A stretch of DNA of 64,000 bases, from contig OZ244561.1 of NCBI GenBank assembly GCA_965217585.1, positions 384,001 to 448,000 on the forward strand, written 5' to 3'. How positions within the stretch are numbered: the first letter of the stretch is position 1; the number at the start of each line of letters is the position of its first letter. Positions 1 to 64,000 of the stretch are shown here, piece by piece. The stretch comes from Candidatus Latescibacterota bacterium. GTDB lineage: Bacteria > Latescibacterota > UBA2968 > UBA8231. The notes beneath the pieces were generated by a model. That model saw nothing but the letters and a program-made list of their open reading frames with translations, ran no database searches and had not been told where the DNA came from. The position numbers and the translations under genes were made by a program.

Positions 1-521
1 ACCGCATCGTGAGCGAATGGGGCCGCCTCGATATTCTGGTCAACAACGCCGGCGGCGGCTTGCGCCCACCGGGCGAACCCTCGGAAGAAGAGTATTTCCG
101 CTTCACCATGGAAATCAACCTGATGAGCGCAGTTCACTGTTGCCTAGCGGCAAAAGAGCCTATGCAGCGTCAGCAAAGCGGCAAAATCATCAATATCTCT
201 TCGTTGGCCGGGTTGCGGGGCACCGAGGGGGGGCCGCCGTACAGCATCGCCAAGGCCGGGGTCGCTCACTATACCAAGGTCTTGGCCAAGGAGTTGGGGC
301 CTTATGGCATCAATGTCAACTGCATCGCACCCGGCTACATCCTCAGTTCGCGCAAAATCGCCGAGGGCATGGGCGCGGGGGAGGGCGCGGCCGACCACAT
401 TCCCCTCGGTCGGTTCGGCAAGCCAGAGGACTGCGCCAAGGTCGTGGAATTCTTGGCGACCGACCTCTCGGATTACGTGACCGGCCAGTGCATTTCCGTC
501 TGCGGCGGGGTCGCGATCTGA
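1..521 (+). CDS. SDR family oxidoreductase (5' truncated by window edge)
   Basis: Motifs GRLDILVNNAG, catalytic YSIAK, INVNCIAPG and IPLGRFG. The TGxxxGxG motif is absent because the frame is open past the left edge. Confidence 0.9.
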   Translation, partial: RIVSEWGRLDILVNNAGGGLRPPGEPSEEEYFRFTMEINLMSAVHCCLAAKEPMQRQQSGKIINISSLAGLRGTEGGPPYSIAKAGVAHYTKVLAKELGPYGINVNCIAPGYILSSRKIAEGMGAGEGAADHIPLGRFGKPEDCAKVVEFLATDLSDYVTGQCISVCGGVAI

Positions 522-534
522 CGCGGGGCCGCAG

Positions 535-1704
535 CTATCCCTGCCCGGCCTGAAGACGTTCTTTAACCTCGTCAAAGAACGTCTTAAAGGAGCCTGTGGC
601 GGCGTGTTCCCAACGATCGAAGGTCGCTTGCAACGCTTCTAGCCAACGCTCTTTGGGCAGGCTTTGCACCGCTAAGCAAACGTAATAGGCATCGGTCAAC
701 GCCAAACCCCGCCGTCCATCCACGAGGGCTTGCTCCATGCGCTCGACCCATGAAGCCATCGCAGGCAAGGCTTCGACGCACTTTGCCTTGTGCAGGACAA
801 AGTTGGCCAAGTGCTTGACCATGCTCCGGCTAACGTCGTGCCGCTTGGCTGTGCCGGATACGTCGCTAAGGTCCAGCTCTCCCTTGCGATACAATTCCAA
901 CAACTGCTGGGTGAGCGTGCGTTGCTTCGCAGCAAGGGTCGATTGCCGGGCGCTGCGCAAGCCGCTGGTGAGGGCCGACATCTCGTGGCAGCAATTGAGC
1001 CAGCGCGTGCCTTTGGCGACCACGCGGCGCATGGACGGGCCCGGGCCGACGGCCGTGCCCATGGCCTTGCCGCTGGCGGCGCAGGCCGCACCCACGCGGC
1101 TGAAGGCCGCCAGCACGCGGTCGTGGTCTATGTGGGGGACGCCGGCGCGCTCGACTCCGTAGCTGTGCGCCAAGTCGCTCGGCCCCACGAAGAGCAAGTC
1201 GATGCCGTCCACCGCGGCAATCGCTTCCACCTCCTCCACGCCCTCGGCGTCTTCGATCATCACGCCGAGCAGGGTCTCGGCATCGGCCCCTTCCAAGTAC
1301 TCGGCGGGGTCCAGCGTACCGTAGTCCGAATCCCGGCCACAGCCCATGCCGCGCAAGCCCAGCGGCCGAAACTTGGCCATCTGCACAAAGGCCCGCGCTT
1401 CGTCCGCGCTCTTGCAATGGGGCCAAACCAACCCCCCGGCCCCTAACTCCAGCGGCTTGATCACTTGATTATACGGCCCCTGGGGGATGCGGACCACCGA
1501 ATCAACCCCCGTGGCCCGCGCCGCCAAGATCAGATGCGAAAGCGCATCCAGCCCCAGATGGGAATGCTCCATGTCGATCCAGACGCAGCCAAAGCCCGCT
1601 TGGGCCGCAAGCTCGACTACCACTGGGTCGAAAATCCGGTTGATTTCGACTACTTCTATAGTCGCCCCCCCGAGCAGGGCGGCCTTGGTCTGGTTGATTT
1701 TCAC
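535..1704 (-). CDS. HpcH/HpaI aldolase family protein with an extra ~130-aa C-terminal helical extension
   Basis: Motifs WIDMEHS, VMIED and LFVGPSDL. The GTG start overlaps the LLM stop (GTGA at 1701-1704). Confidence 0.85.
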   Translation of the reverse strand: MKINQTKAALLGGATIEVVEINRIFDPVVVELAAQAGFGCVWIDMEHSHLGLDALSHLILAARATGVDSVVRIPQGPYNQVIKPLELGAGGLVWPHCKSADEARAFVQMAKFRPLGLRGMGCGRDSDYGTLDPAEYLEGADAETLLGVMIEDAEGVEEVEAIAAVDGIDLLFVGPSDLAHSYGVERAGVPHIDHDRVLAAFSRVGAACAASGKAMGTAVGPGPSMRRVVAKGTRWLNCCHEMSALTSGLRSARQSTLAAKQRTLTQQLLELYRKGELDLSDVSGTAKRHDVSRSMVKHLANFVLHKAKCVEALPAMASWVERMEQALVDGRRGLALTDAYYVCLAVQSLPKERWLEALQATFDRWEHAATGSFKTFFDEVKERLQAGQG

Positions 1705-2852
1705 AATGCCTCCTCAAATTGTGGCAACACGTCGCGGCCAAACCACTCGATGGTTTGCCGGATCGCCGCCGGTGGGATGCCCAGCGCCCCGGCACCAATC
1801 GTCACGCGCTCCAAGCCGGGCAATTGCGCTTGGATTTCAGCGAGCCGCGTGGCCACGTGTTCGGGCGGCCCGCAGAGCCAAGCGCCAGCGCGCACCAAGT
1901 CGCGCACCGTCGGCAAGCCGGCCTGCGCCGCCGCCGCCCCGTCGTACGTGGCCGCGATTTGCGCCTCAGTCAGCGTCGGCATCCGGCCCAAGGGGGCCAG
2001 TACCTTGAGCTGTTCCTCAAACCAAACCCCAGCCTCGCGAATGGCCTGCTCTTGGGTGTCGGCTAGGTGAACTTGCAGCACCAGAGCTAACCCTGTCCCC
2101 AACTCGGCGTCGCGGCCCGCATTAGCCAGCCCATCGCGCCAGCGCTCGGCGATTTCCACCGCTCTCCCACCGCCGGGCACCACGCCCTTGATCCCGTGCT
2201 TAATCATAAACGCAATGCCGCGCGGGTTGGCGCTGAAGATCGGCTGCCAGCACTCGACCGGCCGGTTGCGCGGCCGCGGTACTAGGGTGATTTCCTCAAG
2301 CGTACCTCGGCGATGCACGACCTTAGCCGGCAACTCGTAGTGAGAGCCGCAATGGGCAAACGACGGCTCGTTCCACGCCTTGAAGAGGATCTCGACTTGC
2401 TCCTCAAAGAGCGCGCGGTTGGCCGGATCGCCTTCGAGCGGCGCGCCCAAAGTGGCCAGCTCGCGACCGATGTAGCCACGACCAATGCCAAAGCGGAAGC
2501 GGCCCTCGGTGAGGATATCGGCGAGGGCAAAGTCCTCGGCCAGCCGCAGCGGGTGCCAAGTCGGCACGGTGTTGAACATGCTGCCCAAGCAGAGCCGTTG
2601 CGTGTGCTGGGCCAAATAGACGGCCAGCATCGGGATATTGGGGATGCCGCCGTAGCCTTCGCGCTGGAAGTGGTGCTCTGCCAACCACAGCGTGTCGTAG
2701 CCAGCCGCGTCCATCAGTTGCGCCATGGCGCGGGCTTCGGCAAAGACCGAGGCGAGGCGCTCGTCCGCCTCGATCCGCTCATCCACCGGCCGGCCGGCAA
2801 ATCCCAGGTCGTCCATGGCGACGTGCCCGCCGTAAAAGTAGTCGAATTTCAC
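1701..2852 (-). CDS. LLM class flavin-dependent oxidoreductase (luciferase-like monooxygenase)
   Basis: Motifs WLAEHHF, HPLRLAED and GRFRFGIGRG. A GAGGAG RBS lies upstream of the GTG start. Confidence 0.9.
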   Translation of the reverse strand: MKFDYFYGGHVAMDDLGFAGRPVDERIEADERLASVFAEARAMAQLMDAAGYDTLWLAEHHFQREGYGGIPNIPMLAVYLAQHTQRLCLGSMFNTVPTWHPLRLAEDFALADILTEGRFRFGIGRGYIGRELATLGAPLEGDPANRALFEEQVEILFKAWNEPSFAHCGSHYELPAKVVHRRGTLEEITLVPRPRNRPVECWQPIFSANPRGIAFMIKHGIKGVVPGGGRAVEIAERWRDGLANAGRDAELGTGLALVLQVHLADTQEQAIREAGVWFEEQLKVLAPLGRMPTLTEAQIAATYDGAAAAQAGLPTVRDLVRAGAWLCGPPEHVATRLAEIQAQLPGLERVTIGAGALGIPPAAIRQTIEWFGRDVLPQFEEAL

Positions 2853-2948
2853 GGATTCTCCTCTCGTTTACCTACTCGCTTTCTTCGCGCGATTTTTCTA
2901 TATTGGCCCACCTGTCAACGCCCATTGTAAAACCACAGGAGACTTGTT

Positions 2949-3680
2949 ATGGCAGCAAATGGACCCGTTCCCACCGCCCGCGCCCAAGGCCGCGGCCCAA
3001 CCATCTGGCTAGCCGGCTCGCCCGACGAACTAAAGGAGTGGATGCCCCTCGGGATCACCGGAATCGTCACCAACACGGTGGTGCTCAACCTATACGCCAA
3101 ACAATACGGCACAGTCATCGGCCTGATAGAGCAATATCTCGCGCTCACCGACAAGCCCATAGTGGTGGAAATCGACGGCCATTGCGTTGAAGAGTTTCTA
3201 GAAGTCGGGCAAGTTTTCACCAACATGTCGGAGCAAATCATCCTCAAGATCCCCTGTAACGTCAACGGACTTAAGGCATTTAGCATCCTCAAGGACCAAG
3301 GCGTCGAGACCTTCTGCACCACGGTGTTTTCGCTGACGCAAGCCGTGGCCGTGGCCCAAGCCGGGGTTGACCACATCCTGCCGTTCTGCGAGCCGGTCAA
3401 GGAAGTGGGCGGCGACCCGACTCAATTGATCCGCGAGTGCGCCCAGATGTTCAGCGGCTGGGGCCAGCGACCCTTCATTATGGCCGCCCTCATCCGCTCG
3501 GTGGAGACCGCGCACGCGGCCTTCCTCGACGGGGCCGACGAGCTAGTCACCATGTGGACAGTGTACCGCGACATGATGGATCACCCGCTGACCGCCCAGT
3601 GGAACAAGACCTTTATGGACGAGTGGGTCGATATGCACCAGAGCGGCTTGTTGGAGGGAGTACCGGTCCGGTCTCATTGA
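2949..3680 (+). CDS. Transaldolase/fructose-6-phosphate aldolase family protein, divergent active site
   Basis: GIVTNT (canonical GVTTNP), IILKIP Schiff-base Lys, FSLTQA, HPLT near the C-terminus. AGGAG RBS. Confidence 0.8.
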   Translation: MAANGPVPTARAQGRGPTIWLAGSPDELKEWMPLGITGIVTNTVVLNLYAKQYGTVIGLIEQYLALTDKPIVVEIDGHCVEEFLEVGQVFTNMSEQIILKIPCNVNGLKAFSILKDQGVETFCTTVFSLTQAVAVAQAGVDHILPFCEPVKEVGGDPTQLIRECAQMFSGWGQRPFIMAALIRSVETAHAAFLDGADELVTMWTVYRDMMDHPLTAQWNKTFMDEWVDMHQSGLLEGVPVRSH

Positions 3681-3693
3681 TCGCGCCGCGCCC

Positions 3694-4479
3694 TCACCCG
3701 TGCTCGGCCGGGATCTGGCACAGCAATTCGCTCCAGGCCGCGCCCAGATCCATCACGTCCCCGCCGCAAATTACCAAGTCGCAGCCCGCGTCCATGGCGG
3801 CGGTAAGCAGCGGCCCCGGCAAGGTGAAAATGCCACTCAACTTGCCGGCGGCCCGCGCCTTGGCCAAGCACGAGAGCACGGCCTCGCGCAGACGGGGATC
3901 GCCCATCTGGCCGGTGCAGCCCATATCGACCGCTAGGTCCCCTGGGCCCATGAAGATCCCGGAGAGGCCCTCCACGGCGAGTATCGCATCGATATTCGCC
4001 ACGGCCTCCACGGTCTCAATCTGGACAAAGAGGTGGGTGCGCGCATTGGCGCGGGCTAGGGCGTCGTGCAGGTTTTCCAGCCCAAAACCCATGCCACGCG
4101 TGCGCACGTTGAAGCCGCGCCGACCCAACGGCGGGTACTTGCCCACCTCGACGATGCGGTGCGCATACTCCGCATCGTCCACCATGGGGACGAGAATGAT
4201 CCGCGCCCCAATTTCGAGCGCCCGCAGCACGTGGTGGCGCTCGCCATCGGGCAAGCGAATGAGGGGGAAAATGCCACCGGCCTCCGCGGCCAAGCACAGG
4301 GTCTCGGCCCGCTCAAAGCCAACCGGGCCGTGTTCGCTTTCGATCCACACCGCTTCAAAACCGACCTGCGCCGCCAGCGAGACGAGCAGGGGCGAGGCGC
4401 TGTTGACGGTGACGCCGCGGATCCGGCGCGGACGACCGGCCTGATCTAAGAATACATCATCGGTGATTTTTAAGGTCAT
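3694..4479 (-). CDS. HpcH/HpaI aldolase family protein
   Basis: Motifs WIESEHG, YPPLGRRG, VQIET and FMGPGDL. Start placed at ATG 4479 (MTLKIT). Confidence 0.85.
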   Translation of the reverse strand: MTLKITDDVFLDQAGRPRRIRGVTVNSASPLLVSLAAQVGFEAVWIESEHGPVGFERAETLCLAAEAGGIFPLIRLPDGERHHVLRALEIGARIILVPMVDDAEYAHRIVEVGKYPPLGRRGFNVRTRGMGFGLENLHDALARANARTHLFVQIETVEAVANIDAILAVEGLSGIFMGPGDLAVDMGCTGQMGDPRLREAVLSCLAKARAAGKLSGIFTLPGPLLTAAMDAGCDLVICGGDVMDLGAAWSELLCQIPAEHG

Positions 4480-4576
4480 GGGTGCCGTTTCTCTTGCTTG
4501 AAGTCGCTCTAATGTAGCCTTATTTTCCCCGCGTCCCAACCCTCCACCGCAGAGGCCCAAGTCCCCTCATCCCGCC

Positions 4577-4604
4577 TCTGCGCTCATCTGCGCTCATCTG
4601 CGGA
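4577..4604. repeat. Short tandem TCTGCGCTCA repeat (2 copies plus a partial), able to pair with upstream CCGCAGAG
   Basis: tctgcgctca tctgcgctca tctgcgga in the divergent intergenic region. Confidence 0.45.
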
Positions 4605-4653
4605 TACTTTTGCCACCGGGGACTTTCAGACAGCTTCCAAAGGAGGCCCTATC

Positions 4654-5358
4654 GTGATACCACTAGACTACGGACGCTCATTTCTAATCGGCAACGGCCC
4701 CGGCAACGAAGTGCGGTTCTGGGTCGAGTCGCGGACGCGCATCATCGACGAAACCTCCGGCCAGAGCGAGGACTACGTACAGGTGGGGTCGTGCAAGAGC
4801 GAACACACCTTTGCCAAAGAAAACCTCCTGCACGAGGACAACTACGACTTCCTGCCGGTCTTTGGCCCGGAGTGGTCGGTCGTCTATCGGCGTCACGCTT
4901 ACCTGCACGACGGCTATCGGGAGATCCGCCGCTCAGAGGAGTGGTGGAACGGGCAGCAGTACCGCCTGATTGTCGGGAGCGATGTGGAGGAACTGGCCAG
5001 CGATGCGGCGGTGCGCGAGGCGACCTACGAATCGGTGCCAATCGTGGCGCAGACCCAAGTGCGGAACGAAGAAACCGGGTTGCAGGCGATCATGGAATAC
5101 CCGGTCAAGACCATGAACACCAATCGCGCCAACGATATCTACCAAGTTGACACCGGCCCGGTGGCCTTCCCGGACCTGAGCCAGCGCCATGCCCGCCACG
5201 TCGATGCCCTATCCCTGGCCTTTGTCGTCTTCAATGCGCCGCACTTTGCCGACTTCGTCCTCGAAGCGCCGACCCGCGTAGGCGACGAGCAGGTATATCA
5301 CTATTCCAAGGTGGTGTCCCTAGCGGCAGTAAACAGGCTCTACGCAGTACGCGCTTAG
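4654..5358 (+). CDS. Hypothetical protein
   Basis: 234-aa ORF with a strong AAGGAGG RBS and typical codon usage. No motif recognised. Confidence 0.75.
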   Translation: MIPLDYGRSFLIGNGPGNEVRFWVESRTRIIDETSGQSEDYVQVGSCKSEHTFAKENLLHEDNYDFLPVFGPEWSVVYRRHAYLHDGYREIRRSEEWWNGQQYRLIVGSDVEELASDAAVREATYESVPIVAQTQVRNEETGLQAIMEYPVKTMNTNRANDIYQVDTGPVAFPDLSQRHARHVDALSLAFVVFNAPHFADFVLEAPTRVGDEQVYHYSKVVSLAAVNRLYAVRA

Positions 5359-5383
5359 AAGCTGTCTGGAAATTCCGGGCTTC

Positions 5384-6199
5384 TTACGCATAAGGCCAGA
5401 ACTGATTCCACGCAGTCAGCCAGTCTTCTGCGTGGCTTTCAACGGAGAGCGGCCCCGTTACCTCAACCCCGGGCCGCCCTTTGAATTCGGCGAGTTGATC
5501 GACGCTAGCGAGTTCGACGCGGATGGTCGTTGGCTGCTCAGGGACATAGGGCTTGGTCCGGGTCAGATCGGTGAGCGCGTTTTTAGCCGCGTCTTCAATC
5601 AACTGACGGGCGCGGACGGGCGGTAGCTGGCGCGCGCTAAACCGGCTGAGTCCCTTTTTAACGGCAACGGTTGGCAGCGATTCCCCGAGGAGTGCTCTGG
5701 CTTCTCGGCAGACGGCTTCATCGCCGGTGACGAGGGCAATCGGCACCCCGTAGTGCCCGTTGAGCGCGGCGTTGACGCCGGTTTCCCCGACGAGATCGTC
5801 GTTGAACCAGAGATTTCTATACTGGACGCTGGAGATGGTGTGGCACAGCACCCCGTCGGGGGTGCCGTCGCGGGCGTGCATGCCGATGAGCAGACAGGCG
5901 TCGCATCCTTGCTCCCAAAGCTCGTCGTAGCGCCCCCACCCATGATGGGCAACCCATTCGCAATCGGGATCAATTTTGTCGGGGATGAGCGAATTAAAGC
6001 TCCATCCTTTGCCCGCACCGTGACAATCGACGACGACAATTTCCGTCGCGCCAGCGGCTTTGGCCCCGCGCACCGCGGCGTTGATTTCTTCCGTGTAGAG
6101 CTGCCGGCCCTCTTCAAACATCGCCGCACCGCCGCTGACCTGCTCCCACACCACAATGCCGCTTACGCCTTCCATATCGGACATGATCAGCACGCGCAT
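5384..6199 (-). CDS. dppA: M55 family D-aminopeptidase (DppA-like)
   Basis: Motifs SDMEGVSG, VDCHG, IGMHA, LCHT, GETG and VTGD. Start placed at ATG 6199 after GAGGAG. Confidence 0.9.
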   Translation of the reverse strand: MRVLIMSDMEGVSGIVVWEQVSGGAAMFEEGRQLYTEEINAAVRGAKAAGATEIVVVDCHGAGKGWSFNSLIPDKIDPDCEWVAHHGWGRYDELWEQGCDACLLIGMHARDGTPDGVLCHTISSVQYRNLWFNDDLVGETGVNAALNGHYGVPIALVTGDEAVCREARALLGESLPTVAVKKGLSRFSARQLPPVRARQLIEDAAKNALTDLTRTKPYVPEQPTTIRVELASVDQLAEFKGRPGVEVTGPLSVESHAEDWLTAWNQFWPYA

Positions 6200-6459
6200 T
6201 ATCTCGTTCTCCTCGAATCGTTTAGACGTGGATTTCAATGATGCAACCGTCGGCGTATAAGATAGGGCTGAAACCGAAACGTCATAGCCTTTATTCGCCA
6301 TCAACGAAGCGAGTAGTGGGTCCAGTTGAATTGCACGAATCCATATAGTGTGGAAGGAAGTTTGGATAAAAATCGGGTTTGCTTATTTGGAGTTACACGT
6401 ATATCTATGAGCAACGAGTTAGCAACGCTTGCAGGGCGTAAAATTATCAAAGCCGCTAG

Positions 6460-6939
6460 ATTCCCCCATCTTCGCGCAACGCCCTCATTGACTCATCAAG
6501 AGTAGCAACAATAAAACCCCATATCCCCAACCGCTCCCTGTCTGGTCGGCTTCTTGCGCCGAGTTTCTCGGCCACCAGAGCGTCCATCGTTTCTTCTGCG
6601 CCGAGTGCTTCCAACCCATCCGATACTTCCAACCCACCCGATACTTCCAACCCACCCGATACTTCCAACCCACCCGATACTCCCAATCCACCCGATACTC
6701 CCAATCCACCCGATACTCCCAACCCACCCGATACTCCCAATCCACCCGAGCCGGTACTAACAGGCGTGCGCTTTGAGTTCTTTGGCTCGGCGGAGGGCCG
6801 CGACGGCTTCGTGCTGTTGGCACCGGAACCAGCGGATGCTCGACTCAGTGGGTCGTTCAACACCAATCCGCCTGGAGCACCCATACACTTCGATATTGAT
6901 CTTGCCAAAATTACGTATTTCCCTATGGTCTTAGTTTGA
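6460..6939 (+). pseudogene. Start-less reading frame with a Pro-rich (DT[S/P]NPP)n linker, probable gene remnant
   Basis: Frame +1 is open between the stops at 6457-6459 and 6937-6939 and reads ...SNPPDTSNPPDTPNPP...EPVLTGVRFEFFGSAEGRDGFVLL. No ATG, GTG or TTG precedes the repeat. Confidence 0.35.
6608..6749. repeat. 18-bp tandem repeat, 8 units (CTYCCAAYCCAYCCGATA)
   Basis: Eight directly abutting units: the first four begin cttcc, the last four ctccc. No spacers. Confidence 0.95.
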
Positions 6940-6986
6940 CATTTTTGCGCCGTTGGATGCGCAAAAGCCACTTATCAGGAGAACCC

Positions 6987-7510
6987 ATGAATTTGCAACC
7001 CTTTTTTCGGGCGTCGTTGGCCGCAGTGCTGCTGGCGACGCTACCTGTCTGGGCCCAACAGGGCACCATCCAAGGCACGGTGACCGATGTCCTCAAGGCG
7101 CTCGACATAGCAGCGCGGCAAGCGGCCCAGCAGGGCATCATCCGCGGCACGGTGACCGATGGCGAAGACGCCCTGCCGCGCACCAAGGTCAGTGTGTCGG
7201 CGCGCTACTCCCAAGACGAATTTAGCGTCTAGTCCGGGCCACCAACTACGGGTCGGTCGAGTACAAGCCCAACAACCCAGACCACGAAGAGACCTTCTCG
7301 GCCAAGACTTTGCTAGATGTAGATGTGTCTTACCAAGTATTATCGGGCCTACGTCTGTCGGTGGGAGCCAACAATCTGTTGAATACCTTCCCCGACGAGC
7401 ATGAAAAAGCATCCAACATCACGTCGCGCGGTTTTGTGTACAGCCGGCGGGTGATGCAGTTCGACACCAACGGCGGGTTCTACTACGGGCGCTTGAGTTT
7501 CGATCTGTAG
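6987..7510 (+). pseudogene. Collapsed TonB-dependent receptor (signal peptide and start of N-domain fused to last barrel strands, plus a frameshift)
   Basis: RBS AGGAG, signal peptide, QQGTIQGTVTD duplicated (7052-7089 and 7124-7161), then RTKVSVSARY. After a frameshift near 7230 the sequence reads VRATNYGSV...LDVDVSYQ...SVGANNLLNTFPD...GGFYYGRLSFDL, a typical TBDR C-terminus. Confidence 0.8.
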
Positions 7511-7554
7511 CCATACCCGACCTAGCATCGGCGACCGAGTCGCAAGGAGGCACC

Positions 7555-8541
7555 ATGTACAGAGTAGGAGTCATCGGCTGCAGGGGCATTGGCAATCGGC
7601 ACGCCCGAGGAGCCGAGAGTCTAGAAAACGCCGAGGTCGTGGCCGGTTGCGATCTCGTGCCGGAGCAACGCGACGAATTTGCAGCGCAATTCAAGGCGAC
7701 CAATCCCGAGCTGAAGATGTATGCCGATTATCGGGAGATGCTGGAAAAGGCACAGCTCGACATCGTCACGGTGGCCACCGGCGACAACCGGCACGCCGAC
7801 TTGGTGGTAGCCGCCGCCGAAGCTGGTGCCAAGGGGATTTTCTGCGAAAAACCGCTGGCCACCAGCGTGGAGGACGCCGACCGCATGGTGGCGGCCGCGG
7901 AACGCCACAACGCCTTGCTGTCCGTCGACCACACTCGCCACTGGTTTCCCGTCTGGCATCGCTGCCACGAACTAGCGGCCGCGGGCGAGATTGGCGACGT
8001 GAGAGCGGTCGTGTGCGAGCACTACGGCACGCGATCAATGCTGTTCCGCAACGGCACCCATCTGCTCGACGCCATCATGTGGTTCGCCGGCAGTAAACCA
8101 GCGTGGCTCGTCGCCGAGCTGGAGGATGGGTACGAAGACTACGGCGAGTATCGCGGCGACGGCGGACACGACCCAGCCACCGAGCCGAGCGCCAACGCCT
8201 ACATCCACTTCGCCAACGGTGTGCGCGGAGTCTACCTCGGAGAAAAACGGACCCCCAACCGACTCGACTTCACCGTGTCGGGCACCACGGGCACCATTTT
8301 CATAGAGAGAGAAGGCGATGCCTACCTCGAGAGGGACGGAGAGCGGGAGTTGGTCGAACCGCGCCCGTGGGAAGTTGAGGGAATCGAAGCGGGCGTGCAC
8401 GAACTCGTGCGTGCGCTCGACGGCGAAGATGAGCTGTCGTGTACCGGGCGAGATGGTCTGACCGTTGTGGAGATGATAATCGCTTGCCTGCAATCACAGC
8501 AGCAGAACAACGCAAAAGTCGCGCTGCCGCTGCCTCGGTAG
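7555..8541 (+). CDS. Gfo/Idh/MocA family oxidoreductase
   Basis: Motifs VGVIGCRGIG, CEKPLA and GTHLLD. AAGGAGG RBS. Confidence 0.92.
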   Translation: MYRVGVIGCRGIGNRHARGAESLENAEVVAGCDLVPEQRDEFAAQFKATNPELKMYADYREMLEKAQLDIVTVATGDNRHADLVVAAAEAGAKGIFCEKPLATSVEDADRMVAAAERHNALLSVDHTRHWFPVWHRCHELAAAGEIGDVRAVVCEHYGTRSMLFRNGTHLLDAIMWFAGSKPAWLVAELEDGYEDYGEYRGDGGHDPATEPSANAYIHFANGVRGVYLGEKRTPNRLDFTVSGTTGTIFIEREGDAYLERDGERELVEPRPWEVEGIEAGVHELVRALDGEDELSCTGRDGLTVVEMIIACLQSQQQNNAKVALPLPR

Positions 8542-8657
8542 GCGCTCGAGGGAGAGCGGTTTTCCGGAAGATATGGGAATAGTGCCGGAAGGACTAGCCG
8601 ATCCCATCGCACTAAACTGAACCGAACCGACACTCCACCCAACAACAGGAGTCGACC

Positions 8658-9578
8658 ATGGGAACTTGGATTCAACGCGCCCCCATGCCCACCCCCCGCC
8701 ACGACCTGCAGTCCATTGCCGTCAACGGCACCATCTACGCCATTTCCGGTGCCGACGATCTCACAGTCGATGTGGTCGAGATCTACGATGTGGCCAGCGA
8801 CACTTGGACCCAGGGACCGCCCATTCCCACCAAGCGGGGATGGCTGGGCGCCGCCCGCATCGGCCGCAGGATCTACGTGGCCGGCGGCAAAACCATCCGC
8901 ACGCCCGCAGAGAAAAAAGCCTACGGCCACGACTACCATTTTACTTCCCGCGACAACTTAGAGATGCTCGACTTGGATGCACAGACCTGGTCGGCCCTAG
9001 CGCCCATGCCCGGCGGACCCCGCGCCGGCCTGACCGTCACCGCCTGCCAGGGCCGAATATGGGCCATCGGCGGCAACACCATGCTCCGCGAAGACCCGCG
9101 CATCCTCGACCGCGTTGAAGTGTACGACGTCGCCACCGACACCTGGGCCCCGGGGCCGGCCCTACCCCGACCCACGCAAGGCCCCACCGTGGTAACTCAC
9201 GACGGGCTCATCTACCTGACCGGCGGCATCAGCGACGAATATCCGGAGCGGCCCTGCCGCAGCGAGACCTATGTGCTCGATCCAGCGGTGGGCCGCTGGG
9301 AAGCGCTGGCGCCGGTCCCTACCGGACGCGAATCGTCCGGCGCTTGCGTACTGGGCGATCTGCTCTACACCTTCGGCGGCAAAGATCCTCACTACTCAGC
9401 GGCCACCGAAATCTACGACATCCAAGCCGACCGCTGGTTCGTGGACGCGCCCATGCCGGTGGGCAAGGCCTGGCTGTCGGCCTGTGTGGTGGGCGAACGA
9501 CCGTTCGTCATGGGAGGAGCCCACTCGCTGGAAGTCGGGTACAAGTGGATCGACGACTTGCACGAGTTCGCGCCCTGA
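8658..9578 (+). CDS. Kelch repeat (beta-propeller) protein
   Basis: About six repeats of IYxxGG...VEVYD...W...PMP. No signal peptide. Confidence 0.9.
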   Translation: MGTWIQRAPMPTPRHDLQSIAVNGTIYAISGADDLTVDVVEIYDVASDTWTQGPPIPTKRGWLGAARIGRRIYVAGGKTIRTPAEKKAYGHDYHFTSRDNLEMLDLDAQTWSALAPMPGGPRAGLTVTACQGRIWAIGGNTMLREDPRILDRVEVYDVATDTWAPGPALPRPTQGPTVVTHDGLIYLTGGISDEYPERPCRSETYVLDPAVGRWEALAPVPTGRESSGACVLGDLLYTFGGKDPHYSAATEIYDIQADRWFVDAPMPVGKAWLSACVVGERPFVMGGAHSLEVGYKWIDDLHEFAP

Positions 9579-9655
9579 CCGTGGACCAGCGGTGAGTCCC
9601 ACAGGTCGCTCCTACGGGGCCCTGTCCCGATCGCGCCGCACCGAGGCGTCCTCGT

Positions 9656-11647
9656 ATGCGCACTTTCTTTTTTTTAGCCCTGATTACGCCCCTGCTGGTG
9701 CCGGGCTCTGGCTGGGGTCTGACCATCTATCGGATCGGTGGGTCCGATAGGGCCCCACCTCCAGAAGCAGAGCTAGCGGGAGTGGAATTCGTGTCGCTGA
9801 GCTGGGAGGAGGCGGCCCAGGGGTTCAACGGCAAGATGCAAGGACTGACGCTGGAGGAAGCGGGGATCGCGCCCGTGTTGGTCTCCCCGGATGACAACCT
9901 CGCCCTCACCGCCCCAGCTAGAGGAGGTGGCCCGGCCGGCTTTGCCATCAAACGCGGGCGGAACATCTACGGGGCGCTCGTGGCGGATAAATTGGTCGAC
10001 AAGATTGCCGACGGAGATCCAACCACTGCTTTTCGCCTCGTCGATGACGAGGGACTGGCGAGGTTCTCTTCCGCTGCACCCGGAACCTTCCTGCTCGATT
10101 TGGGATGGCGCTTTCCCATAAACAGGCTTCGCTTCTATCCCACGCCCCAGTATACGGGACGGAACGTCGAGGAGTTTGCCGTCCAGGTCGTAGAGGGCAG
10201 CTCCACCGGAGCCGTTGGATCGAGGACGGCCAACTGGCAAAAAATATTCCATTCTCTCTTCCCCGACGGCACCCGCAGCCAGAGGGTAACGGGTGCGCCG
10301 CGAGACGAGTGGACAATCGATGTAGTCGGCTCGGTGTCGCCCAATCGGCAGCAGGTCGTCGATTTTCTCTTTCCCACCCGCACTGTCGAGTATGTGGCGC
10401 TGACCGTTGCCGGGCAAGAAATGTGGGAAGTCGCCGAATTGGAAATCTACGGCGAGGGCTACGTGCCTCGGGCGTTCTACCAATCCCAAGTACTGGACTT
10501 GGGCGCGACCTCAACCTTGGGGACGCTCCGCTGGATCGGCTGCAAAGACGACGATGCCCACGTCGAAATCCGCACCCGTAGCGGCTCGGACCCGGATCCC
10601 GACCGCTACTGGCGCTTCACTGGCCGCGGCGACGAGCAGACCTTCCTCGATGATGAGGGCCAGCCCCTAACCCGCACCGCCTACCAAAGCCTGTCCTTCG
10701 GCCAAGGCCCCATCACCCCGGATCTGGACCACTGGAGCGACTGGTCGGGGGGCTACTCCTTCGCCGACAGCTTGGGGACCCCCATGACCTCGCCCGGACC
10801 GCAGCGCTTCGTGCAACTGCAGGTCGCTTTCGCCACCAAGGGCGGTCAGGCCGGGGGGCTCGAGCTAGTAGAGTTTCTCACCTCCCAGCCGCCGATAAGC
10901 GGTCCAGTGGTCGCCGAAGTCTGGCCGGTGGCAGTGGAGCCGGGCCAGATGACGAGCTTTGTCTATGCCTTGCGGCCGGAGCTGGGGCGAGAGACCAGCG
11001 GCTTCGATCAGCTAGTGCTGGAGACCTCGGGTCGGTTTGTCGGAGTGGATTCGGTGCGGATCAACCAAGAGCGGCAGGCTCTTGTGTTGGTGGAGCCGCT
11101 CCAGGACCAGCGACTGGTGGTGACCCTGCCGCGGCTGGGTCCGGCCGACAACCAGAAAGTGGTGGAACTGTTCTTTCGGGCCCAGAGTTTCCACTTTGGC
11201 ACCTGGTTCCACGGGGCGGTGTTCGACTCGGAGCGGCCCCTGGAGGTGGGGCAGCGGGTGGAGGCGGGCGATGCGCTTTTTCAGTTGGAGGGCAATCAGG
11301 TGTGGGTGGGCATCCAGCTAGGCGGTGGGCTGCTGCATCAAGTGGGGGTGGAGGCACCGGTACTCACGCCCAATGGGGACGGGGTCAACGACGTAGTGGC
11401 CGTCGAATACACCGTGCTGAAGTTGGCCCAGGCCGGGACGGTGGAGGTGACCGTTTTCGATATATCGGGGCGCCGGGTGCGGCAGCTCTACCGGGGCCGG
11501 GATCGCAGCGGCCGATATGGTCGGTTGTGGGATGGCCGAGGCGCGGACGGTCGGGTAGTAGGGCCGGGTTTGTATGTATATCGAGTGCGCGTTGCCGCCG
11601 ATCAGGGCTGGGAACAGCGCAGCGGCCTCATTCTCGTCGCGTATTAG
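9656..11647 (+). CDS. Secreted discoidin-like/FlgD-Ig domain protein, paralog 1 (LTIYRIGG type)
   Basis: Signal peptide, LTIYRIGG, DGDPTT, DLGxxFPINRLRFYP, WEVAELEIYG. C-terminal TPNGDGVND, FDISGRRVR, WDG, PGLYVY. Confidence 0.85.
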   Translation: MRTFFFLALITPLLVPGSGWGLTIYRIGGSDRAPPPEAELAGVEFVSLSWEEAAQGFNGKMQGLTLEEAGIAPVLVSPDDNLALTAPARGGGPAGFAIKRGRNIYGALVADKLVDKIADGDPTTAFRLVDDEGLARFSSAAPGTFLLDLGWRFPINRLRFYPTPQYTGRNVEEFAVQVVEGSSTGAVGSRTANWQKIFHSLFPDGTRSQRVTGAPRDEWTIDVVGSVSPNRQQVVDFLFPTRTVEYVALTVAGQEMWEVAELEIYGEGYVPRAFYQSQVLDLGATSTLGTLRWIGCKDDDAHVEIRTRSGSDPDPDRYWRFTGRGDEQTFLDDEGQPLTRTAYQSLSFGQGPITPDLDHWSDWSGGYSFADSLGTPMTSPGPQRFVQLQVAFATKGGQAGGLELVEFLTSQPPISGPVVAEVWPVAVEPGQMTSFVYALRPELGRETSGFDQLVLETSGRFVGVDSVRINQERQALVLVEPLQDQRLVVTLPRLGPADNQKVVELFFRAQSFHFGTWFHGAVFDSERPLEVGQRVEAGDALFQLEGNQVWVGIQLGGGLLHQVGVEAPVLTPNGDGVNDVVAVEYTVLKLAQAGTVEVTVFDISGRRVRQLYRGRDRSGRYGRLWDGRGADGRVVGPGLYVYRVRVAADQGWEQRSGLILVAY

Positions 11648-11760
11648 CCGCTTGAGAAATTGGCCCGACCGACGCCAAAAACCCCGTTACCACTAGCTCC
11701 TCCGCGGGGTAGATGCTAATGGTGGGCAGACAGCGTCACAACCCTCTAGACATTATTTTA

Positions 11761-11789
11761 TTGATTTGCTGTTTGAATTTCCGTATAAA
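11761..11789 (+). promoter_or_regulatory. Putative sigma70 promoter
   Basis: TTGATT (11761-11766), 17-bp spacer, TATAAA (11784-11789) in an AT-rich intergenic region. Confidence 0.5.
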
Positions 11790-11791
11790 AA

Positions 11792-11994
11792 CACACAGGG
11801 CTGCGACGACTGAGTTACTTGGATGAGTGAAACTCAAGGCTGTGTGGAAATTTCGCGAAGCCCGAAGTATAACTTACCAAATTGACGACTCTATTATTCC
11901 CAACGGGAAGCGCAGAGTCGTGGAAAGGAGGTAATGGGTAAAGAAGTTGCGAATTTAGCCTAAACCCCGCGGTCTGTTCAAACAGACTTCGGGG
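11792..11994 (+). promoter_or_regulatory. Candidate structured 5' leader or small RNA (three hairpins)
   Basis: Stems: cacacag/ctgtgtg with inner tgagtt/aactca (11792-11846); acgactct/agagtcgt with inner ttccc/gggaa (11885-11921); ccccg-gtctgtt/aacagac-cgggg (11965-11994). Confidence 0.35.
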
Positions 11995-12060
11995 AATGGA
12001 TGAAAAGAGGTGGGGAGGTTGTTTGTGTTTCGCTATTCATCATTGAGAAAGGAAAAAACA

Positions 12061-12948
12061 ATGGCACGCCATATCATGGTCGCTACTCTAGCGTTCACCC
12101 TGATCGCGGGAGGTAGCGTATCCGCACATTCCCCCGAAGACGAAATCTTTAGCGCCTTCCAGTGGCCCCCCGGTCTCGAGCCCGTAATGGACGGAGTTGG
12201 CAATGAGTACGGTATCATTCCCGACCCCTACTGGCAGACCACGGAACAATTTCCCGACACCCAAGGAGGCAGGGATATTGACCCGTCGAATTTCGACGCC
12301 AAGGCCACGATAACCTATAGTCTCGGCACCAACTTGATCTACGCGTACAGCGAGGTGTTCGACGACATCAGCATACCGCCCGACACCTGGCAGTTCATGA
12401 TTGATGCCGACCACAGCGGTGGCGATTGCTATCCCGACACCGACGACAATGCTCGTTGGCACGCCTCCGCTTGCCAGCAGTACGAGGTCTACAACCACAT
12501 TCCCGGCGAGGAGGGAGACGATCCCGTCCACTTCTTCTGGGGGACCGCCACCTGGCTGCCCGAGGAGGGCTGGTACAACATAACATGCACCTTTGACGGC
12601 GAGAAAGACGGTGCGGGCACGGTCTACAGGGAAGTGCAGTTTATGCCCCTCGACGACCTCAACTCTCCTGCTGGACCAGGGGAGTCCGTCACCCACACCC
12701 TAGCTGAGGGCGAGATCATAGGGCTCGGGTACAACTGGATGGACTACGACGAAGTGGGCCGCGAGGTTCAGGGGGGCGGCTGGCAGGCCTTCTACAACCT
12801 GAGCCAGCACGACCGGATGTACCGCAGCGGCGACGGTGCCTGCGACTTCTTCCTGGCACCCGTGGATGAGACGGTCGACTTCAGCGCGATGCCCACCGCG
12901 GTCGAAGCCACGACCTGGGGCCGGATAAAGACCGGATTCGTCCAGTAG
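12061..12948 (+). CDS. Secreted acidic protein (DOMON/CBM9-like fold suspected) with a C-terminal TAVEATTWGRIK motif
   Basis: AAGGA RBS, signal peptide ending VSA-H, IDADHSGG, GEIIGL, and C-terminal PTAVEATTWGRIKTGFVQ. Confidence 0.8.
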   Translation: MARHIMVATLAFTLIAGGSVSAHSPEDEIFSAFQWPPGLEPVMDGVGNEYGIIPDPYWQTTEQFPDTQGGRDIDPSNFDAKATITYSLGTNLIYAYSEVFDDISIPPDTWQFMIDADHSGGDCYPDTDDNARWHASACQQYEVYNHIPGEEGDDPVHFFWGTATWLPEEGWYNITCTFDGEKDGAGTVYREVQFMPLDDLNSPAGPGESVTHTLAEGEIIGLGYNWMDYDEVGREVQGGGWQAFYNLSQHDRMYRSGDGACDFFLAPVDETVDFSAMPTAVEATTWGRIKTGFVQ

Positions 12949-12984
12949 AGTCATCCTTCACGCCCGAGGAGATAGCCATTTTCT

Positions 12985-13018
12985 GCCGCCTAGCACATAT
13001 CCCAATGTGCTAGGCGGC
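12985..13018 (+). terminator. Perfect 14-bp stem-loop downstream of the 12061-12948 gene
   Basis: gccgcctagcacat-atccca-atgtgctaggcggc. There is no strong + strand U-tract, so it may be a stabilising hairpin rather than a terminator. Confidence 0.6.
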
Positions 13019-13044
13019 CTCCTATAAGCTGAAGAGTTTCACGG

Positions 13045-14994
13045 ATGCGGCTGCCACACTCAATCCTCTTGGCGACACTGATCCCATCCCTGGCTTGGGG
13101 GCTCACCATATATCGCATCGGCGGCAATCCGGATTACGACCATCCGCTGGTAGACAGTACGGGGGTAGAGATCGTCAAGCTGACTTGGGAGGAGTTCGCC
13201 CAAGATCCCAAGCTGGAGGCGTGGGGAGTGCGCGCCAGCCAAGAGGGAAAACTCGTGCCTGTATTCGTCAATCCAGACGAGAATCTGTCCCTCGGCGCTA
13301 TCGAGAGGGGTGAGGGCAAAAAATTCTATCCCGAACAGAGATTTGGGTCGTCGGATGGCGCGGGGCCCCGGGGCCACAAGTACGGGACGATTGCCAAAAA
13401 CGATTTCACCAACTGGACCGTGGACGGCGATCCAGCCACCTATATGTGGCCGTCTGATCTGCTCACCGACCGACTGAACCCCAAGCTCGTCATGTTCCTC
13501 GGCGCTACTTTTCCAGTGAATCGGGTTGTGGTCTATCCCCGTCCAGATCATCCCGAGCGCTACGTCGAGGACTATACCCTGTACGCGTGGCGCAAGGGCC
13601 AAGTCATGGGGCTGCACCGCAATTCGGGCGACGGACAAATATTGGCGCGGGGCCGAGAAAATCGAGATCCCGTCATTGACATGAGGTTTCCCACCATGAT
13701 CGTCGATCGGCTCATGTTCAATATCGACAACTTCGACGAGCCGTACATGGCGAACCGAATATGGGAAATAGCCGAGTTCGAAATATACGGCGAGGGCTAC
13801 GTGCCCAAGGGATTGTACATTTCCAAGGCCCTTGAACTGGACGCCGTGTCCAGTCTGGGCGGAATCCGCTTTTTCGGCTCCAAGGACCGCGACGCCAAGT
13901 TGCGGATTCGCACCCGCAGCGGCAGCGACGAAGACCCCGACCGCTACTGGCGCCTCACCGGTCGCGGCGACGAAAAGAGTTTTCTCAAGGACAACGGTCA
14001 GCCGCTGACACTCTCGGATTACAATAACCTGCAGGGCGGCAAGGGCGGCATCACCACGGACTTGGACAACTGGAGCTTCTGGTCGGGACCCTACGATCTC
14101 GCCGACAGTCTGGGGGCCCCAATTACCTCCCCGAGTCCGCGGAAGTTTTTCCAGCTGCAGGTCGAATTCTTGCCCCAAGGTCTGGACGGAGCCGGAGTGG
14201 ATTTTATCGAGTTTCACATCACGCAACCGCCGGTGGCTGGACGCGTGATCGGAGAAATTTGGCCCACCGAGGTGGCACCAGGCCAAGAGACCCCCTTCGT
14301 CTATGCCATGCTGCCGACCTTTTCCGGAGGCGAGGGCGGGTTTGATCGGATCGTGCTGGAGACGACCGGACAGTTCACCGGCGTGGATTCAGTCCGCATC
14401 AACGAGGAGCGGTTGGAAGATCTAGAATGGGGATTACTCGCACCGCTCGAAGACCAGCGGCTAGTGCTGTCACTGCCGCGGATAGACCGGACCAAGAGCG
14501 GCAGACTAGTGGAGGTCTTCTTTCAGGGACGGGCATTCCGCTTCGGCACAATATTCTCCGGGCAGGTTTTCGACGATCAACGGCCTCTCGAAGTAGGGCA
14601 GTTCGTCGAGGACGGAGATGCGACCTTCCGACTGGACAGCAACCAACGCTCCGTGGGCATTGCGCTGAACGGCAATATCGTCAGCAAGGTGGTAGCGAAT
14701 CCGCGGGTGGTGACACCCAATGACGACGGGGTCAACGACCAAGTGCGCATCGAGTACACGTTGCTGGAACTGGCGGGCGTCGGAGAGGTGAAAGTGAGTA
14801 TATTCGATCTGGCGGGCCACCAAGTACGCCAAGTTTACCAGGGAGAGGACAGCAGCGGCCGACACGCGCAACTATGGGACGGGCTGGACGAAGACGATCA
14901 GGTAGTGGCGCCTGGGATATATCTGTATCGGGTGCAAGTAGACACGGATGCGGGACAGGAAGAGCGCAATGGTCTGGTTGCGGTAGTTTTTTAG
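13045..14994 (+). CDS. Secreted discoidin-like/FlgD-Ig domain protein, paralog 2
   Basis: LTIYRIGG, DGDPAT, FPVNRV, WEIAEFEIYG, TPNDDGVND, WDG...PGIYLY. Confidence 0.85.
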   Translation: MRLPHSILLATLIPSLAWGLTIYRIGGNPDYDHPLVDSTGVEIVKLTWEEFAQDPKLEAWGVRASQEGKLVPVFVNPDENLSLGAIERGEGKKFYPEQRFGSSDGAGPRGHKYGTIAKNDFTNWTVDGDPATYMWPSDLLTDRLNPKLVMFLGATFPVNRVVVYPRPDHPERYVEDYTLYAWRKGQVMGLHRNSGDGQILARGRENRDPVIDMRFPTMIVDRLMFNIDNFDEPYMANRIWEIAEFEIYGEGYVPKGLYISKALELDAVSSLGGIRFFGSKDRDAKLRIRTRSGSDEDPDRYWRLTGRGDEKSFLKDNGQPLTLSDYNNLQGGKGGITTDLDNWSFWSGPYDLADSLGAPITSPSPRKFFQLQVEFLPQGLDGAGVDFIEFHITQPPVAGRVIGEIWPTEVAPGQETPFVYAMLPTFSGGEGGFDRIVLETTGQFTGVDSVRINEERLEDLEWGLLAPLEDQRLVLSLPRIDRTKSGRLVEVFFQGRAFRFGTIFSGQVFDDQRPLEVGQFVEDGDATFRLDSNQRSVGIALNGNIVSKVVANPRVVTPNDDGVNDQVRIEYTLLELAGVGEVKVSIFDLAGHQVRQVYQGEDSSGRHAQLWDGLDEDDQVVAPGIYLYRVQVDTDAGQEERNGLVAVVF

Positions 14995-15132
14995 AGCCTC
15001 TACCTCTGGTACATTTTTGCTTTTTTGCGCAGATCTGCTACCGGCACTCCACTCCCTCTTCTATTCGCGCCTATCGCTAACCAGCCGCGCCCAAAGCAAA
15101 ACCTATACGGATTTCTCTGAGGGAGGGTACAA

Positions 15133-15999
15133 ATGGACAATTTTCATCTCAGATGGTGGGGCTGCGGTGCGTTCGACGTCCTCCTCGACGACGTCAACAT
15201 CGCCTTCGATCCCTATCTATTCGGCGAAAATCTCGCCAGGGCCGAACCCCTTTACGACTATATTTTCATAAGCCACGAGCACTTCGACCACTGCCATCCC
15301 AAAACCCTGCGCAAGCTCTGTCAAGGCGATCGCTTTAAGAAGCTCTTCGTCCCCATTGGCTGCTTGACTCCCAACGAGCCCATTGACGAGAATTACGGCG
15401 ATGCGGCCTTCGCCCGCGATCTGCCCATCACCAAGCACATCCCGGCGGACCTGGTACAAGTGGCCTATCCCCATCCCAGGTACATGGTGGACGACAAACG
15501 CAGCTTTCCCGGTCCCTTTGAATTCGACTTGGGGCCGATCCACGTGGAGGTGATCGAAAGCGGAGAAAGCGCCCGACCCGACCTCCCCACCTGCGGTTAT
15601 CTAGTCACGCACGCGGAAAAGGATCTCTCCTTTTACCACACCGGCGATTTGGGCTCTGTATTCCCGGCGTTGGAAAAACTGAAGGGACGGGTGGACTACC
15701 TCATCCACATGAAGACGCCCCTCGGCAAACTAGTCGACTGTGTCGAGCCCAAATTCGTCGTTCCCACGCACTACCGCACCGACCGCGAGACCGAGCCCAT
15801 TCCCGCGGGGCACTGGCCGCCCAATCTGACTGATGTCAACGCCTTTCTCGAAGACTTGAGAGAACAAGTCGCCGGCCGAGCCAAACTCCTTCCCTTTACC
15901 GCCCCCATTCTATATGAAGTAGAAATGCCGCAAAAAAAAGTAAAGTGGCAGTGGCAGTGGTCCAATTCTTGGACCGTTCCCCTATGGCGGGAAGGCTAA
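15133..15999 (+). CDS. MBL-fold metallo-hydrolase
   Basis: SHEHFDH metal motif, FDPY, YHTGD and PTHY. Confidence 0.88.
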   Translation: MDNFHLRWWGCGAFDVLLDDVNIAFDPYLFGENLARAEPLYDYIFISHEHFDHCHPKTLRKLCQGDRFKKLFVPIGCLTPNEPIDENYGDAAFARDLPITKHIPADLVQVAYPHPRYMVDDKRSFPGPFEFDLGPIHVEVIESGESARPDLPTCGYLVTHAEKDLSFYHTGDLGSVFPALEKLKGRVDYLIHMKTPLGKLVDCVEPKFVVPTHYRTDRETEPIPAGHWPPNLTDVNAFLEDLREQVAGRAKLLPFTAPILYEVEMPQKKVKWQWQWSNSWTVPLWREG

Positions 16000-16011
16000 A
16001 GAGGCCGCTGG

Positions 16012-18117
16012 ATGAAGATTTGTTTCTTCCTCGCGGTTGCGCTTTCGTGGTCGGCTGCCCTGGCACAGACCATCACCGTTGGCCAAGGTCCGCGCCAGTG
16101 GCAGGACGGAGGCGGAGGGCTTGACCCGCAGTTCCCCGTATCGACCACCGAACTCGCCACCGGCAACACCCCGGGCGGCGTCATCGATTTCGCGTTCGAA
16201 TCCGGGTGGATCTTCCTGGAGCAGATCGATCCCGGCAGGAATCTGGCTTTGGGTGCGGAGGACAGAGGGGGGGGAATGAACTCTCCCCTGCCCTCGATCT
16301 CCGATAAAGCGCTGGAGGCCATGATAGACGGCAAGCCGGAAACCGCTTTTCGCCGCAAGGCTACGACGGCCGGAGAGTTAGTCATCGCCCGCGGCATCAT
16401 CATGGATTTGGATCTGGGCGCGCGCTTTGGCGTCAACCGGATCCGGTTCTTTCCGCGCAACACAGTGCGCGAGGCCCGGGAGTTCAAGTTCGAAAACGAC
16501 TTCATGCGAGGCTACTCCCTGGCCCTGAACGACGGCAGCGAGGAGACCTCTGTAGAGGGCCGACCTCAGTACCTCAATCTCATAAGGGTGGAGGACAATA
16601 TCGAAGCGGTCGTCGATCTGGAAATCCCGCTCCAGTACGTGCGCTTTATCCGGCTGAAGTCGGAGTCGAATATCGGTTTCGAGGTCGACGAAATCGAGAC
16701 CTACGGCTCTGGTTTCGTGCCCGAAGCCCAGTACCTGTCCGACATCTTCGACCTGGAGGATCTGGCCATCTGGGGCAACCTGCGCTGGGCCGAGCGCCGC
16801 GAAGGTGTACCCGGGCTTTCGGCTATCCGCGTTTTCACGCGCTCGGGCCGGGACGAAACGCCCTACGTCTTCAACCGGCTGAACGCCAATCAGCTAGGCG
16901 TGCCTTGGAAGGCGGATGCCGAAGTCGACGAAATCCTCCTGGACGCCCTGCCCGTTGACGAGGCTTTTGACCTGTTCAATTCCCAGCCCCAAGCGACTAG
17001 GCAAAACCTCATTCTCTCCCAAGCCGACTACGAAGGTCTAGCAGACCAGCAAAAAGCACCCTTGAGAGACGACGTGATCAACTGGAGCACTTGGTCTCCC
17101 CCCTATCCGGCAGAGGGGCGGAGTGCGGTGGGGACCCCCATCATCTCGCCTGGACCGCGGCGCTACTTCCAGTTCAGAATCGACTTTGCCAGCCGCGACC
17201 TGAGTTCGGGCAGCGGCGTTGATTCCCTGTCCTTCGACTTTGCCAGCCCAGTGCCGGCCGAGCGCATCGTCGGCGAAATTTTTCCCAGGGATGTGCCGGC
17301 CGGAGAGGTGGTGGAATTCACCTATGGAATCTGGGCCGGTCTCCGGCCGCAGGACACTAGCTTCAATCGCTTTGAGATAGCCACGCCGAGCATACTCGAA
17401 GAGATCGGCCGGATAGAGCTGCGCGATGCGCAGGACAATCTCATCCAAGGAGAGGATCTCGCGGTCCTACTTAGCGAGATACAGCCCCCCTTTATCAAGG
17501 GCGATTTCAGTATCGAGAGCACGGCGGACGGCCGCGTCGTCGTCGGTTTTCCGGAATTGACCAACGGCGATCTGCTCAAGATCACCTTCAAAACCTCGGT
17601 CCTGAGATTTGGGCAGACCTTTGCCGGCCGCGCCTGGCTCGCGGACCCGGCGAGCCAAGAAGGTGCCCAGCTACCTCAGCAAGTCGTGCCGGGCAACGCC
17701 GCCCAGCTAGCGCCAGATGATGTGGATCCGCGCCCGGTGGGCAGCGAAGATCTGACCTTGGTGGATAATAGCCTCTCGGTGCGCACGGCCATAGAGGGTT
17801 CGCTGCTCGGCCAGATCCGGGCAGTACCCCCAACCTTCACGCCCAACGGGGACGGGGTCAATGATACCACGGTTATCCACTACGACGTGCTGCGGCTGGG
17901 CGTGGCCGCCCCGCTGAGGGTAGAGATCTATGACCTGAGCGGCCGCTCAATCGCCGCCTTCGCCGGCGACCGGGCGAGCGGCCGCTTCTCGAGTTCGTGG
18001 GACGGGATCGATTCGAACGGCAACGCAGTGCCGCCCGGCATCTATCTATTCCGCGTTTTCCTCGACACCAATGCAGGCTCTGACGCAAAGACCGGGGTCG
18101 TTGGGGTGGTGTACTGA
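16012..18117 (+). CDS. Secreted discoidin-like/FlgD-Ig domain protein, paralog 3 (divergent subtype)
   Basis: Signal peptide ALA-Q, DGKPET, DLGARFGVNRIRFFP, SPGPRRYFQ, TPNGDGVND, PPGIYLF. Confidence 0.85.
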   Translation: MKICFFLAVALSWSAALAQTITVGQGPRQWQDGGGGLDPQFPVSTTELATGNTPGGVIDFAFESGWIFLEQIDPGRNLALGAEDRGGGMNSPLPSISDKALEAMIDGKPETAFRRKATTAGELVIARGIIMDLDLGARFGVNRIRFFPRNTVREAREFKFENDFMRGYSLALNDGSEETSVEGRPQYLNLIRVEDNIEAVVDLEIPLQYVRFIRLKSESNIGFEVDEIETYGSGFVPEAQYLSDIFDLEDLAIWGNLRWAERREGVPGLSAIRVFTRSGRDETPYVFNRLNANQLGVPWKADAEVDEILLDALPVDEAFDLFNSQPQATRQNLILSQADYEGLADQQKAPLRDDVINWSTWSPPYPAEGRSAVGTPIISPGPRRYFQFRIDFASRDLSSGSGVDSLSFDFASPVPAERIVGEIFPRDVPAGEVVEFTYGIWAGLRPQDTSFNRFEIATPSILEEIGRIELRDAQDNLIQGEDLAVLLSEIQPPFIKGDFSIESTADGRVVVGFPELTNGDLLKITFKTSVLRFGQTFAGRAWLADPASQEGAQLPQQVVPGNAAQLAPDDVDPRPVGSEDLTLVDNSLSVRTAIEGSLLGQIRAVPPTFTPNGDGVNDTTVIHYDVLRLGVAAPLRVEIYDLSGRSIAAFAGDRASGRFSSSWDGIDSNGNAVPPGIYLFRVFLDTNAGSDAKTGVVGVVY

Positions 18118-18178
18118 AATTTTCGGGTGCGCTCCACGCAGATCACTGACAAAGGCAATACCTGTGGAGGGATTCTCT

Positions 18179-20920
18179 ATGCGTAGCAAACACTGGTTGA
18201 CTCATCTGCTGGCAGGCGGGCTACTCCTCGCGTGCCTAGATGGGGTCTGGGCGCAGGATTACGGCACCCGCTTGGGGGTGCAGCGCGGGGGTCGAGTCTC
18301 GTACGAACCGCAGGGACCGGGCGTGCTCTTTGGCGCTCTGGATCCCACGGTCAAGCGCTGGTATGTGCCCCAAGAACTCTACAACGAGTACCGCTGGCAG
18401 ACGTGGCAGTACACCAACTACGCGCGCGACAATTACCAGCGCTATGTATCCACGGCCCTCGAAGGCGATTACCTCTATGACCTGTACGGCAACTTCGTCA
18501 CTCAGGGCTGGCTGATTTACGACATGCGCCGACAACAGCCTTCAGAGTTCGGCAGCACGGTTTTTAAAGACAGTCGTTACGGCGGCTGGTTCAACCGCGT
18601 CCTCATCGCTTCGGACACCAAGGACCAGTACCACTACGCCGTGACTATCGGAGACCGCATCCGCACGACCCTGACGCCCCTGACCTTCTCGAAACCGGCC
18701 TTCAGCGGCATCCAAGCCGACTTCGCCTCAGACAAGTACCAAGCCACGGTCCTCATGTCGCGCATCAGCAATCCCAACCCTCCTACCAGCGTCGGGGTGA
18801 CGGGCATAACCAATACCACCGACTTCGTCGGCGGCCAGCTCACCAGCCAACTCGGCGATTTTGTCACCGTGGGCGCCACCTACCTCAACGCCCATCACTC
18901 TAATACCCTGCTGGAGAGCTTTGTCGGCAGCCGCTTTAGGGGCGACCTCACCGTCGACCAGAACGGCACCGCCATCAATCGGATCGAAATCGTGCTCGAA
19001 GACGACTCGCCTGAAGACGGAGAAGGCGGGGCCGCGCTGTTCTCGCAGAATGTCATCATCACATCGGTCGAGGACTTCGGGACCCTCGGCCGCGAGACCG
19101 TCACCGGCAAGGAGATCAACTTTGTCCCCCTCATCCAGGGCGGTTTTCAACGGCAGGGTTTTCTCGCCGCCGACGGGGATGAGAGCATCCGCCTGATCTA
19201 CGATTTCTCCGACCGCTCGTACTCGGGACCCGATCCGGCGACCATCGTCGAGGTCAGCTTCGAATTAGTGCTGGCCAACGACTACAAGGTGTCGATGACC
19301 TCGAACAACCAGCTCGACAAAAGAGAAACCCCACATCCACTGGAGATTGCCCGGGCCGACGGCAATGTGCGCGACACTTCAAACCAGCAGGTGGTGCGCT
19401 TCGCTTACGGTCTGCCCACGGCCAACCAGATTTTCGGCTTTCACCTGAAAACGACCAATCTACTCGGTTTCGACACCTACGCCGAATACGCCGTCAACCA
19501 CCAGTTCCGCAAGTATCCCAACTCCACTTTGGGTGAGCTGAACGAGGAACACGAGTCGGCCGCTAGGCGGGCGGAGGCCTGGATAGTCAATGTGTCGAGG
19601 AGTGAATATCCCTTGTTCGCGTACGGCGAGGCCTTCAGCATGGAAAGGCACTATGCGACCAGTATTTTCCTCAGCGACCAACGAGGCTCTTTTGACTACT
19701 CGACTAGGACTAGGTTATTCGAATTCGTCGAAGACAACGACGACCAAGACCGCATCCCCGACTGGGGGCGCTCGAACCAGATTGGCCCCGACATTGAGGT
19801 CTTCCCGGGCTGGGACGAGAACAACGACTTCATCAACGACTTCAACCAGAACGACAATCGGGTGCGGGAAAACCAAATTCCCGACTACGAAGAGCCTTTT
19901 TTGCGCTATCACAGCGATCGCCCCGAATTCCTCTTCGGCATCGACTTGAACAACAACGGCTGGATCGACCGCTTTGAGAACGACGAGCAGCCCGACTTTC
20001 CCTACAAGAGGGACCACCGAGGGTACAATGCGTATGGCGGCATCCATTTGATGCCGGAAGCGCGCTTGACCGTGGGGCGCACTCGGCAGTGGCTGCTCTC
20101 CGCGAATCAGCGCAACGAAACCAATTACGCGCTTTTCACTTTTGACCGGGACATCGCCGGCTTTGGGCGCATACGGGTTTTCAACTTCCTGAAAAAGGCG
20201 CGCGACAACATAGCCGACGACCGCATCGCGCCCCTACCCTATTTCAAAGGGCCGCAATTGCCCGTCAAGGACATCCTGCCAGCGCAGGACACCTATATCA
20301 ATACCCTGTGGCTGGGATTTGACTACACCGGCATCCCCTTCTTAAAGGTGGAGAACAAGCTCAAGTACGAAATCCTGCACCAGTTGCTCGCGGAGGAGGC
20401 CCTGGCCGAGCAGAGCGCCCGCAAGGACGCGCGCTTTTTCGGCCTGATCAACAAAGCCGCGTATTCGCTGAACCTACTGGGCGTGAATTTTCTGCCGCGA
20501 GTTAAGAGCGAGTACCTAGTGGATCAGCCCTTTCTCAGGACGGAAGACAAACGCAAACAGTGGTCGCCGAGTTTCTTTCTCATCACCCGTCTGCCACTGA
20601 TGCCGCACACCCAACTCGAGGCTGGCCTAGAACAGAGTTTCAAATGGGAGTTGCGAGCCGCCGAGGACGAACTGGTGGATTTGCAGGCCGAGGGAGTGGA
20701 GACCGGCGATTTCGGCGAGACTATCTTTGCGGTCCAGACCACCAATACCACCAACTATCTGGGCTACAAGTTGGTCACCCAACTCGGGTTTCTGTACGAG
20801 CGCAGAAGTCTGGAAGTGGTGAAAAAAAGGGCCGTGGCAGGCGCTGAAGACGTCTTCGAACTGGGGGATCGGATGGCGACGGGTTTCACCACCTTTATCA
20901 CGATTTACGCCGGCCTCTAG
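18179..20920 (+). CDS. Large secreted protein, putative outer-membrane beta-barrel with Asp/Asn Ca-binding-like loops, paralog A
   Basis: GGAGG RBS and ATG 18179, signal peptide VWA-Q, motifs DENNDFIND and DLNNNGWID, amphipathic strands, ends FITIYAGL. Confidence 0.75.
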   Translation: MRSKHWLTHLLAGGLLLACLDGVWAQDYGTRLGVQRGGRVSYEPQGPGVLFGALDPTVKRWYVPQELYNEYRWQTWQYTNYARDNYQRYVSTALEGDYLYDLYGNFVTQGWLIYDMRRQQPSEFGSTVFKDSRYGGWFNRVLIASDTKDQYHYAVTIGDRIRTTLTPLTFSKPAFSGIQADFASDKYQATVLMSRISNPNPPTSVGVTGITNTTDFVGGQLTSQLGDFVTVGATYLNAHHSNTLLESFVGSRFRGDLTVDQNGTAINRIEIVLEDDSPEDGEGGAALFSQNVIITSVEDFGTLGRETVTGKEINFVPLIQGGFQRQGFLAADGDESIRLIYDFSDRSYSGPDPATIVEVSFELVLANDYKVSMTSNNQLDKRETPHPLEIARADGNVRDTSNQQVVRFAYGLPTANQIFGFHLKTTNLLGFDTYAEYAVNHQFRKYPNSTLGELNEEHESAARRAEAWIVNVSRSEYPLFAYGEAFSMERHYATSIFLSDQRGSFDYSTRTRLFEFVEDNDDQDRIPDWGRSNQIGPDIEVFPGWDENNDFINDFNQNDNRVRENQIPDYEEPFLRYHSDRPEFLFGIDLNNNGWIDRFENDEQPDFPYKRDHRGYNAYGGIHLMPEARLTVGRTRQWLLSANQRNETNYALFTFDRDIAGFGRIRVFNFLKKARDNIADDRIAPLPYFKGPQLPVKDILPAQDTYINTLWLGFDYTGIPFLKVENKLKYEILHQLLAEEALAEQSARKDARFFGLINKAAYSLNLLGVNFLPRVKSEYLVDQPFLRTEDKRKQWSPSFFLITRLPLMPHTQLEAGLEQSFKWELRAAEDELVDLQAEGVETGDFGETIFAVQTTNTTNYLGYKLVTQLGFLYERRSLEVVKKRAVAGAEDVFELGDRMATGFTTFITIYAGL

Positions 20921-20934
20921 CCGAGGGTTGAGCC

Positions 20935-23664
20935 ATGATACGCGAGACAATCTCCACACTTGCGCTACTGGCGATCGCGGGGACCAGCGTCGGCGCCCAG
21001 GACTACGGCAATCGCCTAGGCCAGGGGCACGGCGAAGACGTGCAATTCCCGACCACGGGCCCTAGTATGCTCTCCGATGCGCTCGATCCCCGGGTGCAGA
21101 AATGGTACTTGTCCCAGGAACTCTACAGCGAATACCGTCTGAATCAGTGGTCGTACACCAACTATGCCAGGGACTTCTACCTGCGCTACCTGCAGCCGGG
21201 TCTGGAAGGGGACTACTTCTACGATCTGTTTGGCCGCCGCATCATGCACGGGTGGTTGATCTACGAGGCGAGAAAAGAACAACCCCGGGCCTCAGAGGGC
21301 AACAGCCTGCTCAAGTCCCCGCTCTACGGTAGCAATTTCCAGAATTTAATCATCTCTTCCGATGCCAAGGGACAGTACCGCTACGCCCTAACCATCGGCA
21401 ACGAGATGCGCACCACCCTCACGCCGATGACTTTCAACAAGGCCGTCTTCAACGGCATTCAGTTCGATTATCTGGCCGACCGCTACGCCGGGACCGTGCT
21501 CCTCTCGCGCGTCAGCGCGCCGCTGGTGGCCACCTCGGACTTTGGCGTGGGACTCACCAACGCCACGGAATTAAAAGCCGGACGGGCGACCGTCCAAGTC
21601 GGCGACCACGTCACCCTCGGCGGCACCTACGTCAACACCCACAACAGCCGCGCCACCTTGGAGCGCTTTGCGGGCAATATGTTCAAGGGCTTTCTCACCA
21701 CCGATCAGGCCGCCAACGCCGTTTCCTTTGTGGAAATCCGCCTGGGTGACGATTCGCCCGCAGACGGCGAGGGTGGGGCCATTCTCTTCGCCGAGAACGC
21801 CATCCTCAAGGATGTCACTGGCCATACTTGGGAAAGCACCCAAGTCGGTTATACCCCGGTGCGGACGGGCGGCCAGTTGCGCGACGGGTTTCCCGTGGCG
21901 GACGGCAACGAGCGCATGACCCTGCGCTACAACCTAGAGACCCTGGCCGCGGCGAGAATTGTGCAGGTCGATGGCGAGCCCACCTTATCACCCACCACGG
22001 TCGACTCCCTCGCCGAGGTGCGCTTCGAGTTGGTGCTGGCCAACGACTACCGGGTCGAGATCACTTCGGACCGCCAGACCAACATAGAGGGCCAACCGGT
22101 CTTCCTGCCGGTGCAAAGCGCTCCGAGCAACGTCAAGGACACCTCCAATCGGCGCACCGTGCGTTTCGATTACGGCCTGCCCACGGCCAATCAGATCGCT
22201 GGTTTCACCGTGGAGGTCAATGAATTGTGGGGCTTCAATCTGTACGCGGAAATGAACGTCAACCACCGCTTTGTCCAATATCCCAGCCCGCTACTGGAGA
22301 CCCATCGGATCGCCGCGCAGCGGGCGAATGCATGGATGGTCAATCTGTCGCAGATTCGCTCCCCCTATTTTTTTCACCTCGAAGCTTTCAGCATGGATCC
22401 AGAGTACACCACGAGCATCTTCATGACGGAGACCAACGGGAGGACCGACTTTGCCGACGAGGAGACCTTTTTCTACGACTACGTCGACGACAACGACGAC
22501 CAGGACCGCTTTCCGGATCAGAAGCGCCGCTGGCAGTCAATCTCGCTGAGCGGCAGCCAGAGCGGCGAAGGAGCGGCCGATCCGGCCGTATTCCCCGGTT
22601 GGGACGAAAACGGCGACTTCATCTCCGACTTCAACCAGAACGACAACCTAGCGCGCCGCAACTCGATTGCGGACTACGAGGAGCCTTTCCTGCGCTTCAG
22701 CGTCGACCGGCCGGAATTTCTCTTCGGCATCGATCTCAACAACAACGGTTGGATCGACCGCTTCGAAGACGACGCCGACCCGGATTATCCCTACGACCGG
22801 GACCACCGGGGCTACAATGTATACGGCGGCGTCGACGTGCTTCCCCAGGTGCGCCTGACCGCGGGGCAGACGCGGCAGTGGCTGCTGTCCTCGGGCCGGC
22901 GCAGCGAGGTGGCGTACGGGCTTTTCACCTTTGAGCGCGATTGGGCCGCCTTCGGCAGGCTGCGCGTCTTTGAGCACTTGAAGAAAGTGCGCGACAACAT
23001 AGCCGACGACCGCATTGCCGCGCCGAAATTCTTCCGCGATCCCCAGTCTACAGTGGAAGACCCGCTGCCGGCCCAAGACACCTGGATCAATACATTCTGG
23101 CTGGGCTTTGACTACACGCGCCTAGCGCCATTGTACCTGTCCAACAAGTTCAAGTACGAATTCCTCCACCAGCGCGACAAACAACCAGTACTCGACGCGC
23201 GCGGCGCGCGGCGCAATGCGCGTTTTGTTGGCTTGATCAACAAGGCGGATTACGGCTTCGATGTCGGCGAGTTCCACATCAGACCGCGTCTCAAAAACGA
23301 GTTCTTCTCGGACGTCCCCTACCTACAGGAGGAGGAGAAACGCCAGTGGTGGAAGCAGATGCTGTCCCTCAGCGTCAAATTCCCGATCCTCAAGCGCTCG
23401 TGGATCGAGACGGGTCTGGAGCAGGTATTCACCACTGACTTGCGGGCGGACGAACATGCGCTGGAAGAGGGGATGCGCACGGGGGATGCGCGACAGACGG
23501 TTCTGGCGTTGCAACTGACCAATTACGGGACCTACGTGGGCTATCGCTCGATCATGCAGTTCGGCCTGCGCTACGACCGGGACCGCTTTGCGCGCCTCGG
23601 CCGGAAGTCCGAGATCAAGACGGGCAGCCTCGTCTTTCTCTCCTTCTACGCAGGTCTGGAATAG
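20935..23664 (+). CDS. Large secreted protein, putative outer-membrane beta-barrel, paralog B
   Basis: Colinear with 18179-20920 (QDYGxRLG, YTNYARD, DDSPxDGEGGA, RPEFLFGIDLNNNGWIDRFE). Ends FLSFYAGLE. Confidence 0.75.
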   Translation: MIRETISTLALLAIAGTSVGAQDYGNRLGQGHGEDVQFPTTGPSMLSDALDPRVQKWYLSQELYSEYRLNQWSYTNYARDFYLRYLQPGLEGDYFYDLFGRRIMHGWLIYEARKEQPRASEGNSLLKSPLYGSNFQNLIISSDAKGQYRYALTIGNEMRTTLTPMTFNKAVFNGIQFDYLADRYAGTVLLSRVSAPLVATSDFGVGLTNATELKAGRATVQVGDHVTLGGTYVNTHNSRATLERFAGNMFKGFLTTDQAANAVSFVEIRLGDDSPADGEGGAILFAENAILKDVTGHTWESTQVGYTPVRTGGQLRDGFPVADGNERMTLRYNLETLAAARIVQVDGEPTLSPTTVDSLAEVRFELVLANDYRVEITSDRQTNIEGQPVFLPVQSAPSNVKDTSNRRTVRFDYGLPTANQIAGFTVEVNELWGFNLYAEMNVNHRFVQYPSPLLETHRIAAQRANAWMVNLSQIRSPYFFHLEAFSMDPEYTTSIFMTETNGRTDFADEETFFYDYVDDNDDQDRFPDQKRRWQSISLSGSQSGEGAADPAVFPGWDENGDFISDFNQNDNLARRNSIADYEEPFLRFSVDRPEFLFGIDLNNNGWIDRFEDDADPDYPYDRDHRGYNVYGGVDVLPQVRLTAGQTRQWLLSSGRRSEVAYGLFTFERDWAAFGRLRVFEHLKKVRDNIADDRIAAPKFFRDPQSTVEDPLPAQDTWINTFWLGFDYTRLAPLYLSNKFKYEFLHQRDKQPVLDARGARRNARFVGLINKADYGFDVGEFHIRPRLKNEFFSDVPYLQEEEKRQWWKQMLSLSVKFPILKRSWIETGLEQVFTTDLRADEHALEEGMRTGDARQTVLALQLTNYGTYVGYRSIMQFGLRYDRDRFARLGRKSEIKTGSLVFLSFYAGLE

Positions 23665-23676
23665 AAGAGGTGCACC

Positions 23677-26196
23677 ATGCTACATAGATATTGCGCGATC
23701 TGGCTGCTAGCCACTGTGCTCGGGTGTGGTGCGGTCGCGGCTCAGGGCGGCTATGTGATCCGTGGCGACCAGATCATCAGCGAGGGCGAGGACGCGTGGC
23801 GGCAATGGCTCTTCCCCGTCGGCACGATCGACTTCGACGCTCAGGGCATCCGACCCCACTTCGTGGCCCGGGACATCAATGCCAGTCTCGATGCCCATCG
23901 CTTTCCGCTGGAAGCTGCAGACGACGAAGAGAGGGGGGGCATCCACGCTGCCGGGTCGAACGCCAGCACCGCCGCAAACATCCTCGATGGCGACCCCTCG
24001 ACCTATTGGGAACCAAATCTCGACGATCCGCCGGATCGATGGTGGGTGGTGATTGACCTCGGGCGAATGGTGCCGGCCACGCGCATTGTCCTGCGCTTTG
24101 CCGAGGAAGGTCAGGGCGACCCTTTCTACCACTTCCGGGTGCTGGCGGCCAACGGCGACGCCCGCTTGGGTGCCAGTGACAATCTCGACTACCACCTCGT
24201 TGGCCGGACTAGGCGGCCGAATCTCGACCAGAGGGAATTCGCCTTCGAGCTAAATCCCTTTTCCCCAGCCGACAAATCCTTTACCGGAGATGCCGTGCGC
24301 TTCATCCAAGTGGTGATGACCGACAGCCGCCTGGGCAAGGCCGAGGAAGTGGCTGACCTAGAGACATACCAATCCCTGTCCGCGTCCCAGCAGGGCGATG
24401 TGGAATATTTCGGTCGCAGCCGCTCGGGGCGCGAGTGGGGTCTCGACGAAGAGACCTATCAGTTGCTCGATCCGTCCGAACAGGGCTCAATCCGCTATTA
24501 CCGCCGGGAACAGCCCCGCCTCGCCGAGTTCGAGGTCCGCACTGTGGGGGAAAACATCGCCCTAGGCCTGCTGCCACGGGGCGGTACCATAGAGGCGGAT
24601 GGCAACAATCTCGGCAAGAGCGTCGACGGAGACTACGTGACCTATTACAACTTCCAAGGCGGGTACACCGCCGAGGCCTCGAACCGGGAGCGCCGGACGG
24701 TTTTCGATCTGGGCTCGCTCTACTGGATCGACCGCATCCAGATCCTCACCGCCCATCCTCCCAACCCCGGTGGCAGGCTGCGCTCGTACCGCGCCAAGGT
24801 GTCGGACGGCTCTCTGGCTCCAGATGGAACCCTGGCGTGGACTCAGGTGGCCCACCGGCCGGAGAAAAGCCAGCACAGGTGGCAGGAGCTGCAATTTGAG
24901 TTGATTAAGGGCCGCTTCCTCATCTTCGATTACCTAATCCATCTGGGTGGCTCGCAGTCCTCGATAGGCGAGTTTATGGTCTTCGGCGAGGGGTACCAGC
25001 CCGAGGTGGTACTGGAATCGCCCCTGATCGACCTGGGTAACTCCAGAAACCTGACGACCCTCCACTGGCGAGGGCATACTCCGCCCGGCACCCGCATTGA
25101 GCTAGCCACCCGCACCGGCGACAAGATCAAAACCATCACCCACTACTTCCGTAAAGATGGCACTGAGATGACAGAAAAAAAATACAACAAAACGATCGCC
25201 GCCCTCCGGGGACCCACGACCGAGGAGACCGTCGTCGACGAAGAGACTTGGAGCAGCTGGAGCCAGCCGCACACTACCTCGGGCGAAGAGGTCACTTCGC
25301 CTTCCCCGCGCCGCTTCATGAAGGCACAGGTCAAGTTGTTCAGCGAGTATCCAGACCGCTTTGCTCAGCTAAAACAACTCGAAGTGCGCTTTGCTCAGCC
25401 GTGGGTGGGGCGGGCGTGGGGTGAGGTGTATCCGGTACACGTAGAGCGTTTGGGCGCGGAAGTGCCGCTGACTTTTTTCGTGCGATCGGAACAGGGTTCC
25501 ACGGATCTAGGCATTGACGAGGTGCTGCTCATCAATTCGAATCAGGTGCCGCTGACCCTGCAGGGAATCCGTCTCGGCCCTGGGGCCGAAGTGGCCGAGG
25601 GACGCGGCCAGTCCGTCGATCTGTCGGCGGTGGAGGTGCACCAGACAGGAGACGATTCACTGTGGGTGCAGCTACCCGAGGTGATCGCGCGCAACGAGGT
25701 AATGGCCCTCGAGGTGTCCACCACGCTCTTTGGTCACGGGGTCTCGTTTGCCGGACGGGTGGGCAACCGCGAAAACTCGGGGGCTTGGCAGCGAGTGGAG
25801 GCCGGCGATGTGCTGGAGGAGGTGGAGAGCCAAGTGTTGCGGGTGCTGGCACCGGAGGGTCGGATCGGCCTGTCTGGTCTGCAACTCAGCTCACAGGTGG
25901 TGACGCCCAATGGGGACGGGGTCAATGAGGCCGTGACTTTGCGCTTCGACGTGTTGCGGATGGACGGGGAGCAGTCCGTGCTGGTGTCAGTGTACGATCT
26001 GTCGGGTCGCCAGGTGTGGGAGTTCGAGGAGGAGCGCGCCCGAGCGAGCGGTCTGTACGAGGTAGCATGGCCGGGCGTGGACCGCGCGGGCACCCCCGTG
26101 CCGCCGGGGGTGTATTTGTTGCGCGTGGAGGTGGACGCGGATGCAGAGGCGGATGTGGAGGCCGCTTTGGCCCGTGCGGTGTACGTGGCTTATTGA
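23677..26196 (+). CDS. Secreted FlgD-Ig domain protein with two discoidin-like domains, paralog 4
   Basis: Two DGD...DLG...RI...EF units, SPSPRRF, TPNGDGVNE, PPGVYLL. Confidence 0.85.
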   Translation: MLHRYCAIWLLATVLGCGAVAAQGGYVIRGDQIISEGEDAWRQWLFPVGTIDFDAQGIRPHFVARDINASLDAHRFPLEAADDEERGGIHAAGSNASTAANILDGDPSTYWEPNLDDPPDRWWVVIDLGRMVPATRIVLRFAEEGQGDPFYHFRVLAANGDARLGASDNLDYHLVGRTRRPNLDQREFAFELNPFSPADKSFTGDAVRFIQVVMTDSRLGKAEEVADLETYQSLSASQQGDVEYFGRSRSGREWGLDEETYQLLDPSEQGSIRYYRREQPRLAEFEVRTVGENIALGLLPRGGTIEADGNNLGKSVDGDYVTYYNFQGGYTAEASNRERRTVFDLGSLYWIDRIQILTAHPPNPGGRLRSYRAKVSDGSLAPDGTLAWTQVAHRPEKSQHRWQELQFELIKGRFLIFDYLIHLGGSQSSIGEFMVFGEGYQPEVVLESPLIDLGNSRNLTTLHWRGHTPPGTRIELATRTGDKIKTITHYFRKDGTEMTEKKYNKTIAALRGPTTEETVVDEETWSSWSQPHTTSGEEVTSPSPRRFMKAQVKLFSEYPDRFAQLKQLEVRFAQPWVGRAWGEVYPVHVERLGAEVPLTFFVRSEQGSTDLGIDEVLLINSNQVPLTLQGIRLGPGAEVAEGRGQSVDLSAVEVHQTGDDSLWVQLPEVIARNEVMALEVSTTLFGHGVSFAGRVGNRENSGAWQRVEAGDVLEEVESQVLRVLAPEGRIGLSGLQLSSQVVTPNGDGVNEAVTLRFDVLRMDGEQSVLVSVYDLSGRQVWEFEEERARASGLYEVAWPGVDRAGTPVPPGVYLLRVEVDADAEADVEAALARAVYVAY

Positions 26197-26247
26197 TTTC
26201 CTCATCGACGCGGGATTCTAGGTAGCAGGAGCCGTATATCTCATCCC

Positions 26248-28101
26248 ATGAAGTGCGCAAAAGGACGCCTCTTTACTCTCGCCCTAGCGGCGAACGCGCT
26301 GGTTTCGCCCTCGGGTATGGGCTTGACCATATACCGAATCGGCGACCAGGACCTATCTCCGCCCCCCCACGGCGCGGAGCTGGTGCAGTTGAGTTGGGAG
26401 GAGGCATCTCAGGGCACGGATGGAGTGTGGGATGGGCTCATCCTAGAAAACGGGCGGATTGCTCCCATACGGGTCCGGCCGGATGAAAACCTGTCCCTCA
26501 CGGCCATTGCCAGAGGGGGCGGACCGCGCGGTCAAAAGTACCCCAACGTCGAGCCGCAGACGGAGATCACCGACTGGACGGTCGACGGGGATCCCACGAC
26601 CGCCTTTCGCGATACAGACGCGGCCCATCGAGGCATGGGCAACCAGCTAACTATGTATCTCGGCGGGCGCTTTCCAGTGAGCCGAGTCCGCTTTTATCCC
26701 TCGCCGCAATCCTCCGGGCTCATCATCGAAAAATTCAGGCTGGCCGTTTCCGACCAAAAGGGAAGTGCCGAGGTGATCCGGTTGGTGTCGAACAATACGC
26801 ACCCGACCGTGGATTTGACCTTTCCCAGCCGCATCGTCGATCGGCTCCAACTGAACGTGCACTCCTCTAGATCTAGAATCGGCGACTGGTTTCCCTGGGA
26901 AATCGCCGAGTTTGAAGTGTACGGCGAGGGCTTCGTGCCGGAAGCGACTTTCCAGTCGCGAATTTTCGATCTAGGCGCACCTGCCACCATAGGCCCCTTG
27001 CACTGGTCCGGGTTCAGAGATCCCGACGCCAGAGTCAACATCCGCACCCGCAGCGGTCGCGATCCAGATCCCAACCGCTATTGGCGCTACACCGGTCGCG
27101 GGGACGAGCTCACCTTTCGCACGCCGGAGGGTGCGCCCATGACCCGTGCGGACTACGAAAAACTCCGGGGCGGTCAACCCCCTATAACCGCGGACCTCGA
27201 CAACTGGAGCGCATGGTCCGGCCCGTACGCCACCAGCGCCGCCATCGTCTCGCCGAGCCCCCGCCAGTTCCTGCAAGTGCAGGTCGGGTTCGTGCCCAAG
27301 GGATTCCACGGCGGCGGCGTCGACTTCGTAGAGTTCCGGGTAACTCAGCCCCCGCTCAGCGGCCCAATCGTGGGCGAGGTCTGGCCCGAACATGCGGTCC
27401 CGGGAGCAGTGACGTCGTTTGTCTATGCCTTGCTGCCAGAGTTGAGTCCAGAGACGAGCGGGTTTGATAGTCTAGTAGTGGAGACGACAGGACGCTTTGC
27501 CGCGGTCGACTCGGTGCGGATAAACGAGGAGTGGATAGCGGTGGAGGCAACGGTCGAGGCAGAACGGATATCCCTCTCGCTGCCGCGGATGGGGGCGGAG
27601 GATAACCAGAAACTCGTGGAGGTTTTCTTTCAGGCGCAGGTGTTTCACTTCGGCACCTCGTTCGCAGGCCAAGTCTTCGACTCGGAGCGGCCCGGGGAAG
27701 TGGCGCAGCAAGTGGTGCCTGGCAATGCCACCTTTCGGCTGGACGGCGACCAACTCGCGGTGGGCGTCCAGCTCGATGGTCCGCTCTTGCAGCAGGTGGC
27801 CGTGCAACCGCCGGTGATCACGCCCAATGGAGACGGCATCAACGACCGGACGGAGATTGCATACACCTTGCTGAGATTGGCGGGCGCAGGCGAGGTGGAG
27901 GTCGAAATTTTCGACCTGTCGGGTCGCCTAGTACGGAGGCTCTACAGCGGTCGGGAAAGCAGCGGGCACTACCTGCGGCCATGGGACGGACGCGGCGATG
28001 ATCGCGCCGTGGTCGCGCCGGGATTGTATCTGTTCCAAGTGCGCTTGAACGCAGACCGCGGGATAACCAAGGACAGCGGTCTCATTGCGGTGGTTTACTG
28101 A
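26248..28101 (+). CDS. Secreted discoidin-like/FlgD-Ig domain protein, paralog 5
   Basis: LTIYRIG, DGDPTT, WEIAEFEVYG, TPNGDGIND, PGLYLF. Confidence 0.85.
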   Translation: MKCAKGRLFTLALAANALVSPSGMGLTIYRIGDQDLSPPPHGAELVQLSWEEASQGTDGVWDGLILENGRIAPIRVRPDENLSLTAIARGGGPRGQKYPNVEPQTEITDWTVDGDPTTAFRDTDAAHRGMGNQLTMYLGGRFPVSRVRFYPSPQSSGLIIEKFRLAVSDQKGSAEVIRLVSNNTHPTVDLTFPSRIVDRLQLNVHSSRSRIGDWFPWEIAEFEVYGEGFVPEATFQSRIFDLGAPATIGPLHWSGFRDPDARVNIRTRSGRDPDPNRYWRYTGRGDELTFRTPEGAPMTRADYEKLRGGQPPITADLDNWSAWSGPYATSAAIVSPSPRQFLQVQVGFVPKGFHGGGVDFVEFRVTQPPLSGPIVGEVWPEHAVPGAVTSFVYALLPELSPETSGFDSLVVETTGRFAAVDSVRINEEWIAVEATVEAERISLSLPRMGAEDNQKLVEVFFQAQVFHFGTSFAGQVFDSERPGEVAQQVVPGNATFRLDGDQLAVGVQLDGPLLQQVAVQPPVITPNGDGINDRTEIAYTLLRLAGAGEVEVEIFDLSGRLVRRLYSGRESSGHYLRPWDGRGDDRAVVAPGLYLFQVRLNADRGITKDSGLIAVVY

Positions 28102-28128
28102 TGGGCCTGCAGGTGCGGTGGTTGTCTC

Positions 28129-30138
28129 CTAGAACATATACTGCCACAAATTGCCCACCATGCCAGTGCAATAATCAATCACCAGCCAGGTTCCGGCCGC
28201 CACAAAAGCCCCGAGGATCATACCGATGAAAAACAGGCGGGTTTGCCGATAGAGTCGCACCCCGCCGTACTTCAGCACCACGCTCTTGATCAACCAAGCG
28301 AGGAAGACATTAAACCACATCACCGAGGTGGTGAAGACCGTGCCGCTGATGGCCAAACCGAGCGGGTGAATCGGCCACCACAATACCCGCTGTTGCAAAT
28401 TCACCAAAAACCACATCACCCCGGCACCTAGGCCGGTGAAAAACCACTCCCCTACCCCTATGGTAGCAGGGCTCTGAATCATCGAGGCTATGTACCTCAG
28501 GCCGGTGCTGGATGAACTCTGCCACCACCAACCCGGCAGATTGAGCCCGCCGTAGTTATAAGACAGGTAGATCATCATCCAATACGCCCCCACCAAGGTC
28601 ACCACGATCGCCAGCATCATTGCCCAGAACAGACCTCGCTTGCGGCCTTTGATAACTTCGTGGACCATTTTCAGCCCGTTGGCGCACGAGGCCATGGGAA
28701 AGGTCACCAGATCAGCCGTCCACGGATAGGTGTAGGCCAGCCCGGTCAGACCGGCTGCCCCTAGTCGAGAGGTCCCTAGACTGGCGATGACAAAATCCGG
28801 CGGGATCAGGGGAGCCCGCACCAGCGCCACTCCGGCTTCCACCACGATCCGGCTCAACGCTATAAAGATCAAAAACGCGACCGCTAAAAACAGGGGAATC
28901 ACCAGCAGGGGAATGCCCGCAGCCTCCAGCCATACTCCCATGACCACCAGCCCACCCACCAGTCCCAGCACCGCCGTGCGGTAGGACATGATCTCATCGG
29001 CATCCACCACGCTTTCACGGCGCCCGAGAGCCTTGCCGAACACATCGCGCAAATGGCTCCGCGCCCGCCACACAGTGAGCAGGGCGAACATCAGCATGGC
29101 CCCGAGGGCTTGGTGGGTCAGGTACGGTGCCTGGGGATTGCTGAACCAGCCCAGTTTGGCCATGCTCTGGATCCCGATGGTATTGAAGACGCCCTGCTGA
29201 ATCTGGGTCAATAGGTAGAATACCCAGATGCCCAAGGCCAGTTCCCGGCTGATGAAGTAGGAAAAACCGACTAGGGAAAAAGATAGCTGGAAGCGAAAGC
29301 CGACCGTGCCCCGAAACGCATTGAACCCAGTGGCCAGATTAAATTCGGGGAGCATGGGATAATAGCTGTGGAACGCATTGCAAGTGATGACCACCAGCGG
29401 GACGGCAAACCCCATCCACATCTGCGGCCGGCGCAACAAGGACGGAATGCGAAATCTGCCGGGAGCATTCTCATCGTCCTCCTCGACCATCGCCATGGGG
29501 GCCTGCATCATCGGGTAGAGCAGCCGTTCGTGCTCGACCCACTGCCGGCGCATCATCACCATCATGCAGATCGACACCAGGTACAGGGCCAGCAGAAAGA
29601 GGGTCCAGTAACACAGCGGTTCTACCCAGGCTGCCCAGGGAATGGGTTGCCCCTTGATAAACAGCCCCTCGTAGAACCCCTGGATCACCTCCTCGTCCCG
29701 GGGCGCGATCCAGTACGGCACGTGCGGCTGAATGAGTTCGGCCCAATTGTTCTCGGGAGAGGCGAAGTAGAACACATTGGTGATCATCGGCAACAGGTGC
29801 GAGACCATGCCAAAGGTGGGCAGAGAAGCCGAGATGATCATCATCACGTAGATCAGCGTCAGCTCCTCCCGCCGCAGGGCCAGAGTCCGCGCGAGGGCCT
29901 TTACCACGATGTTGGCCAGCACCAGATAGAACAGGAGAAACAGGGCCACTGGGGTGCTGAAGGCCCAGGCCATGAACGAGCCTTTGATGATGCAATTGGC
30001 ATAGATGGTGCCGGTGCTGATCAAGACGCACAGCGCCGTCCCAATGCCAAAGGCCCGCAGTGTAGAGCCCGAGCTGGAACTCTCCGGTTCTTTTTCTTTT
30101 TTCCCGAAAAATTCCCCCGCTGCTCTATCCCGATTCAC
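28129..30138 (-). CDS. Polytopic membrane protein, putative transporter (DUF6785/DUF6784-like)
   Basis: Many TM segments and motifs RQWVEHERLLYP, RIVVEAG, WWPIHPLG, WLIKSVVLKYGG, FFIGMILG. GTG 30138 has a GGAG RBS and overlaps the upstream stop; ATG 30180 is an alternative start. Confidence 0.8.
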   Translation of the reverse strand: MNRDRAAGEFFGKKEKEPESSSSGSTLRAFGIGTALCVLISTGTIYANCIIKGSFMAWAFSTPVALFLLFYLVLANIVVKALARTLALRREELTLIYVMMIISASLPTFGMVSHLLPMITNVFYFASPENNWAELIQPHVPYWIAPRDEEVIQGFYEGLFIKGQPIPWAAWVEPLCYWTLFLLALYLVSICMMVMMRRQWVEHERLLYPMMQAPMAMVEEDDENAPGRFRIPSLLRRPQMWMGFAVPLVVITCNAFHSYYPMLPEFNLATGFNAFRGTVGFRFQLSFSLVGFSYFISRELALGIWVFYLLTQIQQGVFNTIGIQSMAKLGWFSNPQAPYLTHQALGAMLMFALLTVWRARSHLRDVFGKALGRRESVVDADEIMSYRTAVLGLVGGLVVMGVWLEAAGIPLLVIPLFLAVAFLIFIALSRIVVEAGVALVRAPLIPPDFVIASLGTSRLGAAGLTGLAYTYPWTADLVTFPMASCANGLKMVHEVIKGRKRGLFWAMMLAIVVTLVGAYWMMIYLSYNYGGLNLPGWWWQSSSSTGLRYIASMIQSPATIGVGEWFFTGLGAGVMWFLVNLQQRVLWWPIHPLGLAISGTVFTTSVMWFNVFLAWLIKSVVLKYGGVRLYRQTRLFFIGMILGAFVAAGTWLVIDYCTGMVGNLWQYMF

Positions 30139-30371
30139 GTTCTTGGCTCCAGGTAAATCAGCGTCTTCCGAAGCTCCCATGGCCAAGAGTAGAGCAAGCC
30201 GTAGGGGTCGTCCCGGTTTGACCGATTGGTCCAGCGGGTGGTATTGTAGGGATAGCGGATGCTCAGCTGAGCTAGGAAGACTGGAGCAAGCCGGGGCATG
30301 TGGATGGTCGCCCCGGCCCACGCGACGAGCCAAAAAATCCCCAGGCGTCTGAACAGGTAGTCGAGCGGCAC
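30135..30371 (-). CDS. Small hypothetical protein with a hydrophobic N-terminal segment (78 aa)
   Basis: GTG 30371 preceded by GAGGG. Hydrophobic LGIFWLVAWAGA segment. Its stop overlaps the next start (GTGA). Confidence 0.4.
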   Translation of the reverse strand: MPLDYLFRRLGIFWLVAWAGATIHMPRLAPVFLAQLSIRYPYNTTRWTNRSNRDDPYGLLYSWPWELRKTLIYLEPRT

Positions 30372-30560
30372 TTTAGTCCCTCGCCGTGCAGGCCTGTGTG
30401 TCGGGCACCGGCGACAACGCCAACCCGACAGAGGTGGGCGGGTTACTCGCCCAGAGTATAGGGTTTGCAAAAGCCCGGTGTCAATTTTTATGGGGATCAG
30501 TCCCGATGTCGGCAATCCGGAATTTTAAGACCGCTTCTTAGCGCGATGAGGACAATGGCC

Positions 30561-32327
30561 ATGGAGATAGGTGCCAAGCAGGGCCACGGGCGACTTTCGG
30601 ACTCTTCCCGAATGAGGGGTGTCGTTTTACTGGTCCTGCTTGTCGGGTGCGACTCCAAGCTCGAAGAAGGCGCTGATTCGCCAGACCATAGCGGTGTAGA
30701 AAGCCAGACGCAGTCCATCCTAGCCAAAGAACCCGCGATTCAATTTGCCGACGTAAGTGCGGAGAGCGGTCTGGATTTTATCAATGTCTCGGGGAGTGCG
30801 GCACAAGACTACGTCCTCGAGTCCATGTCGGCCGGAGCCGCTTTCCTCGACTACGACGGGGACGGATACCAAGATCTCTTCGTCGTCAATGGCACTCGGC
30901 TGCGGGAGTCTGCTCCAGGAGCGAGAAACAGACTCTTCCACAATGAGTTGGGCACGGGAGCCAACGGCAACCGGACGCGGATATTTCGCCAAGTGGAGGC
31001 CGATCTAGGAGCTGGTGGTTGGGGTATGGGTTGCGCTGCGGGCGACTACGACAACGACGGCGATGTGGATCTGTACGCGACCTATTGGGGCCCCAACCAG
31101 CTCTACCGCAACGACGGCGACGGACGCTTTACCGAGGGGGCGGCAAAGGCTGGCGTGGCCGATGCGCGCTGGGGTTCCAGTGCGGCTTTCGGAGATCTGG
31201 ACGGGGATGGATTGCTGGATCTATACGTGGCCAACTACCTCGAATTCGACTTGCGCAGACCCCCCGGAGGCGGTGGAAAGTGCCTGTACAAAGGGCTCTA
31301 CGTCTTCTGTGGTCCCGGGTATGCGCCCCGCCAAGCGGATCGGCTCTACCGCAATAAGGGCGATGGGAGCTTTGCGGATGTGAGCGCCGCCACCGGCGTA
31401 AGCGCCCGCTCCCTGCCGGCGCTAGGAGTGATCTTCGGCGACTTGGATGAGGACGGGGATCTGGACATCTACGTGGCCAATGACGGGGAGCCGAACCTGC
31501 TTTTTCGCAACGATGGCGACTGGCGCTTGGCCGAAATTGCCACTCGGGCCGGCGTGGCCTACAGCAAGGACGGGGTGGCCCAAGCCAGCATGGGCGTACA
31601 CAGCGGCGACTTTGACAACGACGGGGATCTGGACTTGTTCGCGACCAATTTCTCCGAAGAACTCAATACCCTCTATCGGAACGAAGGGGGCGGGCTATTC
31701 CGCGACGCCACCATCGAGGTCGGCCTAGGCGGGGTCGCGCGGCCCCTTCTGGGTTGGAGCACGGCTTTTGTCGATTTTGACAAGGATGGCTGGCTGGATC
31801 TATTCGTAGCCAATGGCCACCTCTATCCGCAATTGGACCGGCATTTTTTAGGGTTTTTCTATGCCCAGCGCAATTTGCTCTACCACAACCAACGAGACCG
31901 GTTTGTCGAGGTCGGGGAAAAGAGCGGTGCGGGCTGGAGAATTGAAAAAGTTAGCCGGGCCGCGGCCTTAAGCGACTTTGACAACGACGGGGACGTCGAC
32001 CTGTTTATCATGAATCTCAACGACTCGCCGACCTTGTTGCGCAACGACAGCGGGGATCGCAACAACTGGCTGGGGCTGGAGCTAGTGGGCGTGGAGAGCA
32101 ACCGAGACGCCATCGGTGCCCAGGTGCGGGTACAGGCCGGCGGCCTAGAACAGGTGCGAGAGGTACACCGGGGCTACGGCTTTCAGGCCCAGCACGATCC
32201 GCGTCTACTATTCGGCCTGGGACCGCACAAGCGGGTAGATTGGGTCGAGGTCCGCTGGCCTTCAGGCCGGCGTCAGGTGCTGAGAAACCCGCCCCTGCGG
32301 CGCTACCTGAAGGTGCGCGAAGCTTGA
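30561..32327 (+). CDS. CRTAC1 family lipoprotein (FG-GAP repeats plus ASPIC/UnbV domain)
   Basis: Lipobox LVGC, repeated DYDNDGDxDL, C-terminal SNRDAIGA, LFGLG and VRWPSG. Start uncertain (30561 or 30612). Confidence 0.9.
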   Translation: MEIGAKQGHGRLSDSSRMRGVVLLVLLVGCDSKLEEGADSPDHSGVESQTQSILAKEPAIQFADVSAESGLDFINVSGSAAQDYVLESMSAGAAFLDYDGDGYQDLFVVNGTRLRESAPGARNRLFHNELGTGANGNRTRIFRQVEADLGAGGWGMGCAAGDYDNDGDVDLYATYWGPNQLYRNDGDGRFTEGAAKAGVADARWGSSAAFGDLDGDGLLDLYVANYLEFDLRRPPGGGGKCLYKGLYVFCGPGYAPRQADRLYRNKGDGSFADVSAATGVSARSLPALGVIFGDLDEDGDLDIYVANDGEPNLLFRNDGDWRLAEIATRAGVAYSKDGVAQASMGVHSGDFDNDGDLDLFATNFSEELNTLYRNEGGGLFRDATIEVGLGGVARPLLGWSTAFVDFDKDGWLDLFVANGHLYPQLDRHFLGFFYAQRNLLYHNQRDRFVEVGEKSGAGWRIEKVSRAAALSDFDNDGDVDLFIMNLNDSPTLLRNDSGDRNNWLGLELVGVESNRDAIGAQVRVQAGGLEQVREVHRGYGFQAQHDPRLLFGLGPHKRVDWVEVRWPSGRRQVLRNPPLRRYLKVREA

Positions 32328-32400
32328 CAAGCCTCCTGCAGTCTTCTTTGTCGGTGAGACGGCAATCGCTTTCTTCCATCTTCAGCAGGGATAAATCATC

Positions 32401-34377
32401 ATGTCGAAACAAGCCAAGCAAACTGCCAGCGACGAACTAGTGCGGATCGCGGCCGACATTCCCTTCATATCGCCGCCCCAGTGGGCCATTCTCGAGCGCA
32501 GCCTCATCGACCTAATGAACCGAGCCATCGAACCCGTGCTGGCCCGCTACGTACACGGCGACGGCTCGACCATGTGGCCGCCGACCGACGAGATGACCAA
32601 CTGGGACGGGTTGGACGACGCGTACGAGAGCTTCCACAACTGGCCCCTATTCTACCTGCTCGGCGGCGACGACCGCCTGCTCGAAGTGTCGAACCGGGAA
32701 TTCAACGCCATCACGCTGCAATTCACCCGCTACCAATCCGGCCACGGCCATCCCATGGTCATCAAGGAGTACGAACAGGGCTACGACTGGATGCACCAGG
32801 GCGAGGGGTACGTATTCTTTTATCTGTTGTGCATGGCCGACCCGACCAATACCACCAACCGCCGCCGAGCGCGGCGCTTCGCCGGATTCTATCTGAACGA
32901 GGATCCAGAGGCGCTCAACTACGACGAGCAGCACAAGATCATCAAATCCCCGCACAACGGCAGCAAAGGTCCAGCACAGCGCAACTTCGAGCGCTACTAC
33001 ACCAAGTACCGCTATGAAGAATGGCAGAAGTGGCCCCTGCCCTTTTACGACGTGCCCGGCTGCCAAACGGTCGAAGACCTGCGGGATCCGGAGATCGAGG
33101 ATCGGATGGGTCAGGCGGTGATAGAGCGCTTCGCTCGCGGCGACTGCGCCGCCAATCTGGCGGCCACCAGCATGGTCACCAACGCGTACCTATTCACCGG
33201 GGACGTCAAATGCAAACAATGGGTGGAGGAGTACGTCGGCGCTTGGATGGAACGACTAGCGGCCAACAACGGCATTCTGCCGGACAACGTGGGGCTGTCG
33301 GGCGAGGTTGGGGAGTACTTGGGCGGCCGGTGGTACGGCGGGTACTACGGCTGGACCTGGCCCCACGGCTGGCACACCATGGGCGATGCTGTGCTCAGTG
33401 GTGCCGAGAACGCCATGCTGGTATCCGGCGATCTGCAGTATCTAGAACTCGCCCGTTCGCAGATCGACGTGATGATGGAAAACGGCGAAATCCGCAACGG
33501 CACCCTGTACGTGCCCCACTTCCACCACGACAAGGGCTGGGACGGGTATAGTCCCATGCAGACCCGCTTTATGGCGCACTTGTGGAGCATTTCGCTGGAT
33601 CCGGCGGATATGGAGCGCATCGACCAACAACGCGACCGCCAAGCCCGGGACTGGGAAGCGGTGCAGGTCCTCTCGCCCAAGGATCGCGGCGGTCACGAAG
33701 CCCCCTGGCTGGCGTACCTACGCGGCGAGTTCCCCGACTATCCCGAGGAGATTCTGCGCTATAACCACGCCCAAGTGTACCAGCGGCTGGCGTACATGGC
33801 GCACGACGGGCAGGACCCCGCCACGTACGGCGATCACTACCTGCAGGTGCGCAACCCGATCACGACCGAAGGCCTAGTGCAACTGACCATGGGCGGGCCG
33901 CTCTTCAACTTCAACGGTGGGCTGCTGCTGGTGCGGCTGCGCTATTTCGACTGGCAGCGCCGGCGGCCGGGGTTGCCCCGAGACGTGGCCGCGTTGGTGG
34001 AAAAGCTGGCACCCGAGAGCGCGGTTTTGCGGCTAGTCAACCTCAGCGCCGTGGAGGAACGGGAACTGGTCGTCCAGGCCGGCGCTTTTGGCGAGCACCA
34101 GTTTACCACGGCGCGTTTCCAGACCCTAGCGGCTGGCCGGAGTCACGATGTGTTCAGCAGCGCCGAGTGGTTGGACGAGGACGCGTACAGGACGGCGATG
34201 GCCCGTGAAGTCGAGGAGTGCGAAGTGGCCATCAACGCTCCCTGCTTCCGGGTCGCGCTCCGTCCAAGCTCCGAGATAAGACTGGAGCTGGGGATGAAGC
34301 GCTTTGTCAACACCCCCTCGTACAAGCTGCCTTGGGCTGCCACCGAGGAGCGGCCCGGTCCCAGCGACAAAAGCTAG
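32401..34377 (+). CDS. Conserved hypothetical cytoplasmic protein (aromatic-rich, possibly an alpha/alpha-toroid enzyme)
   Basis: 658-aa ORF with strong codon bias and motifs DDAYESFHNWP, YDWMHQGEG, GGYYGWTWPHG, RRRPGLP. Function not recognised. Confidence 0.8.
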   Translation: MSKQAKQTASDELVRIAADIPFISPPQWAILERSLIDLMNRAIEPVLARYVHGDGSTMWPPTDEMTNWDGLDDAYESFHNWPLFYLLGGDDRLLEVSNREFNAITLQFTRYQSGHGHPMVIKEYEQGYDWMHQGEGYVFFYLLCMADPTNTTNRRRARRFAGFYLNEDPEALNYDEQHKIIKSPHNGSKGPAQRNFERYYTKYRYEEWQKWPLPFYDVPGCQTVEDLRDPEIEDRMGQAVIERFARGDCAANLAATSMVTNAYLFTGDVKCKQWVEEYVGAWMERLAANNGILPDNVGLSGEVGEYLGGRWYGGYYGWTWPHGWHTMGDAVLSGAENAMLVSGDLQYLELARSQIDVMMENGEIRNGTLYVPHFHHDKGWDGYSPMQTRFMAHLWSISLDPADMERIDQQRDRQARDWEAVQVLSPKDRGGHEAPWLAYLRGEFPDYPEEILRYNHAQVYQRLAYMAHDGQDPATYGDHYLQVRNPITTEGLVQLTMGGPLFNFNGGLLLVRLRYFDWQRRRPGLPRDVAALVEKLAPESAVLRLVNLSAVEERELVVQAGAFGEHQFTTARFQTLAAGRSHDVFSSAEWLDEDAYRTAMAREVEECEVAINAPCFRVALRPSSEIRLELGMKRFVNTPSYKLPWAATEERPGPSDKS

Positions 34378-34417
34378 GACTTAGTGGTCTTTCAATTAAG
34401 TTTATTGCCTGAATCCA

Positions 34418-34450
34418 CTGGATTCCCGCTTTCGCGGGAGTGACGTCATT
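34418..34450. repeat. REP-like palindromic element (inverted copy) plus the first bases GTCATT of the interrupted second copy
   Basis: ctggattcccgctttcgcgggagtgac is the reverse complement of gtcactcccgcgaaagcgggaatccag and is followed directly by gtcatt. Confidence 0.85.
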
Positions 34451-34464
34451 TGTATGTTGCAAAA

Positions 34465-34638
34465 GCCTTTCAGATTGGCCAATCTGAAAGGCCTGCGTGA
34501 GGGGCGCGTCGTCCGTCATTGGGTGAGCAGGCACGACAGTGCCCACGGCACCGTGCGGGAGTAAGACACCCCTCACGCTAGGTTGTCGCTCCGAACAGAT
34601 ACAGGGGCCTTGGGCCCGTATTACAAGTGTGGAGGACA
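34465..34638 (+). ncRNA. IS110 bridge RNA (5' hairpin, target-binding loop, donor-binding loop)
   Basis: 5' hairpin 34465-34492. Target loop closed by gcgtgagggg/cccctcacgc with guides cgtcatt (34514-34520) and gcgggagt (34555-34562). Donor loop closed by tgtc-ctcc/ggag-gaca with guides acagatac (34595-34602) and tacaagt (34622-34628). Exact ends are approximate. Confidence 0.85.
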
Positions 34639-34667
34639 GCACCCATTATAACAGGGAGGCTACCAGC

Positions 34668-35609
34668 ATGAAAGTCGTTGCCGGTATAGACGTAGGAAAA
34701 AGCAGTCTGGACGTGTCGGTGTCGGCGGGTCCGGTGCGTCGATTCGACAACGCCCCCGCGGGCCTTTCGGCCCTGGTGGGCTGGTTGGAGCGCGAGGGGG
34801 CGACCCACGTGGTGTGTGAATCGACCGGGGGCTATGAGCGGGAAGTGGTGCGACGGTTGCGGAGCACGGCATGGTCGGTGCACATAGCGCACCCCAACCG
34901 AGTGCGCCACTTCGCGCGGGCGGCTGGCCGCCAAGCCAAGACCGACGCGCTGGACGCGCAGATGCTGTCGCGGTATGGGCAGGTATTCGAGGTGCCTAGC
35001 TCGGTGGCGGCGGCGGCGGACAGTGAGGTCCTGCAAGACCTGCTGCGCCGACGCAAGCAGTTGGTGGACCAGCGCGTGCAGGAGCGCCATCGGCTGGACC
35101 AAGGACGGACCGAAGCCGCCCGCACCTCTACCCAGCGGCACCTCCAGTGGCTGGATGAAGAGATCGGACGGTTGGAAGAGGAATACCGCAAGGCGTTGGA
35201 AAACAGCGGCGAGTTGTCCGAGTCCGCGGCCCTGTACCGGAGTGTGCCGGGCGTGGGCGAGCTGACCGCGGCCACGCTGGTAGTGTATCTGCCGGAGTTG
35301 GGGCAGTACCGTGGAAAGGAGTTGACCTCGCTGGTGGGACTGGCCCCGTGGTCCAACGACAGTGGGCGCCAGCAGGGGTATCGCTCGATCCGGGGCGGAC
35401 GGGGAACCGTGCGTAGGGTGTTGTACCTGGCCGCCTTGTCGGCGATACGCTACAACGACGACCTGAGCCGTTTCTATCAGGGACTGCGCCAGCGGGGCAA
35501 GACGGGCAAGGTGGCGGTGGTGGCGGTGATGCGCAAGCTGCTGCTGTTGCTGAACGCCATTGCCCATCGAGGAACGCCCTGGGTGGAACACCAGGCCCCA
35601 GCAGGGTAG
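34668..35609 (+). CDS. IS110 family transposase/recombinase
   Basis: DEDD RuvC-like residues (GIDVGK, CESTGGYE, KTDALDA), Tnp domain SVPGVG, LVGLAPWSNDSG (catalytic Ser), GGRGTVR, AVMRKLL. GGGAGG RBS before ATG 34668. Confidence 0.97.
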   Translation: MKVVAGIDVGKSSLDVSVSAGPVRRFDNAPAGLSALVGWLEREGATHVVCESTGGYEREVVRRLRSTAWSVHIAHPNRVRHFARAAGRQAKTDALDAQMLSRYGQVFEVPSSVAAAADSEVLQDLLRRRKQLVDQRVQERHRLDQGRTEAARTSTQRHLQWLDEEIGRLEEEYRKALENSGELSESAALYRSVPGVGELTAATLVVYLPELGQYRGKELTSLVGLAPWSNDSGRQQGYRSIRGGRGTVRRVLYLAALSAIRYNDDLSRFYQGLRQRGKTGKVAVVAVMRKLLLLLNAIAHRGTPWVEHQAPAG

Positions 35610-35617
35610 AAAAGGGC

Positions 35618-35623
35618 TGGACG
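35618..35623 (+). promoter_or_regulatory. Outward-facing -35 box in the IS right end (pairs with -10 TATGTT at 34453-34458 after circularisation)
   Basis: The circle junction reads TGGACG-cagaacacagataCTtg (17 bp)-TATGTT. Confidence 0.65.
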
Positions 35624-35638
35624 CAGAACACAGATACT

Positions 35639-35659
35639 CCCGCGAAAGCGGGAATCCAG
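35639..35659. repeat. Right part of the interrupted REP-like element
   Basis: cccgcgaaagcgggaatccag directly follows the IS core CT. Confidence 0.85.
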
Positions 35660-35750
35660 ACTAAAAGACCAAAATAAAAATGGTAACTAACTTTTTTGAA
35701 ACACCACTTAGTTTCCCACCTGAATGCTGTAAACAGACGGAGCCAGACGC

Positions 35751-37715
35751 ATGCCCAAGAATCTGTTGCCCAATGCGAGTTTCGAACTGGATTTCGGCGA
35801 GGGATTGTGCACCAACTGGGGGGATTTGCAAAACGAATTGACCCTGCCGCTCTCCCTCACGGATCAGCAGGAGCGCACGCCGCCCCGCATCGAGGCCCGC
35901 GACGATGCCGTGGACGGCGAACACGCCGCCCGCCTAGCGCTCGACCCAACAGCGGACAGCGGCGCGGTCGGCCACCTCACCTCGCCGGTCGTAGCGGTCA
36001 AGCCGGGACAGGTCTATACCCTGTCGGTGTACGCCCGCAGCGACGACCCTTCAGCCCAGCTCGAACTGGGCCTGTGGACGCGGCCGCTGGACTTTCGGCA
36101 GAAGCCGAGTAGGGTCAGCCAACCCCGGCAATTGTCCGCGGACTGGGCCCAGTATCAATTCACTCTAGTCACCGACGAGTTGGAAGACCGGGCCGTAGCG
36201 GACCTGACCGTGCGCGCCGACCAAGCCGGCGCGGCCCACTTCGACGCCGTCCAACTGGAGGAAGGTCCACGGGCCACCGAGTTCGAGACGCGCTGGCCCG
36301 TGGAAGTGGCCCTGCGTAGCAGGCGGAAAAATATCCTGCATCTCGCTGGCGAACCTTTCGAACTATCCCTCACCGCGTACAATAGCACGGACGAGCCAGT
36401 AGAAAAACACGTGGAGATGACCATTGCCAGCGTGCCCGAGGGCGTGCAGGTATTCGAACACGCCGTGTCCGAGCCGGTTCCGCCGGGCCGGCGGGAAGGC
36501 CCACTGCGCCTAAACTTTTCCTTGGTGGGTGCCTTTCGCGCCCGGGTCTACGACCACGGCGGCCGACTGACCTCGGTCGACGACCACCTGTTCAGCGTCC
36601 ATCCGGTGATCGAACGGGACTTTCAGGGCATTCTCTACTCCCGTCATGGCGAGCTGCAAAAGCCGCTGCCGGCCGAGCGCGTCTGGCTGCCCTGGACCAA
36701 CGAGAAGAGCTGGTACGCCGACCCGCCCGCCGGGCTTACCCTCACCGACGCCGGCACCATCTACGTGGCCGCCAGCGACGGCACCAGCCTATTGCATACC
36801 CGCGACGGCGGCCGCACTTGGGACGTCCTCGAGGTGGAGTGCCCGGTCCTGACCGTCTTGCGCGACGGCGCGCTGGTGGGCCAGACCGTCGAAGACGGCG
36901 ATGTGGTGCTCTATCGCTCGACGGACGAGGGCCGCACTTTTCAGCCGCTCAGCCGCCTAGCCGGGCTCGGGGCCGTGCAGGTGGGTCCCATAACCGAATT
37001 GGCGGACGGCGCGCTGATCTGGCCGATCGGCCGGGAAGCTCCCGAAGGCCACGGTCCCTCTATTGTGTACGCTTATCGCTCTGCCGACGAGGGTGCCACT
37101 TGGTCGGAGGGGGGCCCTATCTGTCCCGGCGGCGAACCGCAGATCGCCGAACTGTCGTCCGGTCGCCTGTTGGCGGCCGTGCGCAACAACCCTTCGCTCC
37201 ATGCCGACGACTGGCGGCGCGCCTTTGCCAACGAGATGCCCTGGCACCTGTGGATGCGCGCCTTTGGCTTTACCAACGTCACTTCCTACACCAAGCGGAT
37301 CATGTTGGCCGACTCCGACGACCGCGGTCTGACCTGGAACAATGTGCGGCCGGGCACCTTTCTCCTCGATGAAATGCACGGCCAAGTCCTGCCCCTGCCC
37401 GACGACCGCGTCGTCCTGCTCTACACCCATCGCGGTCCCTGGCCGCGCGGCGGCGAGCGAGCCAAGGTCAGCCGCGATCAGGGCCAAACCTGGGCTCAAG
37501 AACTCTATTACCTGAATGCGACCCCGGCCTATCCGGGGTATTCGGCCAGTTGCGTGCTGCCGCCCGACCTAGCCGATGGAGAACCTAACATGGTCCTCAG
37601 CGTAGTCGGCGAACGATCCGAGCGGATATGGGGCCATCCCGGTACCCAGCCGACCGCGGAGGGCATTGAAATGGCCCCGCGCATGCAGGCCATTCGCTGG
37701 CGTCCCCTGCGGTGA
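35751..37715 (+). CDS. Sialidase-like (BNR/Asp-box) protein with an N-terminal carbohydrate-binding-like domain
   Basis: NLLPNASFE...YTLSVYAR...FDAVQLEEG (CBM4/9-like). Asp boxes TRDGGRTW, STDEGRTF, SADEGATW, SDDRGLTW, SRDQGQTW. Confidence 0.8.
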   Translation: MPKNLLPNASFELDFGEGLCTNWGDLQNELTLPLSLTDQQERTPPRIEARDDAVDGEHAARLALDPTADSGAVGHLTSPVVAVKPGQVYTLSVYARSDDPSAQLELGLWTRPLDFRQKPSRVSQPRQLSADWAQYQFTLVTDELEDRAVADLTVRADQAGAAHFDAVQLEEGPRATEFETRWPVEVALRSRRKNILHLAGEPFELSLTAYNSTDEPVEKHVEMTIASVPEGVQVFEHAVSEPVPPGRREGPLRLNFSLVGAFRARVYDHGGRLTSVDDHLFSVHPVIERDFQGILYSRHGELQKPLPAERVWLPWTNEKSWYADPPAGLTLTDAGTIYVAASDGTSLLHTRDGGRTWDVLEVECPVLTVLRDGALVGQTVEDGDVVLYRSTDEGRTFQPLSRLAGLGAVQVGPITELADGALIWPIGREAPEGHGPSIVYAYRSADEGATWSEGGPICPGGEPQIAELSSGRLLAAVRNNPSLHADDWRRAFANEMPWHLWMRAFGFTNVTSYTKRIMLADSDDRGLTWNNVRPGTFLLDEMHGQVLPLPDDRVVLLYTHRGPWPRGGERAKVSRDQGQTWAQELYYLNATPAYPGYSASCVLPPDLADGEPNMVLSVVGERSERIWGHPGTQPTAEGIEMAPRMQAIRWRPLR

Positions 37716-38056
37716 CTGCGCCCCGCGGACCCGTGCAGGCGCAGCACGCAATTGCGCTCAGCTGCTTCTTCCTCTCCGGCTTTTCGGGTCTGGTGTACGA
37801 AGTGGCTTGGATCCGCAAGGCTTCCCTAGTCTTCGGGGCCACGACCTTTGCAGTCAGTACGGTTCTAGCGGTCTTTTTCCTCGGACTCGCCTGCGGCAGT
37901 TACCTCTTTGGCCGCATTGGTCAGAGGATTTCGCAGCCCCTGCGTCTGTACGACGTCATCTCACTCGAAGTCGGGCAACTCCACCGCCCCGGCGTGGCAT
38001 TCTTCTATACCGCTAATTTTTATCACCGCGCCCGGCAGTCAGTGTCGCAGCCATAA
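37712..38056 (+). pseudogene. Collapsed fused MFS/spermidine synthase-like gene
   Basis: The N-terminal FFLSGFSGLVYEVAW...LGLACGS...PLRLY runs directly into DVISLE...FYTANFY from the methyltransferase domain, then stops. Only 114 aa. Confidence 0.75.
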
Positions 38057-38073
38057 CTCCGACGCAGTCCCTG

Positions 38074-39909
38074 TTATTCGTAAGAGATTGCCCTTGCTTC
38101 TTCGACGATTAGGACCGTATTCACCGGAAGATCTCGGAAGCACTGCAGGCGACCGCCGGGCCATTCGACCTCGAGCAGGTCAATGGCTTCCCCACTACCC
38201 AAGCCAATGTGGAGTCGGGGATCGCTGGCGGAGAGATAGCTGGACCCGCGGCGCACTTGGCGAATCTGGCTCCGGTCGCCAGCGACCAGTCGCACCCTAG
38301 CCCCCACGGCATCTTTGTTGCCGCGCCTTCCCACTACGCGGATCGTGGACCAGTTCTGCGCATTGCCGTTCTCGTTGCGCACCAGTCTAGCGGCACCGCC
38401 GCAGTTATTGACCAGAAGGTCGAGGTCGCCGTCCTCGTCGTAGTCGCCAAACGCCGCGCCCCGGCTGATTTGTTTACGCGCAAACCAGTCCCCCGCTGCG
38501 GCCGAGACATCGGCGTAGCGACAGGTTCCGTCGTTGCGGAAGAGTTGGTGCTCTTGGGCGTACTCCACGCCGGGCTGGAACAGGGCGATCCGGTCAAGGA
38601 CGTGGCCATTGGCCACGTATAGATCGAGGTCGCCGTCGTTGTCGTAGTCGAGAAAATTTGTGCCAAAGCCGAGCAAGCGCCAGCTTGGCTGCCCCAAGCC
38701 CGCAACGGTGGTCACATCTTTGAAACGACCGGCGTCATTGCGGTAGAGGGTATTGGTTTCGTGGGAAAAATTGGTGACGAAGAGATCGAAGTCGCCGTCG
38801 TTGTCGCAATCGCCAATATCCACGCCCATGCCGGCCTCGCTCTCGCCCATCAGGTTGTAGGCCACGCCGGCCTGCAGGGCCACATCGACAAAGGTCCCGT
38901 CGCCCTGGTTCTGGTAGAGGAAATTGGCCACCCCGTCGTTGGCCACGTACAGATCCTGGTCGCCGTCCTCGTCGTAGTCCCAAGCCAGCACCCCTAGGCC
39001 CTTGCCAGCGGGATTGGCGATACCGGACTGGATGGATACGTCGGCGAAAGCGCCGTTGCCCTCGTTGTGGTAGAGGACGTCGGGCACACCCTGGTACTCG
39101 CTGGGCGCACAGTACGAGCGCGTACCGCGCCCAATGGCGCGCAAACCCTCGGCATTGGTCTGGATAAAACCGCCGCAGACCTTGTTGGTGGCAATGGTAA
39201 AATCGACGTAGTTGGCGATGTACAGATCGAGATGGCCGTCGTTGTCGTAGTCGAAAAAAGCCGCACTGGTACTCCACTGGGGGGCTTGTACCCCGGCTGT
39301 AGTGGTCGCATCGACAAAAGTGCCGTCTCCTCGATTGCGGTACAGGGTATTGCGGCCGTAATTGGTCACATAGAGGTCCTGGTCGCCATCGTTGTCGTAG
39401 TCGGCCACCGCACATCCCATGCCATAGCCCTTGTCGTCAACCCCGGCTGCGGCACCCACCTCGACAAAGGTCCCGTCCCCCTCGTTGCGGTAGAGGGCAT
39501 TGCCGGAGATTTCCACGCCGGCTGCGGGTGCCAGAGACACTGCATAGGCCGCTGGATCCCCAGAGCGGGGCGTGCCGATCGGTTGGGATTTGCGCACCCA
39601 GTAGTAGGCCGAATCCCGCCGGGCGAGATTGACCGGATGGGCGTAAATGCCGCTCAAGTCGAAGCCGTCAATCAAGTAGATGTCTAGATCGCCATCCCCG
39701 TCGAAATCCGCAAAAGCACCCCCTGACCCCATGGTCTCGATGAGGAAATAATGCCCGGCCGCGCCGTTTTCGTGCGCAAAGGAAATGCCCGAGTGATCGG
39801 TTGCGTCGAGGAAGCGAACTTCTGGGGGTGGGGTGCGGCATCCTGCGATGCTGCCAAGCGCTAGCGCAAGTACCAGATGCCTCGAGCAGAAGAGCCGCAT
39901 GCGGGCCAT
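38074..39909 (-). CDS. CRTAC1 family lipoprotein (FG-GAP plus ASPIC/UnbV)
   Basis: Lipobox IAGC, DYDNDGDxDLY repeats, GSSYLSASDPRLHIGLG, VEWPGG. Confidence 0.92.
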   Translation of the reverse strand: MARMRLFCSRHLVLALALGSIAGCRTPPPEVRFLDATDHSGISFAHENGAAGHYFLIETMGSGGAFADFDGDGDLDIYLIDGFDLSGIYAHPVNLARRDSAYYWVRKSQPIGTPRSGDPAAYAVSLAPAAGVEISGNALYRNEGDGTFVEVGAAAGVDDKGYGMGCAVADYDNDGDQDLYVTNYGRNTLYRNRGDGTFVDATTTAGVQAPQWSTSAAFFDYDNDGHLDLYIANYVDFTIATNKVCGGFIQTNAEGLRAIGRGTRSYCAPSEYQGVPDVLYHNEGNGAFADVSIQSGIANPAGKGLGVLAWDYDEDGDQDLYVANDGVANFLYQNQGDGTFVDVALQAGVAYNLMGESEAGMGVDIGDCDNDGDFDLFVTNFSHETNTLYRNDAGRFKDVTTVAGLGQPSWRLLGFGTNFLDYDNDGDLDLYVANGHVLDRIALFQPGVEYAQEHQLFRNDGTCRYADVSAAAGDWFARKQISRGAAFGDYDEDGDLDLLVNNCGGAARLVRNENGNAQNWSTIRVVGRRGNKDAVGARVRLVAGDRSQIRQVRRGSSYLSASDPRLHIGLGSGEAIDLLEVEWPGGRLQCFRDLPVNTVLIVEEARAISYE

Positions 39910-39921
39910 TGCTAGGCCCTT

Positions 39922-41604
39922 TTAAACGGAGGGTGTTTCTGCGGGAAGTTCGATTTGGGGAAGCATCTCTGCGAAGATCTGCACCTGATCGGCGTATTCT
40001 TCCCTGAACTGGTCCACCAATTGATTGAAGCGTTGTTCTGTCTCGACAAGGCGCATAATGGCCCTTATGCGCTCGTGCTCGTATTCGAGGGAGCGCATAA
40101 GGCCACCCGTCCGGTCGTTGACGCGAAAAATGGAATAGCCGCCCTTCACGGCTACTGGACCGACCAGCTCGCCCAACTCTGCCTCCATCGCGGAGCGCAT
40201 CAACTGCTCGCCGTACAGGCTCTTCTCGTACGAGTGGAGGTGCACCTTGCCCTTGCTTGCGGACGCGCCGTAGCGCGCGCTCAGATGGGCTAAATCAGCT
40301 ATAGTTTCCCCTTGGTCCAGACGCTGGCGCAGCTCCTTGGCCCGGTCGAAATCGTCCACCAAGATTTCCTCGATGTATATCTCCACTGGGGTGCGGAAGT
40401 GTTCGCGGTGGTCTTCGTAGTACTGAGCGATTGCCTCGTCCTCGATGACTACCCGATCACTGATCTCGACCTGACGCAGGGCCATAATGAGCAATTGCTC
40501 GGCCTTGCGCTGTTTCCACAAGCGCATCTCCTCGGAATCCAAGTAGCCGGCCGACTTGGCCGCTTCCCAGACCATGGCCTTGGGGATGGGCAGCTTCCAG
40601 GCCGCGCGAATCACTTGGACACTGTCGCCTAGGGCGGGTTGTTCCTCGGCTTGGCGGAATGAATCGATGTAATCGCCCACGGTTATTTGGCCGCCACTGT
40701 ACACAAAGAGCTGCGTGCTGGCTTCTGCTGGAGAGAGGTGGGGATAAGTTCCGGCCTCGGCATCCTTGGCGACTAGCACGGCGAGTCCGGCGGATACAGG
40801 ACGCAGGTCGCGGGTGGTTGCCTGCTCCTCGAGCAGAGCGCGGTGTTGGGCGACAAATTCTTCCTTCCACATACTCTTGTAGAGTTCCTCGCGGTACTTG
40901 GCAAATTCTGCTTCTCGCTCATCCGCACAATAAATCAACTCGAAGCCGCCATCCACGGGCACAACCTCGGAAACAGCACCCGGACTCAATGCGACAAAGA
41001 CTTGCGGTGCAATGCCGGCCTGTACTGCGCTCACGCGATTGAGATACCCCAAGTGCCCTCCTCTGGGCGGGACTCTCCCGTCGCGGGAGTAGGCCTTGGC
41101 CAAGGAGTCAAGCGCAACGCCCTGCGCTATTTGCCGGCGAATTTCCCGGGCTTCCTCTAAACTATCTACCACCAGTCGGCTCAGGGACTTTTCGCGCTGG
41201 TACTGTCCTTGGTCAAAGCGCTGCCGCATTTTCTCGTCGGTGATCTCGATACGGGCGTACACGGTCCTAGCTTGATAGGTATTGATCACTTTTTCGCGAA
41301 ACCTTGCGGCGAGCTGCTCATCAAACATCTGGGTCTTGTCCAGCCCGCGGGCCCGTGCGGCGAGGACTAGCAGTTTCTGGTCTATGAGCGACTGCAAGTA
41401 ATCGCGGCGGGCGGCATCACCACTTTCCTTGGAGCGCAAACCAGGCCCCAGCGAAGCGATCAGCCTTTCCACATCCTTCTTGTAAATGGGCTCGTCGCCT
41501 ACCTGGGCGACGACGAGATTGACGGGAGCTTGCTCTTGTGCAGCACACCCGAGCAGCACCCAGCCCCAGCCCAAGTACAAACTTGAGATCATCTTGCTCC
41601 ACAT
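39922..41604 (-). CDS. PpiC-type peptidyl-prolyl isomerase / SurA-PrsA-like foldase lipoprotein with two parvulin domains
   Basis: Lipobox LLGC, VVAQVGD, LAKAYS...GGHLGY, GELVGPV...GYSIF. Confidence 0.8.
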   Translation of the reverse strand: MWSKMISSLYLGWGWVLLGCAAQEQAPVNLVVAQVGDEPIYKKDVERLIASLGPGLRSKESGDAARRDYLQSLIDQKLLVLAARARGLDKTQMFDEQLAARFREKVINTYQARTVYARIEITDEKMRQRFDQGQYQREKSLSRLVVDSLEEAREIRRQIAQGVALDSLAKAYSRDGRVPPRGGHLGYLNRVSAVQAGIAPQVFVALSPGAVSEVVPVDGGFELIYCADEREAEFAKYREELYKSMWKEEFVAQHRALLEEQATTRDLRPVSAGLAVLVAKDAEAGTYPHLSPAEASTQLFVYSGGQITVGDYIDSFRQAEEQPALGDSVQVIRAAWKLPIPKAMVWEAAKSAGYLDSEEMRLWKQRKAEQLLIMALRQVEISDRVVIEDEAIAQYYEDHREHFRTPVEIYIEEILVDDFDRAKELRQRLDQGETIADLAHLSARYGASASKGKVHLHSYEKSLYGEQLMRSAMEAELGELVGPVAVKGGYSIFRVNDRTGGLMRSLEYEHERIRAIMRLVETEQRFNQLVDQFREEYADQVQIFAEMLPQIELPAETPSV

Positions 41605-41719
41605 AAACCCTCTAAGATGCAGTAAAAATTGTCATGGCTCTAAACCGCAGATTCTGTATTATACCGGCTGTTTGCGCGAGAAAATACCCTTTCCTCTTAT
41701 AAAGAGCAACCAGACTGGC

Positions 41720-43609
41720 TCACTGCACTACCGGGATAAGTCCGCTGCGCTCTTCCCGTCCCCCATCCGCGTCCACCTGCACCCGATACAGGTAGAGCCC
41801 CGGCAACACGGATCGGCCATCGTCCCCCAGACCGTCCCACACCCGTCCATACTGCCCGCTGCTGTCCTCGCCCTGGTACACCCGGCGCACCCGGCGACCC
41901 GCCAGATTGAATATATCCACCTTCACCTCTCCGGCACCTGCCAGTTTCAGCATAGTGTACTCAATGCGCACTTGGTCGTTGGTCCCATCTCCATTGGGCG
42001 TGAAAATCCGCGGATGCACCGCCACCTCGCTCACGAGCTTATCCCCCAGCTCAATGCCCACGAACCGCTGGTTGCTGTCCAGTCGGAAGGTCGCATCTCC
42101 GTCCTCGACGAACTGACCCACCTCCAGCGGCCGTTCGCGGTCGAATACCTGCCCCGAAAACACCGTGCCGAAATGGTATACCCGCCCCCGAAAAAATACC
42201 TCCACCAGTCTGCCGCTCTTGAGCCGGTCCATCCGTGGCACACCCAGCACCATTCGCTGGTCTGCCAGAGGTTCCAGCAATGCCCACTCGTCATCGGCCA
42301 ACCGCTCCTCATTGATTCGGACCGAGTCCACCCCGGTAAACTGTCCGGTCGTCTCCAGCACGATCCGGTCAAATCCGCTTTCGCCCCCAAAAAAAGTCGG
42401 CAGCATGGCATAGACGAAGGGGGTCTCCTGACCCGGCATCACTTCGGCGGGCCAAATCTCGCCGACCACCTGCCCGACCACCGGCGGCGAGGTAATGTAA
42501 AACTCGATAAAGTCCACCCCGGCACCATCCAGACCGCTGGGCACAAAGTCCAACTGCAACTGGAAGAACTGCCGCGGACTCGGGGAGGTGATGGGGGTGC
42601 CCAGACTGTCGCCTAAGTCGTAGGGTCCCGACCAGCTACTCCAGTGGTCTAGGTCCGTGGTGATGCCGCCTTTGCCACCCTGGAGGTTGTTGTAGTCGGT
42701 CAGCGTCAGGGGCTGCCCGTCGTCGTTGCGGAAGCTCCTTTCCTCGCCGCGGCCGGTGAAGCGCCAGTAGCGATTGGGATCTTCGTCGCTGCCTGTGCGG
42801 GTGCGGATCCGCAACTTGGCATCCCGGTCCTTAAAGCCGGAAAAGCGGAGCTCGCCTAGGGCGGACGCGGATTCCAGTTCAAAGACCCTGGACCGGTACA
42901 GCGCCGTCAGCACATAACCGTGGCCGTATACTTCGAACTCGGCTATTTCCCAGGGCTGGATTAGCGAGGCAAATGCGGGATGCGGGTTGTCGGAAAAACT
43001 CAACCGGAAGCGCTGGATATACTGGGTCGATAAGGATATATCGACGATCTGCTCCCGATTTTCTCTGATTGACCTGACCAGTTTCCAGTTGTCTCCTTGG
43101 TACACCCGCAGGTCAAAGCGTTCTATGAAGAGGGAAGACTGAGGGGTGGGGTAGAAGCGGACCCGATTTACGGGAAAGTACACACCCAGGTCCATGACGA
43201 ACAGGGTGAACATGTGATGATGGGCCAGATCCTCGCTGCTCAGGGCGGTCGTCGGATCGCCATCGACCGTCAAGTCGACAAAATCCGCCTTGGCCTCTCC
43301 TTGGTGTCTTACGCCGAAGGGGCCACCGCCTCTGTTCGCGGCGGCGAGCGCCAAGTTTTCATCCGGCGTGATGAATTTAGGCCGCAGTTTGCCTGTCTTT
43401 ACTTCTAGGCCCTCCATTTGGCCGCCTGGACCCCGGGCAAACTCCTCCCAGCTCAAAGGGACGACCACCACCTCGTCGCTTTCTGCTTCCTCGGAGTGGG
43501 ATAGGGCGTCGCCGCCAATCCGATAAATGGTGAGACTCCAGGCAAAGCTCCAACTCAGGACATTCGCTGCTAGTACAGCCGGGAAGATCGACCGCCTGAA
43601 AAGCCTCAT
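41720..43609 (-). CDS. Secreted discoidin-like/FlgD-Ig domain protein, paralog 6
   Basis: LTIYRIGG, DGDPTT, DLGVYFPVNRVRFYP, WEIAEFEVYG, TPNGDGTND. Confidence 0.85.
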   Translation of the reverse strand: MRLFRRSIFPAVLAANVLSWSFAWSLTIYRIGGDALSHSEEAESDEVVVVPLSWEEFARGPGGQMEGLEVKTGKLRPKFITPDENLALAAANRGGGPFGVRHQGEAKADFVDLTVDGDPTTALSSEDLAHHHMFTLFVMDLGVYFPVNRVRFYPTPQSSLFIERFDLRVYQGDNWKLVRSIRENREQIVDISLSTQYIQRFRLSFSDNPHPAFASLIQPWEIAEFEVYGHGYVLTALYRSRVFELESASALGELRFSGFKDRDAKLRIRTRTGSDEDPNRYWRFTGRGEERSFRNDDGQPLTLTDYNNLQGGKGGITTDLDHWSSWSGPYDLGDSLGTPITSPSPRQFFQLQLDFVPSGLDGAGVDFIEFYITSPPVVGQVVGEIWPAEVMPGQETPFVYAMLPTFFGGESGFDRIVLETTGQFTGVDSVRINEERLADDEWALLEPLADQRMVLGVPRMDRLKSGRLVEVFFRGRVYHFGTVFSGQVFDRERPLEVGQFVEDGDATFRLDSNQRFVGIELGDKLVSEVAVHPRIFTPNGDGTNDQVRIEYTMLKLAGAGEVKVDIFNLAGRRVRRVYQGEDSSGQYGRVWDGLGDDGRSVLPGLYLYRVQVDADGGREERSGLIPVVQ

Positions 43610-43846
43610 CTGGGACAGTACTCCCGTTCAACTCAGCCCTAGGTACAGGTTTGAGCGCGTCTATCCTCTAAGCCGTAGGAAAAAGTTTGTCAGGAGGCGA
43701 AAATCGTTGTAAAATGCAGAGTTATGTTACAATCGGGTGGGGCGGCTTGGTCGGGAATGTAATCATCTCCTGTGCAAAGGGCAAAAAACCAGCCGGTCTG
43801 TGGTTCCATACCAAGGTTTTGCAACAAATGGGGAAAGCAGACAACA

Positions 43847-45739
43847 ATGATGCGCGCTCTTTTGCTCCTGTTGCTGCTTCCAGGTCTTGCTGGGAGCTTG
43901 ACCATATATCGGATCGGTGGTGAAGATCTGCCGCTGCCTGACGCCGCCGAACTCGAAGATGTAGCGCTTGTCCGCCTGAGCTGGGCAGACTTTGCCCAGG
44001 GCTTCGGAGGAGGAATGGACAACCTAGACACCACCGACGGCCGGATCGCGCCTTTGCTAGTCTCGCCGCAGGACAACCTGTCCCTCAAAGCCCTTGAACG
44101 AGGGGGCGGTGCCTTTTTCACTAAAACGGACTATGTGGAGATTAGACAAGATTTCATCGACTGGTCAATTGACGGCGATCCTGCAACCGGCGTCGTGGCT
44201 GCCGCCTTGAGCAGTCTCCGCCTCGACGCGCAGTACATCGTGCGCTTGGGGGGACGCTTTCCGGTGAACCGGGTGCGCTTCTATCCTGTGATACCGGAAG
44301 GGATTATGAAAACCTTTCAGCTCTTGGCCTACTCGCCCGATCCGACCCATCCTTCGGGATATGCATGGGAAACCGTTGCCCTTGTGGAACCGAGGCAGGA
44401 AAACATCTGGCCGATGGTCGAGATTGAGTTCCCGACCCGGGTCGTCGAATGGTTCCGCATGAGGATAGACAACTGGCGGTCTGGACAGGGATATGTCCCC
44501 AGCCACCCGTGGGAGATCGCCGAATTCGAAGTCTACGGAGAGGGCTACGTCCCGGAGGCGAACTACACGTCACAGGTATTCGACCTGCAAGCGCCGGGCA
44601 GTTTGGCGCGGATCCGCTGGTCCGGATTTCGCCAAGGCAGAGCTCGGGTTACCCTCCGCACTCGCAGTGGCAGCGACGAAGATCCCAACCGCTACTGGCG
44701 CTTCACCGGCCGCGGCGAGGAAAAGAGCTTCCGCAACGACGACGGGCAGCCCCTGACGCTGGCCGGCTACAACAACCTCCAGGGCGGCAAGGGCGGCATC
44801 ACCACGGACCTGGACCACTGGAGCAACTGGTTCGGGTTCGCGCTCGAGAAGGGTGCGGGCACCGTCCTTTCTCTGCCTCCACTCGGCCAGTTCCTGCAGC
44901 TAGATGTGAACTTCGTGCCCTCGGGTCTGGATGGGGCCGCAGTGGACTTTATAGAGTTCTGGGTGTCGCAGCCGCAGGCGGCCGGCCGCCCTGTGGCGGA
45001 GATCTGGCCGCTACAGGTGAAGCCTGGCGAGGTGGCCTCGTTTGTCTATGCGATGCGGTCAACCCTAGGCCCGCTGGAAAGCGGCTTCGACCGCCTAGTC
45101 TTGCGCACACCAGGTGAGTTTGTCGAAATCGACTCGGTGCACATCGGAGATCTGAGAGCCCGGACAGAGGTCGTGGTGGAAACCCATCGCGCCGTGATCG
45201 ATCTACCCCGCCTGCAGGGTCAGGTGGACAGCAACAGGCCCGTGGAGGTATTCTTCAAGGCCCGAGTATTCCGCATGGGCACCGAATTCACCGGCGAGTT
45301 ATTCGATTCAGACCGTCCTCTAGAGCTGGAGTTGGGACTAGGACAGCCCGTTGAGGAGGGAGATGCCACCTTTCGGCTGGATGGCAACCAGGTTTCAGTC
45401 GATATCGCCCTTCGAGGTGATGTGCTCCATTCGGTTGGGGTGCGTCCCACAGCCCTTACTCCCAATGGAGACGGGGTCAACGATGTGGCGCACATCGAGT
45501 ATACCTTGCTAAAACTGGCAGGGGCCGGAGACGTGAAGGTAGATATATTCGATCTGGCGGGTCGCCGGGTGCGCGCGCTGTTCCGGGGTCGGGATAGCAG
45601 TGGACAGTATGCGCAACCGTGGGACGGTCTGCGGGACGACGGCCAGATGGTGGTACCGGGGATGTATTTCTATCGGGTGCGGGTGGACACCGACGCAGAC
45701 GCCGAGCAACGCAGCGGCCTAATCTCTGTTGCGTGGTGA
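43847..45739 (+). CDS. Secreted discoidin-like/FlgD-Ig domain protein, paralog 7
   Basis: Signal peptide from ATG 43847, LTIYRIGG, DGDPAT, WEIAEFEVYG, TPNGDGVND. Divergent from paralog 6. Confidence 0.85.
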   Translation: MMRALLLLLLLPGLAGSLTIYRIGGEDLPLPDAAELEDVALVRLSWADFAQGFGGGMDNLDTTDGRIAPLLVSPQDNLSLKALERGGGAFFTKTDYVEIRQDFIDWSIDGDPATGVVAAALSSLRLDAQYIVRLGGRFPVNRVRFYPVIPEGIMKTFQLLAYSPDPTHPSGYAWETVALVEPRQENIWPMVEIEFPTRVVEWFRMRIDNWRSGQGYVPSHPWEIAEFEVYGEGYVPEANYTSQVFDLQAPGSLARIRWSGFRQGRARVTLRTRSGSDEDPNRYWRFTGRGEEKSFRNDDGQPLTLAGYNNLQGGKGGITTDLDHWSNWFGFALEKGAGTVLSLPPLGQFLQLDVNFVPSGLDGAAVDFIEFWVSQPQAAGRPVAEIWPLQVKPGEVASFVYAMRSTLGPLESGFDRLVLRTPGEFVEIDSVHIGDLRARTEVVVETHRAVIDLPRLQGQVDSNRPVEVFFKARVFRMGTEFTGELFDSDRPLELELGLGQPVEEGDATFRLDGNQVSVDIALRGDVLHSVGVRPTALTPNGDGVNDVAHIEYTLLKLAGAGDVKVDIFDLAGRRVRALFRGRDSSGQYAQPWDGLRDDGQMVVPGMYFYRVRVDTDADAEQRSGLISVAW

Positions 45740-45873
45740 TGCGACAGGTACTGTGACGGACTCCCCGCAGTTCCAAGTTTCTTCGCAGGCAAGTAAAAGA
45801 GGGTCCAGCGTGAATTCTCGAACATTCGTCTACTTTGTCGCCTCCAGCCGACATTCTCCACGAAAGGTTTCTC

Positions 45874-47460
45874 ATGACGACCAATCCCACCCGCAATCTA
45901 TCCATCCTCGGCGATGCCGGGCACTTCATCAGCACCTTTCGCGCGATCTATCTCAACAACCCCGACGGCCGCGCCTTCGCCTTCACCGCGCACCGCTACA
46001 TGTGGCCCACCCGCTGGGAAGGCGATGGCCAAGTGAGCCTCTTCGGCCCCGAAGGCAAGGAAGTGGCCCGCGGCCAGATCGCGGGCGAAGAGGAGAGCGT
46101 GACCGTACAGATCCCGGCCGGCCCAAAAGGAGTGTATGCCGTCCGCATTGAGGGCCTGGGCTATCACCTGATGTGGTTCGAGTGTACCCTAGAGCAGATG
46201 GTGATCGACTGCGGCGACTGGGAGCAGCGAAAAGGGCGTCAGGAGACCTTCGACATGCACACCGTCACGGTGCCACGGCGCTGGTACTTTTTCGTGCCGG
46301 AGGGAGTGAACGAATTCCAGATCGGCAGCCGGCACGGGGGAGCCCACCGCCAGGACTCGGGCTTGGTGGTCTTTACCCCCCGAGGCCAGCCGGTGGCCGC
46401 CCATTTCGGCAGCCGGCCGCGGCCGTGGGGGGCGTCCTTTACCGAGCGCTTCAACATGACGCCGGCCTGGGATATCGTCAACCAAGAACCGGAAATGCAC
46501 GTCATGCACATCGAGACCGATCCGGGCAGCACCGGCCGCTTCTGGTCCATCTGGCTGTGCGGCGGCGACGGCCACTGCTATAGCCCGATGCAGGTCTTGC
46601 TCAATGGAGTGCCCACCTACTTATCTTCTATGCCCGAACAGTGGTTCAACCCGCAGACCGGCCGGTCGGCCCCGGTGGTGCAATACGACTTTCACGTCGG
46701 GCCCTCGCAGCGCACCAGCGAGACCTTCTGCGCGCCCAGTCCGCTCTTGGGCGATACCGATACCGGCATGCGCGGGGCGCACGCGGTTTACTTACACAAC
46801 CCGGAAAACCGCCCCTTCGACTTTTGCGCCACGGGCTACATTATCCCGGAGGACCAGTACATCCCCGTGCAGTTCCGGGCCAGCGGGCCCCAAGGCCAGG
46901 CACTAGGCCAAGCCGAGGGCTCGTTCACCCACAAATCCCCACCAGAGCCAGCGCTGATCAGCGTACCTGCCGCGGGCGCGGGCGTGTACAAGGTGGAGGT
47001 AGACGCCGCCCGTTGGTACGGCTGGAGCGAACCGACCATGGGGATGGTACTGGCGGGCAATCCCACTGCCGACGGAGGGGCGCGGTTCTCGCTGATGCTG
47101 GCCCTGGGACGGCACTGGTTCTTCGGCGTGCCCAAGGGCACCAGGGAATTCCGGGTGCGGGTCGACCTGGCCGATCCCAACCACGTGTTGCACGTCGAGG
47201 TGCACGGACCGGACCGGATCGCGCAGGTCTTGTACGCGCACGGGGGCACGCCGCGGGAAGCCGTGGTGCCAGTGCCGGCGGGGCTGGATGGCAAGGTGTG
47301 GTTTTTGAAGCTGTCGGTGGGCAGCGCCACCCGCCTGCTCGGGCAGGGGGCGCACAACCGGCGCACCGTGCAGGTGGATCCCGATATAGAGTTGCACGGG
47401 GTGCCCGGGTACATCGCCCCCACCTGGGAGCAGTGGTTCAATCCGGATGAGGTGGGCTAA
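45874..47460 (+). CDS. Hypothetical protein built from two internal repeats
   Basis: Paired motifs YLNNPDGRAF/YLHNPENRPF, RWYFFVPEG/HWFFGVPKG, GVPTYL..EQWFNP/GVPGYI..EQWFNP. Start placed at ATG 45874. Confidence 0.8.
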   Translation: MTTNPTRNLSILGDAGHFISTFRAIYLNNPDGRAFAFTAHRYMWPTRWEGDGQVSLFGPEGKEVARGQIAGEEESVTVQIPAGPKGVYAVRIEGLGYHLMWFECTLEQMVIDCGDWEQRKGRQETFDMHTVTVPRRWYFFVPEGVNEFQIGSRHGGAHRQDSGLVVFTPRGQPVAAHFGSRPRPWGASFTERFNMTPAWDIVNQEPEMHVMHIETDPGSTGRFWSIWLCGGDGHCYSPMQVLLNGVPTYLSSMPEQWFNPQTGRSAPVVQYDFHVGPSQRTSETFCAPSPLLGDTDTGMRGAHAVYLHNPENRPFDFCATGYIIPEDQYIPVQFRASGPQGQALGQAEGSFTHKSPPEPALISVPAAGAGVYKVEVDAARWYGWSEPTMGMVLAGNPTADGGARFSLMLALGRHWFFGVPKGTREFRVRVDLADPNHVLHVEVHGPDRIAQVLYAHGGTPREAVVPVPAGLDGKVWFLKLSVGSATRLLGQGAHNRRTVQVDPDIELHGVPGYIAPTWEQWFNPDEVG

Positions 47461-47493
47461 TGTGGTCTTCTGGATCGCGGGAGCACTCGCTGT

Positions 47494-49397
47494 ATGCGTA
47501 GCTTCACAGTGACTTTCTTTTTGGTTGCGCTGGCCGCGAATCTGCTGGTTCCGGACTCGGGTGGGGGCCTGACCATCTATCGGATCGGTGGCTCCGATAT
47601 GGACCCGCCCCCGGAAGCGGGCATGGAGGGGGTGGAATTCGTGCCGCTGAGTTGGGAGGGAGCCGCCCAGGGCTTCGACGGGCAGGTGCAAGGGCTGACG
47701 ACAGAGGGGGAGCAAATCGAACCGTTGCTGATTACACCGGATGACAACGTGATGCTCGGCGCCCTGGCCAGGGGTGGGGGTGCCGTCGGCTTCACGATCT
47801 CAGGTGATGCCTATTTCAAGTTTGAACTGCTCGACGCCATGACTGACGGCGACCCAGCAACCACATTTAACCTGCGCGATGCCGGCAAAGGTCTGGAGCG
47901 ATACCCCCGCACCGCAAGCTCGAGGGTCCTCTTCGACCTGGGGACGCGCTTTCCGATAAACAGGGTGCGAATGTATCCGGACCCCCGGTTCCCGGAACGG
48001 TATGCCGAGGAATTCTCTGTGATGGCCGTGGTCGGGCCCTTGACGCCAAGGCTCTTTCCCGGCGAAGCTACCAAAGTGCTCAGGTCGGAGACGGCCAATC
48101 GGAACCAGGTCGTCGATTTCACCTTCCCTCGCCGCAACCTCGCCCAGCTTCTGTTGCACGTGCGCTCGCCGGGCTTTTGGGAGATCGCCGAGTTCGAAGT
48201 CTACGGCGACGGCTACGTGCCGGAAGCGACGTACCGCTCCGCGGTGCTGGATCTGGGGGGGGCTCGACCCTGGGGCCGCTGCGCTGGATCGGCTTCCGGG
48301 ACCGCGACGCCCGGGTCAAGATCAGCACCCGCAGTGGCCTGGACGAGGACCCCAACCGCTACTGGCGCTTCACCGGCCGTGGTGACGAGCGGACTTTCCT
48401 CGATGAGCAGGGCCAGCCCTTGACTCGCACGGCCTACGAGAGTCTGTCGTCCGGCCGGAGCGACATCACCCCCGACCTGGACCACTGGAGCGCCTGGTCG
48501 GGGGTCTACGATTTCGCCGACAGCGCCGCTACGGCTATGGTCTCGTCGAGCCCGCGGCGGTTCCTGCAGCTGCAAGTGGAGTTCGTGCCCAAGGGACTGC
48601 ACGGCGGCGGACTCGAGATGATGGAGTTCAGGGTATCGCAGCCGCCGGTGAGTGGCCCAGTGGTGGGAGAGATCTGGCCAGTGGAAGTGGAGCCGGCCGC
48701 GGTGACATCGTTCGTCTATGCCTTGCGGCCGGAGCTGGGGCCGGAGACGACCGGGTTCGACCAGCTGGTGCTGGAGACCTCGGGGAAGTTCACCGGCCTG
48801 GACTCGGTGTGGATCAACCAGGAACGCGCCGACATTGATTTGCTAAGCGTGCAAGACCAGCATCTGGTAGTGGGACTGCCGCGGATGGGACCGACCGACA
48901 ACCGCAAGCTGGTGGAGGTATTTTTCCGGGCGCAGGTCTACTACTTCGGCACCATGTTCCAGGGGCAGGTGTTCGACTCGGAACGGCCGCTTGAAGTGGG
49001 GCAGTTGGTGGAGGCGGAGGACGCGACCTTCCGGCTGGACAGCACGCAGCTGTGGGTAGGCATCCAGCTTGGAGGTGGACTGCTGCGCCAAGTGGGGGTT
49101 CACCCGCCGGTGGTCACCCCCAATGGGGATGGCATCAACGACCAAGTACACATCGAGTACACCGTGCTGAAACTGACGGAGGCCGGCGCGGTGGAGGTGG
49201 CCATACTCGATCTGTCGGGCCGCCGGGTGCGGCAGGTCTACCAGGGCCGGGACCGCAGCGGGCGTCATGGCCGGGCATGGGACGGCCGGGGCGAGGACGA
49301 GCGCGTGGTGGCGCCGGGCTTCTACATGTATCAGGTGCAATTGGACGCGGACGAGGGGCGGGAAGAGCGCAATGGGCTCATCTCGGTGGTGTATTAG
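47494..49397 (+). pseudogene. Secreted discoidin-like/FlgD-Ig domain protein, paralog 8, frameshifted in a G8 tract
   Basis: The 5' half (ORF 47494-48423) and 3' half (ORF 48177-49397) join at G8 48255-48262. One extra G gives DLGGGSTLGP, colinear with paralog 1 DLGATSTLGT. Confidence 0.85.
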
Positions 49398-49565
49398 CCG
49401 CTTGAGGAAAATTCGGTTTGCATCATTTTATCCAACCTCAATTTTACCTAAATTAAAACTACGAAGTGATTGTACCACAAATAAAAAAGACCGCCCACTC
49501 GGGGAAGCCCTCTCAAACTTCCCGGTGCGCCCCGAACCCGAGCGGTGAAACGCGAGGAGGCGAAC

Positions 49566-51017
49566 ATGCGACGCCCGAGAACCATCTACTTCAACGATGC
49601 GCGCCACTACTACCTGTTCGTCTTTGAGCCACCCATGCGCTTGGAAGATGCCTGGAGGCCCATAGACGAAGTTGCCGGCACGGCCGTGGATACCTTCATC
49701 TACGGCGTGTCCCGGGGCGATGGCCTGTTCTATCCCTCGGACAAGGGACGGCGTTTCGGCACCGGCCTAAATTCCTTTGCCATGGCGGCGTACTGGCGGG
49801 TGTGGGAGAACATGCAGAGCCTGATCGACCGGGGACTGGATCCACTGCAAGTGCTGGTCGACCGGGCCCACGAGCAGGGCATGGATTTTTTCGCCAGTTT
49901 GCGCATGGGCGATTTCCCGGGACTGGACGGCAAGTACACCCTGTCCGGAGGCGGGCGGGGGTACGTCCACCGGGAAGTGCGCGAGCACCAGCTAGGCGTG
50001 CTGGAAGAGCTGGCCACCCAGTACCCGGTGGAGGGGGTGGAGCTGGACTTTGCCGCGGCCCCGGCCGGCACTTCTCACTGGCTCAAGCCCGAGGATGTGG
50101 AGGAGTACACCCCGCTGATGACCGAGTACGTCCGCCAGATTTCCCAGACCGTGCGGCAGCGGCCCGGGCAACCGGGCCAGCTCGGGGCGCGGATCTATCC
50201 CACCGAGGCCTTGAACCGCCGCACGGGCTTGGATGTGCGCACTTGGCTGGAGGAGGGCCTGGTCGACTATGTGGTGCCCCTGGTGTACGCCTATTTCGTC
50301 CTCGATTCCCAAATGCCCATCGACTGGCTGGTGCGGGCCGCCCACGCCCATGAGGTATCCGTGTACGCCATGTTGCAGCCTTATTACACCGAAGAAAACC
50401 GCAGATTTCACACCGTGTCCAATGCCACCCCGGCCATGATGCGGGCCGCTGCGGCGAATTTCCAGGCCAAGGAGGTCGATGGGCTCTACACCTGGTTCAT
50501 GGCCTGGCCCCTCGGAGAAGCCGAGCGCAACACCCTCACGGAACTGGGCCACCGCGATCTGACTGAGGAAGGCGACAAACACTACTTTCTCTGCCGCAAG
50601 CCCGAGTCCGAGCACGTGCTCGGGTACGAGGCCCTGCTGCCGATCCAGATCGACCGCGACGATTTGGGCAAAGCCTTCTCAATCCCCTTCTCCGTGGCCG
50701 ACGACCCCCAAAATCTCCAGGTCCAGAGCATGGTGCTCAGGCTCAATATCGCCGACCTGGTCGGGGCGGATCGCCTCGAGGTGGCGCTGAACGGCGAATC
50801 TCTCGCAGGGGAAGTGTGCCGGCGCTCGAGCGCCCGCCAGGTCGATCCGTACACCGGGCAATGGCTGGAATTCCACCTGGAAAAGGTGCGGCCAAGACGA
50901 GGAGACAACCTGCTGGAATTGACGCTGCTGGAGCGGCCGGCCAATCTGCACGGCGGGGTCGTGGTCGAGGATGTGGAGATCGTGGTCAAATACGGTACTT
51001 ATCCGGCGGGCCTGTGA
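49566..51017 (+). CDS. Glycoside hydrolase-like (GHL10-like TIM barrel) protein
   Basis: IYFND, FFASLRM, YPVEGVELDF, GLDVRTWLEEGLVDY, DGLY, plus a C-terminal beta domain. GAGGAGG RBS. Confidence 0.7.
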   Translation: MRRPRTIYFNDARHYYLFVFEPPMRLEDAWRPIDEVAGTAVDTFIYGVSRGDGLFYPSDKGRRFGTGLNSFAMAAYWRVWENMQSLIDRGLDPLQVLVDRAHEQGMDFFASLRMGDFPGLDGKYTLSGGGRGYVHREVREHQLGVLEELATQYPVEGVELDFAAAPAGTSHWLKPEDVEEYTPLMTEYVRQISQTVRQRPGQPGQLGARIYPTEALNRRTGLDVRTWLEEGLVDYVVPLVYAYFVLDSQMPIDWLVRAAHAHEVSVYAMLQPYYTEENRRFHTVSNATPAMMRAAAANFQAKEVDGLYTWFMAWPLGEAERNTLTELGHRDLTEEGDKHYFLCRKPESEHVLGYEALLPIQIDRDDLGKAFSIPFSVADDPQNLQVQSMVLRLNIADLVGADRLEVALNGESLAGEVCRRSSARQVDPYTGQWLEFHLEKVRPRRGDNLLELTLLERPANLHGGVVVEDVEIVVKYGTYPAGL

Positions 51018-51048
51018 GGTGCCCTAGGCACCTTGAAATACCCAAGGG

Positions 51049-52752
51049 CTAGGCTTTGGCCTTGCGCAGAGCCGCGGTACCCGCTTCGTCCACAGTCCAA
51101 GTCCCGGTATCGATAACCACGCCGTACAGGGCCTTGGCCGCCTCGACCGAAACCAGTTCCTGGCGCACGTCCTCCAGCACCCTGTGCGGCTCGCGCTGCC
51201 GGGCCGGCCCGTACCCACCCCCACCCGGCAGCCTCAGGGTGACCGATTCACCGGGCCGCAGCAAGTACTTGGATTTGGGATGCAGCGGCTCTCCCTCCTG
51301 CAAAAACAACTCGCCCGTGGCCCCGTCCAGGCCGCCGTGGAAGCCCCTGGCCGGGTGAATGGTCCGGTCGTACATGCACGAGTGCAAAGCCGGCCCCTCG
51401 CCGCGCACCTCCAGGACCATCTCCTGCCCCAGACCGCCCCGGAATTTCCCGGCCCCGCCCGAATCGGGGCGCAGGGCCCGCCGGTGTATGAGGATCGGCG
51501 ATACGGCCTCGATGGCCTCGGCCGGCACGCCGCGGATGCCGCTGGGGAAGGCCGTGGCGGAAAGCCCGTCAGCGCCGGGCCGGGCACCCATGCCGCCGGC
51601 GGAAAAGAAGATATAGGCGAATACCCGGCCATCCCGATCGCGGCCCTCGAACTGGCTGTTCCACAACCCGGCCGAACCATCGGCGATGACGCGCTCCGGC
51701 AGGGCCTGGGCCAGTGCCCCGAATATGACCTGCGAGAGAAAGTGGCCCACCAGATGGCGCGCGCCCACCGCGGCCGGAAAAGTGCAGTTGAGGATGGAGC
51801 CTTCGGGGGCCTTTACCGCGACCGGGCGAAAACTGCCCTCGTTGTTGGGCACGGCCGGACCAATGGCGCAGATCAACGGATACGTGGTGTACGCATGGGT
51901 GTAGTTGAACACCACGTTGATGCCCCGGTCGATCTGGGGCGAAGTGCCGGCGTAGTCGACCAGCAGATCGCTGCCCCGCACGGCGACGCTGGCGCGGATG
52001 GTCAAGGGCGCGTCAAAACCGTCAATGCTCACCTCGTCGCGGTACACCCCATCGGGAATTTTGGCAATGGCGCTGCGCAGGGCTTCTTCCGTGCGGGTGA
52101 GAATGAGCGTCGACAGCTCCTCGAGATCGTCGAGATCGCACTCCTCCATCATCTCGACCAACTTGGCGCCCCCCACGTCATTGCCCGCCTGCTGGGCGTA
52201 CAGATCCCCCACCACCTGGTCCGGCTCGCGCACGTTGGCTTTGACAATGGCGATCAAATCTCGGTTGATCTGCCCGCCGCGGAACAGTTTCATCATGGGG
52301 ATGTGGAGGCCCTCTTCGAATACTTCGCGGGCGTCCGCCCCCAGGGTGCGCCCGCCAATGTCGATGGCGTGGCAGGTATTGGCGAACCAGCCAATGCCGC
52401 GGCCCCGATAAAACACCGGCGTCACCACCGTGATATCGTGCAGATGCCCCGAGCACAGCCAGGGGTCGTTGGTCAGCAGGCTGTCGCCGGGCTCGAGGGA
52501 AGCGAGCGGATGGGCGCGGACAAAGTCGCGGACGCAATTGGCCATGGTATTGATGTGGCCGGGGGTGCCGGTCACGGCCTGGGCCAGCATATTGCCCTCG
52601 GCGTCAAAGACTCCGGCCGACAGATCGCCGGCCTCGCGCACCACCGTGGTAAAGGAGGCGTGCATCAGCACCGCGGCCTGTTCGTCGACAATGGAAATGA
52701 GCCGGTTCCACAGTACTTCCAGCGCAATGGGATCAATCTGGGCGTCATTCAT
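51049..52752 (-). CDS. hyuB: Hydantoinase B/oxoprolinase family protein
   Basis: Motifs VREAGDLS, GTPGH, NDPWLCSGHLHD, HAIDIGG, DSGGAGKFRGGLG, PGGGGYG. Confidence 0.93.
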   Translation of the reverse strand: MNDAQIDPIALEVLWNRLISIVDEQAAVLMHASFTTVVREAGDLSAGVFDAEGNMLAQAVTGTPGHINTMANCVRDFVRAHPLASLEPGDSLLTNDPWLCSGHLHDITVVTPVFYRGRGIGWFANTCHAIDIGGRTLGADAREVFEEGLHIPMMKLFRGGQINRDLIAIVKANVREPDQVVGDLYAQQAGNDVGGAKLVEMMEECDLDDLEELSTLILTRTEEALRSAIAKIPDGVYRDEVSIDGFDAPLTIRASVAVRGSDLLVDYAGTSPQIDRGINVVFNYTHAYTTYPLICAIGPAVPNNEGSFRPVAVKAPEGSILNCTFPAAVGARHLVGHFLSQVIFGALAQALPERVIADGSAGLWNSQFEGRDRDGRVFAYIFFSAGGMGARPGADGLSATAFPSGIRGVPAEAIEAVSPILIHRRALRPDSGGAGKFRGGLGQEMVLEVRGEGPALHSCMYDRTIHPARGFHGGLDGATGELFLQEGEPLHPKSKYLLRPGESVTLRLPGGGGYGPARQREPHRVLEDVRQELVSVEAAKALYGVVIDTGTWTVDEAGTAALRKAKA

Positions 52753-52783
52753 GGCATTGACCTATATCGACGGTACATGCGGC

Positions 52784-54883
52784 CTAGCCCGGCCGCGCCA
52801 GCAACAGCTCTCCATTCTCGCCGACGCGGCACTGCCAGTCCGGCCGCACCACGGTCGTGGATTCGGCCTCTTCAATGATGGCCGGCCCCTCTATACTGAA
52901 ACCCTCCTCCAAGAGGTAGCGATCGTACACCGGCACATCTCGGGCACCTTCACCCGCGGCAAAAACGACCCCTCGGTGGCCCTTCAAAGCCCCGGCCTTG
53001 CCAGCGGACCGGTCCCGGCGAATCTCGACGCGCCCCGGCCGGGGCCGCGGGCCGGTGACCGCGACCCGCCAGTGCACTGACTCGATGGGCACGCCAGCGC
53101 ACAGACGGCCGTACAGACGCTGGTAATCGGCTTCGAAAGCCTCTTCAATACGGGATGCCATCCGCTCGTCAAAGGGGACATCCGGCAACTCCACCCGAAT
53201 CTCAAAGCCCTGTCCCACATAGCGCATATCAGCGCTGCGCCGCACCTCGATATCGGCCGCGGTCACCCCCGCGGCCTCGACAATGCCGCGGCCCTCCGCT
53301 TCGAGGGCGCGCAGCAAATTGCCCAGCTCATCGATGTCGAGGTCTTCGAGACGCACCACGTACGTGCGCACAAAGTCGAACAAAATCGGCGCTAGCATCA
53401 AGCCAAAGGCCGATCCCACGCCAGCCGCCGGGGGCACGATGACCGCGTCGAGACCCAGCCGCTGTGCTAGGCCGCAGGCGTGCACGGGCCCGGCGCCCCC
53501 GGTTGCCACCAGCGTGTGCGAGCGGATGTCGAGGCCGCGCTCGGCCGCGTGCACGCGGACGGCATTGGCCATATTCTCGTCCACTAGCTGGTGGATCCCC
53601 CAAGCCGCGCGCTCAAGGCTCATATCCAGGGCCGCTCCCCAATCCGCCACGGCCCGCTGCGCGGCCTCCGGGTCCAGGACCATGCTCCCACCCAGGAAAT
53701 AGTCCGCGTTGAGCAGGCCCAGGACCAGATCCGCATCCGTCACGGTGGGCCGGGTCCCGCCCCGCCCATAGCAGGCTGGCCCCGGGTCGGCCCCGGCGCT
53801 TTCCGGGCCCACCACGGGCAGGCCCATATCGCTCAGCCGGGCGATGCTGCCGCCGCCGGCCCCTATTTCAATCATGTCCATCACCGGCACCAGCAGGGGC
53901 AGGCCGCTCCCCTTCTTGAAGCGGTATACCCGCGCCACTTCCGATTCCGAGGCCAAGGCAAAATCGCCACCCGCGGTGAGGATGGCCTTGGCCGTGGTAC
54001 CGCCCATATCAAAGGCCAAGACTTCTCGCCGCCCGGCGATTTTGCCCCAGTATGCCGCTGCCAGGGCACCGCCGCAGGGGCCCGATTCCACCAGCCGCAC
54101 GGGAAATTCAGCGGCCGTGTCCACCGAGCACGAACCGCCGTTGGACAGCATGATGTGCAGCGGCACCCGCACGCCACTGGCGCCCAATCCCTCTTCCAGG
54201 CCCTTCAGGTAGCGCGCGGCCAAGGGCTGGACATAGGCATTGGCCACCGTGGTCGAGGTGCGTTCGTACTCGCGGAATTCCGGCGCTACCTGGTGGGATA
54301 CAGCCACCGCCACATCGGGCAACTGCCGGCGCACTAGGGCCCGGGCGCGCTGCTCGTGTGCGGAATTCAGGTACCCGTGCAAAAAGACGATGGCCACGGC
54401 CTCGACCCCTTCGGCCCGGAAAAAGGCGCAGGCTTGCCGCACGGCCTCTTCGTCGAGGGGCGTCAACACCGCCCCGCTCGCATCCACCCGCTCCGCCACT
54501 TCCCGCCGCCAGCGGCGCTCGACCAGAGGCGCGGGCCGCTCGAGGAACAGGTCGTATATATCGTAGCGGCCCTCGCGTCCGATTTCCAGCGCGTCGCGAA
54601 AGCCGGCCGTGGTAATCAAGCCCGTGCGGCTCCCCTTGCGCTCGATGAGGGCATTGGTAATCAGCGTGGTGCCGTGCACGGTCCGCCCCACGGAGCCGGC
54701 CTCCACCTGCCACTCCTCGAACAGGTCTTGCACCCCTGCCAGCACGCCGGCGGAGGGATCGGGATACGTGGTGAGGACCTTGCTGGCCACCAGCGCGTCG
54801 GCAGACGGATCGAGCAGCACCAGATCGGTGAAGGTGCCGCCTATGTCGATGGCCAGCAAATGCCCGTTGATCGAATCAGTCAC
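52784..54883 (-). CDS. hyuA: Hydantoinase A/oxoprolinase family protein
   Basis: Motifs DIGGTFTD, HGTTLITN, EYERTSTT, ESGP, DMGGTT, IGAGGGS, PGPACY. GTG 54883 with a GGGAGG RBS. Confidence 0.93.
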   Translation of the reverse strand: MTDSINGHLLAIDIGGTFTDLVLLDPSADALVASKVLTTYPDPSAGVLAGVQDLFEEWQVEAGSVGRTVHGTTLITNALIERKGSRTGLITTAGFRDALEIGREGRYDIYDLFLERPAPLVERRWRREVAERVDASGAVLTPLDEEAVRQACAFFRAEGVEAVAIVFLHGYLNSAHEQRARALVRRQLPDVAVAVSHQVAPEFREYERTSTTVANAYVQPLAARYLKGLEEGLGASGVRVPLHIMLSNGGSCSVDTAAEFPVRLVESGPCGGALAAAYWGKIAGRREVLAFDMGGTTAKAILTAGGDFALASESEVARVYRFKKGSGLPLLVPVMDMIEIGAGGGSIARLSDMGLPVVGPESAGADPGPACYGRGGTRPTVTDADLVLGLLNADYFLGGSMVLDPEAAQRAVADWGAALDMSLERAAWGIHQLVDENMANAVRVHAAERGLDIRSHTLVATGGAGPVHACGLAQRLGLDAVIVPPAAGVGSAFGLMLAPILFDFVRTYVVRLEDLDIDELGNLLRALEAEGRGIVEAAGVTAADIEVRRSADMRYVGQGFEIRVELPDVPFDERMASRIEEAFEADYQRLYGRLCAGVPIESVHWRVAVTGPRPRPGRVEIRRDRSAGKAGALKGHRGVVFAAGEGARDVPVYDRYLLEEGFSIEGPAIIEEAESTTVVRPDWQCRVGENGELLLARPG

Positions 54884-54906
54884 TGTCCTCCCGTGCCCTC
54901 CCTCCT

Positions 54907-55914
54907 TCAGACATTCCACACCCGCTCGAAGAGACTCATCCAGTTTCCGCCCAACAGCTTGGTGATCTCCTCGGCCCTGTACCCGCGATTGGCGAGCGCC
55001 TCCGCCAGGTTGGGGAACTCCGCCGGGCTGTCGATCCCCTTTGGTTGAAAACTCAGCTCCGTGTACGGCACCGACCCATCGGCAAAGGTCGAGGGAAATT
55101 TCGTGCCCTGCTGCGATACGATGTAATGCCAGAATTCGAGCGGCTGATCGTGGGTGGAATCAGTGCCGATGGCCACGTGATCGAGACCGATCCGCTCCAC
55201 CATGTCGTCGATGGCATCGACGAAATCCTCGACCGTCGAATCGAATCCCTTGGGAAGAAAGTTGGCAAAGGACGTGGCACCCACGACGCCCCCCTTTTCG
55301 GCGAGGAGCTTGAGCGCCTCTTCTTCCTTGTTGCGCGGATGGCCGCAAAAACTGCGGGCATTGGCATGGGTGATCGCAACCGGCTGCTCGGACATCTCAA
55401 TGGCATCCATCGTCGTCTTCGGACCAACGTGCGACAAGTCGATGACAATGCCGAGCCGGTTCATCTCGCGCACCGCATCGACGCCGAAGTTGCTCAGGCC
55501 ACAATCGTTCCGCTCCCAACAGCCGCTGCCCAGCAGATTGGTCTCGTGATAAGTCAGTTGAATCACCCGCACCCCGAGGGCGAGGAAAAGCCCCAGGCGA
55601 TCCAATTCGTTCTCGATGGGCGAGGCGTTCTGAAAACTGAGGATGATCCCGGTCTTGCCGAGCGCTTTGGCGGCGTGAATGTCGGCCGTCTCCTTCACCT
55701 GCACGATGTCGTGGCGCTCGCGAAAACGCCGCATCCACGCCGCCAGGTGCGCCATGGTCTGCACAAAATTTTCCCACGTTGCCACCGTGGCGTTGATAGC
55801 GGTGATATTGCCGGCTCGCAAACGCTCGAACACCGCGTCGCTCTCCCAGTTGCTGACGTTCAGACCATCTATGACAATCGCCTCGTCGTAGACCTTCCTC
55901 GCTTCACTCGACAT
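54907..55914 (-). CDS. Membrane dipeptidase (peptidase M19) family protein
   Basis: Motifs LGVRVIQLTY, MNRLGIVIDLSH, ITHAN, HPRNK, HVAIGTD, LLGGNW. Confidence 0.9.
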   Translation of the reverse strand: MSSEARKVYDEAIVIDGLNVSNWESDAVFERLRAGNITAINATVATWENFVQTMAHLAAWMRRFRERHDIVQVKETADIHAAKALGKTGIILSFQNASPIENELDRLGLFLALGVRVIQLTYHETNLLGSGCWERNDCGLSNFGVDAVREMNRLGIVIDLSHVGPKTTMDAIEMSEQPVAITHANARSFCGHPRNKEEEALKLLAEKGGVVGATSFANFLPKGFDSTVEDFVDAIDDMVERIGLDHVAIGTDSTHDQPLEFWHYIVSQQGTKFPSTFADGSVPYTELSFQPKGIDSPAEFPNLAEALANRGYRAEEITKLLGGNWMSLFERVWNV

Positions 55915-55974
55915 CGCGCACCTCCTCTCTCAGTTGAAATCCACAGGGTTTAATCCAGCAGAGATGGGCTGAGT

Positions 55975-56292
55975 TCAGCAACAGCCCTTCACTTCTTGGT
56001 CGGTGGGCGCTTGGCAGCGAATGAATTCGTAGAACAGCGCGCCGGCTGCTAGGGCCGGGCCTAAGCTGCGGGCTGGATTCATCGAGGACCCACACAACGG
56101 CCCAGCGAACATGGCCTCCAGTCCCACGGTGCCGCCAATAGCTAGACCGGCCGCTGGCCCCACGGCGCGAAAATCGGTCGCCATGCTCATAATGACCAGC
56201 ATCAGCAAAAAGGTCAACATGAATTCTCACACTAGGGCCGTAGCGAACGAGCCGTCCACTGGTAGGGAGACCCCCAAGTTCAGTAGCCGCAT
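55975..56292 (-). pseudogene. Aquaporin/MIP channel remnant (C-terminal half)
   Basis: LGVSLP...ALV*EFMLTFLLMLVI...GSSMNPARSLGPA. In-frame TGA at 56227-56229. The first NPA half is absent and the last TM is shortened. Confidence 0.8.
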
Positions 56293-56351
56293 CCGCAAAA
56301 AAACTATATAAATGTAGCGGGCCATGCTGCCTCGCTCAACAACTGCACTCA

Positions 56352-56398
56352 TTGACTCTACCCGTCGTTTGTTATACTTTTTTGTGAAATGTATAACA
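56352..56398 (+). promoter_or_regulatory. TA operon promoter with an overlapping inverted-repeat operator
   Basis: TTGACT (56352-56357) and TGn-TATACT (56370-56378). Inverted repeat tgttatac (56370-56377)/gtataaca (56391-56398). Confidence 0.7.
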
Positions 56399-56443
56399 TC
56401 CATATCCCGCTATCGATGGATTAACCTAACAGAACGGAGAATC

Positions 56444-56677
56444 ATGGCATCGGCCCGCATATCGGCCAAAGGCTGGGTCGTCATTCCGGCACCGCTGCGC
56501 AAGAAATACCGCCTACAGCCCGGCGACCAAGTGCGCATTGTCGATTACGGCGGCGGCTTGGCCCTCGTGCCCGCCCTTGGCGATCCCATCGAAGAAGCCC
56601 AAGGGATGCTCGCGGGGCCAACATCCCTAGTGGAAGCCCTGCTTTCCCAGCGCGCTGAGGACCGTCGGCTTGAATGA
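56444..56677 (+). CDS. vapB: AbrB/MazE/SpoVT family antitoxin
   Basis: ARISAKGWVVIPAPLRKKYRLQPGDQV. GGAG RBS before ATG 56444. Overlaps the toxin start. Confidence 0.88.
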   Translation: MASARISAKGWVVIPAPLRKKYRLQPGDQVRIVDYGGGLALVPALGDPIEEAQGMLAGPTSLVEALLSQRAEDRRLE

Positions 56678-57086
56678 CCCCGGAGACCGCGTGCTCGATA
56701 GTTACGCGCTTTTAGCCTATCTGGAGAATGAAGCGGGTGCCCTTCAGGTTAAATCCCTGCTCAGCCAGACAGAAACAGGCCCAAGCCGCCTGTGGATGTC
56801 CATCGTCAATTTGGGAGAAGTCCTCTATATCACTGAGCGTGAACGGGGCTTGGCCCACAGCCGCAATGTCCTAGCGGCTGTGGAGCAATTGCCGGTGGAC
56901 ATGGTCCTCGCCGACCGCGCCCATACTTTGTCTGCCGCCCATATCAAGGCCCGTTTCCCGCTCTCCTATGCCGATGCCTTCGCCGCCGCTCTGGCCCAGA
57001 CCAAGGGCGTCCCTCTCGTGACCGGCGACGAGGAATTTAGCCGGGTCGAATCCCTCGTCGCCATTGAGTGGCTTCCTAGGCATTAG
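56670..57086 (+). CDS. vapC: VapC PIN-domain toxin
   Basis: Motifs VLDSYALL, VNLGEV, LSYADAFA, LVTGDEEF. Confidence 0.92.
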   Translation: MNDPGDRVLDSYALLAYLENEAGALQVKSLLSQTETGPSRLWMSIVNLGEVLYITERERGLAHSRNVLAAVEQLPVDMVLADRAHTLSAAHIKARFPLSYADAFAAALAQTKGVPLVTGDEEFSRVESLVAIEWLPRH

Positions 57087-57144
57087 TTCGTTGGCAGTTC
57101 CGTGGGGCAGTCAGTTTCGACAATTTGAATCCATAGGTGGCAAT

Positions 57145-59910
57145 GTGTCTAGGGCACTGCTTGGCTGCGCTCTGATTAGCGCAATTCTGGTGGTTGGATG
57201 CGCCCCTGCGGAACAGCCGCAGTCGGCCTCGGTCCAATCCCCCGCTCACCTGTCCCCAACGAGTACGGTCGAGGAGAACCACCCCGTGTTATTCGCCGAT
57301 GTGGCGGCCCAAGTCGGCCTAGATTTCGTCAATCTCTCGGGGCACGACGACCCGAGGCTTTTGATGGAAACCACGGGTACCGGCGCGGCCTTCCTCGACT
57401 ACGATGACGATGGGTGGCTGGACCTCTTCTTCGTCAACGGCACCTTGCTAGACGCTGATCCGCCACAAGCGACCAACCGCCTCTTCCACAACGAACCCGA
57501 CCCCAGCACCCAAAGACACTTCCGCGAAGTAACCCGTCAAAGCGGCCTGCTATCCAAGGGTTGGGGCATGGGTTGCGCTACTGGCGATATCGACAACGAT
57601 GGCGATACCGACCTATTGGTGACCTATTGGGGTCCCAATCTGTTGTACCGCAATAACGGCGACAGCACCTTTGACGAAATCGCCGCCCAGGCCGGAGTGG
57701 ACCACCCCGGTTGGGGCACCAGTGCGGCTTTTGCCGATTTAGATGGCGACGGCTGGCTGGACCTCTACGTGACCAACTACCTCCACATCGACCTAGACCA
57801 TCCCCCCAAGGACGGCCAACCTTGCCAATACAAGGGGCTGGCCGTACCGTGCGGCCCACAGGGGGTTCCAGCCCAAGCCGATGTACTCTATCGCAACAGA
57901 GGCGACGGCACCTTCGCCGATATGAGTGCAAGCAGCGGCCTAGACCAGTGGAGCTATGCCGGTTTGGGCGTTGCGTTTGGCGACTTCGATAACGACGGCG
58001 ACCTGGATATGTACGTTGCCAACGACAGCGAGCCCAATATGATTTTGCGCAACGACGGCGACTGGTACTTCAGCGAAATCGGCCAAGCGGCCGGGGCAGC
58101 CTATAGCGAGAGCGGGCGGCCCCAGGCCGGCATGGGGGTCCACAGCGGCGATTATGACAACGATGGCGACCTCGATTTGTTTGTGACCAATTTCTCCGAA
58201 GACTACAATACCCTGTACCAGAACCAAGCCCCGACGACGATTGACTCCATGTGCTTTGTCGATGTTTCGCACGCCACCGGCTTGAGTGCCGGCGATCGGC
58301 CTTATCTGGGTTGGGCGACCGCTTTCTGGGATTACGACAACGATGGCTGGCTGGACCTATATGTAATTAACGGCCACGTTTATCCACAGTTGGGAGTACA
58401 TGCTTCGGGATTGACCTACCGACAGCGCAACCTGCTCTATCAAAATCAGCACGGGCGCTTTATAGAAGTGGGTCGCCGGGCCGGAGCAGCTTGGCAGCTC
58501 GAAGCGGCCAGTCGTGCGGCGGCCCAAGGTGACTACGACAACGATGGCGACCTCGATCTGGCCGTAGTAAATCACAACGCAGCACCAACCCTGTTGCGCA
58601 ACGAAGGAGGAAACTTCAATAACTGGCTGGGTCTTGAACTGGTGGGGCATATCAGCAACCGGGATGGCATCGGCACCAGGATCTGGATTTTTACCGCTGA
58701 TCAGGTGCAAATGAGAGAAGTGTTCCGGGGTTATGGTTTTCAAAGCCAACACGATCCTCGTGTGTTGATAGGACTAGGTGCGAACCAAACCGTAGATCGA
58801 GTCGAAATACACTGGCCATCGGGCTCCCGTCAAACAATTGCTGCACCGCCAGTGCGGCGCTACCTCAAAGTACACGAGGGCCGCGATGGCTTCGAGCAAG
58901 GACCGGCTATTCCCCCGCCCCAGAGCGAATATCCTATCGCTTTGTCACAGACATCGAACTGGAGCGCTGCGGATTTCGCGGCCCTTGGGAACCAATACTA
59001 TCAGGCCGGACACTACGGTGAAGCCCACGCCGCCTTCTATCGGGCCTTGGCCTTGGATCCGACCCATAAGCTGGCCAACCTGGGCATGGGCACATTGCTC
59101 TATGCCGGCATGGGTGCTGCCGATGAGGCGCTTTCATATGTGGAAGAGGCGGCCCGCCGCGATTCATCCTCGGCGGAGAGCTTTCTCGTGCTCGGCAAAG
59201 TCTATATGGACTTGGATCGGCCCGAGTCAGCTATCCGAGCTTTTGCGCGGGTCGCCAGATTGCGGGCACAGGATTGGGAGGCGTACTTCTGGCTGGGTCG
59301 GGCCTATGCGCAAAGTAATCGTTTGACCGAGGCGGCAAATGCTTTTGGCAACGCCACAAGGTGGGCACCTTGGGAACCCGAGCCGCTGTTGGCATTGGCC
59401 CAGCTTTACGCAAGGCAAGGCAATGAAAAAGCGGCTGAGGAAGCAAACAAACGGTTTGCACGGTATCGCCGACTCGAGCAACGCGTCGAATCCCTGCAGT
59501 CCCAGATTGACCGTGAGCCGCAAAACGAAAAGGCCCTTTTAGATCTAGGTCTGGCGTATATGGCGCAAGGAAGGCTGGATCGGGCTGCGACGCACTACCA
59601 AGGGATGGTAGACCGAGCACCGCAAAGTGCGCTTGGTCTGTACGGCCTTGGCCTCCTCTGCTTGCGCCGCAATGATCCCCAGGGTGCCCTCGGCTATTTG
59701 CATAAAGCAGCGATCTACTCACCAGATGACGCCGAGATTCGCGGTGCCTTGGGCCAGGCATATTTCCAGTTAGAGCGCTACCACGAAGCCGTGGTGGAGT
59801 GGGAACAAATCGCGGACACAACCCGCATCGGTCGCATGTTGGAGCGAGCGCGTGCTCGAATAGCATCCACAGCAGAAGGTCGCCCGACCGATGCCCAAAG
59901 GGGGCGTTAG
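57145..59910 (+). CDS. CRTAC1 family lipoprotein fused to C-terminal TPR repeats
   Basis: Lipobox VVGC, FG-GAP DxDNDGxxDL repeats, ASPIC/UnbV (SNRDGIG, IHWPSG), then multiple TPR motifs. GTG 57145 after AGGTGG. Confidence 0.9.
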   Translation: MSRALLGCALISAILVVGCAPAEQPQSASVQSPAHLSPTSTVEENHPVLFADVAAQVGLDFVNLSGHDDPRLLMETTGTGAAFLDYDDDGWLDLFFVNGTLLDADPPQATNRLFHNEPDPSTQRHFREVTRQSGLLSKGWGMGCATGDIDNDGDTDLLVTYWGPNLLYRNNGDSTFDEIAAQAGVDHPGWGTSAAFADLDGDGWLDLYVTNYLHIDLDHPPKDGQPCQYKGLAVPCGPQGVPAQADVLYRNRGDGTFADMSASSGLDQWSYAGLGVAFGDFDNDGDLDMYVANDSEPNMILRNDGDWYFSEIGQAAGAAYSESGRPQAGMGVHSGDYDNDGDLDLFVTNFSEDYNTLYQNQAPTTIDSMCFVDVSHATGLSAGDRPYLGWATAFWDYDNDGWLDLYVINGHVYPQLGVHASGLTYRQRNLLYQNQHGRFIEVGRRAGAAWQLEAASRAAAQGDYDNDGDLDLAVVNHNAAPTLLRNEGGNFNNWLGLELVGHISNRDGIGTRIWIFTADQVQMREVFRGYGFQSQHDPRVLIGLGANQTVDRVEIHWPSGSRQTIAAPPVRRYLKVHEGRDGFEQGPAIPPPQSEYPIALSQTSNWSAADFAALGNQYYQAGHYGEAHAAFYRALALDPTHKLANLGMGTLLYAGMGAADEALSYVEEAARRDSSSAESFLVLGKVYMDLDRPESAIRAFARVARLRAQDWEAYFWLGRAYAQSNRLTEAANAFGNATRWAPWEPEPLLALAQLYARQGNEKAAEEANKRFARYRRLEQRVESLQSQIDREPQNEKALLDLGLAYMAQGRLDRAATHYQGMVDRAPQSALGLYGLGLLCLRRNDPQGALGYLHKAAIYSPDDAEIRGALGQAYFQLERYHEAVVEWEQIADTTRIGRMLERARARIASTAEGRPTDAQRGR

Positions 59911-60068
59911 AAGCTTGAGAAGCCCTTAGAGGCGGTCCGCCCAAAAGCGGATTGCCAGCACCCGCTGTGGTGTACAGAGGTTACAATCTATATTTTCCCC
60001 TAGGGGAAGCGGCTTAATCCATCCCTGTTTTTCCCCTACTTCCGTCCGACCAAGACAAGGAGCGCGCC

Positions 60069-62228
60069 ATGGCAGGGCTTCTGTCCTTTTTCGTTTTTGC
60101 TATGCTGCTCAGTGCTGCGCACGTATTTGGTGCAACCGAATACCGTCTGGGCGGGATTAACGGCAACGATTGGCAGGCGGCCCTGACCGCAGAGAGCTTC
60201 TTCCAGATCCGGGATGCCGACGGCCAGCCACTGCGACAAGTACCGGTGGGGATATCGCCCTTTGGCGCGGGAGCCGACACGCTGGTCGATTTCTCCGGCA
60301 CAGCGATCCAACCCCGTTTGATTGACTCCTCCGTCAATATCGCCCGGGCCGATGTGGACGCCAGCAAGACCCAGATCCCCCTGCCCTATATGCCCAGTTC
60401 GAGAGTCCTTACTAATAATTGCGGTCAGGCGCAATTACACGCCAATACGATCAAGCTAATGCTGGACGGCGATCCCGCTACGGCCACTTTTCGCACCTTT
60501 GTGCAACGGGCCGGGGGCCGGCCTGGCGATGGCTTTACCTGGCGGGGGGCCGTGGTCTTTGATTTTGGCGGCGCAATCCCGATCAATCGCATCCGCTTCT
60601 ATCCTCGCCTGAGTCAGCGCGAAGATCGCCAACTGATCGAATCCCTGCGGGAACCGGCTCCAGATATCGAGCGCTTTGGCCAAGACAGCTTCCTCGACAA
60701 TTTCCTCGCTTGGTACGAGATCCGCACCGGCGACAATTCGGTCGTCTTTGCCCCAGATCCATGCAGCGGCACCAGCACCTTCCTCTTTGACAGCTCCAAG
60801 CGCGACATAGGCGCTGTGGCCACCAGCAAGCGACGCACCGTCTTGGGCGACTTGCGGTGGGTGCGGAGCGGCGATCCATTGCTGACGGTGCTGAAAACCA
60901 CCCATGAAAACCTCGACCCGGTCGTCGACCTGCGCTTTCCCACCCGGTCGACCCGCTGGCTCACCTTGCGTGCCTTCCCCTTGCGCGACTATGAAGTCGC
61001 CGAATTCGAAATCTACGGCGAGGGCTATGTCCCCGAGACCACCTACCTCACCCCCATCCTCGACTTCGGCCAAGCCGTCACTTGGGGCAAAATCCGCTGG
61101 GAAGGCGAAGTGCCCGACGGCACCCGCATCGAAATTCGCACCCGCACCGGCCACACCTCTGATCCGCTGCTCTACTTCGCACCCAATATCAACGACGACC
61201 TCATACCCATCACCCACGCCGAACACGCCAAAATCGATATCGCCGCCCGACTAGTCCCCACCTACGATGCCGACCACTGGAGCTTCTGGTCGTCGCCCTA
61301 TGAATTTGCCGCCGGCCAGCGCAATCCCAACCAGCCCGCCCGCGCCTGGCAGGACGGCATCCTGCTGTTGTCGCCCGGTCCCAGCCGCTACATCCAAATC
61401 GCCATCAAGCTCTTCGCCGACTTCAACGTGGCCCCTCGCCTCGACCAACTCACCCTGCAGTTGAGCGAGACCCTGTCGGCGCAGGCCCTCGTCGGTGAGA
61501 TCTGGCCCATTGAGGTCGCCTCCTTTGAACCGACCCCCTTTACCTATGTGGTCCTACCCACCCTCATAGACGACAATGCCGGCTTTGACCGCTTGGAAAT
61601 CCGCACCCATATCCGGGCGCACGCGGTGCGTTCGGTGCGCCTTGATGGCCAGCCAGTGGACTTAGACCTGTTCGTCCCGCACCTGCTCGATGATCGCCTC
61701 ATCGTGTCCTTCCCGCCGCTGACCGGCAGCGCCGACAGCTTCAAGCAGGTCGAGGTCGACTTCGACGTGCCGGTGCTGCGTTTCGGCACCGAGTTCAGCG
61801 GTTGGGTGTTCAGCAGCACGGATCCCGATCAGATCCGGCAGCGCATCGATCCGGGCAACGCCACGTTCCGCTTTGCCGGCAACTTGCTGGCGGTCAACAC
61901 GCCGGTGGGGGGTGACTTGCTGGTGGATGTGCGGGTGCCCGAGGTGTTCACGCCCAACGGCGACGGGATCAACGAGACCTTACCCATCGCTTACAAGCTG
62001 CGCGAAGTCACAGTCGATCGGCCGGTACAGGTGCGCATCTACGACTTGGCGGGTCGGCTGGTGGCGCACCTACCCGTGTTCAAGGCCCGCAGCGGGGTCT
62101 TTATCCAAGAGTGGAACGGCCGCGACGGGCAGGACGCCTTGGTCCAACCCGGCACCTATATCTACGAATTGACCCTCGATTCCGAGGAGCAACACACCCA
62201 ACAGGGCGTCTTTGCCGTCGCCTATTGA
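60069..62228 (+). CDS. Secreted discoidin-like/FlgD-Ig domain protein, paralog 9 (TEYRLGG subtype)
   Basis: AAGGAG RBS, signal peptide, DGDPAT, PINRIRFYP, EVAEFEIYG, SPGPSRY, TPNGDGINE, PGTYIY. Confidence 0.87.
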   Translation: MAGLLSFFVFAMLLSAAHVFGATEYRLGGINGNDWQAALTAESFFQIRDADGQPLRQVPVGISPFGAGADTLVDFSGTAIQPRLIDSSVNIARADVDASKTQIPLPYMPSSRVLTNNCGQAQLHANTIKLMLDGDPATATFRTFVQRAGGRPGDGFTWRGAVVFDFGGAIPINRIRFYPRLSQREDRQLIESLREPAPDIERFGQDSFLDNFLAWYEIRTGDNSVVFAPDPCSGTSTFLFDSSKRDIGAVATSKRRTVLGDLRWVRSGDPLLTVLKTTHENLDPVVDLRFPTRSTRWLTLRAFPLRDYEVAEFEIYGEGYVPETTYLTPILDFGQAVTWGKIRWEGEVPDGTRIEIRTRTGHTSDPLLYFAPNINDDLIPITHAEHAKIDIAARLVPTYDADHWSFWSSPYEFAAGQRNPNQPARAWQDGILLLSPGPSRYIQIAIKLFADFNVAPRLDQLTLQLSETLSAQALVGEIWPIEVASFEPTPFTYVVLPTLIDDNAGFDRLEIRTHIRAHAVRSVRLDGQPVDLDLFVPHLLDDRLIVSFPPLTGSADSFKQVEVDFDVPVLRFGTEFSGWVFSSTDPDQIRQRIDPGNATFRFAGNLLAVNTPVGGDLLVDVRVPEVFTPNGDGINETLPIAYKLREVTVDRPVQVRIYDLAGRLVAHLPVFKARSGVFIQEWNGRDGQDALVQPGTYIYELTLDSEEQHTQQGVFAVAY

Positions 62229-62340
62229 AATCGGAAGCGTGGAAGAAATTTTGTTTCTAAACGCTGAGCTTGGGTGTATACTTACTCTTCGCAACCTTTG
62301 AACTGCGCGTTTGTATTGGTGAAGCAGCAAGGAGGGCGTT

Positions 62341-64000
62341 ATGGCAGGCATAGTGTTGCTGTGTTTTTGCAGCGTCTTGCTCGGTGCTGTGCCCGTGTTG
62401 GGGGGGACGGAATACCGTCTAGGCGGGACCGATGGCAACCCTTGGCAGGCCATCCTAGCCGGGGAAAGCGCCTACCAAGCCTTTGCCGCTGACGGCCAAG
62501 TCGAGCGCCAAGTATCGGTGGGGGTTTCGCCCTTTGGGGCAGGGGCCGATACGCTGGTTGACTTTTCTGCTACCTCGATCCAACCTCGGCTTATTGACCC
62601 CAGCGTCAATATCGCCCGGGCCGATGTCAATGCCGGCAGGACCACCATCCCCTTGCCCTATATCCCCGGCTCCAGAGTCCTCAACAACAATGGTTGCTGG
62701 TCCTGGGGCAATTTTCAACCTTCGATCAAGCTAATGCTGGATGGCGATCCGACCACAGCCGCCTTCCGCACCTTTGTCCAAAAGGTCGGCTCGCCGCCGG
62801 GCGTGGGCTATACCTGGCGCTCGTCGGTGGTGTTCGATTTTGGTGCTGGTGTGCCCATCAACCGCATCCGCTTCTATCCTCGCCTGAGCCGGAGAGAGGA
62901 TCACCAGTTGATCCAGACTATGGACGTACCCACGCCGGAGGCGGAGAGCTTTGGCGAAGACAGCTTCTTGGCCAACTTCCTCGCTTGGTATGAGATCCGC
63001 ACTGGTGATAACTCCATCGTCTTTGGCAATGACCCCTGTAGCGGCGACGGCCGTAGCGGCGCCAGCAGCCGCAACGGCAGTGTGGCGACGAGCAAACGGC
63101 GCACCGTCTTGGGCGACTTGCGGTGGGTGCGCAATGGCGATCCCCTGCTGACGGTGCTGGAATCCACCCGCGAAAACCTCGACCCCGTCGTCGATATGCG
63201 CTTTCCCGTCCGCTCGACCCGCTGGCTCACCCTGCGCGCCTTCCCCTTGCGCGACTATGAAATCGCCGAATTCGAAATCTACGGCGACGGCTACGTCCAC
63301 GAGACCACCTACCTCACCCCCATCCTCGACTTCGGACAAGCCGTCACCTGGGGCAAAATACGCTGGGAAGGCGACGTGCCCGCCGGCACCCGCATCGAAA
63401 TTCGCACCCGCACCGGCCACACCCCCGATCCGCTGCTCTACTTCGCTCCCAATATCAACGACGAAATCGTACCCATCACCCGCGCTCAATACGACGAAAT
63501 CGACAAAGCCGCTCAATTGCTGCCTGTCTACGATGCCGACCACTGGAGCTTCTGGTCGTCGCCCTACGACTTTGCCGCCGGTCAACGCAATCCCAACCAG
63601 CCCGCCCGCGCCTGGCAGGACGGGATCCTACTGCTGTCGCCCGGTCCCAGCCGCTACATCCAAATCGCTATCAAGCTCTTCGCCGACTTCAACGTGGCAC
63701 CTCGCCTCGACCAACTCACCCTGCAGTTGAGTGAAACCCTGTCGGCGCAGGTCCTCGTCGGTGAGATCTGGCCCATTGAGGTCGCCTCCTTTGAACCGAT
63801 CCCCTTTACCTATGTGGTCCTACCCACCCTCATAGACGACAACGCCGGCTTTGACCGCTTGGAAATCCTCACCCATATCCGGGCGCACACCGTGCGCGCG
63901 GTGCGCCTTGATGGGCAGCCAGTGGACCTAGACCAGTTCGTCCCGCATCTGCTCGATGATCGCCTCATCGTGTCCTTCCCACCGCTGAGCGGCAGCGCTG
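62341..64000 (+). CDS. Paralog 10, a recent tandem duplicate of paralog 9 (3' truncated by window edge)
   Basis: AAGGAGG RBS, ATG 62341, MAGIVLL...GGTEYRLGG. The frame stays colinear and often near-identical to 60069-61730 up to the window end. Missing from the ORF track because it has no stop in the window. Confidence 0.87.
   Translation, partial: MAGIVLLCFCSVLLGAVPVLGGTEYRLGGTDGNPWQAILAGESAYQAFAADGQVERQVSVGVSPFGAGADTLVDFSATSIQPRLIDPSVNIARADVNAGRTTIPLPYIPGSRVLNNNGCWSWGNFQPSIKLMLDGDPTTAAFRTFVQKVGSPPGVGYTWRSSVVFDFGAGVPINRIRFYPRLSRREDHQLIQTMDVPTPEAESFGEDSFLANFLAWYEIRTGDNSIVFGNDPCSGDGRSGASSRNGSVATSKRRTVLGDLRWVRNGDPLLTVLESTRENLDPVVDMRFPVRSTRWLTLRAFPLRDYEIAEFEIYGDGYVHETTYLTPILDFGQAVTWGKIRWEGDVPAGTRIEIRTRTGHTPDPLLYFAPNINDEIVPITRAQYDEIDKAAQLLPVYDADHWSFWSSPYDFAAGQRNPNQPARAWQDGILLLSPGPSRYIQIAIKLFADFNVAPRLDQLTLQLSETLSAQVLVGEIWPIEVASFEPIPFTYVVLPTLIDDNAGFDRLEILTHIRAHTVRAVRLDGQPVDLDQFVPHLLDDRLIVSFPPLSGSA

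Follow-up and report, generated by a model that had tools for sequence, protein, structure and literature searches.

The SusC/SusD polysaccharide utilisation loci of Bacteroidota combine a large outer-membrane barrel with surface glycan-binding proteins and exist in many diverged copies. In secretion systems of type IX (T9SS), cargo bearing a type-B C-terminal domain is paired with a cognate barrel, as in SprB-SprF of Flavobacterium johnsoniae and PG1035-PorP-PorE of Porphyromonas gingivalis, and a similar pairing appears in the locus described here. According to one account (PMC9143113), type-B tails remain intact and bind PorP-like barrels, PorP/SprF has the FadL-type barrel fold with 14 strands, and a prolyl isomerase is found in association with SprA. 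Another (PMC12618676) states that the tail motifs are required for secretion and confer no shuttle specificity.

The window considered in this study is a stretch of 64,000 bases from the 7.3-Mb genome of an uncultured Latescibacterota bacterium found with sponges. It carries ten paralogs of a secreted family of sugar-binding type (hereafter L) and members of an outer-membrane barrel family of about 900 aa (hereafter B or barrels). Literature searches on the phylum in connection with T9SS gave no published account of such an arrangement. The ten paralogs named by the first-pass annotation are all present as ORFs, with a summed span of 19,932 bases (31% of the window), and their mutual similarity is far above chance (E = 0 to 1e-19). 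A family HMM built from 8 copies aligns over its full length with all ten, which bears out the common domain plan proposed for them. However, the description of a ten-member repertoire was wrong. A search with the family HMM finds 171 L ORFs, or 5.25% of the genome, compared with the 12 type-B substrates given for F. johnsoniae in PMC12618676. The features of the window are as follows.

9656..11647, + strand: paralog 1, 663 aa, ~640-aa class; CHU_C 31.6 bits (cut-off 27), family HMM 951 bits
12010..12948, + strand: accessory secreted protein; probable start near 12061, C-terminus GRIKTGFVQ
13045..14994, + strand: paralog 2, 649 aa, ~640-aa class; CHU_C 39.6 bits
16012..18117, + strand: paralog 3, 701 aa, opening the tight row L-B-B-L-L; CHU_C 36.6 bits
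18071..20920, + strand: barrel 1, 949-aa ORF
20935..23664, + strand: barrel 2, 909 aa, the modelled copy of the barrel family
23677..26196, + strand: paralog 4, 839 aa, long class, discoidin head duplicated; CHU_C 27.7 bits
26248..28101, + strand: paralog 5, 617 aa, the modelled L copy
28129..30333, - strand: polytopic membrane protein, DUF6785 + DUF6784, at least 10 hydrophobic segments
39922..41604, - strand: SurA-like foldase, a double-parvulin peptidyl-prolyl isomerase; Rotamase_2 73 bits, SurA_N_3 weak
41720..43609, - strand: paralog 6, 629 aa, ~640-aa class; last residue Q, not Y
43844..45739, + strand: paralog 7, 631 aa from the first ATG; longest ORF begins at 43772
47494..49397, + strand: paralog 8, two ORFs (47494-48423 and 48177-49397) through a one-base frameshift
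60069..62228, + strand: paralog 9, 719 aa, TEYRLGG start; CHU_C 46.3 bits
62341..64000, + strand: paralog 10, truncated by the window edge; 717 aa in the genome

Paralog 1 displays the order of parts: a signal peptide, the LTIYRIGG start, a CBM32-like head, a core, and a CHU_C/FlgD-Ig tail. Because paralog 6 lies on the minus strand, 41720 marks its end and not its start. Paralog 9 heads a tandem array of four ~717-aa copies, two of which lie beyond paralog 10 and outside the window, and the tail that paralog 10 was expected to carry past the window edge is present in its full genome copy. Across the genome, a hydrophobic N-terminal stretch is seen in 154 of the 171 L copies, and clustering separates a long class of 46 members with a median of 857 aa. 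The genome encodes the accessory protein 23 times, and in 21 of these cases an L gene is found within 10 kb; domain searches assigned it to no known family, and it has no PDB relative. The DUF6785/DUF6784 protein, with 78 copies, of which 35 lie within 10 kb of an L gene (random 17.5), is a possible inner-membrane partner of the system.

The model of paralog 5 is all beta (pLDDT 90.4) and runs from a signal helix (residues 2-17) through N-terminal strands (26-73), a CBM32 fold (about 77-230) and a beta-sandwich core (about 233-510) to the tail (514-617). Residues 77-230 match CBM32 modules with a best Z of 16.1, where 124 of 127 residues align at an rmsd of 2.2 A. In the PDB, the family profile matches F5/8 type C chains (E 1e-12) as well as the FlgD Ig domain (E 1e-7). 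The discoidin/F5-8 type C motifs noticed at first thus belong to a true CBM32 fold, the fold of modules such as those of Clostridium perfringens GH89, GH84C and NanJ and the chitosan-binding ones of Paenibacillus (Z 13-16 over about 125 aligned residues, rmsd 2.2-3 A; profile E 1e-12 to 1e-5). However, sequence identity to these modules is 13-20% and ligand binding is putative, and the L head is joined to a beta-sandwich core and a sorting tail instead of a glycoside hydrolase. Among the window copies, only paralog 4 passes the Pfam F5/8 cut-off (F5_F8_type_C 41.3 bits against 28.2). Pfam/NCBI profile scans, PDB profile search and structure search detected no enzyme domain in the L family. From the modelled fold we infer that the heads bind sugar, and we tentatively regard the L proteins, as part of the reading we favour overall, as modular non-enzymatic glycan-binding proteins with one or two CBM32/discoidin heads.

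The first-pass annotation also proposed polymer subunits, in which the N-terminal strand (LTIYRIGG) would complete the fold of a neighbour in a surface polymer or fibre. The strand is conserved directly after the signal peptide in the ~640-aa and ~720-aa classes, several paralogs stand in a row, and usher-like barrels occur among the structural matches discussed below. However, the strand taken as common to most paralogs is only a sub-family trait, since only 13 of the 171 members in the genome have the strict motif xxxYRxGG and 28 the looser YRxG, and HMM positions 1-60 are gapped in 62-75% of members. Moreover, the strand of paralog 5 (residues 26-32) already lies within the sheet of the monomer in a confident model, with no incomplete fold evident. 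A strand that is paired in the monomer and missing from most members argues against donor-strand polymers, and we consider this explanation highly improbable.

The C-terminal Ig-like domain of about 90 residues resembles that of T9SS type-B cargo. Of 11 window ORFs scanned, nine bear a tail, and CHU_C exceeds its Pfam cut-off in all nine and FlgD_ig in eight. A TPNGD-type pattern fits 141 of the 171 L copies, and by eye most of the 27 copies missing it have a TPNGD variant; the final residue is Tyr in 163 of 171. A separate tail type is found on 94 other ORFs, 77 of which have the motif PNPFN, and seven of eight tested reach the cut-off of the type-A model. Judged by these profiles, the L tail is type-B-like, as first suggested, and distinct from the type-A tail. 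Unlike in described type-B cargo systems, however, it remains under the cut-off of the NCBI type-B model TIGR04131 (35 bits), with 18-28 bits in three of four tested copies and no match in the fourth, paralog 4.

The window holds no T9SS core genes, as first reported, but they occur elsewhere in the genome: SprA scores 604.8 bits (cut-off 200), PorU scores 627 bits (cut-off 420), and the neighbour of PorU is a PorV/PorQ-family gene with 239 bits (cut-off 90), one of four PorV/PorQ-like matches. GldL, GldM and PF12081 have no match in the genome, and GldK is matched only in its sulfatase-like part (at most 81 bits against 350). Since control genomes are equally silent, these misses of motor and ring genes are uninformative, and they set this host, which lies outside Bacteroidota, apart from known type-B systems only with that reservation. 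The PorP/SprF models PF11751 and TIGR03519 match nothing in the genome. The two families of the phylum without L and barrels also have SprA in every genome (30 of 30 in one, 19 of 19 in the other); therefore, SprA is independent of the L/barrel system.

In contrast to the 14-stranded PorP/SprF type, the barrels adjoining L genes have about 900 residues and form a family of 80 genome copies. Barrels 1 and 2 are 48% identical, and translation of barrel 1 probably starts with Met 37 of the ORF, near base 18179. Domain-profile scans of both found no known family, and the family has no PDB sequence relative. The model of barrel 2 (pLDDT 69.7) has long antiparallel strands, as large beta-barrels of the outer membrane typically do, with an acidic, D/N-rich segment at residues 520-611, and its structural matches are exclusively outer-membrane barrels. 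The ~900-aa neighbours are thus predicted to be large outer-membrane barrels outside known families. Foldseek matches include MtrB, SlpA, LptD and FimD (TM 0.2-0.35), and a second structure search gave a flat list at Z 12-14 with no match standing out.

MtrB, LptD and the usher FimD, among the top matches (Foldseek E 2e-9 to 1e-6) and comparable to barrel 2 in size, all enclose a partner: MtrB sheathes MtrA and MtrC, LptD holds LptE, and the usher passes pilins. These parallels suggest that the barrels might be an export or assembly device operating without T9SS, in which L is threaded into or through the barrel and the SurA-like foldase serves as periplasmic chaperone. The highly conserved N-terminal segment of barrel 2 (residues 34-138), poorly modelled with pLDDT under 50, could then be an interface or plug, and the foldase gene accompanying L loci, the aromatic final residue of most L proteins, and the undetected motor genes would also fit. 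However, the matches are generic as well as flat, with TM only 0.16-0.35 for the three barrels named, identity of 6-10% and no sequence relationship; Pfam scores above cut-off mark the tail as a T9SS sorting domain, in a genome with translocon genes; and 38 of 171 L genes have their nearest barrel beyond 10 kb. We regard such a device as unlikely.

The expected co-occurrence with barrels and foldase holds in this genome and in others. Here, with 10 kb as the limit, 133 of 171 L genes have a barrel nearby, where random placement gives a mean of 26 and a maximum of 39. An L gene is equally close to 72 of 80 barrels (17 at random) and to 32 of 38 foldase genes. Tight same-strand rows recur (LLLB eight times, LB ten, LLBL five). 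For the remaining 38 L genes, the closest barrel is over 10 kb away; they include window copies 6 to 10, each more than 20 kb from the nearest one. Among 151 sampled genomes of the phylum, 82 are L-positive, and all 82 have barrels and SprA; a barrel lies within 8 kb at 44 of 67 loci in other genomes. A sister genus (G060) has many barrels and few L candidates, and the barrel neighbours there are type-A-tailed proteins.

Co-location of this kind might reflect co-regulation for nutrient use, with L as ordinary T9SS cargo, released or PorV-shuttled, that never contacts the giant barrels; as in polysaccharide utilisation loci, the big barrel would serve as the channel for glycan import, with the L proteins as scouts. 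The loci resemble Sus loci in their many diverged cassettes, in joining a large barrel to carbohydrate-binding-type proteins, and in the glycan-related GHL10, BNR and Kelch genes close by. The four PorV/PorQ-like matches are potential shuttles, and L-only arrays exist both here (window copies 9 and 10 with the two past the edge) and in other genomes (loci L054, L068 and L067). In contrast to Sus loci, however, domain scans and the PDB profile search found no TonB-receptor plug or other transporter signature in the barrels, the L proteins have a T9SS-type tail and are not lipoproteins like SusD/E/F, and no regulator gene was seen in the cassette of the window. Like the missing transporter signature, the tight spacing in L-B-B-L-L, 12 to about 60 bases, and the correlation of L and barrel counts across genomes (Spearman 0.55 for first-look candidates in 64 genomes, and 0.84 once four outliers were dropped post hoc) speak against mere cargo.

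Co-divergence bears on both alternatives. Among 49 pairs of neighbouring L and barrel genes, the L core diverges in step with the barrel (Spearman 0.53, reached by 0 of 300 permutations), whereas tail (0.21) and head (0.19) track it weakly, a comparison in which the core has more alignment columns than the tail. The core signal would suit L docked on the barrel as well as a barrel device and argues against ordinary cargo, although it can stem from cassettes duplicating as units; a uniform tail with weak barrel tracking is what a signal for one machine would show. On balance, we find ordinary cargo improbable as well.

The reading we favour, though no more than tentatively, is that T9SS type-B-like lectins are docked on the giant barrels, probably as a cell-surface device capturing glycans. 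The L proteins would reach the periplasm via a Sec signal peptide, and the type IX translocon (SprA, PorU and the PorV/PorQ-family protein) would recognise the tail and move them across the outer membrane. The tail (FTPNGDxxND ... VAY) would be retained, as in other type-B cargo, and the co-encoded barrel would hold L non-covalently at the surface, replacing the PorP/SprF anchors seemingly missing from the genome; export of L together with its barrels, as first proposed, is putative. The barrel specificity of each L may reside in the conserved core and not in the tail. The SurA-like foldase from the same loci may aid folding of barrel or cargo, which recalls the prolyl isomerase reported with SprA (PMC9143113). 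The heads would capture differing glycans from the sponge host or sea water, and the barrel may additionally admit glycans to the periplasm.

A constant scaffold displaying a variable domain had been proposed for the family. The head is indeed the most variable part, but the dichotomy is replaced by a gradient, since genome-wide column entropy falls from 2.84 bits in the head to 2.63 in the core and 2.16 in the tail. In no window along the L genes does pN/pS exceed 1. The L copies are sequence mosaics, which suggests gene conversion, and the repertoire may have expanded by duplication, quicker change of the head, and gene conversion among copies. The frameshift of paralog 8, which adjoins a G8 run (48255-48262), is strain-specific; the locus is intact in contigs from three other sequencing runs.

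The single contig of 7.32 Mb carries the window as bases 384001-448000. The first-pass annotation had placed ten L paralogs in it, and all ten are present at those positions, with three corrections: copy 6 (41720-43609) is encoded on the minus strand, the most likely start of copy 7 is 43844, and copy 8 consists of two ORFs, 47494-48423 and 48177-49397, split by a one-base frameshift. Together, the ten copies occupy 19,932 bases, or 31% of the window (sum of ORF coordinates). The description of a ten-member repertoire must be abandoned at the scale of the genome. An HMM built from eight window copies and run against all genome ORFs identified 171 L ORFs at ≥100 bits, which total 384,555 bases (5.25% of the genome). 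The ten window copies are therefore a local subset, the family itself being very large. The same HMM found 94 more genome ORFs that share only the C-terminal Ig-like domain with the L family. Worldwide, the family is modest in size; among 1.84 billion representatives, the L core profile matches 1655, 788 and 336 at E values of 1e-3, 1e-10 and 1e-30, respectively. For the database relatives whose source names were shown, every name is "hypothetical protein" or "gliding motility-associated C-terminal domain" protein. The database relatives and related loci are mostly labelled Candidatus Latescibacterota, and some are MAGs labelled Gemmatimonadota. The window DNA itself is present in sponge, coral and marine metagenome runs of nine studies.

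The AlphaFold2 model of paralog 5 (57-sequence alignment, pLDDT 90.4) is all-beta, and its parts are as follows.

Parts of paralog 5 in the AlphaFold2 model
Residues 2-17: signal helix
Residues 26-73: N-terminal strands
Residues about 77-230: CBM32-superposable domain
Further along: more beta-sandwich domains, with generic FN3/Ig/macroglobulin-like structural matches
C-terminus: Ig domain

The head of paralog 5 superposes on 4a42_A with a Z score of 16.1 and an rmsd of 2.2 A (124 of 127 residues aligned), and approximately 40 other CBM32 or discoidin structures match it at Z 13-15; the matches include the NanJ, GH84C, chitosan-binding and lectinolysin lectin modules. Searched against the PDB, the L family profile retrieved F5/8 type C chains (E 1.1e-12) and the FlgD Ig domain (1e-7), and the Pfam cut-off for F5/8 type C was passed in one of 11 window ORFs, paralog 4. 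As modelled, the L head is an F5/8 type C/CBM32 jelly-roll fold with putative carbohydrate binding. Pfam, NCBIfam, PDB and Foldseek searches returned no catalytic family for the L proteins, and the enzyme reading was rejected.

A hydrophobic N-terminal stretch is found in 154 of the 171 copies. The LTIYRIGG/TEYRLGG start, which had been described for most window paralogs, is real but is a sub-family feature, occurring in 13/171 copies by a strict pattern and in 28/171 by a loose one. The N-terminal strand is already paired within the monomer model of paralog 5, and we regard the proposal that the L proteins are strand-exchange polymers as highly improbable.

The first-pass annotation also proposed a constant scaffold carrying a variable domain. 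Variability along the proteins is indeed non-uniform, but it forms a gradient: column entropy over 168 members falls from 2.84 bits in the head (26% gaps) to 2.63 in the core and 2.16 in the tail. Mean pairwise identity among the intact ~640-aa copies of the window, five in number, is 0.08-0.45 across paralog 5 residues 86-205, the discoidin loops, where gaps are numerous; in the C-terminal two thirds it is 0.45-0.73. The six-copy ~720-aa sub-family was compared at the nucleotide level.

Divergence within the six-copy ~720-aa sub-family
pN: 0.11-0.17 in the first 300 residues; 0.01-0.08 in the rest
pS: 0.31-0.50 in the first 300 residues; 0.12-0.26 in the rest
pN/pS: 0.27-0.49 in the first 300 residues; 0.06-0.35 in the rest

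pN/pS is below 1 everywhere in this sub-family, and no positive selection on the head is seen at this resolution. The older sub-family is saturated (pS 0.53-0.73). Within the ~720-aa sub-family, the nearest relative of a given copy switches along the gene, and such mosaic copies lie at the following places (G000:C1 is the single contig of this genome).

Window 60069-64000: mosaic ~720-aa copies
G000:C1:2218111-2222554: mosaic ~720-aa copies

Copy 9 and a copy lying 1.77 Mb from it are only 84.4% identical overall, yet they have in common a 194-base tract without a difference. The mosaic tracts, together with a low level of synonymous divergence in the constant part, suggest gene conversion among distant paralogs. 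These mosaic copies make concerted and diversifying evolution amenable to study in one bacterial genome.

The frameshift of copy 8 lies beside a G8 run (48255-48262). The contig of sequencing run X15, which is near-identical and possibly the source, agrees with the window at this site. In the contigs of runs X19 and X1, which belong to other studies, an extra C after the G8 run restores the frame, and the X3 contig has an extra G and a G>C change. Because these three contigs differ from the window and X15 agrees with it, the break is either strain-specific or an error common to the source data. Phase variation by the length of the G run is not supported, since the other runs show an extra C, or a G with a substitution.

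The class of the L tail was judged from profile scores and from motifs. CHU_C (PF13585) matches nine of nine window tails at 27.7-46.3 bits (cut-off 27) over profile positions 2-86, and FlgD_ig was matched in eight of the nine tail-bearing window ORFs (Pfam). Of the 11 ORFs scanned, two had no CHU_C match, namely the truncated copy 10 and the first half of copy 8. Four L copies were also scored with the NCBIfam models. The type-B model TIGR04131 reached 18.2-28.5 bits (cut-off 35) in three and gave no match in the fourth, paralog 4; for type A, TIGR04183 gave 16-17.5 bits in three of these copies (cut-off 23). The pattern FTPNGDxxND fits 141/171 L tails, with most of the others being a one-residue variant by inspection of the listing, and Tyr is the last residue of 163/171 copies, usually as part of VAY or VVY. 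In the 94 tail-only ORFs the motif is instead NYPNPFN (present in 77/94) and the final residue is K, R or E, and seven of the eight tested reach the TIGR04183 cut-off. On these motifs and scores, the L tail is in our reading a type-B sorting domain that has diverged. Long arrays of other ~700-aa proteins with type-A tails (PNPFN motif, ending in K, R or E) also occur on G000:C1, at about 6.79-6.85 Mb, 3.64-3.66 Mb and 0.80-0.82 Mb, and are a second expanded set of probable T9SS cargo.

The likeness of the L proteins to FlgD is limited to the Ig-like domain (PF13860, positions 13-77 of 79), whereas on the FlgD equivalog models they score 17-27 bits against cut-offs of at least 230. Pfam annotation found no flagellar genes in the window. 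With the Ig-like part as the only match, equivalog scores far below cut-off and no flagellar context, we rejected the FlgD hook-capping protein as an identity for the L proteins.

T9SS core genes are absent from the window, as the first-pass annotation had stated, but some occur elsewhere in the genome. SprA is present as a 2153-aa frame (604.8 bits, cut-off 200), PorU scores 627 bits (cut-off 420), and PorU is adjoined by a PorV/PorQ-family barrel, which scores 239 bits on NF033709 (cut-off 90) and 154-161 bits on the PorV equivalog model (cut-off 250). By these profile scores, the genome encodes the T9SS translocon and attachment proteins (SprA, PorU and the PorV/PorQ family). GldL, GldM and PF12081 found no genome match, but these models were silent in the control genomes too, so absence is not shown; PorP/SprF (TIGR03519, PF11751) likewise had no genome match, with control genomes equally silent and the sensitivity of the search unproven. 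The GldK model matched through its sulfatase-like C-terminal part alone, at ≤81 bits against a cut-off of 350, and the controls were silent or unspecific. Proteins that have this sulfatase-modifying-enzyme-like part in common with GldK, and that score 55-81 bits on its model, adjoin several L or barrel loci.

Proteins with a sulfatase-modifying-enzyme-like part
G000:C1:1306757-1307437
G000:C1:4439137-4439841
G000:C1:4783669-4784184
G000:C1:5326657-5327079
G000:C1:6952807-6953256

Among 151 sampled genomes of the phylum, SprA occurs in 146, including 82/82 of those with the L family, and also in all members of two families that have neither L genes nor barrels (30/30 and 19/19). Export of the L proteins by the giant barrels themselves, independently of the T9SS, is a rival reading that we consider unlikely.

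The barrels of the window and the SurA-like foldase are located as follows.

18071-20920, plus strand: barrel 1
20935-23664, plus strand: barrel 2
39922-41604, minus strand: SurA-like double-parvulin peptidyl-prolyl isomerase (foldase)

The barrel family has 80 genome copies of 862-1083 residues, which make up 3.0% of the genome. The model of barrel 2 (pLDDT 69.7) has many long antiparallel strands, well over 14. Foldseek and VIA returned only outer-membrane barrels for it (MtrB, SlpA, LptD, FimD, FhaC and porins), and these matches are weak (TM 0.16-0.35, with a flat list at Z 12-14). Neither window barrel has a match in Pfam or NCBIfam at E up to 0.01, and the barrel profile found nothing among PDB sequences at E up to 1; the giant barrel represents a structural family without a solved relative. 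ESM Atlas searches with the barrel and with the L core returned unnamed clusters only; the named cluster nearest to the barrel is DUF6029 (0.89), which is only a lead. Two segments of barrel 2, residues 34-138 and 520-611, are strongly conserved and have a pLDDT under 50. The former is rich in aromatic residues, and the latter, a D/N-rich acidic stretch, looks calcium-binding-like in sequence; the two may fold only with a partner. The genome also holds a diverged barrel group that is 24-29% identical to barrel 1.

According to passages of PMC9143113, PorP/SprF proteins are 14-stranded FadL-type barrels. Compared with PorP/SprF (about 300 residues, 14 strands), the giant barrels are longer, have more strands and do not match PF11751/TIGR03519; size, strand number and family models all disagree with this identity, which was rejected. 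Identity with TonB-dependent receptors or SusC was rejected as well. Unlike those proteins, the window barrels have no plug or receptor signature in Pfam or NCBIfam, the family and PDB sequence searches were empty, and TonB-dependent receptors appear solely among the many generic structural matches of barrel 2.

L genes and barrels lie together in the genome far more often than random placement would yield. Within 10 kb of a barrel are 133 of the 171 L genes (random mean 26, maximum 39 in 200 trials), and within 10 kb of an L gene are 72 of the 80 barrels (random 17) and 32 of the 38 foldase genes (random 8.5). When features ≤5 kb apart were chained into neighbourhoods, 41 contained both L genes and barrels (148 L genes), 15 contained L genes only (23 L genes) and four contained barrels only. 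With L and B denoting the two families, the recurrent tight same-strand rows are LB (10 times), LLLB (eight times) and LLBL (five times), and the L-B-B-L-L row of the window occurs once in the genome. Window copies 1 to 5 are near barrels, and copies 6 to 10 lie 20-41 kb off. A test in the genome for fixed places of L clades relative to the barrel gave no clear pattern.

The association extends to other genomes, as the first-pass annotation had anticipated. The L core profile was found in 82 of the 151 sampled genomes (63/63 of the same family, 0/30 and 0/19 in two others) and barrels in 95; every one of the 82 genomes with L genes also has barrels, and a further 13 have barrels without L genes. 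At related public-genome loci, a barrel lies within the fetched 8 kb in 44/67 cases, or in 28/43 for loci of ≥15 kb, and the loci without a barrel are L-only tandem arrays. First-look candidate counts of L genes and barrels in 64 same-family genomes give a Spearman coefficient of 0.55, which becomes 0.84 once four outlier genomes are dropped post hoc. One of these outliers, the sister-genus genome G060 (loci L084-L086), has 102 diverged barrel matches of about 990 aa, and the neighbours of its barrels are 630-650-aa proteins with type-A-like tails that do not belong to the L family. All of these cross-genome counts come from related rather than independent genomes and are no formal test.

In 49 adjacent L-then-barrel pairs, divergence of the barrel follows that of the L core (Spearman 0.53, reached by 0/300 permutations) more closely than that of the tail (0.21, 1/300) or the head (0.19, 3/300), although a core-barrel correlation can also result from the duplication of entire cassettes and from the core being longer. 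The pattern is consistent with a tail that is generic and recognised by a single machine, together with a core matched to the barrel. According to sections of PMC12618676, type-B tail motifs are required for secretion and do not set shuttle specificity, and the stronger correlation of the core than of the tail agrees with that report. The pairing of genes could also arise if the L proteins were T9SS cargo merely co-regulated with an import barrel, and with the core-barrel correlation in view we find this rather doubtful.

The reading that we favour, tentatively and short of thinking it probable, is that the L proteins are T9SS type-B-like lectins displayed on the giant barrels with the help of the SurA-like foldase, with CBM32 heads diversified for glycan capture. 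The L proteins would be putative type-B-like cargo shown on the barrels at the cell surface, the barrels would stand in for PorP/SprF anchors, the foldase would be part of the display system, and the diversified heads would capture glycans. If so, T9SS type-B sorting operates outside Bacteroidota and pairs with a wholly different and far larger anchoring barrel, and a PUL-like logic of glycan harvesting arose independently. A stronger version makes the barrels a new class of outer-membrane machine, each anchoring T9SS-delivered type-B-tailed lectins and importing their catch; we judge it possible, though not likely. If it is true, Latescibacterota evolved for themselves an equivalent of the Bacteroidota Sus system, with a programmable glycan-capture repertoire that takes up about 8% of the genome (L and barrel genes) and in which the heads of more than 170 paralogs, at loci up to 1.8 Mb apart, diversified by duplication and gene conversion. 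The allocation of ~5% of a 7.3-Mb genome to a lectin-like family and ~3% to barrels points to a central way of life in a phylum that is widespread but uncultured. For studies of glycan recognition, the L family also supplies a natural collection of CBM32 heads carried by a common scaffold.

Our literature search found no paper joining Latescibacteria or Latescibacterota with type IX secretion or T9SS. In term searches of two Latescibacteria genome papers, PMC12993501 and PMC4454575, neither discoidin nor FlgD occurred; the former likewise yielded no lectin and no secretion system, and in the latter type VI, mentioned once, was the sole secretion system found.

Several neighbours of the L genes belong to repeated families, with genome copy numbers of 38 for the foldase, 23 for the small secreted protein of 12010, 78 for the DUF6785 membrane protein and 56 for FG-GAP/ASPIC. 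The DUF6785/DUF6784 polytopic membrane protein at 28129-30333 (minus strand) belongs to a very large family of its own, and for 35 of its 78 genes an L gene is no more than 10 kb away (random 17.5). For FG-GAP/ASPIC-UnbV genes, the count is 32/56 (random 12), and the window holds three such proteins, one of them with TPR repeats.

30465-32327: FG-GAP/ASPIC-UnbV protein
38074-39909, minus strand: FG-GAP/ASPIC-UnbV protein
57064-59910: FG-GAP/ASPIC-UnbV protein

The large proteins at 32401-34377 and 45835-47460 have no Pfam or NCBIfam relative; the former has 13 genome copies and the latter is unique in the genome. Against PDB sequences, these two and the protein at 12061-12948, which likewise matches no family, gave matches at chance level only. 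Sigma-54 promoters were rejected, as the window has two TGGCAC-N5-TTGC matches with ≤1 mismatch (5.2 by chance), none beside an L gene. An IS110-family transposase gene lies within the locus at 34539-35609, and its protein matches one more genome ORF (5835931-5837001) at 99.7% over the full length, with a score equal to its own. The stretches 1-9600 and 49545-55914 of the window hold ordinary metabolic genes.

Flank genes: HpcH aldolase, luciferase-like monooxygenase, transaldolase, M55 D-aminopeptidase, Gfo/Idh/MocA oxidoreductase
Flank genes, continued: Kelch protein, GHL10 protein, hydantoinase A and B, M19 dipeptidase

Follow-up and report, generated by a model that had tools for sequence, protein, structure and literature searches.

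The interval 34451-35638 of the window, that is, of the whole stretch of 64,000 nucleotides analysed (contig OZ244561.1, from a Candidatus Latescibacterota bacterium), is very probably a complete insertion sequence of the IS110 group that works like IS621. This 1,188-bp element is an ordinary new example of a recently described, large class, the bridge-RNA IS110 elements, and it may be active and reprogrammable, as we infer from its sequence. The positions of its features are collected in Table 1.

Table 1. Features of the element and of its flanks, with positions in the window.
Feature	Position	Strand	Remarks
IS110-family element	34451..35638	+	1,188 bp; two identical genomic copies over exactly this span
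Second REP-like hairpin copy, opposite orientation	34418..34441	-	Target context; 24-nt perfect inverted repeat with 35636-35659
Left target half-site CGTCA + core TT	34444..34450	+	Same in both copies; continuous with CCCGC in uninterrupted sites
-10 box TATGTT of putative junction promoter	34453..34458	+	Invariant in 11/11 sequences of alignment A1
5' stem-loop of bridge RNA	34465..34492	+	Perfect 14+14 palindrome
Target-binding loop module	34495..34578	+	Outer stem 34495-34504/34569-34578; inner stem-loop 34522-34552
Left target guide (LTG) UCCGUCAUU	34512..34520	+	Last 7 nt equal the left flank
Right target guide (RTG)	34555..34563	+	GCGGGAG (34555-34561) + two handshake-guide positions UA (34562-34563)
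Donor-binding loop module	34584..34638	+	Outer stem 34584-34592/34631-34638; inner hairpin 34605-34617
Left donor guide (LDG) ACAGAUAC	34595..34602	+	Equals the right end 35630-35637
Right donor guide (RDG) AU-U-ACAAG + handshake UG (34628-34629)	34620..34629	+	UACAAG complementary to CTTGTA at the joined ends
Shine-Dalgarno-like GGGAGG	34654..34659	+	AGG(A/C) block before the ATG conserved (alignment A1)
Recombinase gene	34668..35609	+	313 aa; both IS110 domains
-35 box TGGACG of putative junction promoter	35618..35623	+	17-nt spacer; TTGAC there in 25/25 orthologue rows with a right end
Left donor half-site ACAGATA + donor core CT	35630..35638	+	Right end AACACAGATACT identical in 27/27 rows with a right end
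Right target half-site CCCGC + rest of REP hairpin (CCCGC-GAAA-GCGGG-AATCCAG)	35639..35659	+	Target, not element

The ends of the element are fixed to the base by uninterrupted paralogous sites in the same genome, and its flanks, once the element is deleted, align gap-free to C1:862557-862693 (97.1%) and C1:1979978-1979834 (93.8%). The genome contains two copies at different loci, the one in the window and L001, and their 100% identity over 1,188 bp points to recent movement. Outside the element, only 7 flank bases on the left and 10 on the right are common to both copies. Since a T is found at both junctions, the element boundary slides by one base. Neither terminal inverted repeats nor a target duplication beyond the core were found, and the genes on either side of the intergenic repeat that received the insertion are unrelated. 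A 27-nt extra hairpin beside the second copy was considered as part of the insertion sequence and rejected, as it also occurs at two sites without the element. With the full element as query, blastn (distant mode) gave no match in any of the complete E. coli genomes, and Rfam 15 returned zero matches at E <= 1 on 34200-35900, so that either no model fits or none exists. Among the literature matches listed for IS110 with Latescibacter or sponge there is no mention of IS110; the orthologue tables of PMC11208160 may include the element or its lineage.

The recombinase has the length given in the earlier note, and its ATG lies at 34668 and not at 34669. Its two domains were recognised by Pfam as DEDD_Tnp_IS110 (PF01548; residues 5-144, 1.2e-21) and Transposase_20 (PF02371; residues 189-271, 1.1e-15), and the protein also passes the NCBIfam model NF033542 ('IS110 family RNA-guided transposase'), with 202.4 bits where the cut-off is 140. 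Among the solved relatives, the best score corresponds to ISCro4 (9t56_A; residues 5-305, 4.5e-40), and IS621 (8wt6_A) aligns over the same residues at 1.5e-35. In the protein alignment D8, E51, D93, D96 and S232 stand opposite D11, E60, D102, D105 and S241 of IS621, the PDB chain numbering of which runs at +2 relative to the published residue numbers (PMC11208158). Thus, the DEDD and Ser residues, described previously as intact, are kept in the IS621 and ISCro4 alignments.

Upstream of the gene, the non-coding left end (217 nt) forms a 5' hairpin followed by two internal-loop modules. Its predicted fold has an energy of -94.2 kcal/mol (z = -4.08), a stability reached by 0 of 200 shuffles. The two-loop architecture of IS621 type, with its hairpin at 34465-34492, had been proposed from the single sequence and is now backed by covariation among orthologues (alignment A1, 11 sequences, used for covariation and for conservation of the -10 box): 92.7% of the cells pair across the 11 orthologues, against 44-52% when the partners are slid, and 18 pairs show double changes, a number reached by 0/500 shuffles. 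Changes on both sides affect 5/7 pairs of helix 1 (the 5' stem-loop) and, in the target module, 4/8 pairs of helix 2 and 8/12 of helix 3. The stems of the donor module are nearly invariant (7/8 pairs of helix 4 never vary), and they are therefore conserved yet uninformative for covariation. As a whole, alignment A1 shows guide loops that are kept and stems that vary.

As regards the search for relatives, a stringent regular expression written for the stem of the donor loop matched only 6 of the 80 pattern loci (L054-L133). An nhmmer profile built from A1 was used in its place and yielded 40 hits, distributed over 38 of 120 loci. The 15-mer pattern had further matches, the majority of which probably arose by chance in a collection of 596 Gb. 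In two runs from a single study, Logan contigs of RNA libraries span portions of 34465-34699 and of the ORF with 95-99% identity, contig cover not being equivalent to transcription, and those starting at 34465 probably break at the palindrome. The Logan contigs of public runs, which are assembled sequences only, contain no circle junction; where a contig skips about 1,190 bases, the joint corresponds to an uninterrupted copy of the repeat located elsewhere. These contigs count neither for nor against the proposed reading.

The matches between the loops and the DNA reported in the earlier note were recovered in full. Loop 1 carries CGTCATT at 34514-34520, equal to the left flank 34444-34450, and GCGGGAGT at 34555-34562, the reverse complement of ACTCCCGC at 35636-35643; counted with the handshake positions, the reverse complement of the RTG, TACTCCCGC, equals the right junction at 9/9 positions. 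Loop 2 carries ACAGATAC, present at both 34595-34602 and 35630-35637, and TACAAGT at 34622-34628, whose reverse complement, ACTTGTA, is absent from the window and is created only by joining the right end to the left. Thus, the LDG and the RDG of the element match its own joined ends. The RDG is probably discontiguous and reads AU-xx-GCAAG in the orthologues, and the handshake UG (34628-34629) matches target positions 6-7, CA. When the 217-nt left end was subjected to 200,000 mononucleotide shuffles, the four guide words (the second represented by the 9-mer GCGGGAGTA) were seen 1,517, 315, 461 and 1,655 times, and two or more of them together in 22 shuffles, within which any co-occurrence of all four is included.

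The relatives of the element extend this correspondence to other targets. RTG variants that predict CCCGC, CCGGC, CCTGC, GCGAG and CCCGT adjoin those same flanks (five out of five), and the prediction matches the right flank at 5/5 bases in 38 of 44 insertions, the remaining six departing from it by 1-2 bases. Permuted pairings of RTGs and flanks gave a mean of 15.1 matches and a maximum of 25, and none of 20,000 permutations reached 38. Two variants are found beside their own flanks within a single MAG, OZ244814.1, in which L011-L016 adjoin CCGGC and L119 adjoins CCCGT.

The pairing of guides with DNA is imperfect. The LTG matches the flank at 7/9 positions in both genomic copies, and at 9/9 in several Chloroflexota copies; at position 3 it agrees with the flank in the majority of elements, its last base is A or G, the flank having T, in the relatives from Binatia, Nitrospirales and Thermodesulfobacteriota, and the LTGs of L032 and L036 are swapped relative to expectation. 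In several orthologues the LDG departs from the invariant right end by 1-2 mismatches (e.g., ACCGAUAC, ACGGAUAC and ACAGAUCC).

The target, CGTCA-TT-CCCGC, is located in a REP-like hairpin, and 23 hairpin copies in the genome carry the prefix GTCA-N-T, in agreement with the distinct REP specificity suggested earlier. Taking into account that the target comprises the 5' flank and the first stem arm of this hairpin, the element lands in non-coding repeats. The site was correctly given in the earlier note, and only the T/C ambiguity attributed to its core has to be withdrawn: uninterrupted sites show T at that base, position 8, in 22/23 cases in the genome and in 44/45 at other loci. The core is TT at the left junction in 27 of the 28 rows that include it, and CT at the right one in all 27 rows with a right end. 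Thus, the target and donor core dinucleotides of the window element are not identical, and share only the second base (T), which gives no ground for exclusion because non-CT cores are functional in IS621. As for the origin of the repeat, a RAYT was considered as its driver, and found no support: at a completeness of 94.6%, the genome gave no match to PF01797 (Y1 transposase).

Across the joined ends, the sequence TGGACG-17-TATGTT, to which attention had already been drawn, is indeed built just upstream of the RNA. The -35 motif and the spacing are conserved in the orthologues, the TGGACG of the window element being weaker than their TTGAC. The genome, in its assembled contigs, lacks the word ACAGATACTTGTAT that the joined ends would form.

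The element would be excised as a circle or single-stranded circle, and the joining of its ends would generate both the donor site ACAGATA-CT-TGTAT and a promoter of sigma-70 type, with the -35 box from the right end and the -10 box from the left, for the transcription of the bridge RNA. A recombinase dimer on the target loop would then read genomic CGTCA-TT-CCCGC, whose bottom strand would be bound by the left guide and whose top strand by the right one, and a second dimer, on the donor loop, would read the junction. The equivalents of Ser232 would cut the top strands after the core, and, upon strand exchange, the two bases 3' of each right guide would pair with the incoming strand (handshake). 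The expected product would retain the top-strand sequence, its left and right junctions carrying TT and CT, respectively. This junction asymmetry fits the top-strand-determined integration referred to in two abstracts (10.1101/2025.10.25.684509 and 10.64898/2026.08.31.748434).

It could be argued that the element is intact but nearly silent, a T-to-G change having weakened its -35 box, so that little bridge RNA would be made and the two copies would be relics. The element has TGGACG where 25/25 orthologue rows with a right end have TTGAC, and it is present in only 2 copies against 23 potential hairpin targets; therefore, its activity may be low. However, the complete identity of the copies over 1,188 bp points to recent movement, TGGACG keeps 4/6 consensus positions and the 17-nt spacing, the sigma-70 consensus may not be that of this phylum, and the RNA of IS621 is likewise reported to be weakly made from integrated copies (PMC13626964). 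All in all, near silence is considered unlikely.

Two further readings would deny the element its bridge RNA or its present limits, and both are far less probable. In one of them the left end does no more than provide the transposase mRNA with a structured 5' leader, the palindromic flanks account for the guide matches, and the protein chooses the site by reading the hairpin. The target is certainly a hairpin repeat, some guide positions mismatch, and a target stem-loop is reported to add specificity in the case of ISPpu10 (preprint 10.64898/2026.03.19.712850). However, the donor guides have their counterparts in the ends of the element itself, and these ends are no palindromic repeats; the five RTG variants track five flanks, including the unrelated GCGAG and two within one genome; the loops are conserved while the stems co-vary; and the architecture is that of the experimentally solved IS621 RNA, all of which makes a simple leader highly improbable. 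The other reading, in which the 24-bp perfect inverted repeats at 34418-34441 and 35636-35659 delimit a conventional transposon, takes these repeats around the element at face value, and deserves practically no credence. The left flank of the second copy is different, and since L001 lacks the arm 34418-34441, this arm does not belong to the element as a terminal inverted repeat, and that interpretation was rejected. Moreover, the arms are REP hairpin copies that are also found without the element, beyond 34451 and 35638 the two copies have no more than 7 and 10 target bases in common, and the protein is of DEDD/Ser and not of DDE type.

Beyond the bridge-RNA insertion sequence itself, a broader history can be put forward tentatively, and it is more doubtful than probable: a single IS110 lineage would have followed one REP hairpin family (ATTCCC-N8-GGGAAT) through MAGs labelled as at least six phylum-level groups, its donor ends and left guide remaining almost unchanged and its right guide being retuned to the stem variant of each host. 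Here the first base of the core is not the same in target and donor, and therefore each natural insertion would record the strand inherited. If this were true, the record would be one-sided, the target base being kept at the left junction and the donor base at the right one, and would constitute a genomic footprint of top-strand-determined integration. The position of this core marker would show strand inheritance at integration, a question that bears on the debate between cut-and-paste and copy-and-paste.

From the standpoint of genome annotation, an IS110-family gene for an RNA-guided transposase, together with its RNA, is a routine result. Bridge recombinases are under development as genome-writing tools, so that orthologues with other guide lengths or core rules are useful parts; those worth mentioning here are the 7-nt right target guide and the natural combination of a TT target core with a CT donor core. 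In addition, the family supplies natural within-genome controls for the co-variation of guide and target. The hairpin repeat and the insertion sequence may also be linked.

The recombinase of the prophages that target the Neisseria dRS3 repeat is one that we take to belong to the IS110 family. In PMC1797815, dRS3 is described as a site for a phage-encoded transposase/recombinase at which filamentous prophages integrate, and the target hairpin of the element, ATTCCCGC-N4-GCGGGAAT, fits the pattern published for dRS3, ATTCCC-N8-GGGAAT, a 12-base fit that may be coincidence. ISPpu10 of Pseudomonas putida (preprint 10.64898/2026.03.19.712850) is an IS110 element that has as natural targets the copies of a single intergenic repeat, in which a GC-rich stem-loop adjoins the guide-matched site. 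That stem-loop is a 5' extension, whereas the hairpin of the element lies 3' and includes the right half-site, both having been compared by description. The IS1111 group with seekRNA (PMC11187229) has the same DEDD transposase type and an RNA-guided choice of site. However, its members have subterminal inverted repeats, whereas none links the two ends of the element, whose RNA region is upstream of the gene, and membership in this group was rejected for lack of such a repeat.

The closest solved protein is the ISCro4 transposase (PDB 9t56), the likeness being limited to the protein. A close system is IS621 of E. coli (PMC11208160, PMC11208158; PDB 8WT6), whose recombinase shares about 31% identity of aligned residues (93/301 by hand count), together with the same pair of domains and the same D-E-D-D-S positions. 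Their targets differ (ATCAGGC-CT-AC in IS621 and CGTCA-TT-CCCGC here), the RTG has 7 nt in the element and 4 in IS621, and IS621 has one identical core at both ends, in contrast with the target TT and donor CT described above. The donor resembles that of IS621, as had been claimed, at positions 1 and 8-14, but not at positions 6-7 (TA here, AT in IS621), a partial check, as these IS621 donor positions were reconstructed from residue statements in PMC11208158. The LDG has 8 nt and ends at the first core base in both systems (A123-C130 in IS621), the RDG of IS621 (A157-U158/C162-G165) resembles the AU-xx-GCAAG of the orthologues, and that of the element likewise reads C8-T14, CTTGTAT. Finally, both systems have in common a non-coding left end made up of a 5' hairpin and of one loop each for target and donor, handshake bases 3' of the RTG and RDG, a promoter, putative in the element, split between the right and left ends, a REP target, and ends devoid of inverted repeats.

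The genome that contains the window consists of one contig (C1) of 7.32 Mb with 59.5% G+C, and holds exactly two copies of the element, 100% identical over 1,188 bp, with no further IS110-family genes found in it. Outside the element, the two loci have in common only a left-hand CGTCATT and a right-hand CCCGCGAAAG. When the element was deleted in silico by script and the joined flanks were aligned to the genome, those of the window copy matched, ungapped through the insertion point, the paralogous sites C1:862557-862693 (97.1%) and C1:1979978-1979834 (93.8%), and those of copy 2 matched three further sites. Because the flanks without the element align gap-free to uninterrupted sites, the insertion is taken to span 34451-35638, give or take a shared T, the insertion word being CGTCATT/CCCGC. 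Neither a target duplication nor terminal inverted repeats were found at the element. The window copy is surrounded by a perfect inverted repeat of 24 nt, which was rejected as a terminal feature: it stems from a further copy of the target repeat in inverted orientation and is absent at copy 2.

The window copy is intergenic and interrupts neither flanking gene. It lies within a repeat unit of about 140 bp that resembles a MITE or a REP doublet, made of two back-to-back inverted REP hairpin copies with loosely inverted outer ends (CTTAGTGGT...); this unit has three genomic copies, two of them uninterrupted (C1:862557-862693 and C1:1979834-1979978).

Features of the element and its surroundings (window coordinates)
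Feature	Position	Strand	Remarks
Left neighbour gene	32401-34377		658-aa protein; no Pfam match
Repeat unit, left part	34380-34450
Unoccupied CGTCA-CT-CCCGC	34434-34455	opposite strand of double repeat	perfect right-guide match including the CT core
Left target guide UCCGUCAUU	34512-34520		identical to the left flank in its last seven bases
Right target guide GCGGGAG	34555-34561		with the next bases, UA, complements the right junction TACTCCCGC, 9/9
Left donor guide ACAGAUAC	34595-34602		identical to the right end; ends at the first core base
Right donor guide UACAAG	34622-34627		base-pairs with CTTGTA at the end-to-end junction
Recombinase ORF, 313 aa	34668-35609	+	IS110 domains
Repeat unit, right part	35639-35710
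Right neighbour gene	35751-37715		654-aa protein; BNR/Asp-box (sialidase-like) repeats

The recombinase ORF leaves 217 non-coding bases before it and 29 after it. Its product contains PF01548 (1.2e-21) and PF02371 (1.1e-15), and passes the NCBI model 'IS110 family RNA-guided transposase' with 202.4 bits where 140 are required. Automatic naming of the gene is to be expected from NCBI's pipeline. Over residues 5-305 it matches the solved structures of the ISCro4 (4.5e-40) and IS621 (1.5e-35) recombinases, with about 93 of 301 positions (~31%, counted by hand on the printed alignment) identical to the latter. The residues given as essential in IS621 in passages of PMC11208158 (D11, E60, D102, D105 and S241) stand opposite D8, E51, D93, D96 and S232, which bears out the claim of the earlier note that the DEDD and Ser residues are intact.

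The guides were read by the IS621 rules set out in parts of PMC11208160 and PMC11208158, and every guide word that the earlier note had placed in the left end was found at its position. The UA that follows the right target guide is what the handshake model, in which two bases 3' of a right guide pair with the incoming strand, predicts for the donor strand; the UG after the right donor guide matches target positions 6-7 (CA). The left donor guide ends as does the 8-nt guide described for IS621, and at the position of the right donor guide orthologues carry AU-xx-GCAAG, the discontiguous form also described there.

The left end folds with z = -4.08, better than 200 of 200 shuffles. Protein-guided retrieval gave 49 related loci, the closest relatives coming from MAGs titled Latescibacterota (72-83% protein identity), Chloroflexota and Dehalococcoidia (60-63%) and Binatia (59-60%). 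From these relatives, 11 distinct left ends were aligned and scored on an IS621-like structure (5' hairpin, outer and inner stems of the first module, outer stem and hairpin of the second), with 92.7% of cells pairing as against 44-52% when the partners were slid. Double-sided changes affect 18 of 39 pairs, a number matched by 0 of 500 shuffles, and RNAalifold recovers the same stems. The 5' hairpin and first module supply this covariation, the second-module stems being nearly invariant. Across the alignment, loop segments are conserved and stems drift, the pattern expected of guides. Sixteen partial nhmmer matches (L104, L121, L155, L152, L097, L138, L057, L129 and L117 among them) are confined to the opening 60-140 positions of the profile, which take in the left junction, the 5' hairpin and a portion of the target loop; these may come from left ends that have been truncated, or from elements that differ further downstream. 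A role in transposition is described for a truncated target-loop RNA in the preprint 10.1101/2025.10.25.684509.

The agreement between guide and target was followed among relatives. The set was enlarged by a 15-base junction-word search, keeping the 38 of 120 loci confirmed by the nhmmer profile; elements whose right end lay beyond the fetched DNA were excluded, and L091 was dropped as the same place as L021. Right guide and right flank were read in 44 insertions, and agree perfectly in 38 (CCCGC in 23, CCGGC in 7, CCTGC in 5, GCGAG in 2, CCCGT in 1), the other six flanks being one or two bases off (three CCAGC, and CCGGT, CCGAG and CTCGT once each). Permuted flanks gave 15.1 perfect matches on average and at most 25, with 0 of 20,000 reaching 38; this permutation takes no account of element and repeat belonging to one genome. 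Even so, two guide variants (L011-L016 and L119) are present in a single MAG, each adjoining its own flank. In 8 of 10 elements the third base of the left guide also tracks the flank (U with T). Three lineages fit less well, the last base of this guide being A or G despite a flank T, and in several orthologues the left donor guide has one or two mismatches to the invariant right end. In L032 and L036, two elements of one Latescibacterota MAG, the RNAs are nearly the same and the left guides are crossed, each fitting the flank of the other (CGUGGAU beside CGTCATT in L032, CGUCAUU beside GGTGGAT in L036). This may reflect action in trans, one element's target loop directing insertion of the other's circle, since PMC11208158 reports that the complex draws its two loops from different RNA molecules.

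The donor core is CT and the target core TT, so that the first core base differs. In rows picked by protein similarity, independently of junction sequence, the left junction is TT in 27 of 28 (L017 has TC) and the right junction CT in 27 of 27; L036, outside these rows, has AT on the left. IS621 is cut after top-strand position 9 and bottom-strand position 9*, according to passages of PMC11208158. With such cuts and differing cores, double-strand exchange would leave a heteroduplex, whose random resolution would give both patterns; at the element and its relatives only the top-strand pattern is seen. The asymmetry is in line with how IS621 junctions inherit positions 6-7, and with the top-strand insertion and single-strand excision argued for in the abstracts of two preprints (10.1101/2025.10.25.684509 and 10.64898/2026.08.31.748434); displacement of the bottom-strand cut would account for it just as well. 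PMC11208160 reports non-CT cores to be less effective and to be helped by a 7-bp right guide; the right target guide here has 7 nt. At the window locus the element occupies a TT-core site on the + strand.

In the hairpin repeat GTCATT-CCCGC-GAAA-GCGGG-AATCCAG, the first arm and the 5' flank make up the target. Of the 23 hairpins in the genome that have the prefix GTCA-N-T, 22 carry T at core position 8, as do 44 of 45 in the other fetched loci. Although the REP hairpin has at least 23 copies, no Y1 transposase (IS200/RAYT-type, PF01797) was found in this genome (94.6% complete). An extra 27-nt hairpin (AACGTCACCCCGTGCCCCGACACGGGG) is nested in the REP hairpin loop to the right of copy 2 (locus L001, 2698-2724), at C1:2965948-2966009 and C1:4085873-4085927, and in the right flanks of L017, L018, L030, L040 and L036; it occurs in the genome with and without the element and, nearly identical, in Dehalococcoidia and Latescibacterota MAGs, conserved across phylum labels.

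Elements of the lineage that shares these ends (TGTATGTTG...AACACAGATACT) always lie beside this REP hairpin family, in MAGs labelled Latescibacterota, Chloroflexota/Dehalococcoidia, Binatia, Thermodesulfobacteriota, Nitrospirales and Poriferihabitaceae. Public-run contigs from several studies contain near-identical sequence, among them those of RNA libraries with the label sponge metagenome; assembled contigs of this kind attest presence only. The many taxon labels, the shared hairpin family and the sponge-metagenome libraries together suggest horizontal spread within one community type.

The joined ends read TGGACG, 17 nt, TATGTT, a candidate promoter. The -10 box is invariant in the alignment of left ends, and the -35 position reads TTGAC in 25 of 25 orthologue rows with a right end, so that the TGGACG of the element would be a weaker -35 box.

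Taken on its sequence, the element very probably works by the IS621-type bridge-RNA mechanism. It shows all the sequence-testable defining features of such elements save one, the core dinucleotide not being identical at both ends, which is a variation in detail. Membership of IS1111 was ruled out, as there are no subterminal inverted repeats. No DNA match of the element was found in E. coli genomes, and it is best regarded as a distant relative of IS621, from which it differs in having another target and a longer right guide. The bridge-RNA class is large and well described, PMC11208160 having analysed 1,054 recombinases together with 5,485 sequences of targets and donors, and the element is a further example of it.
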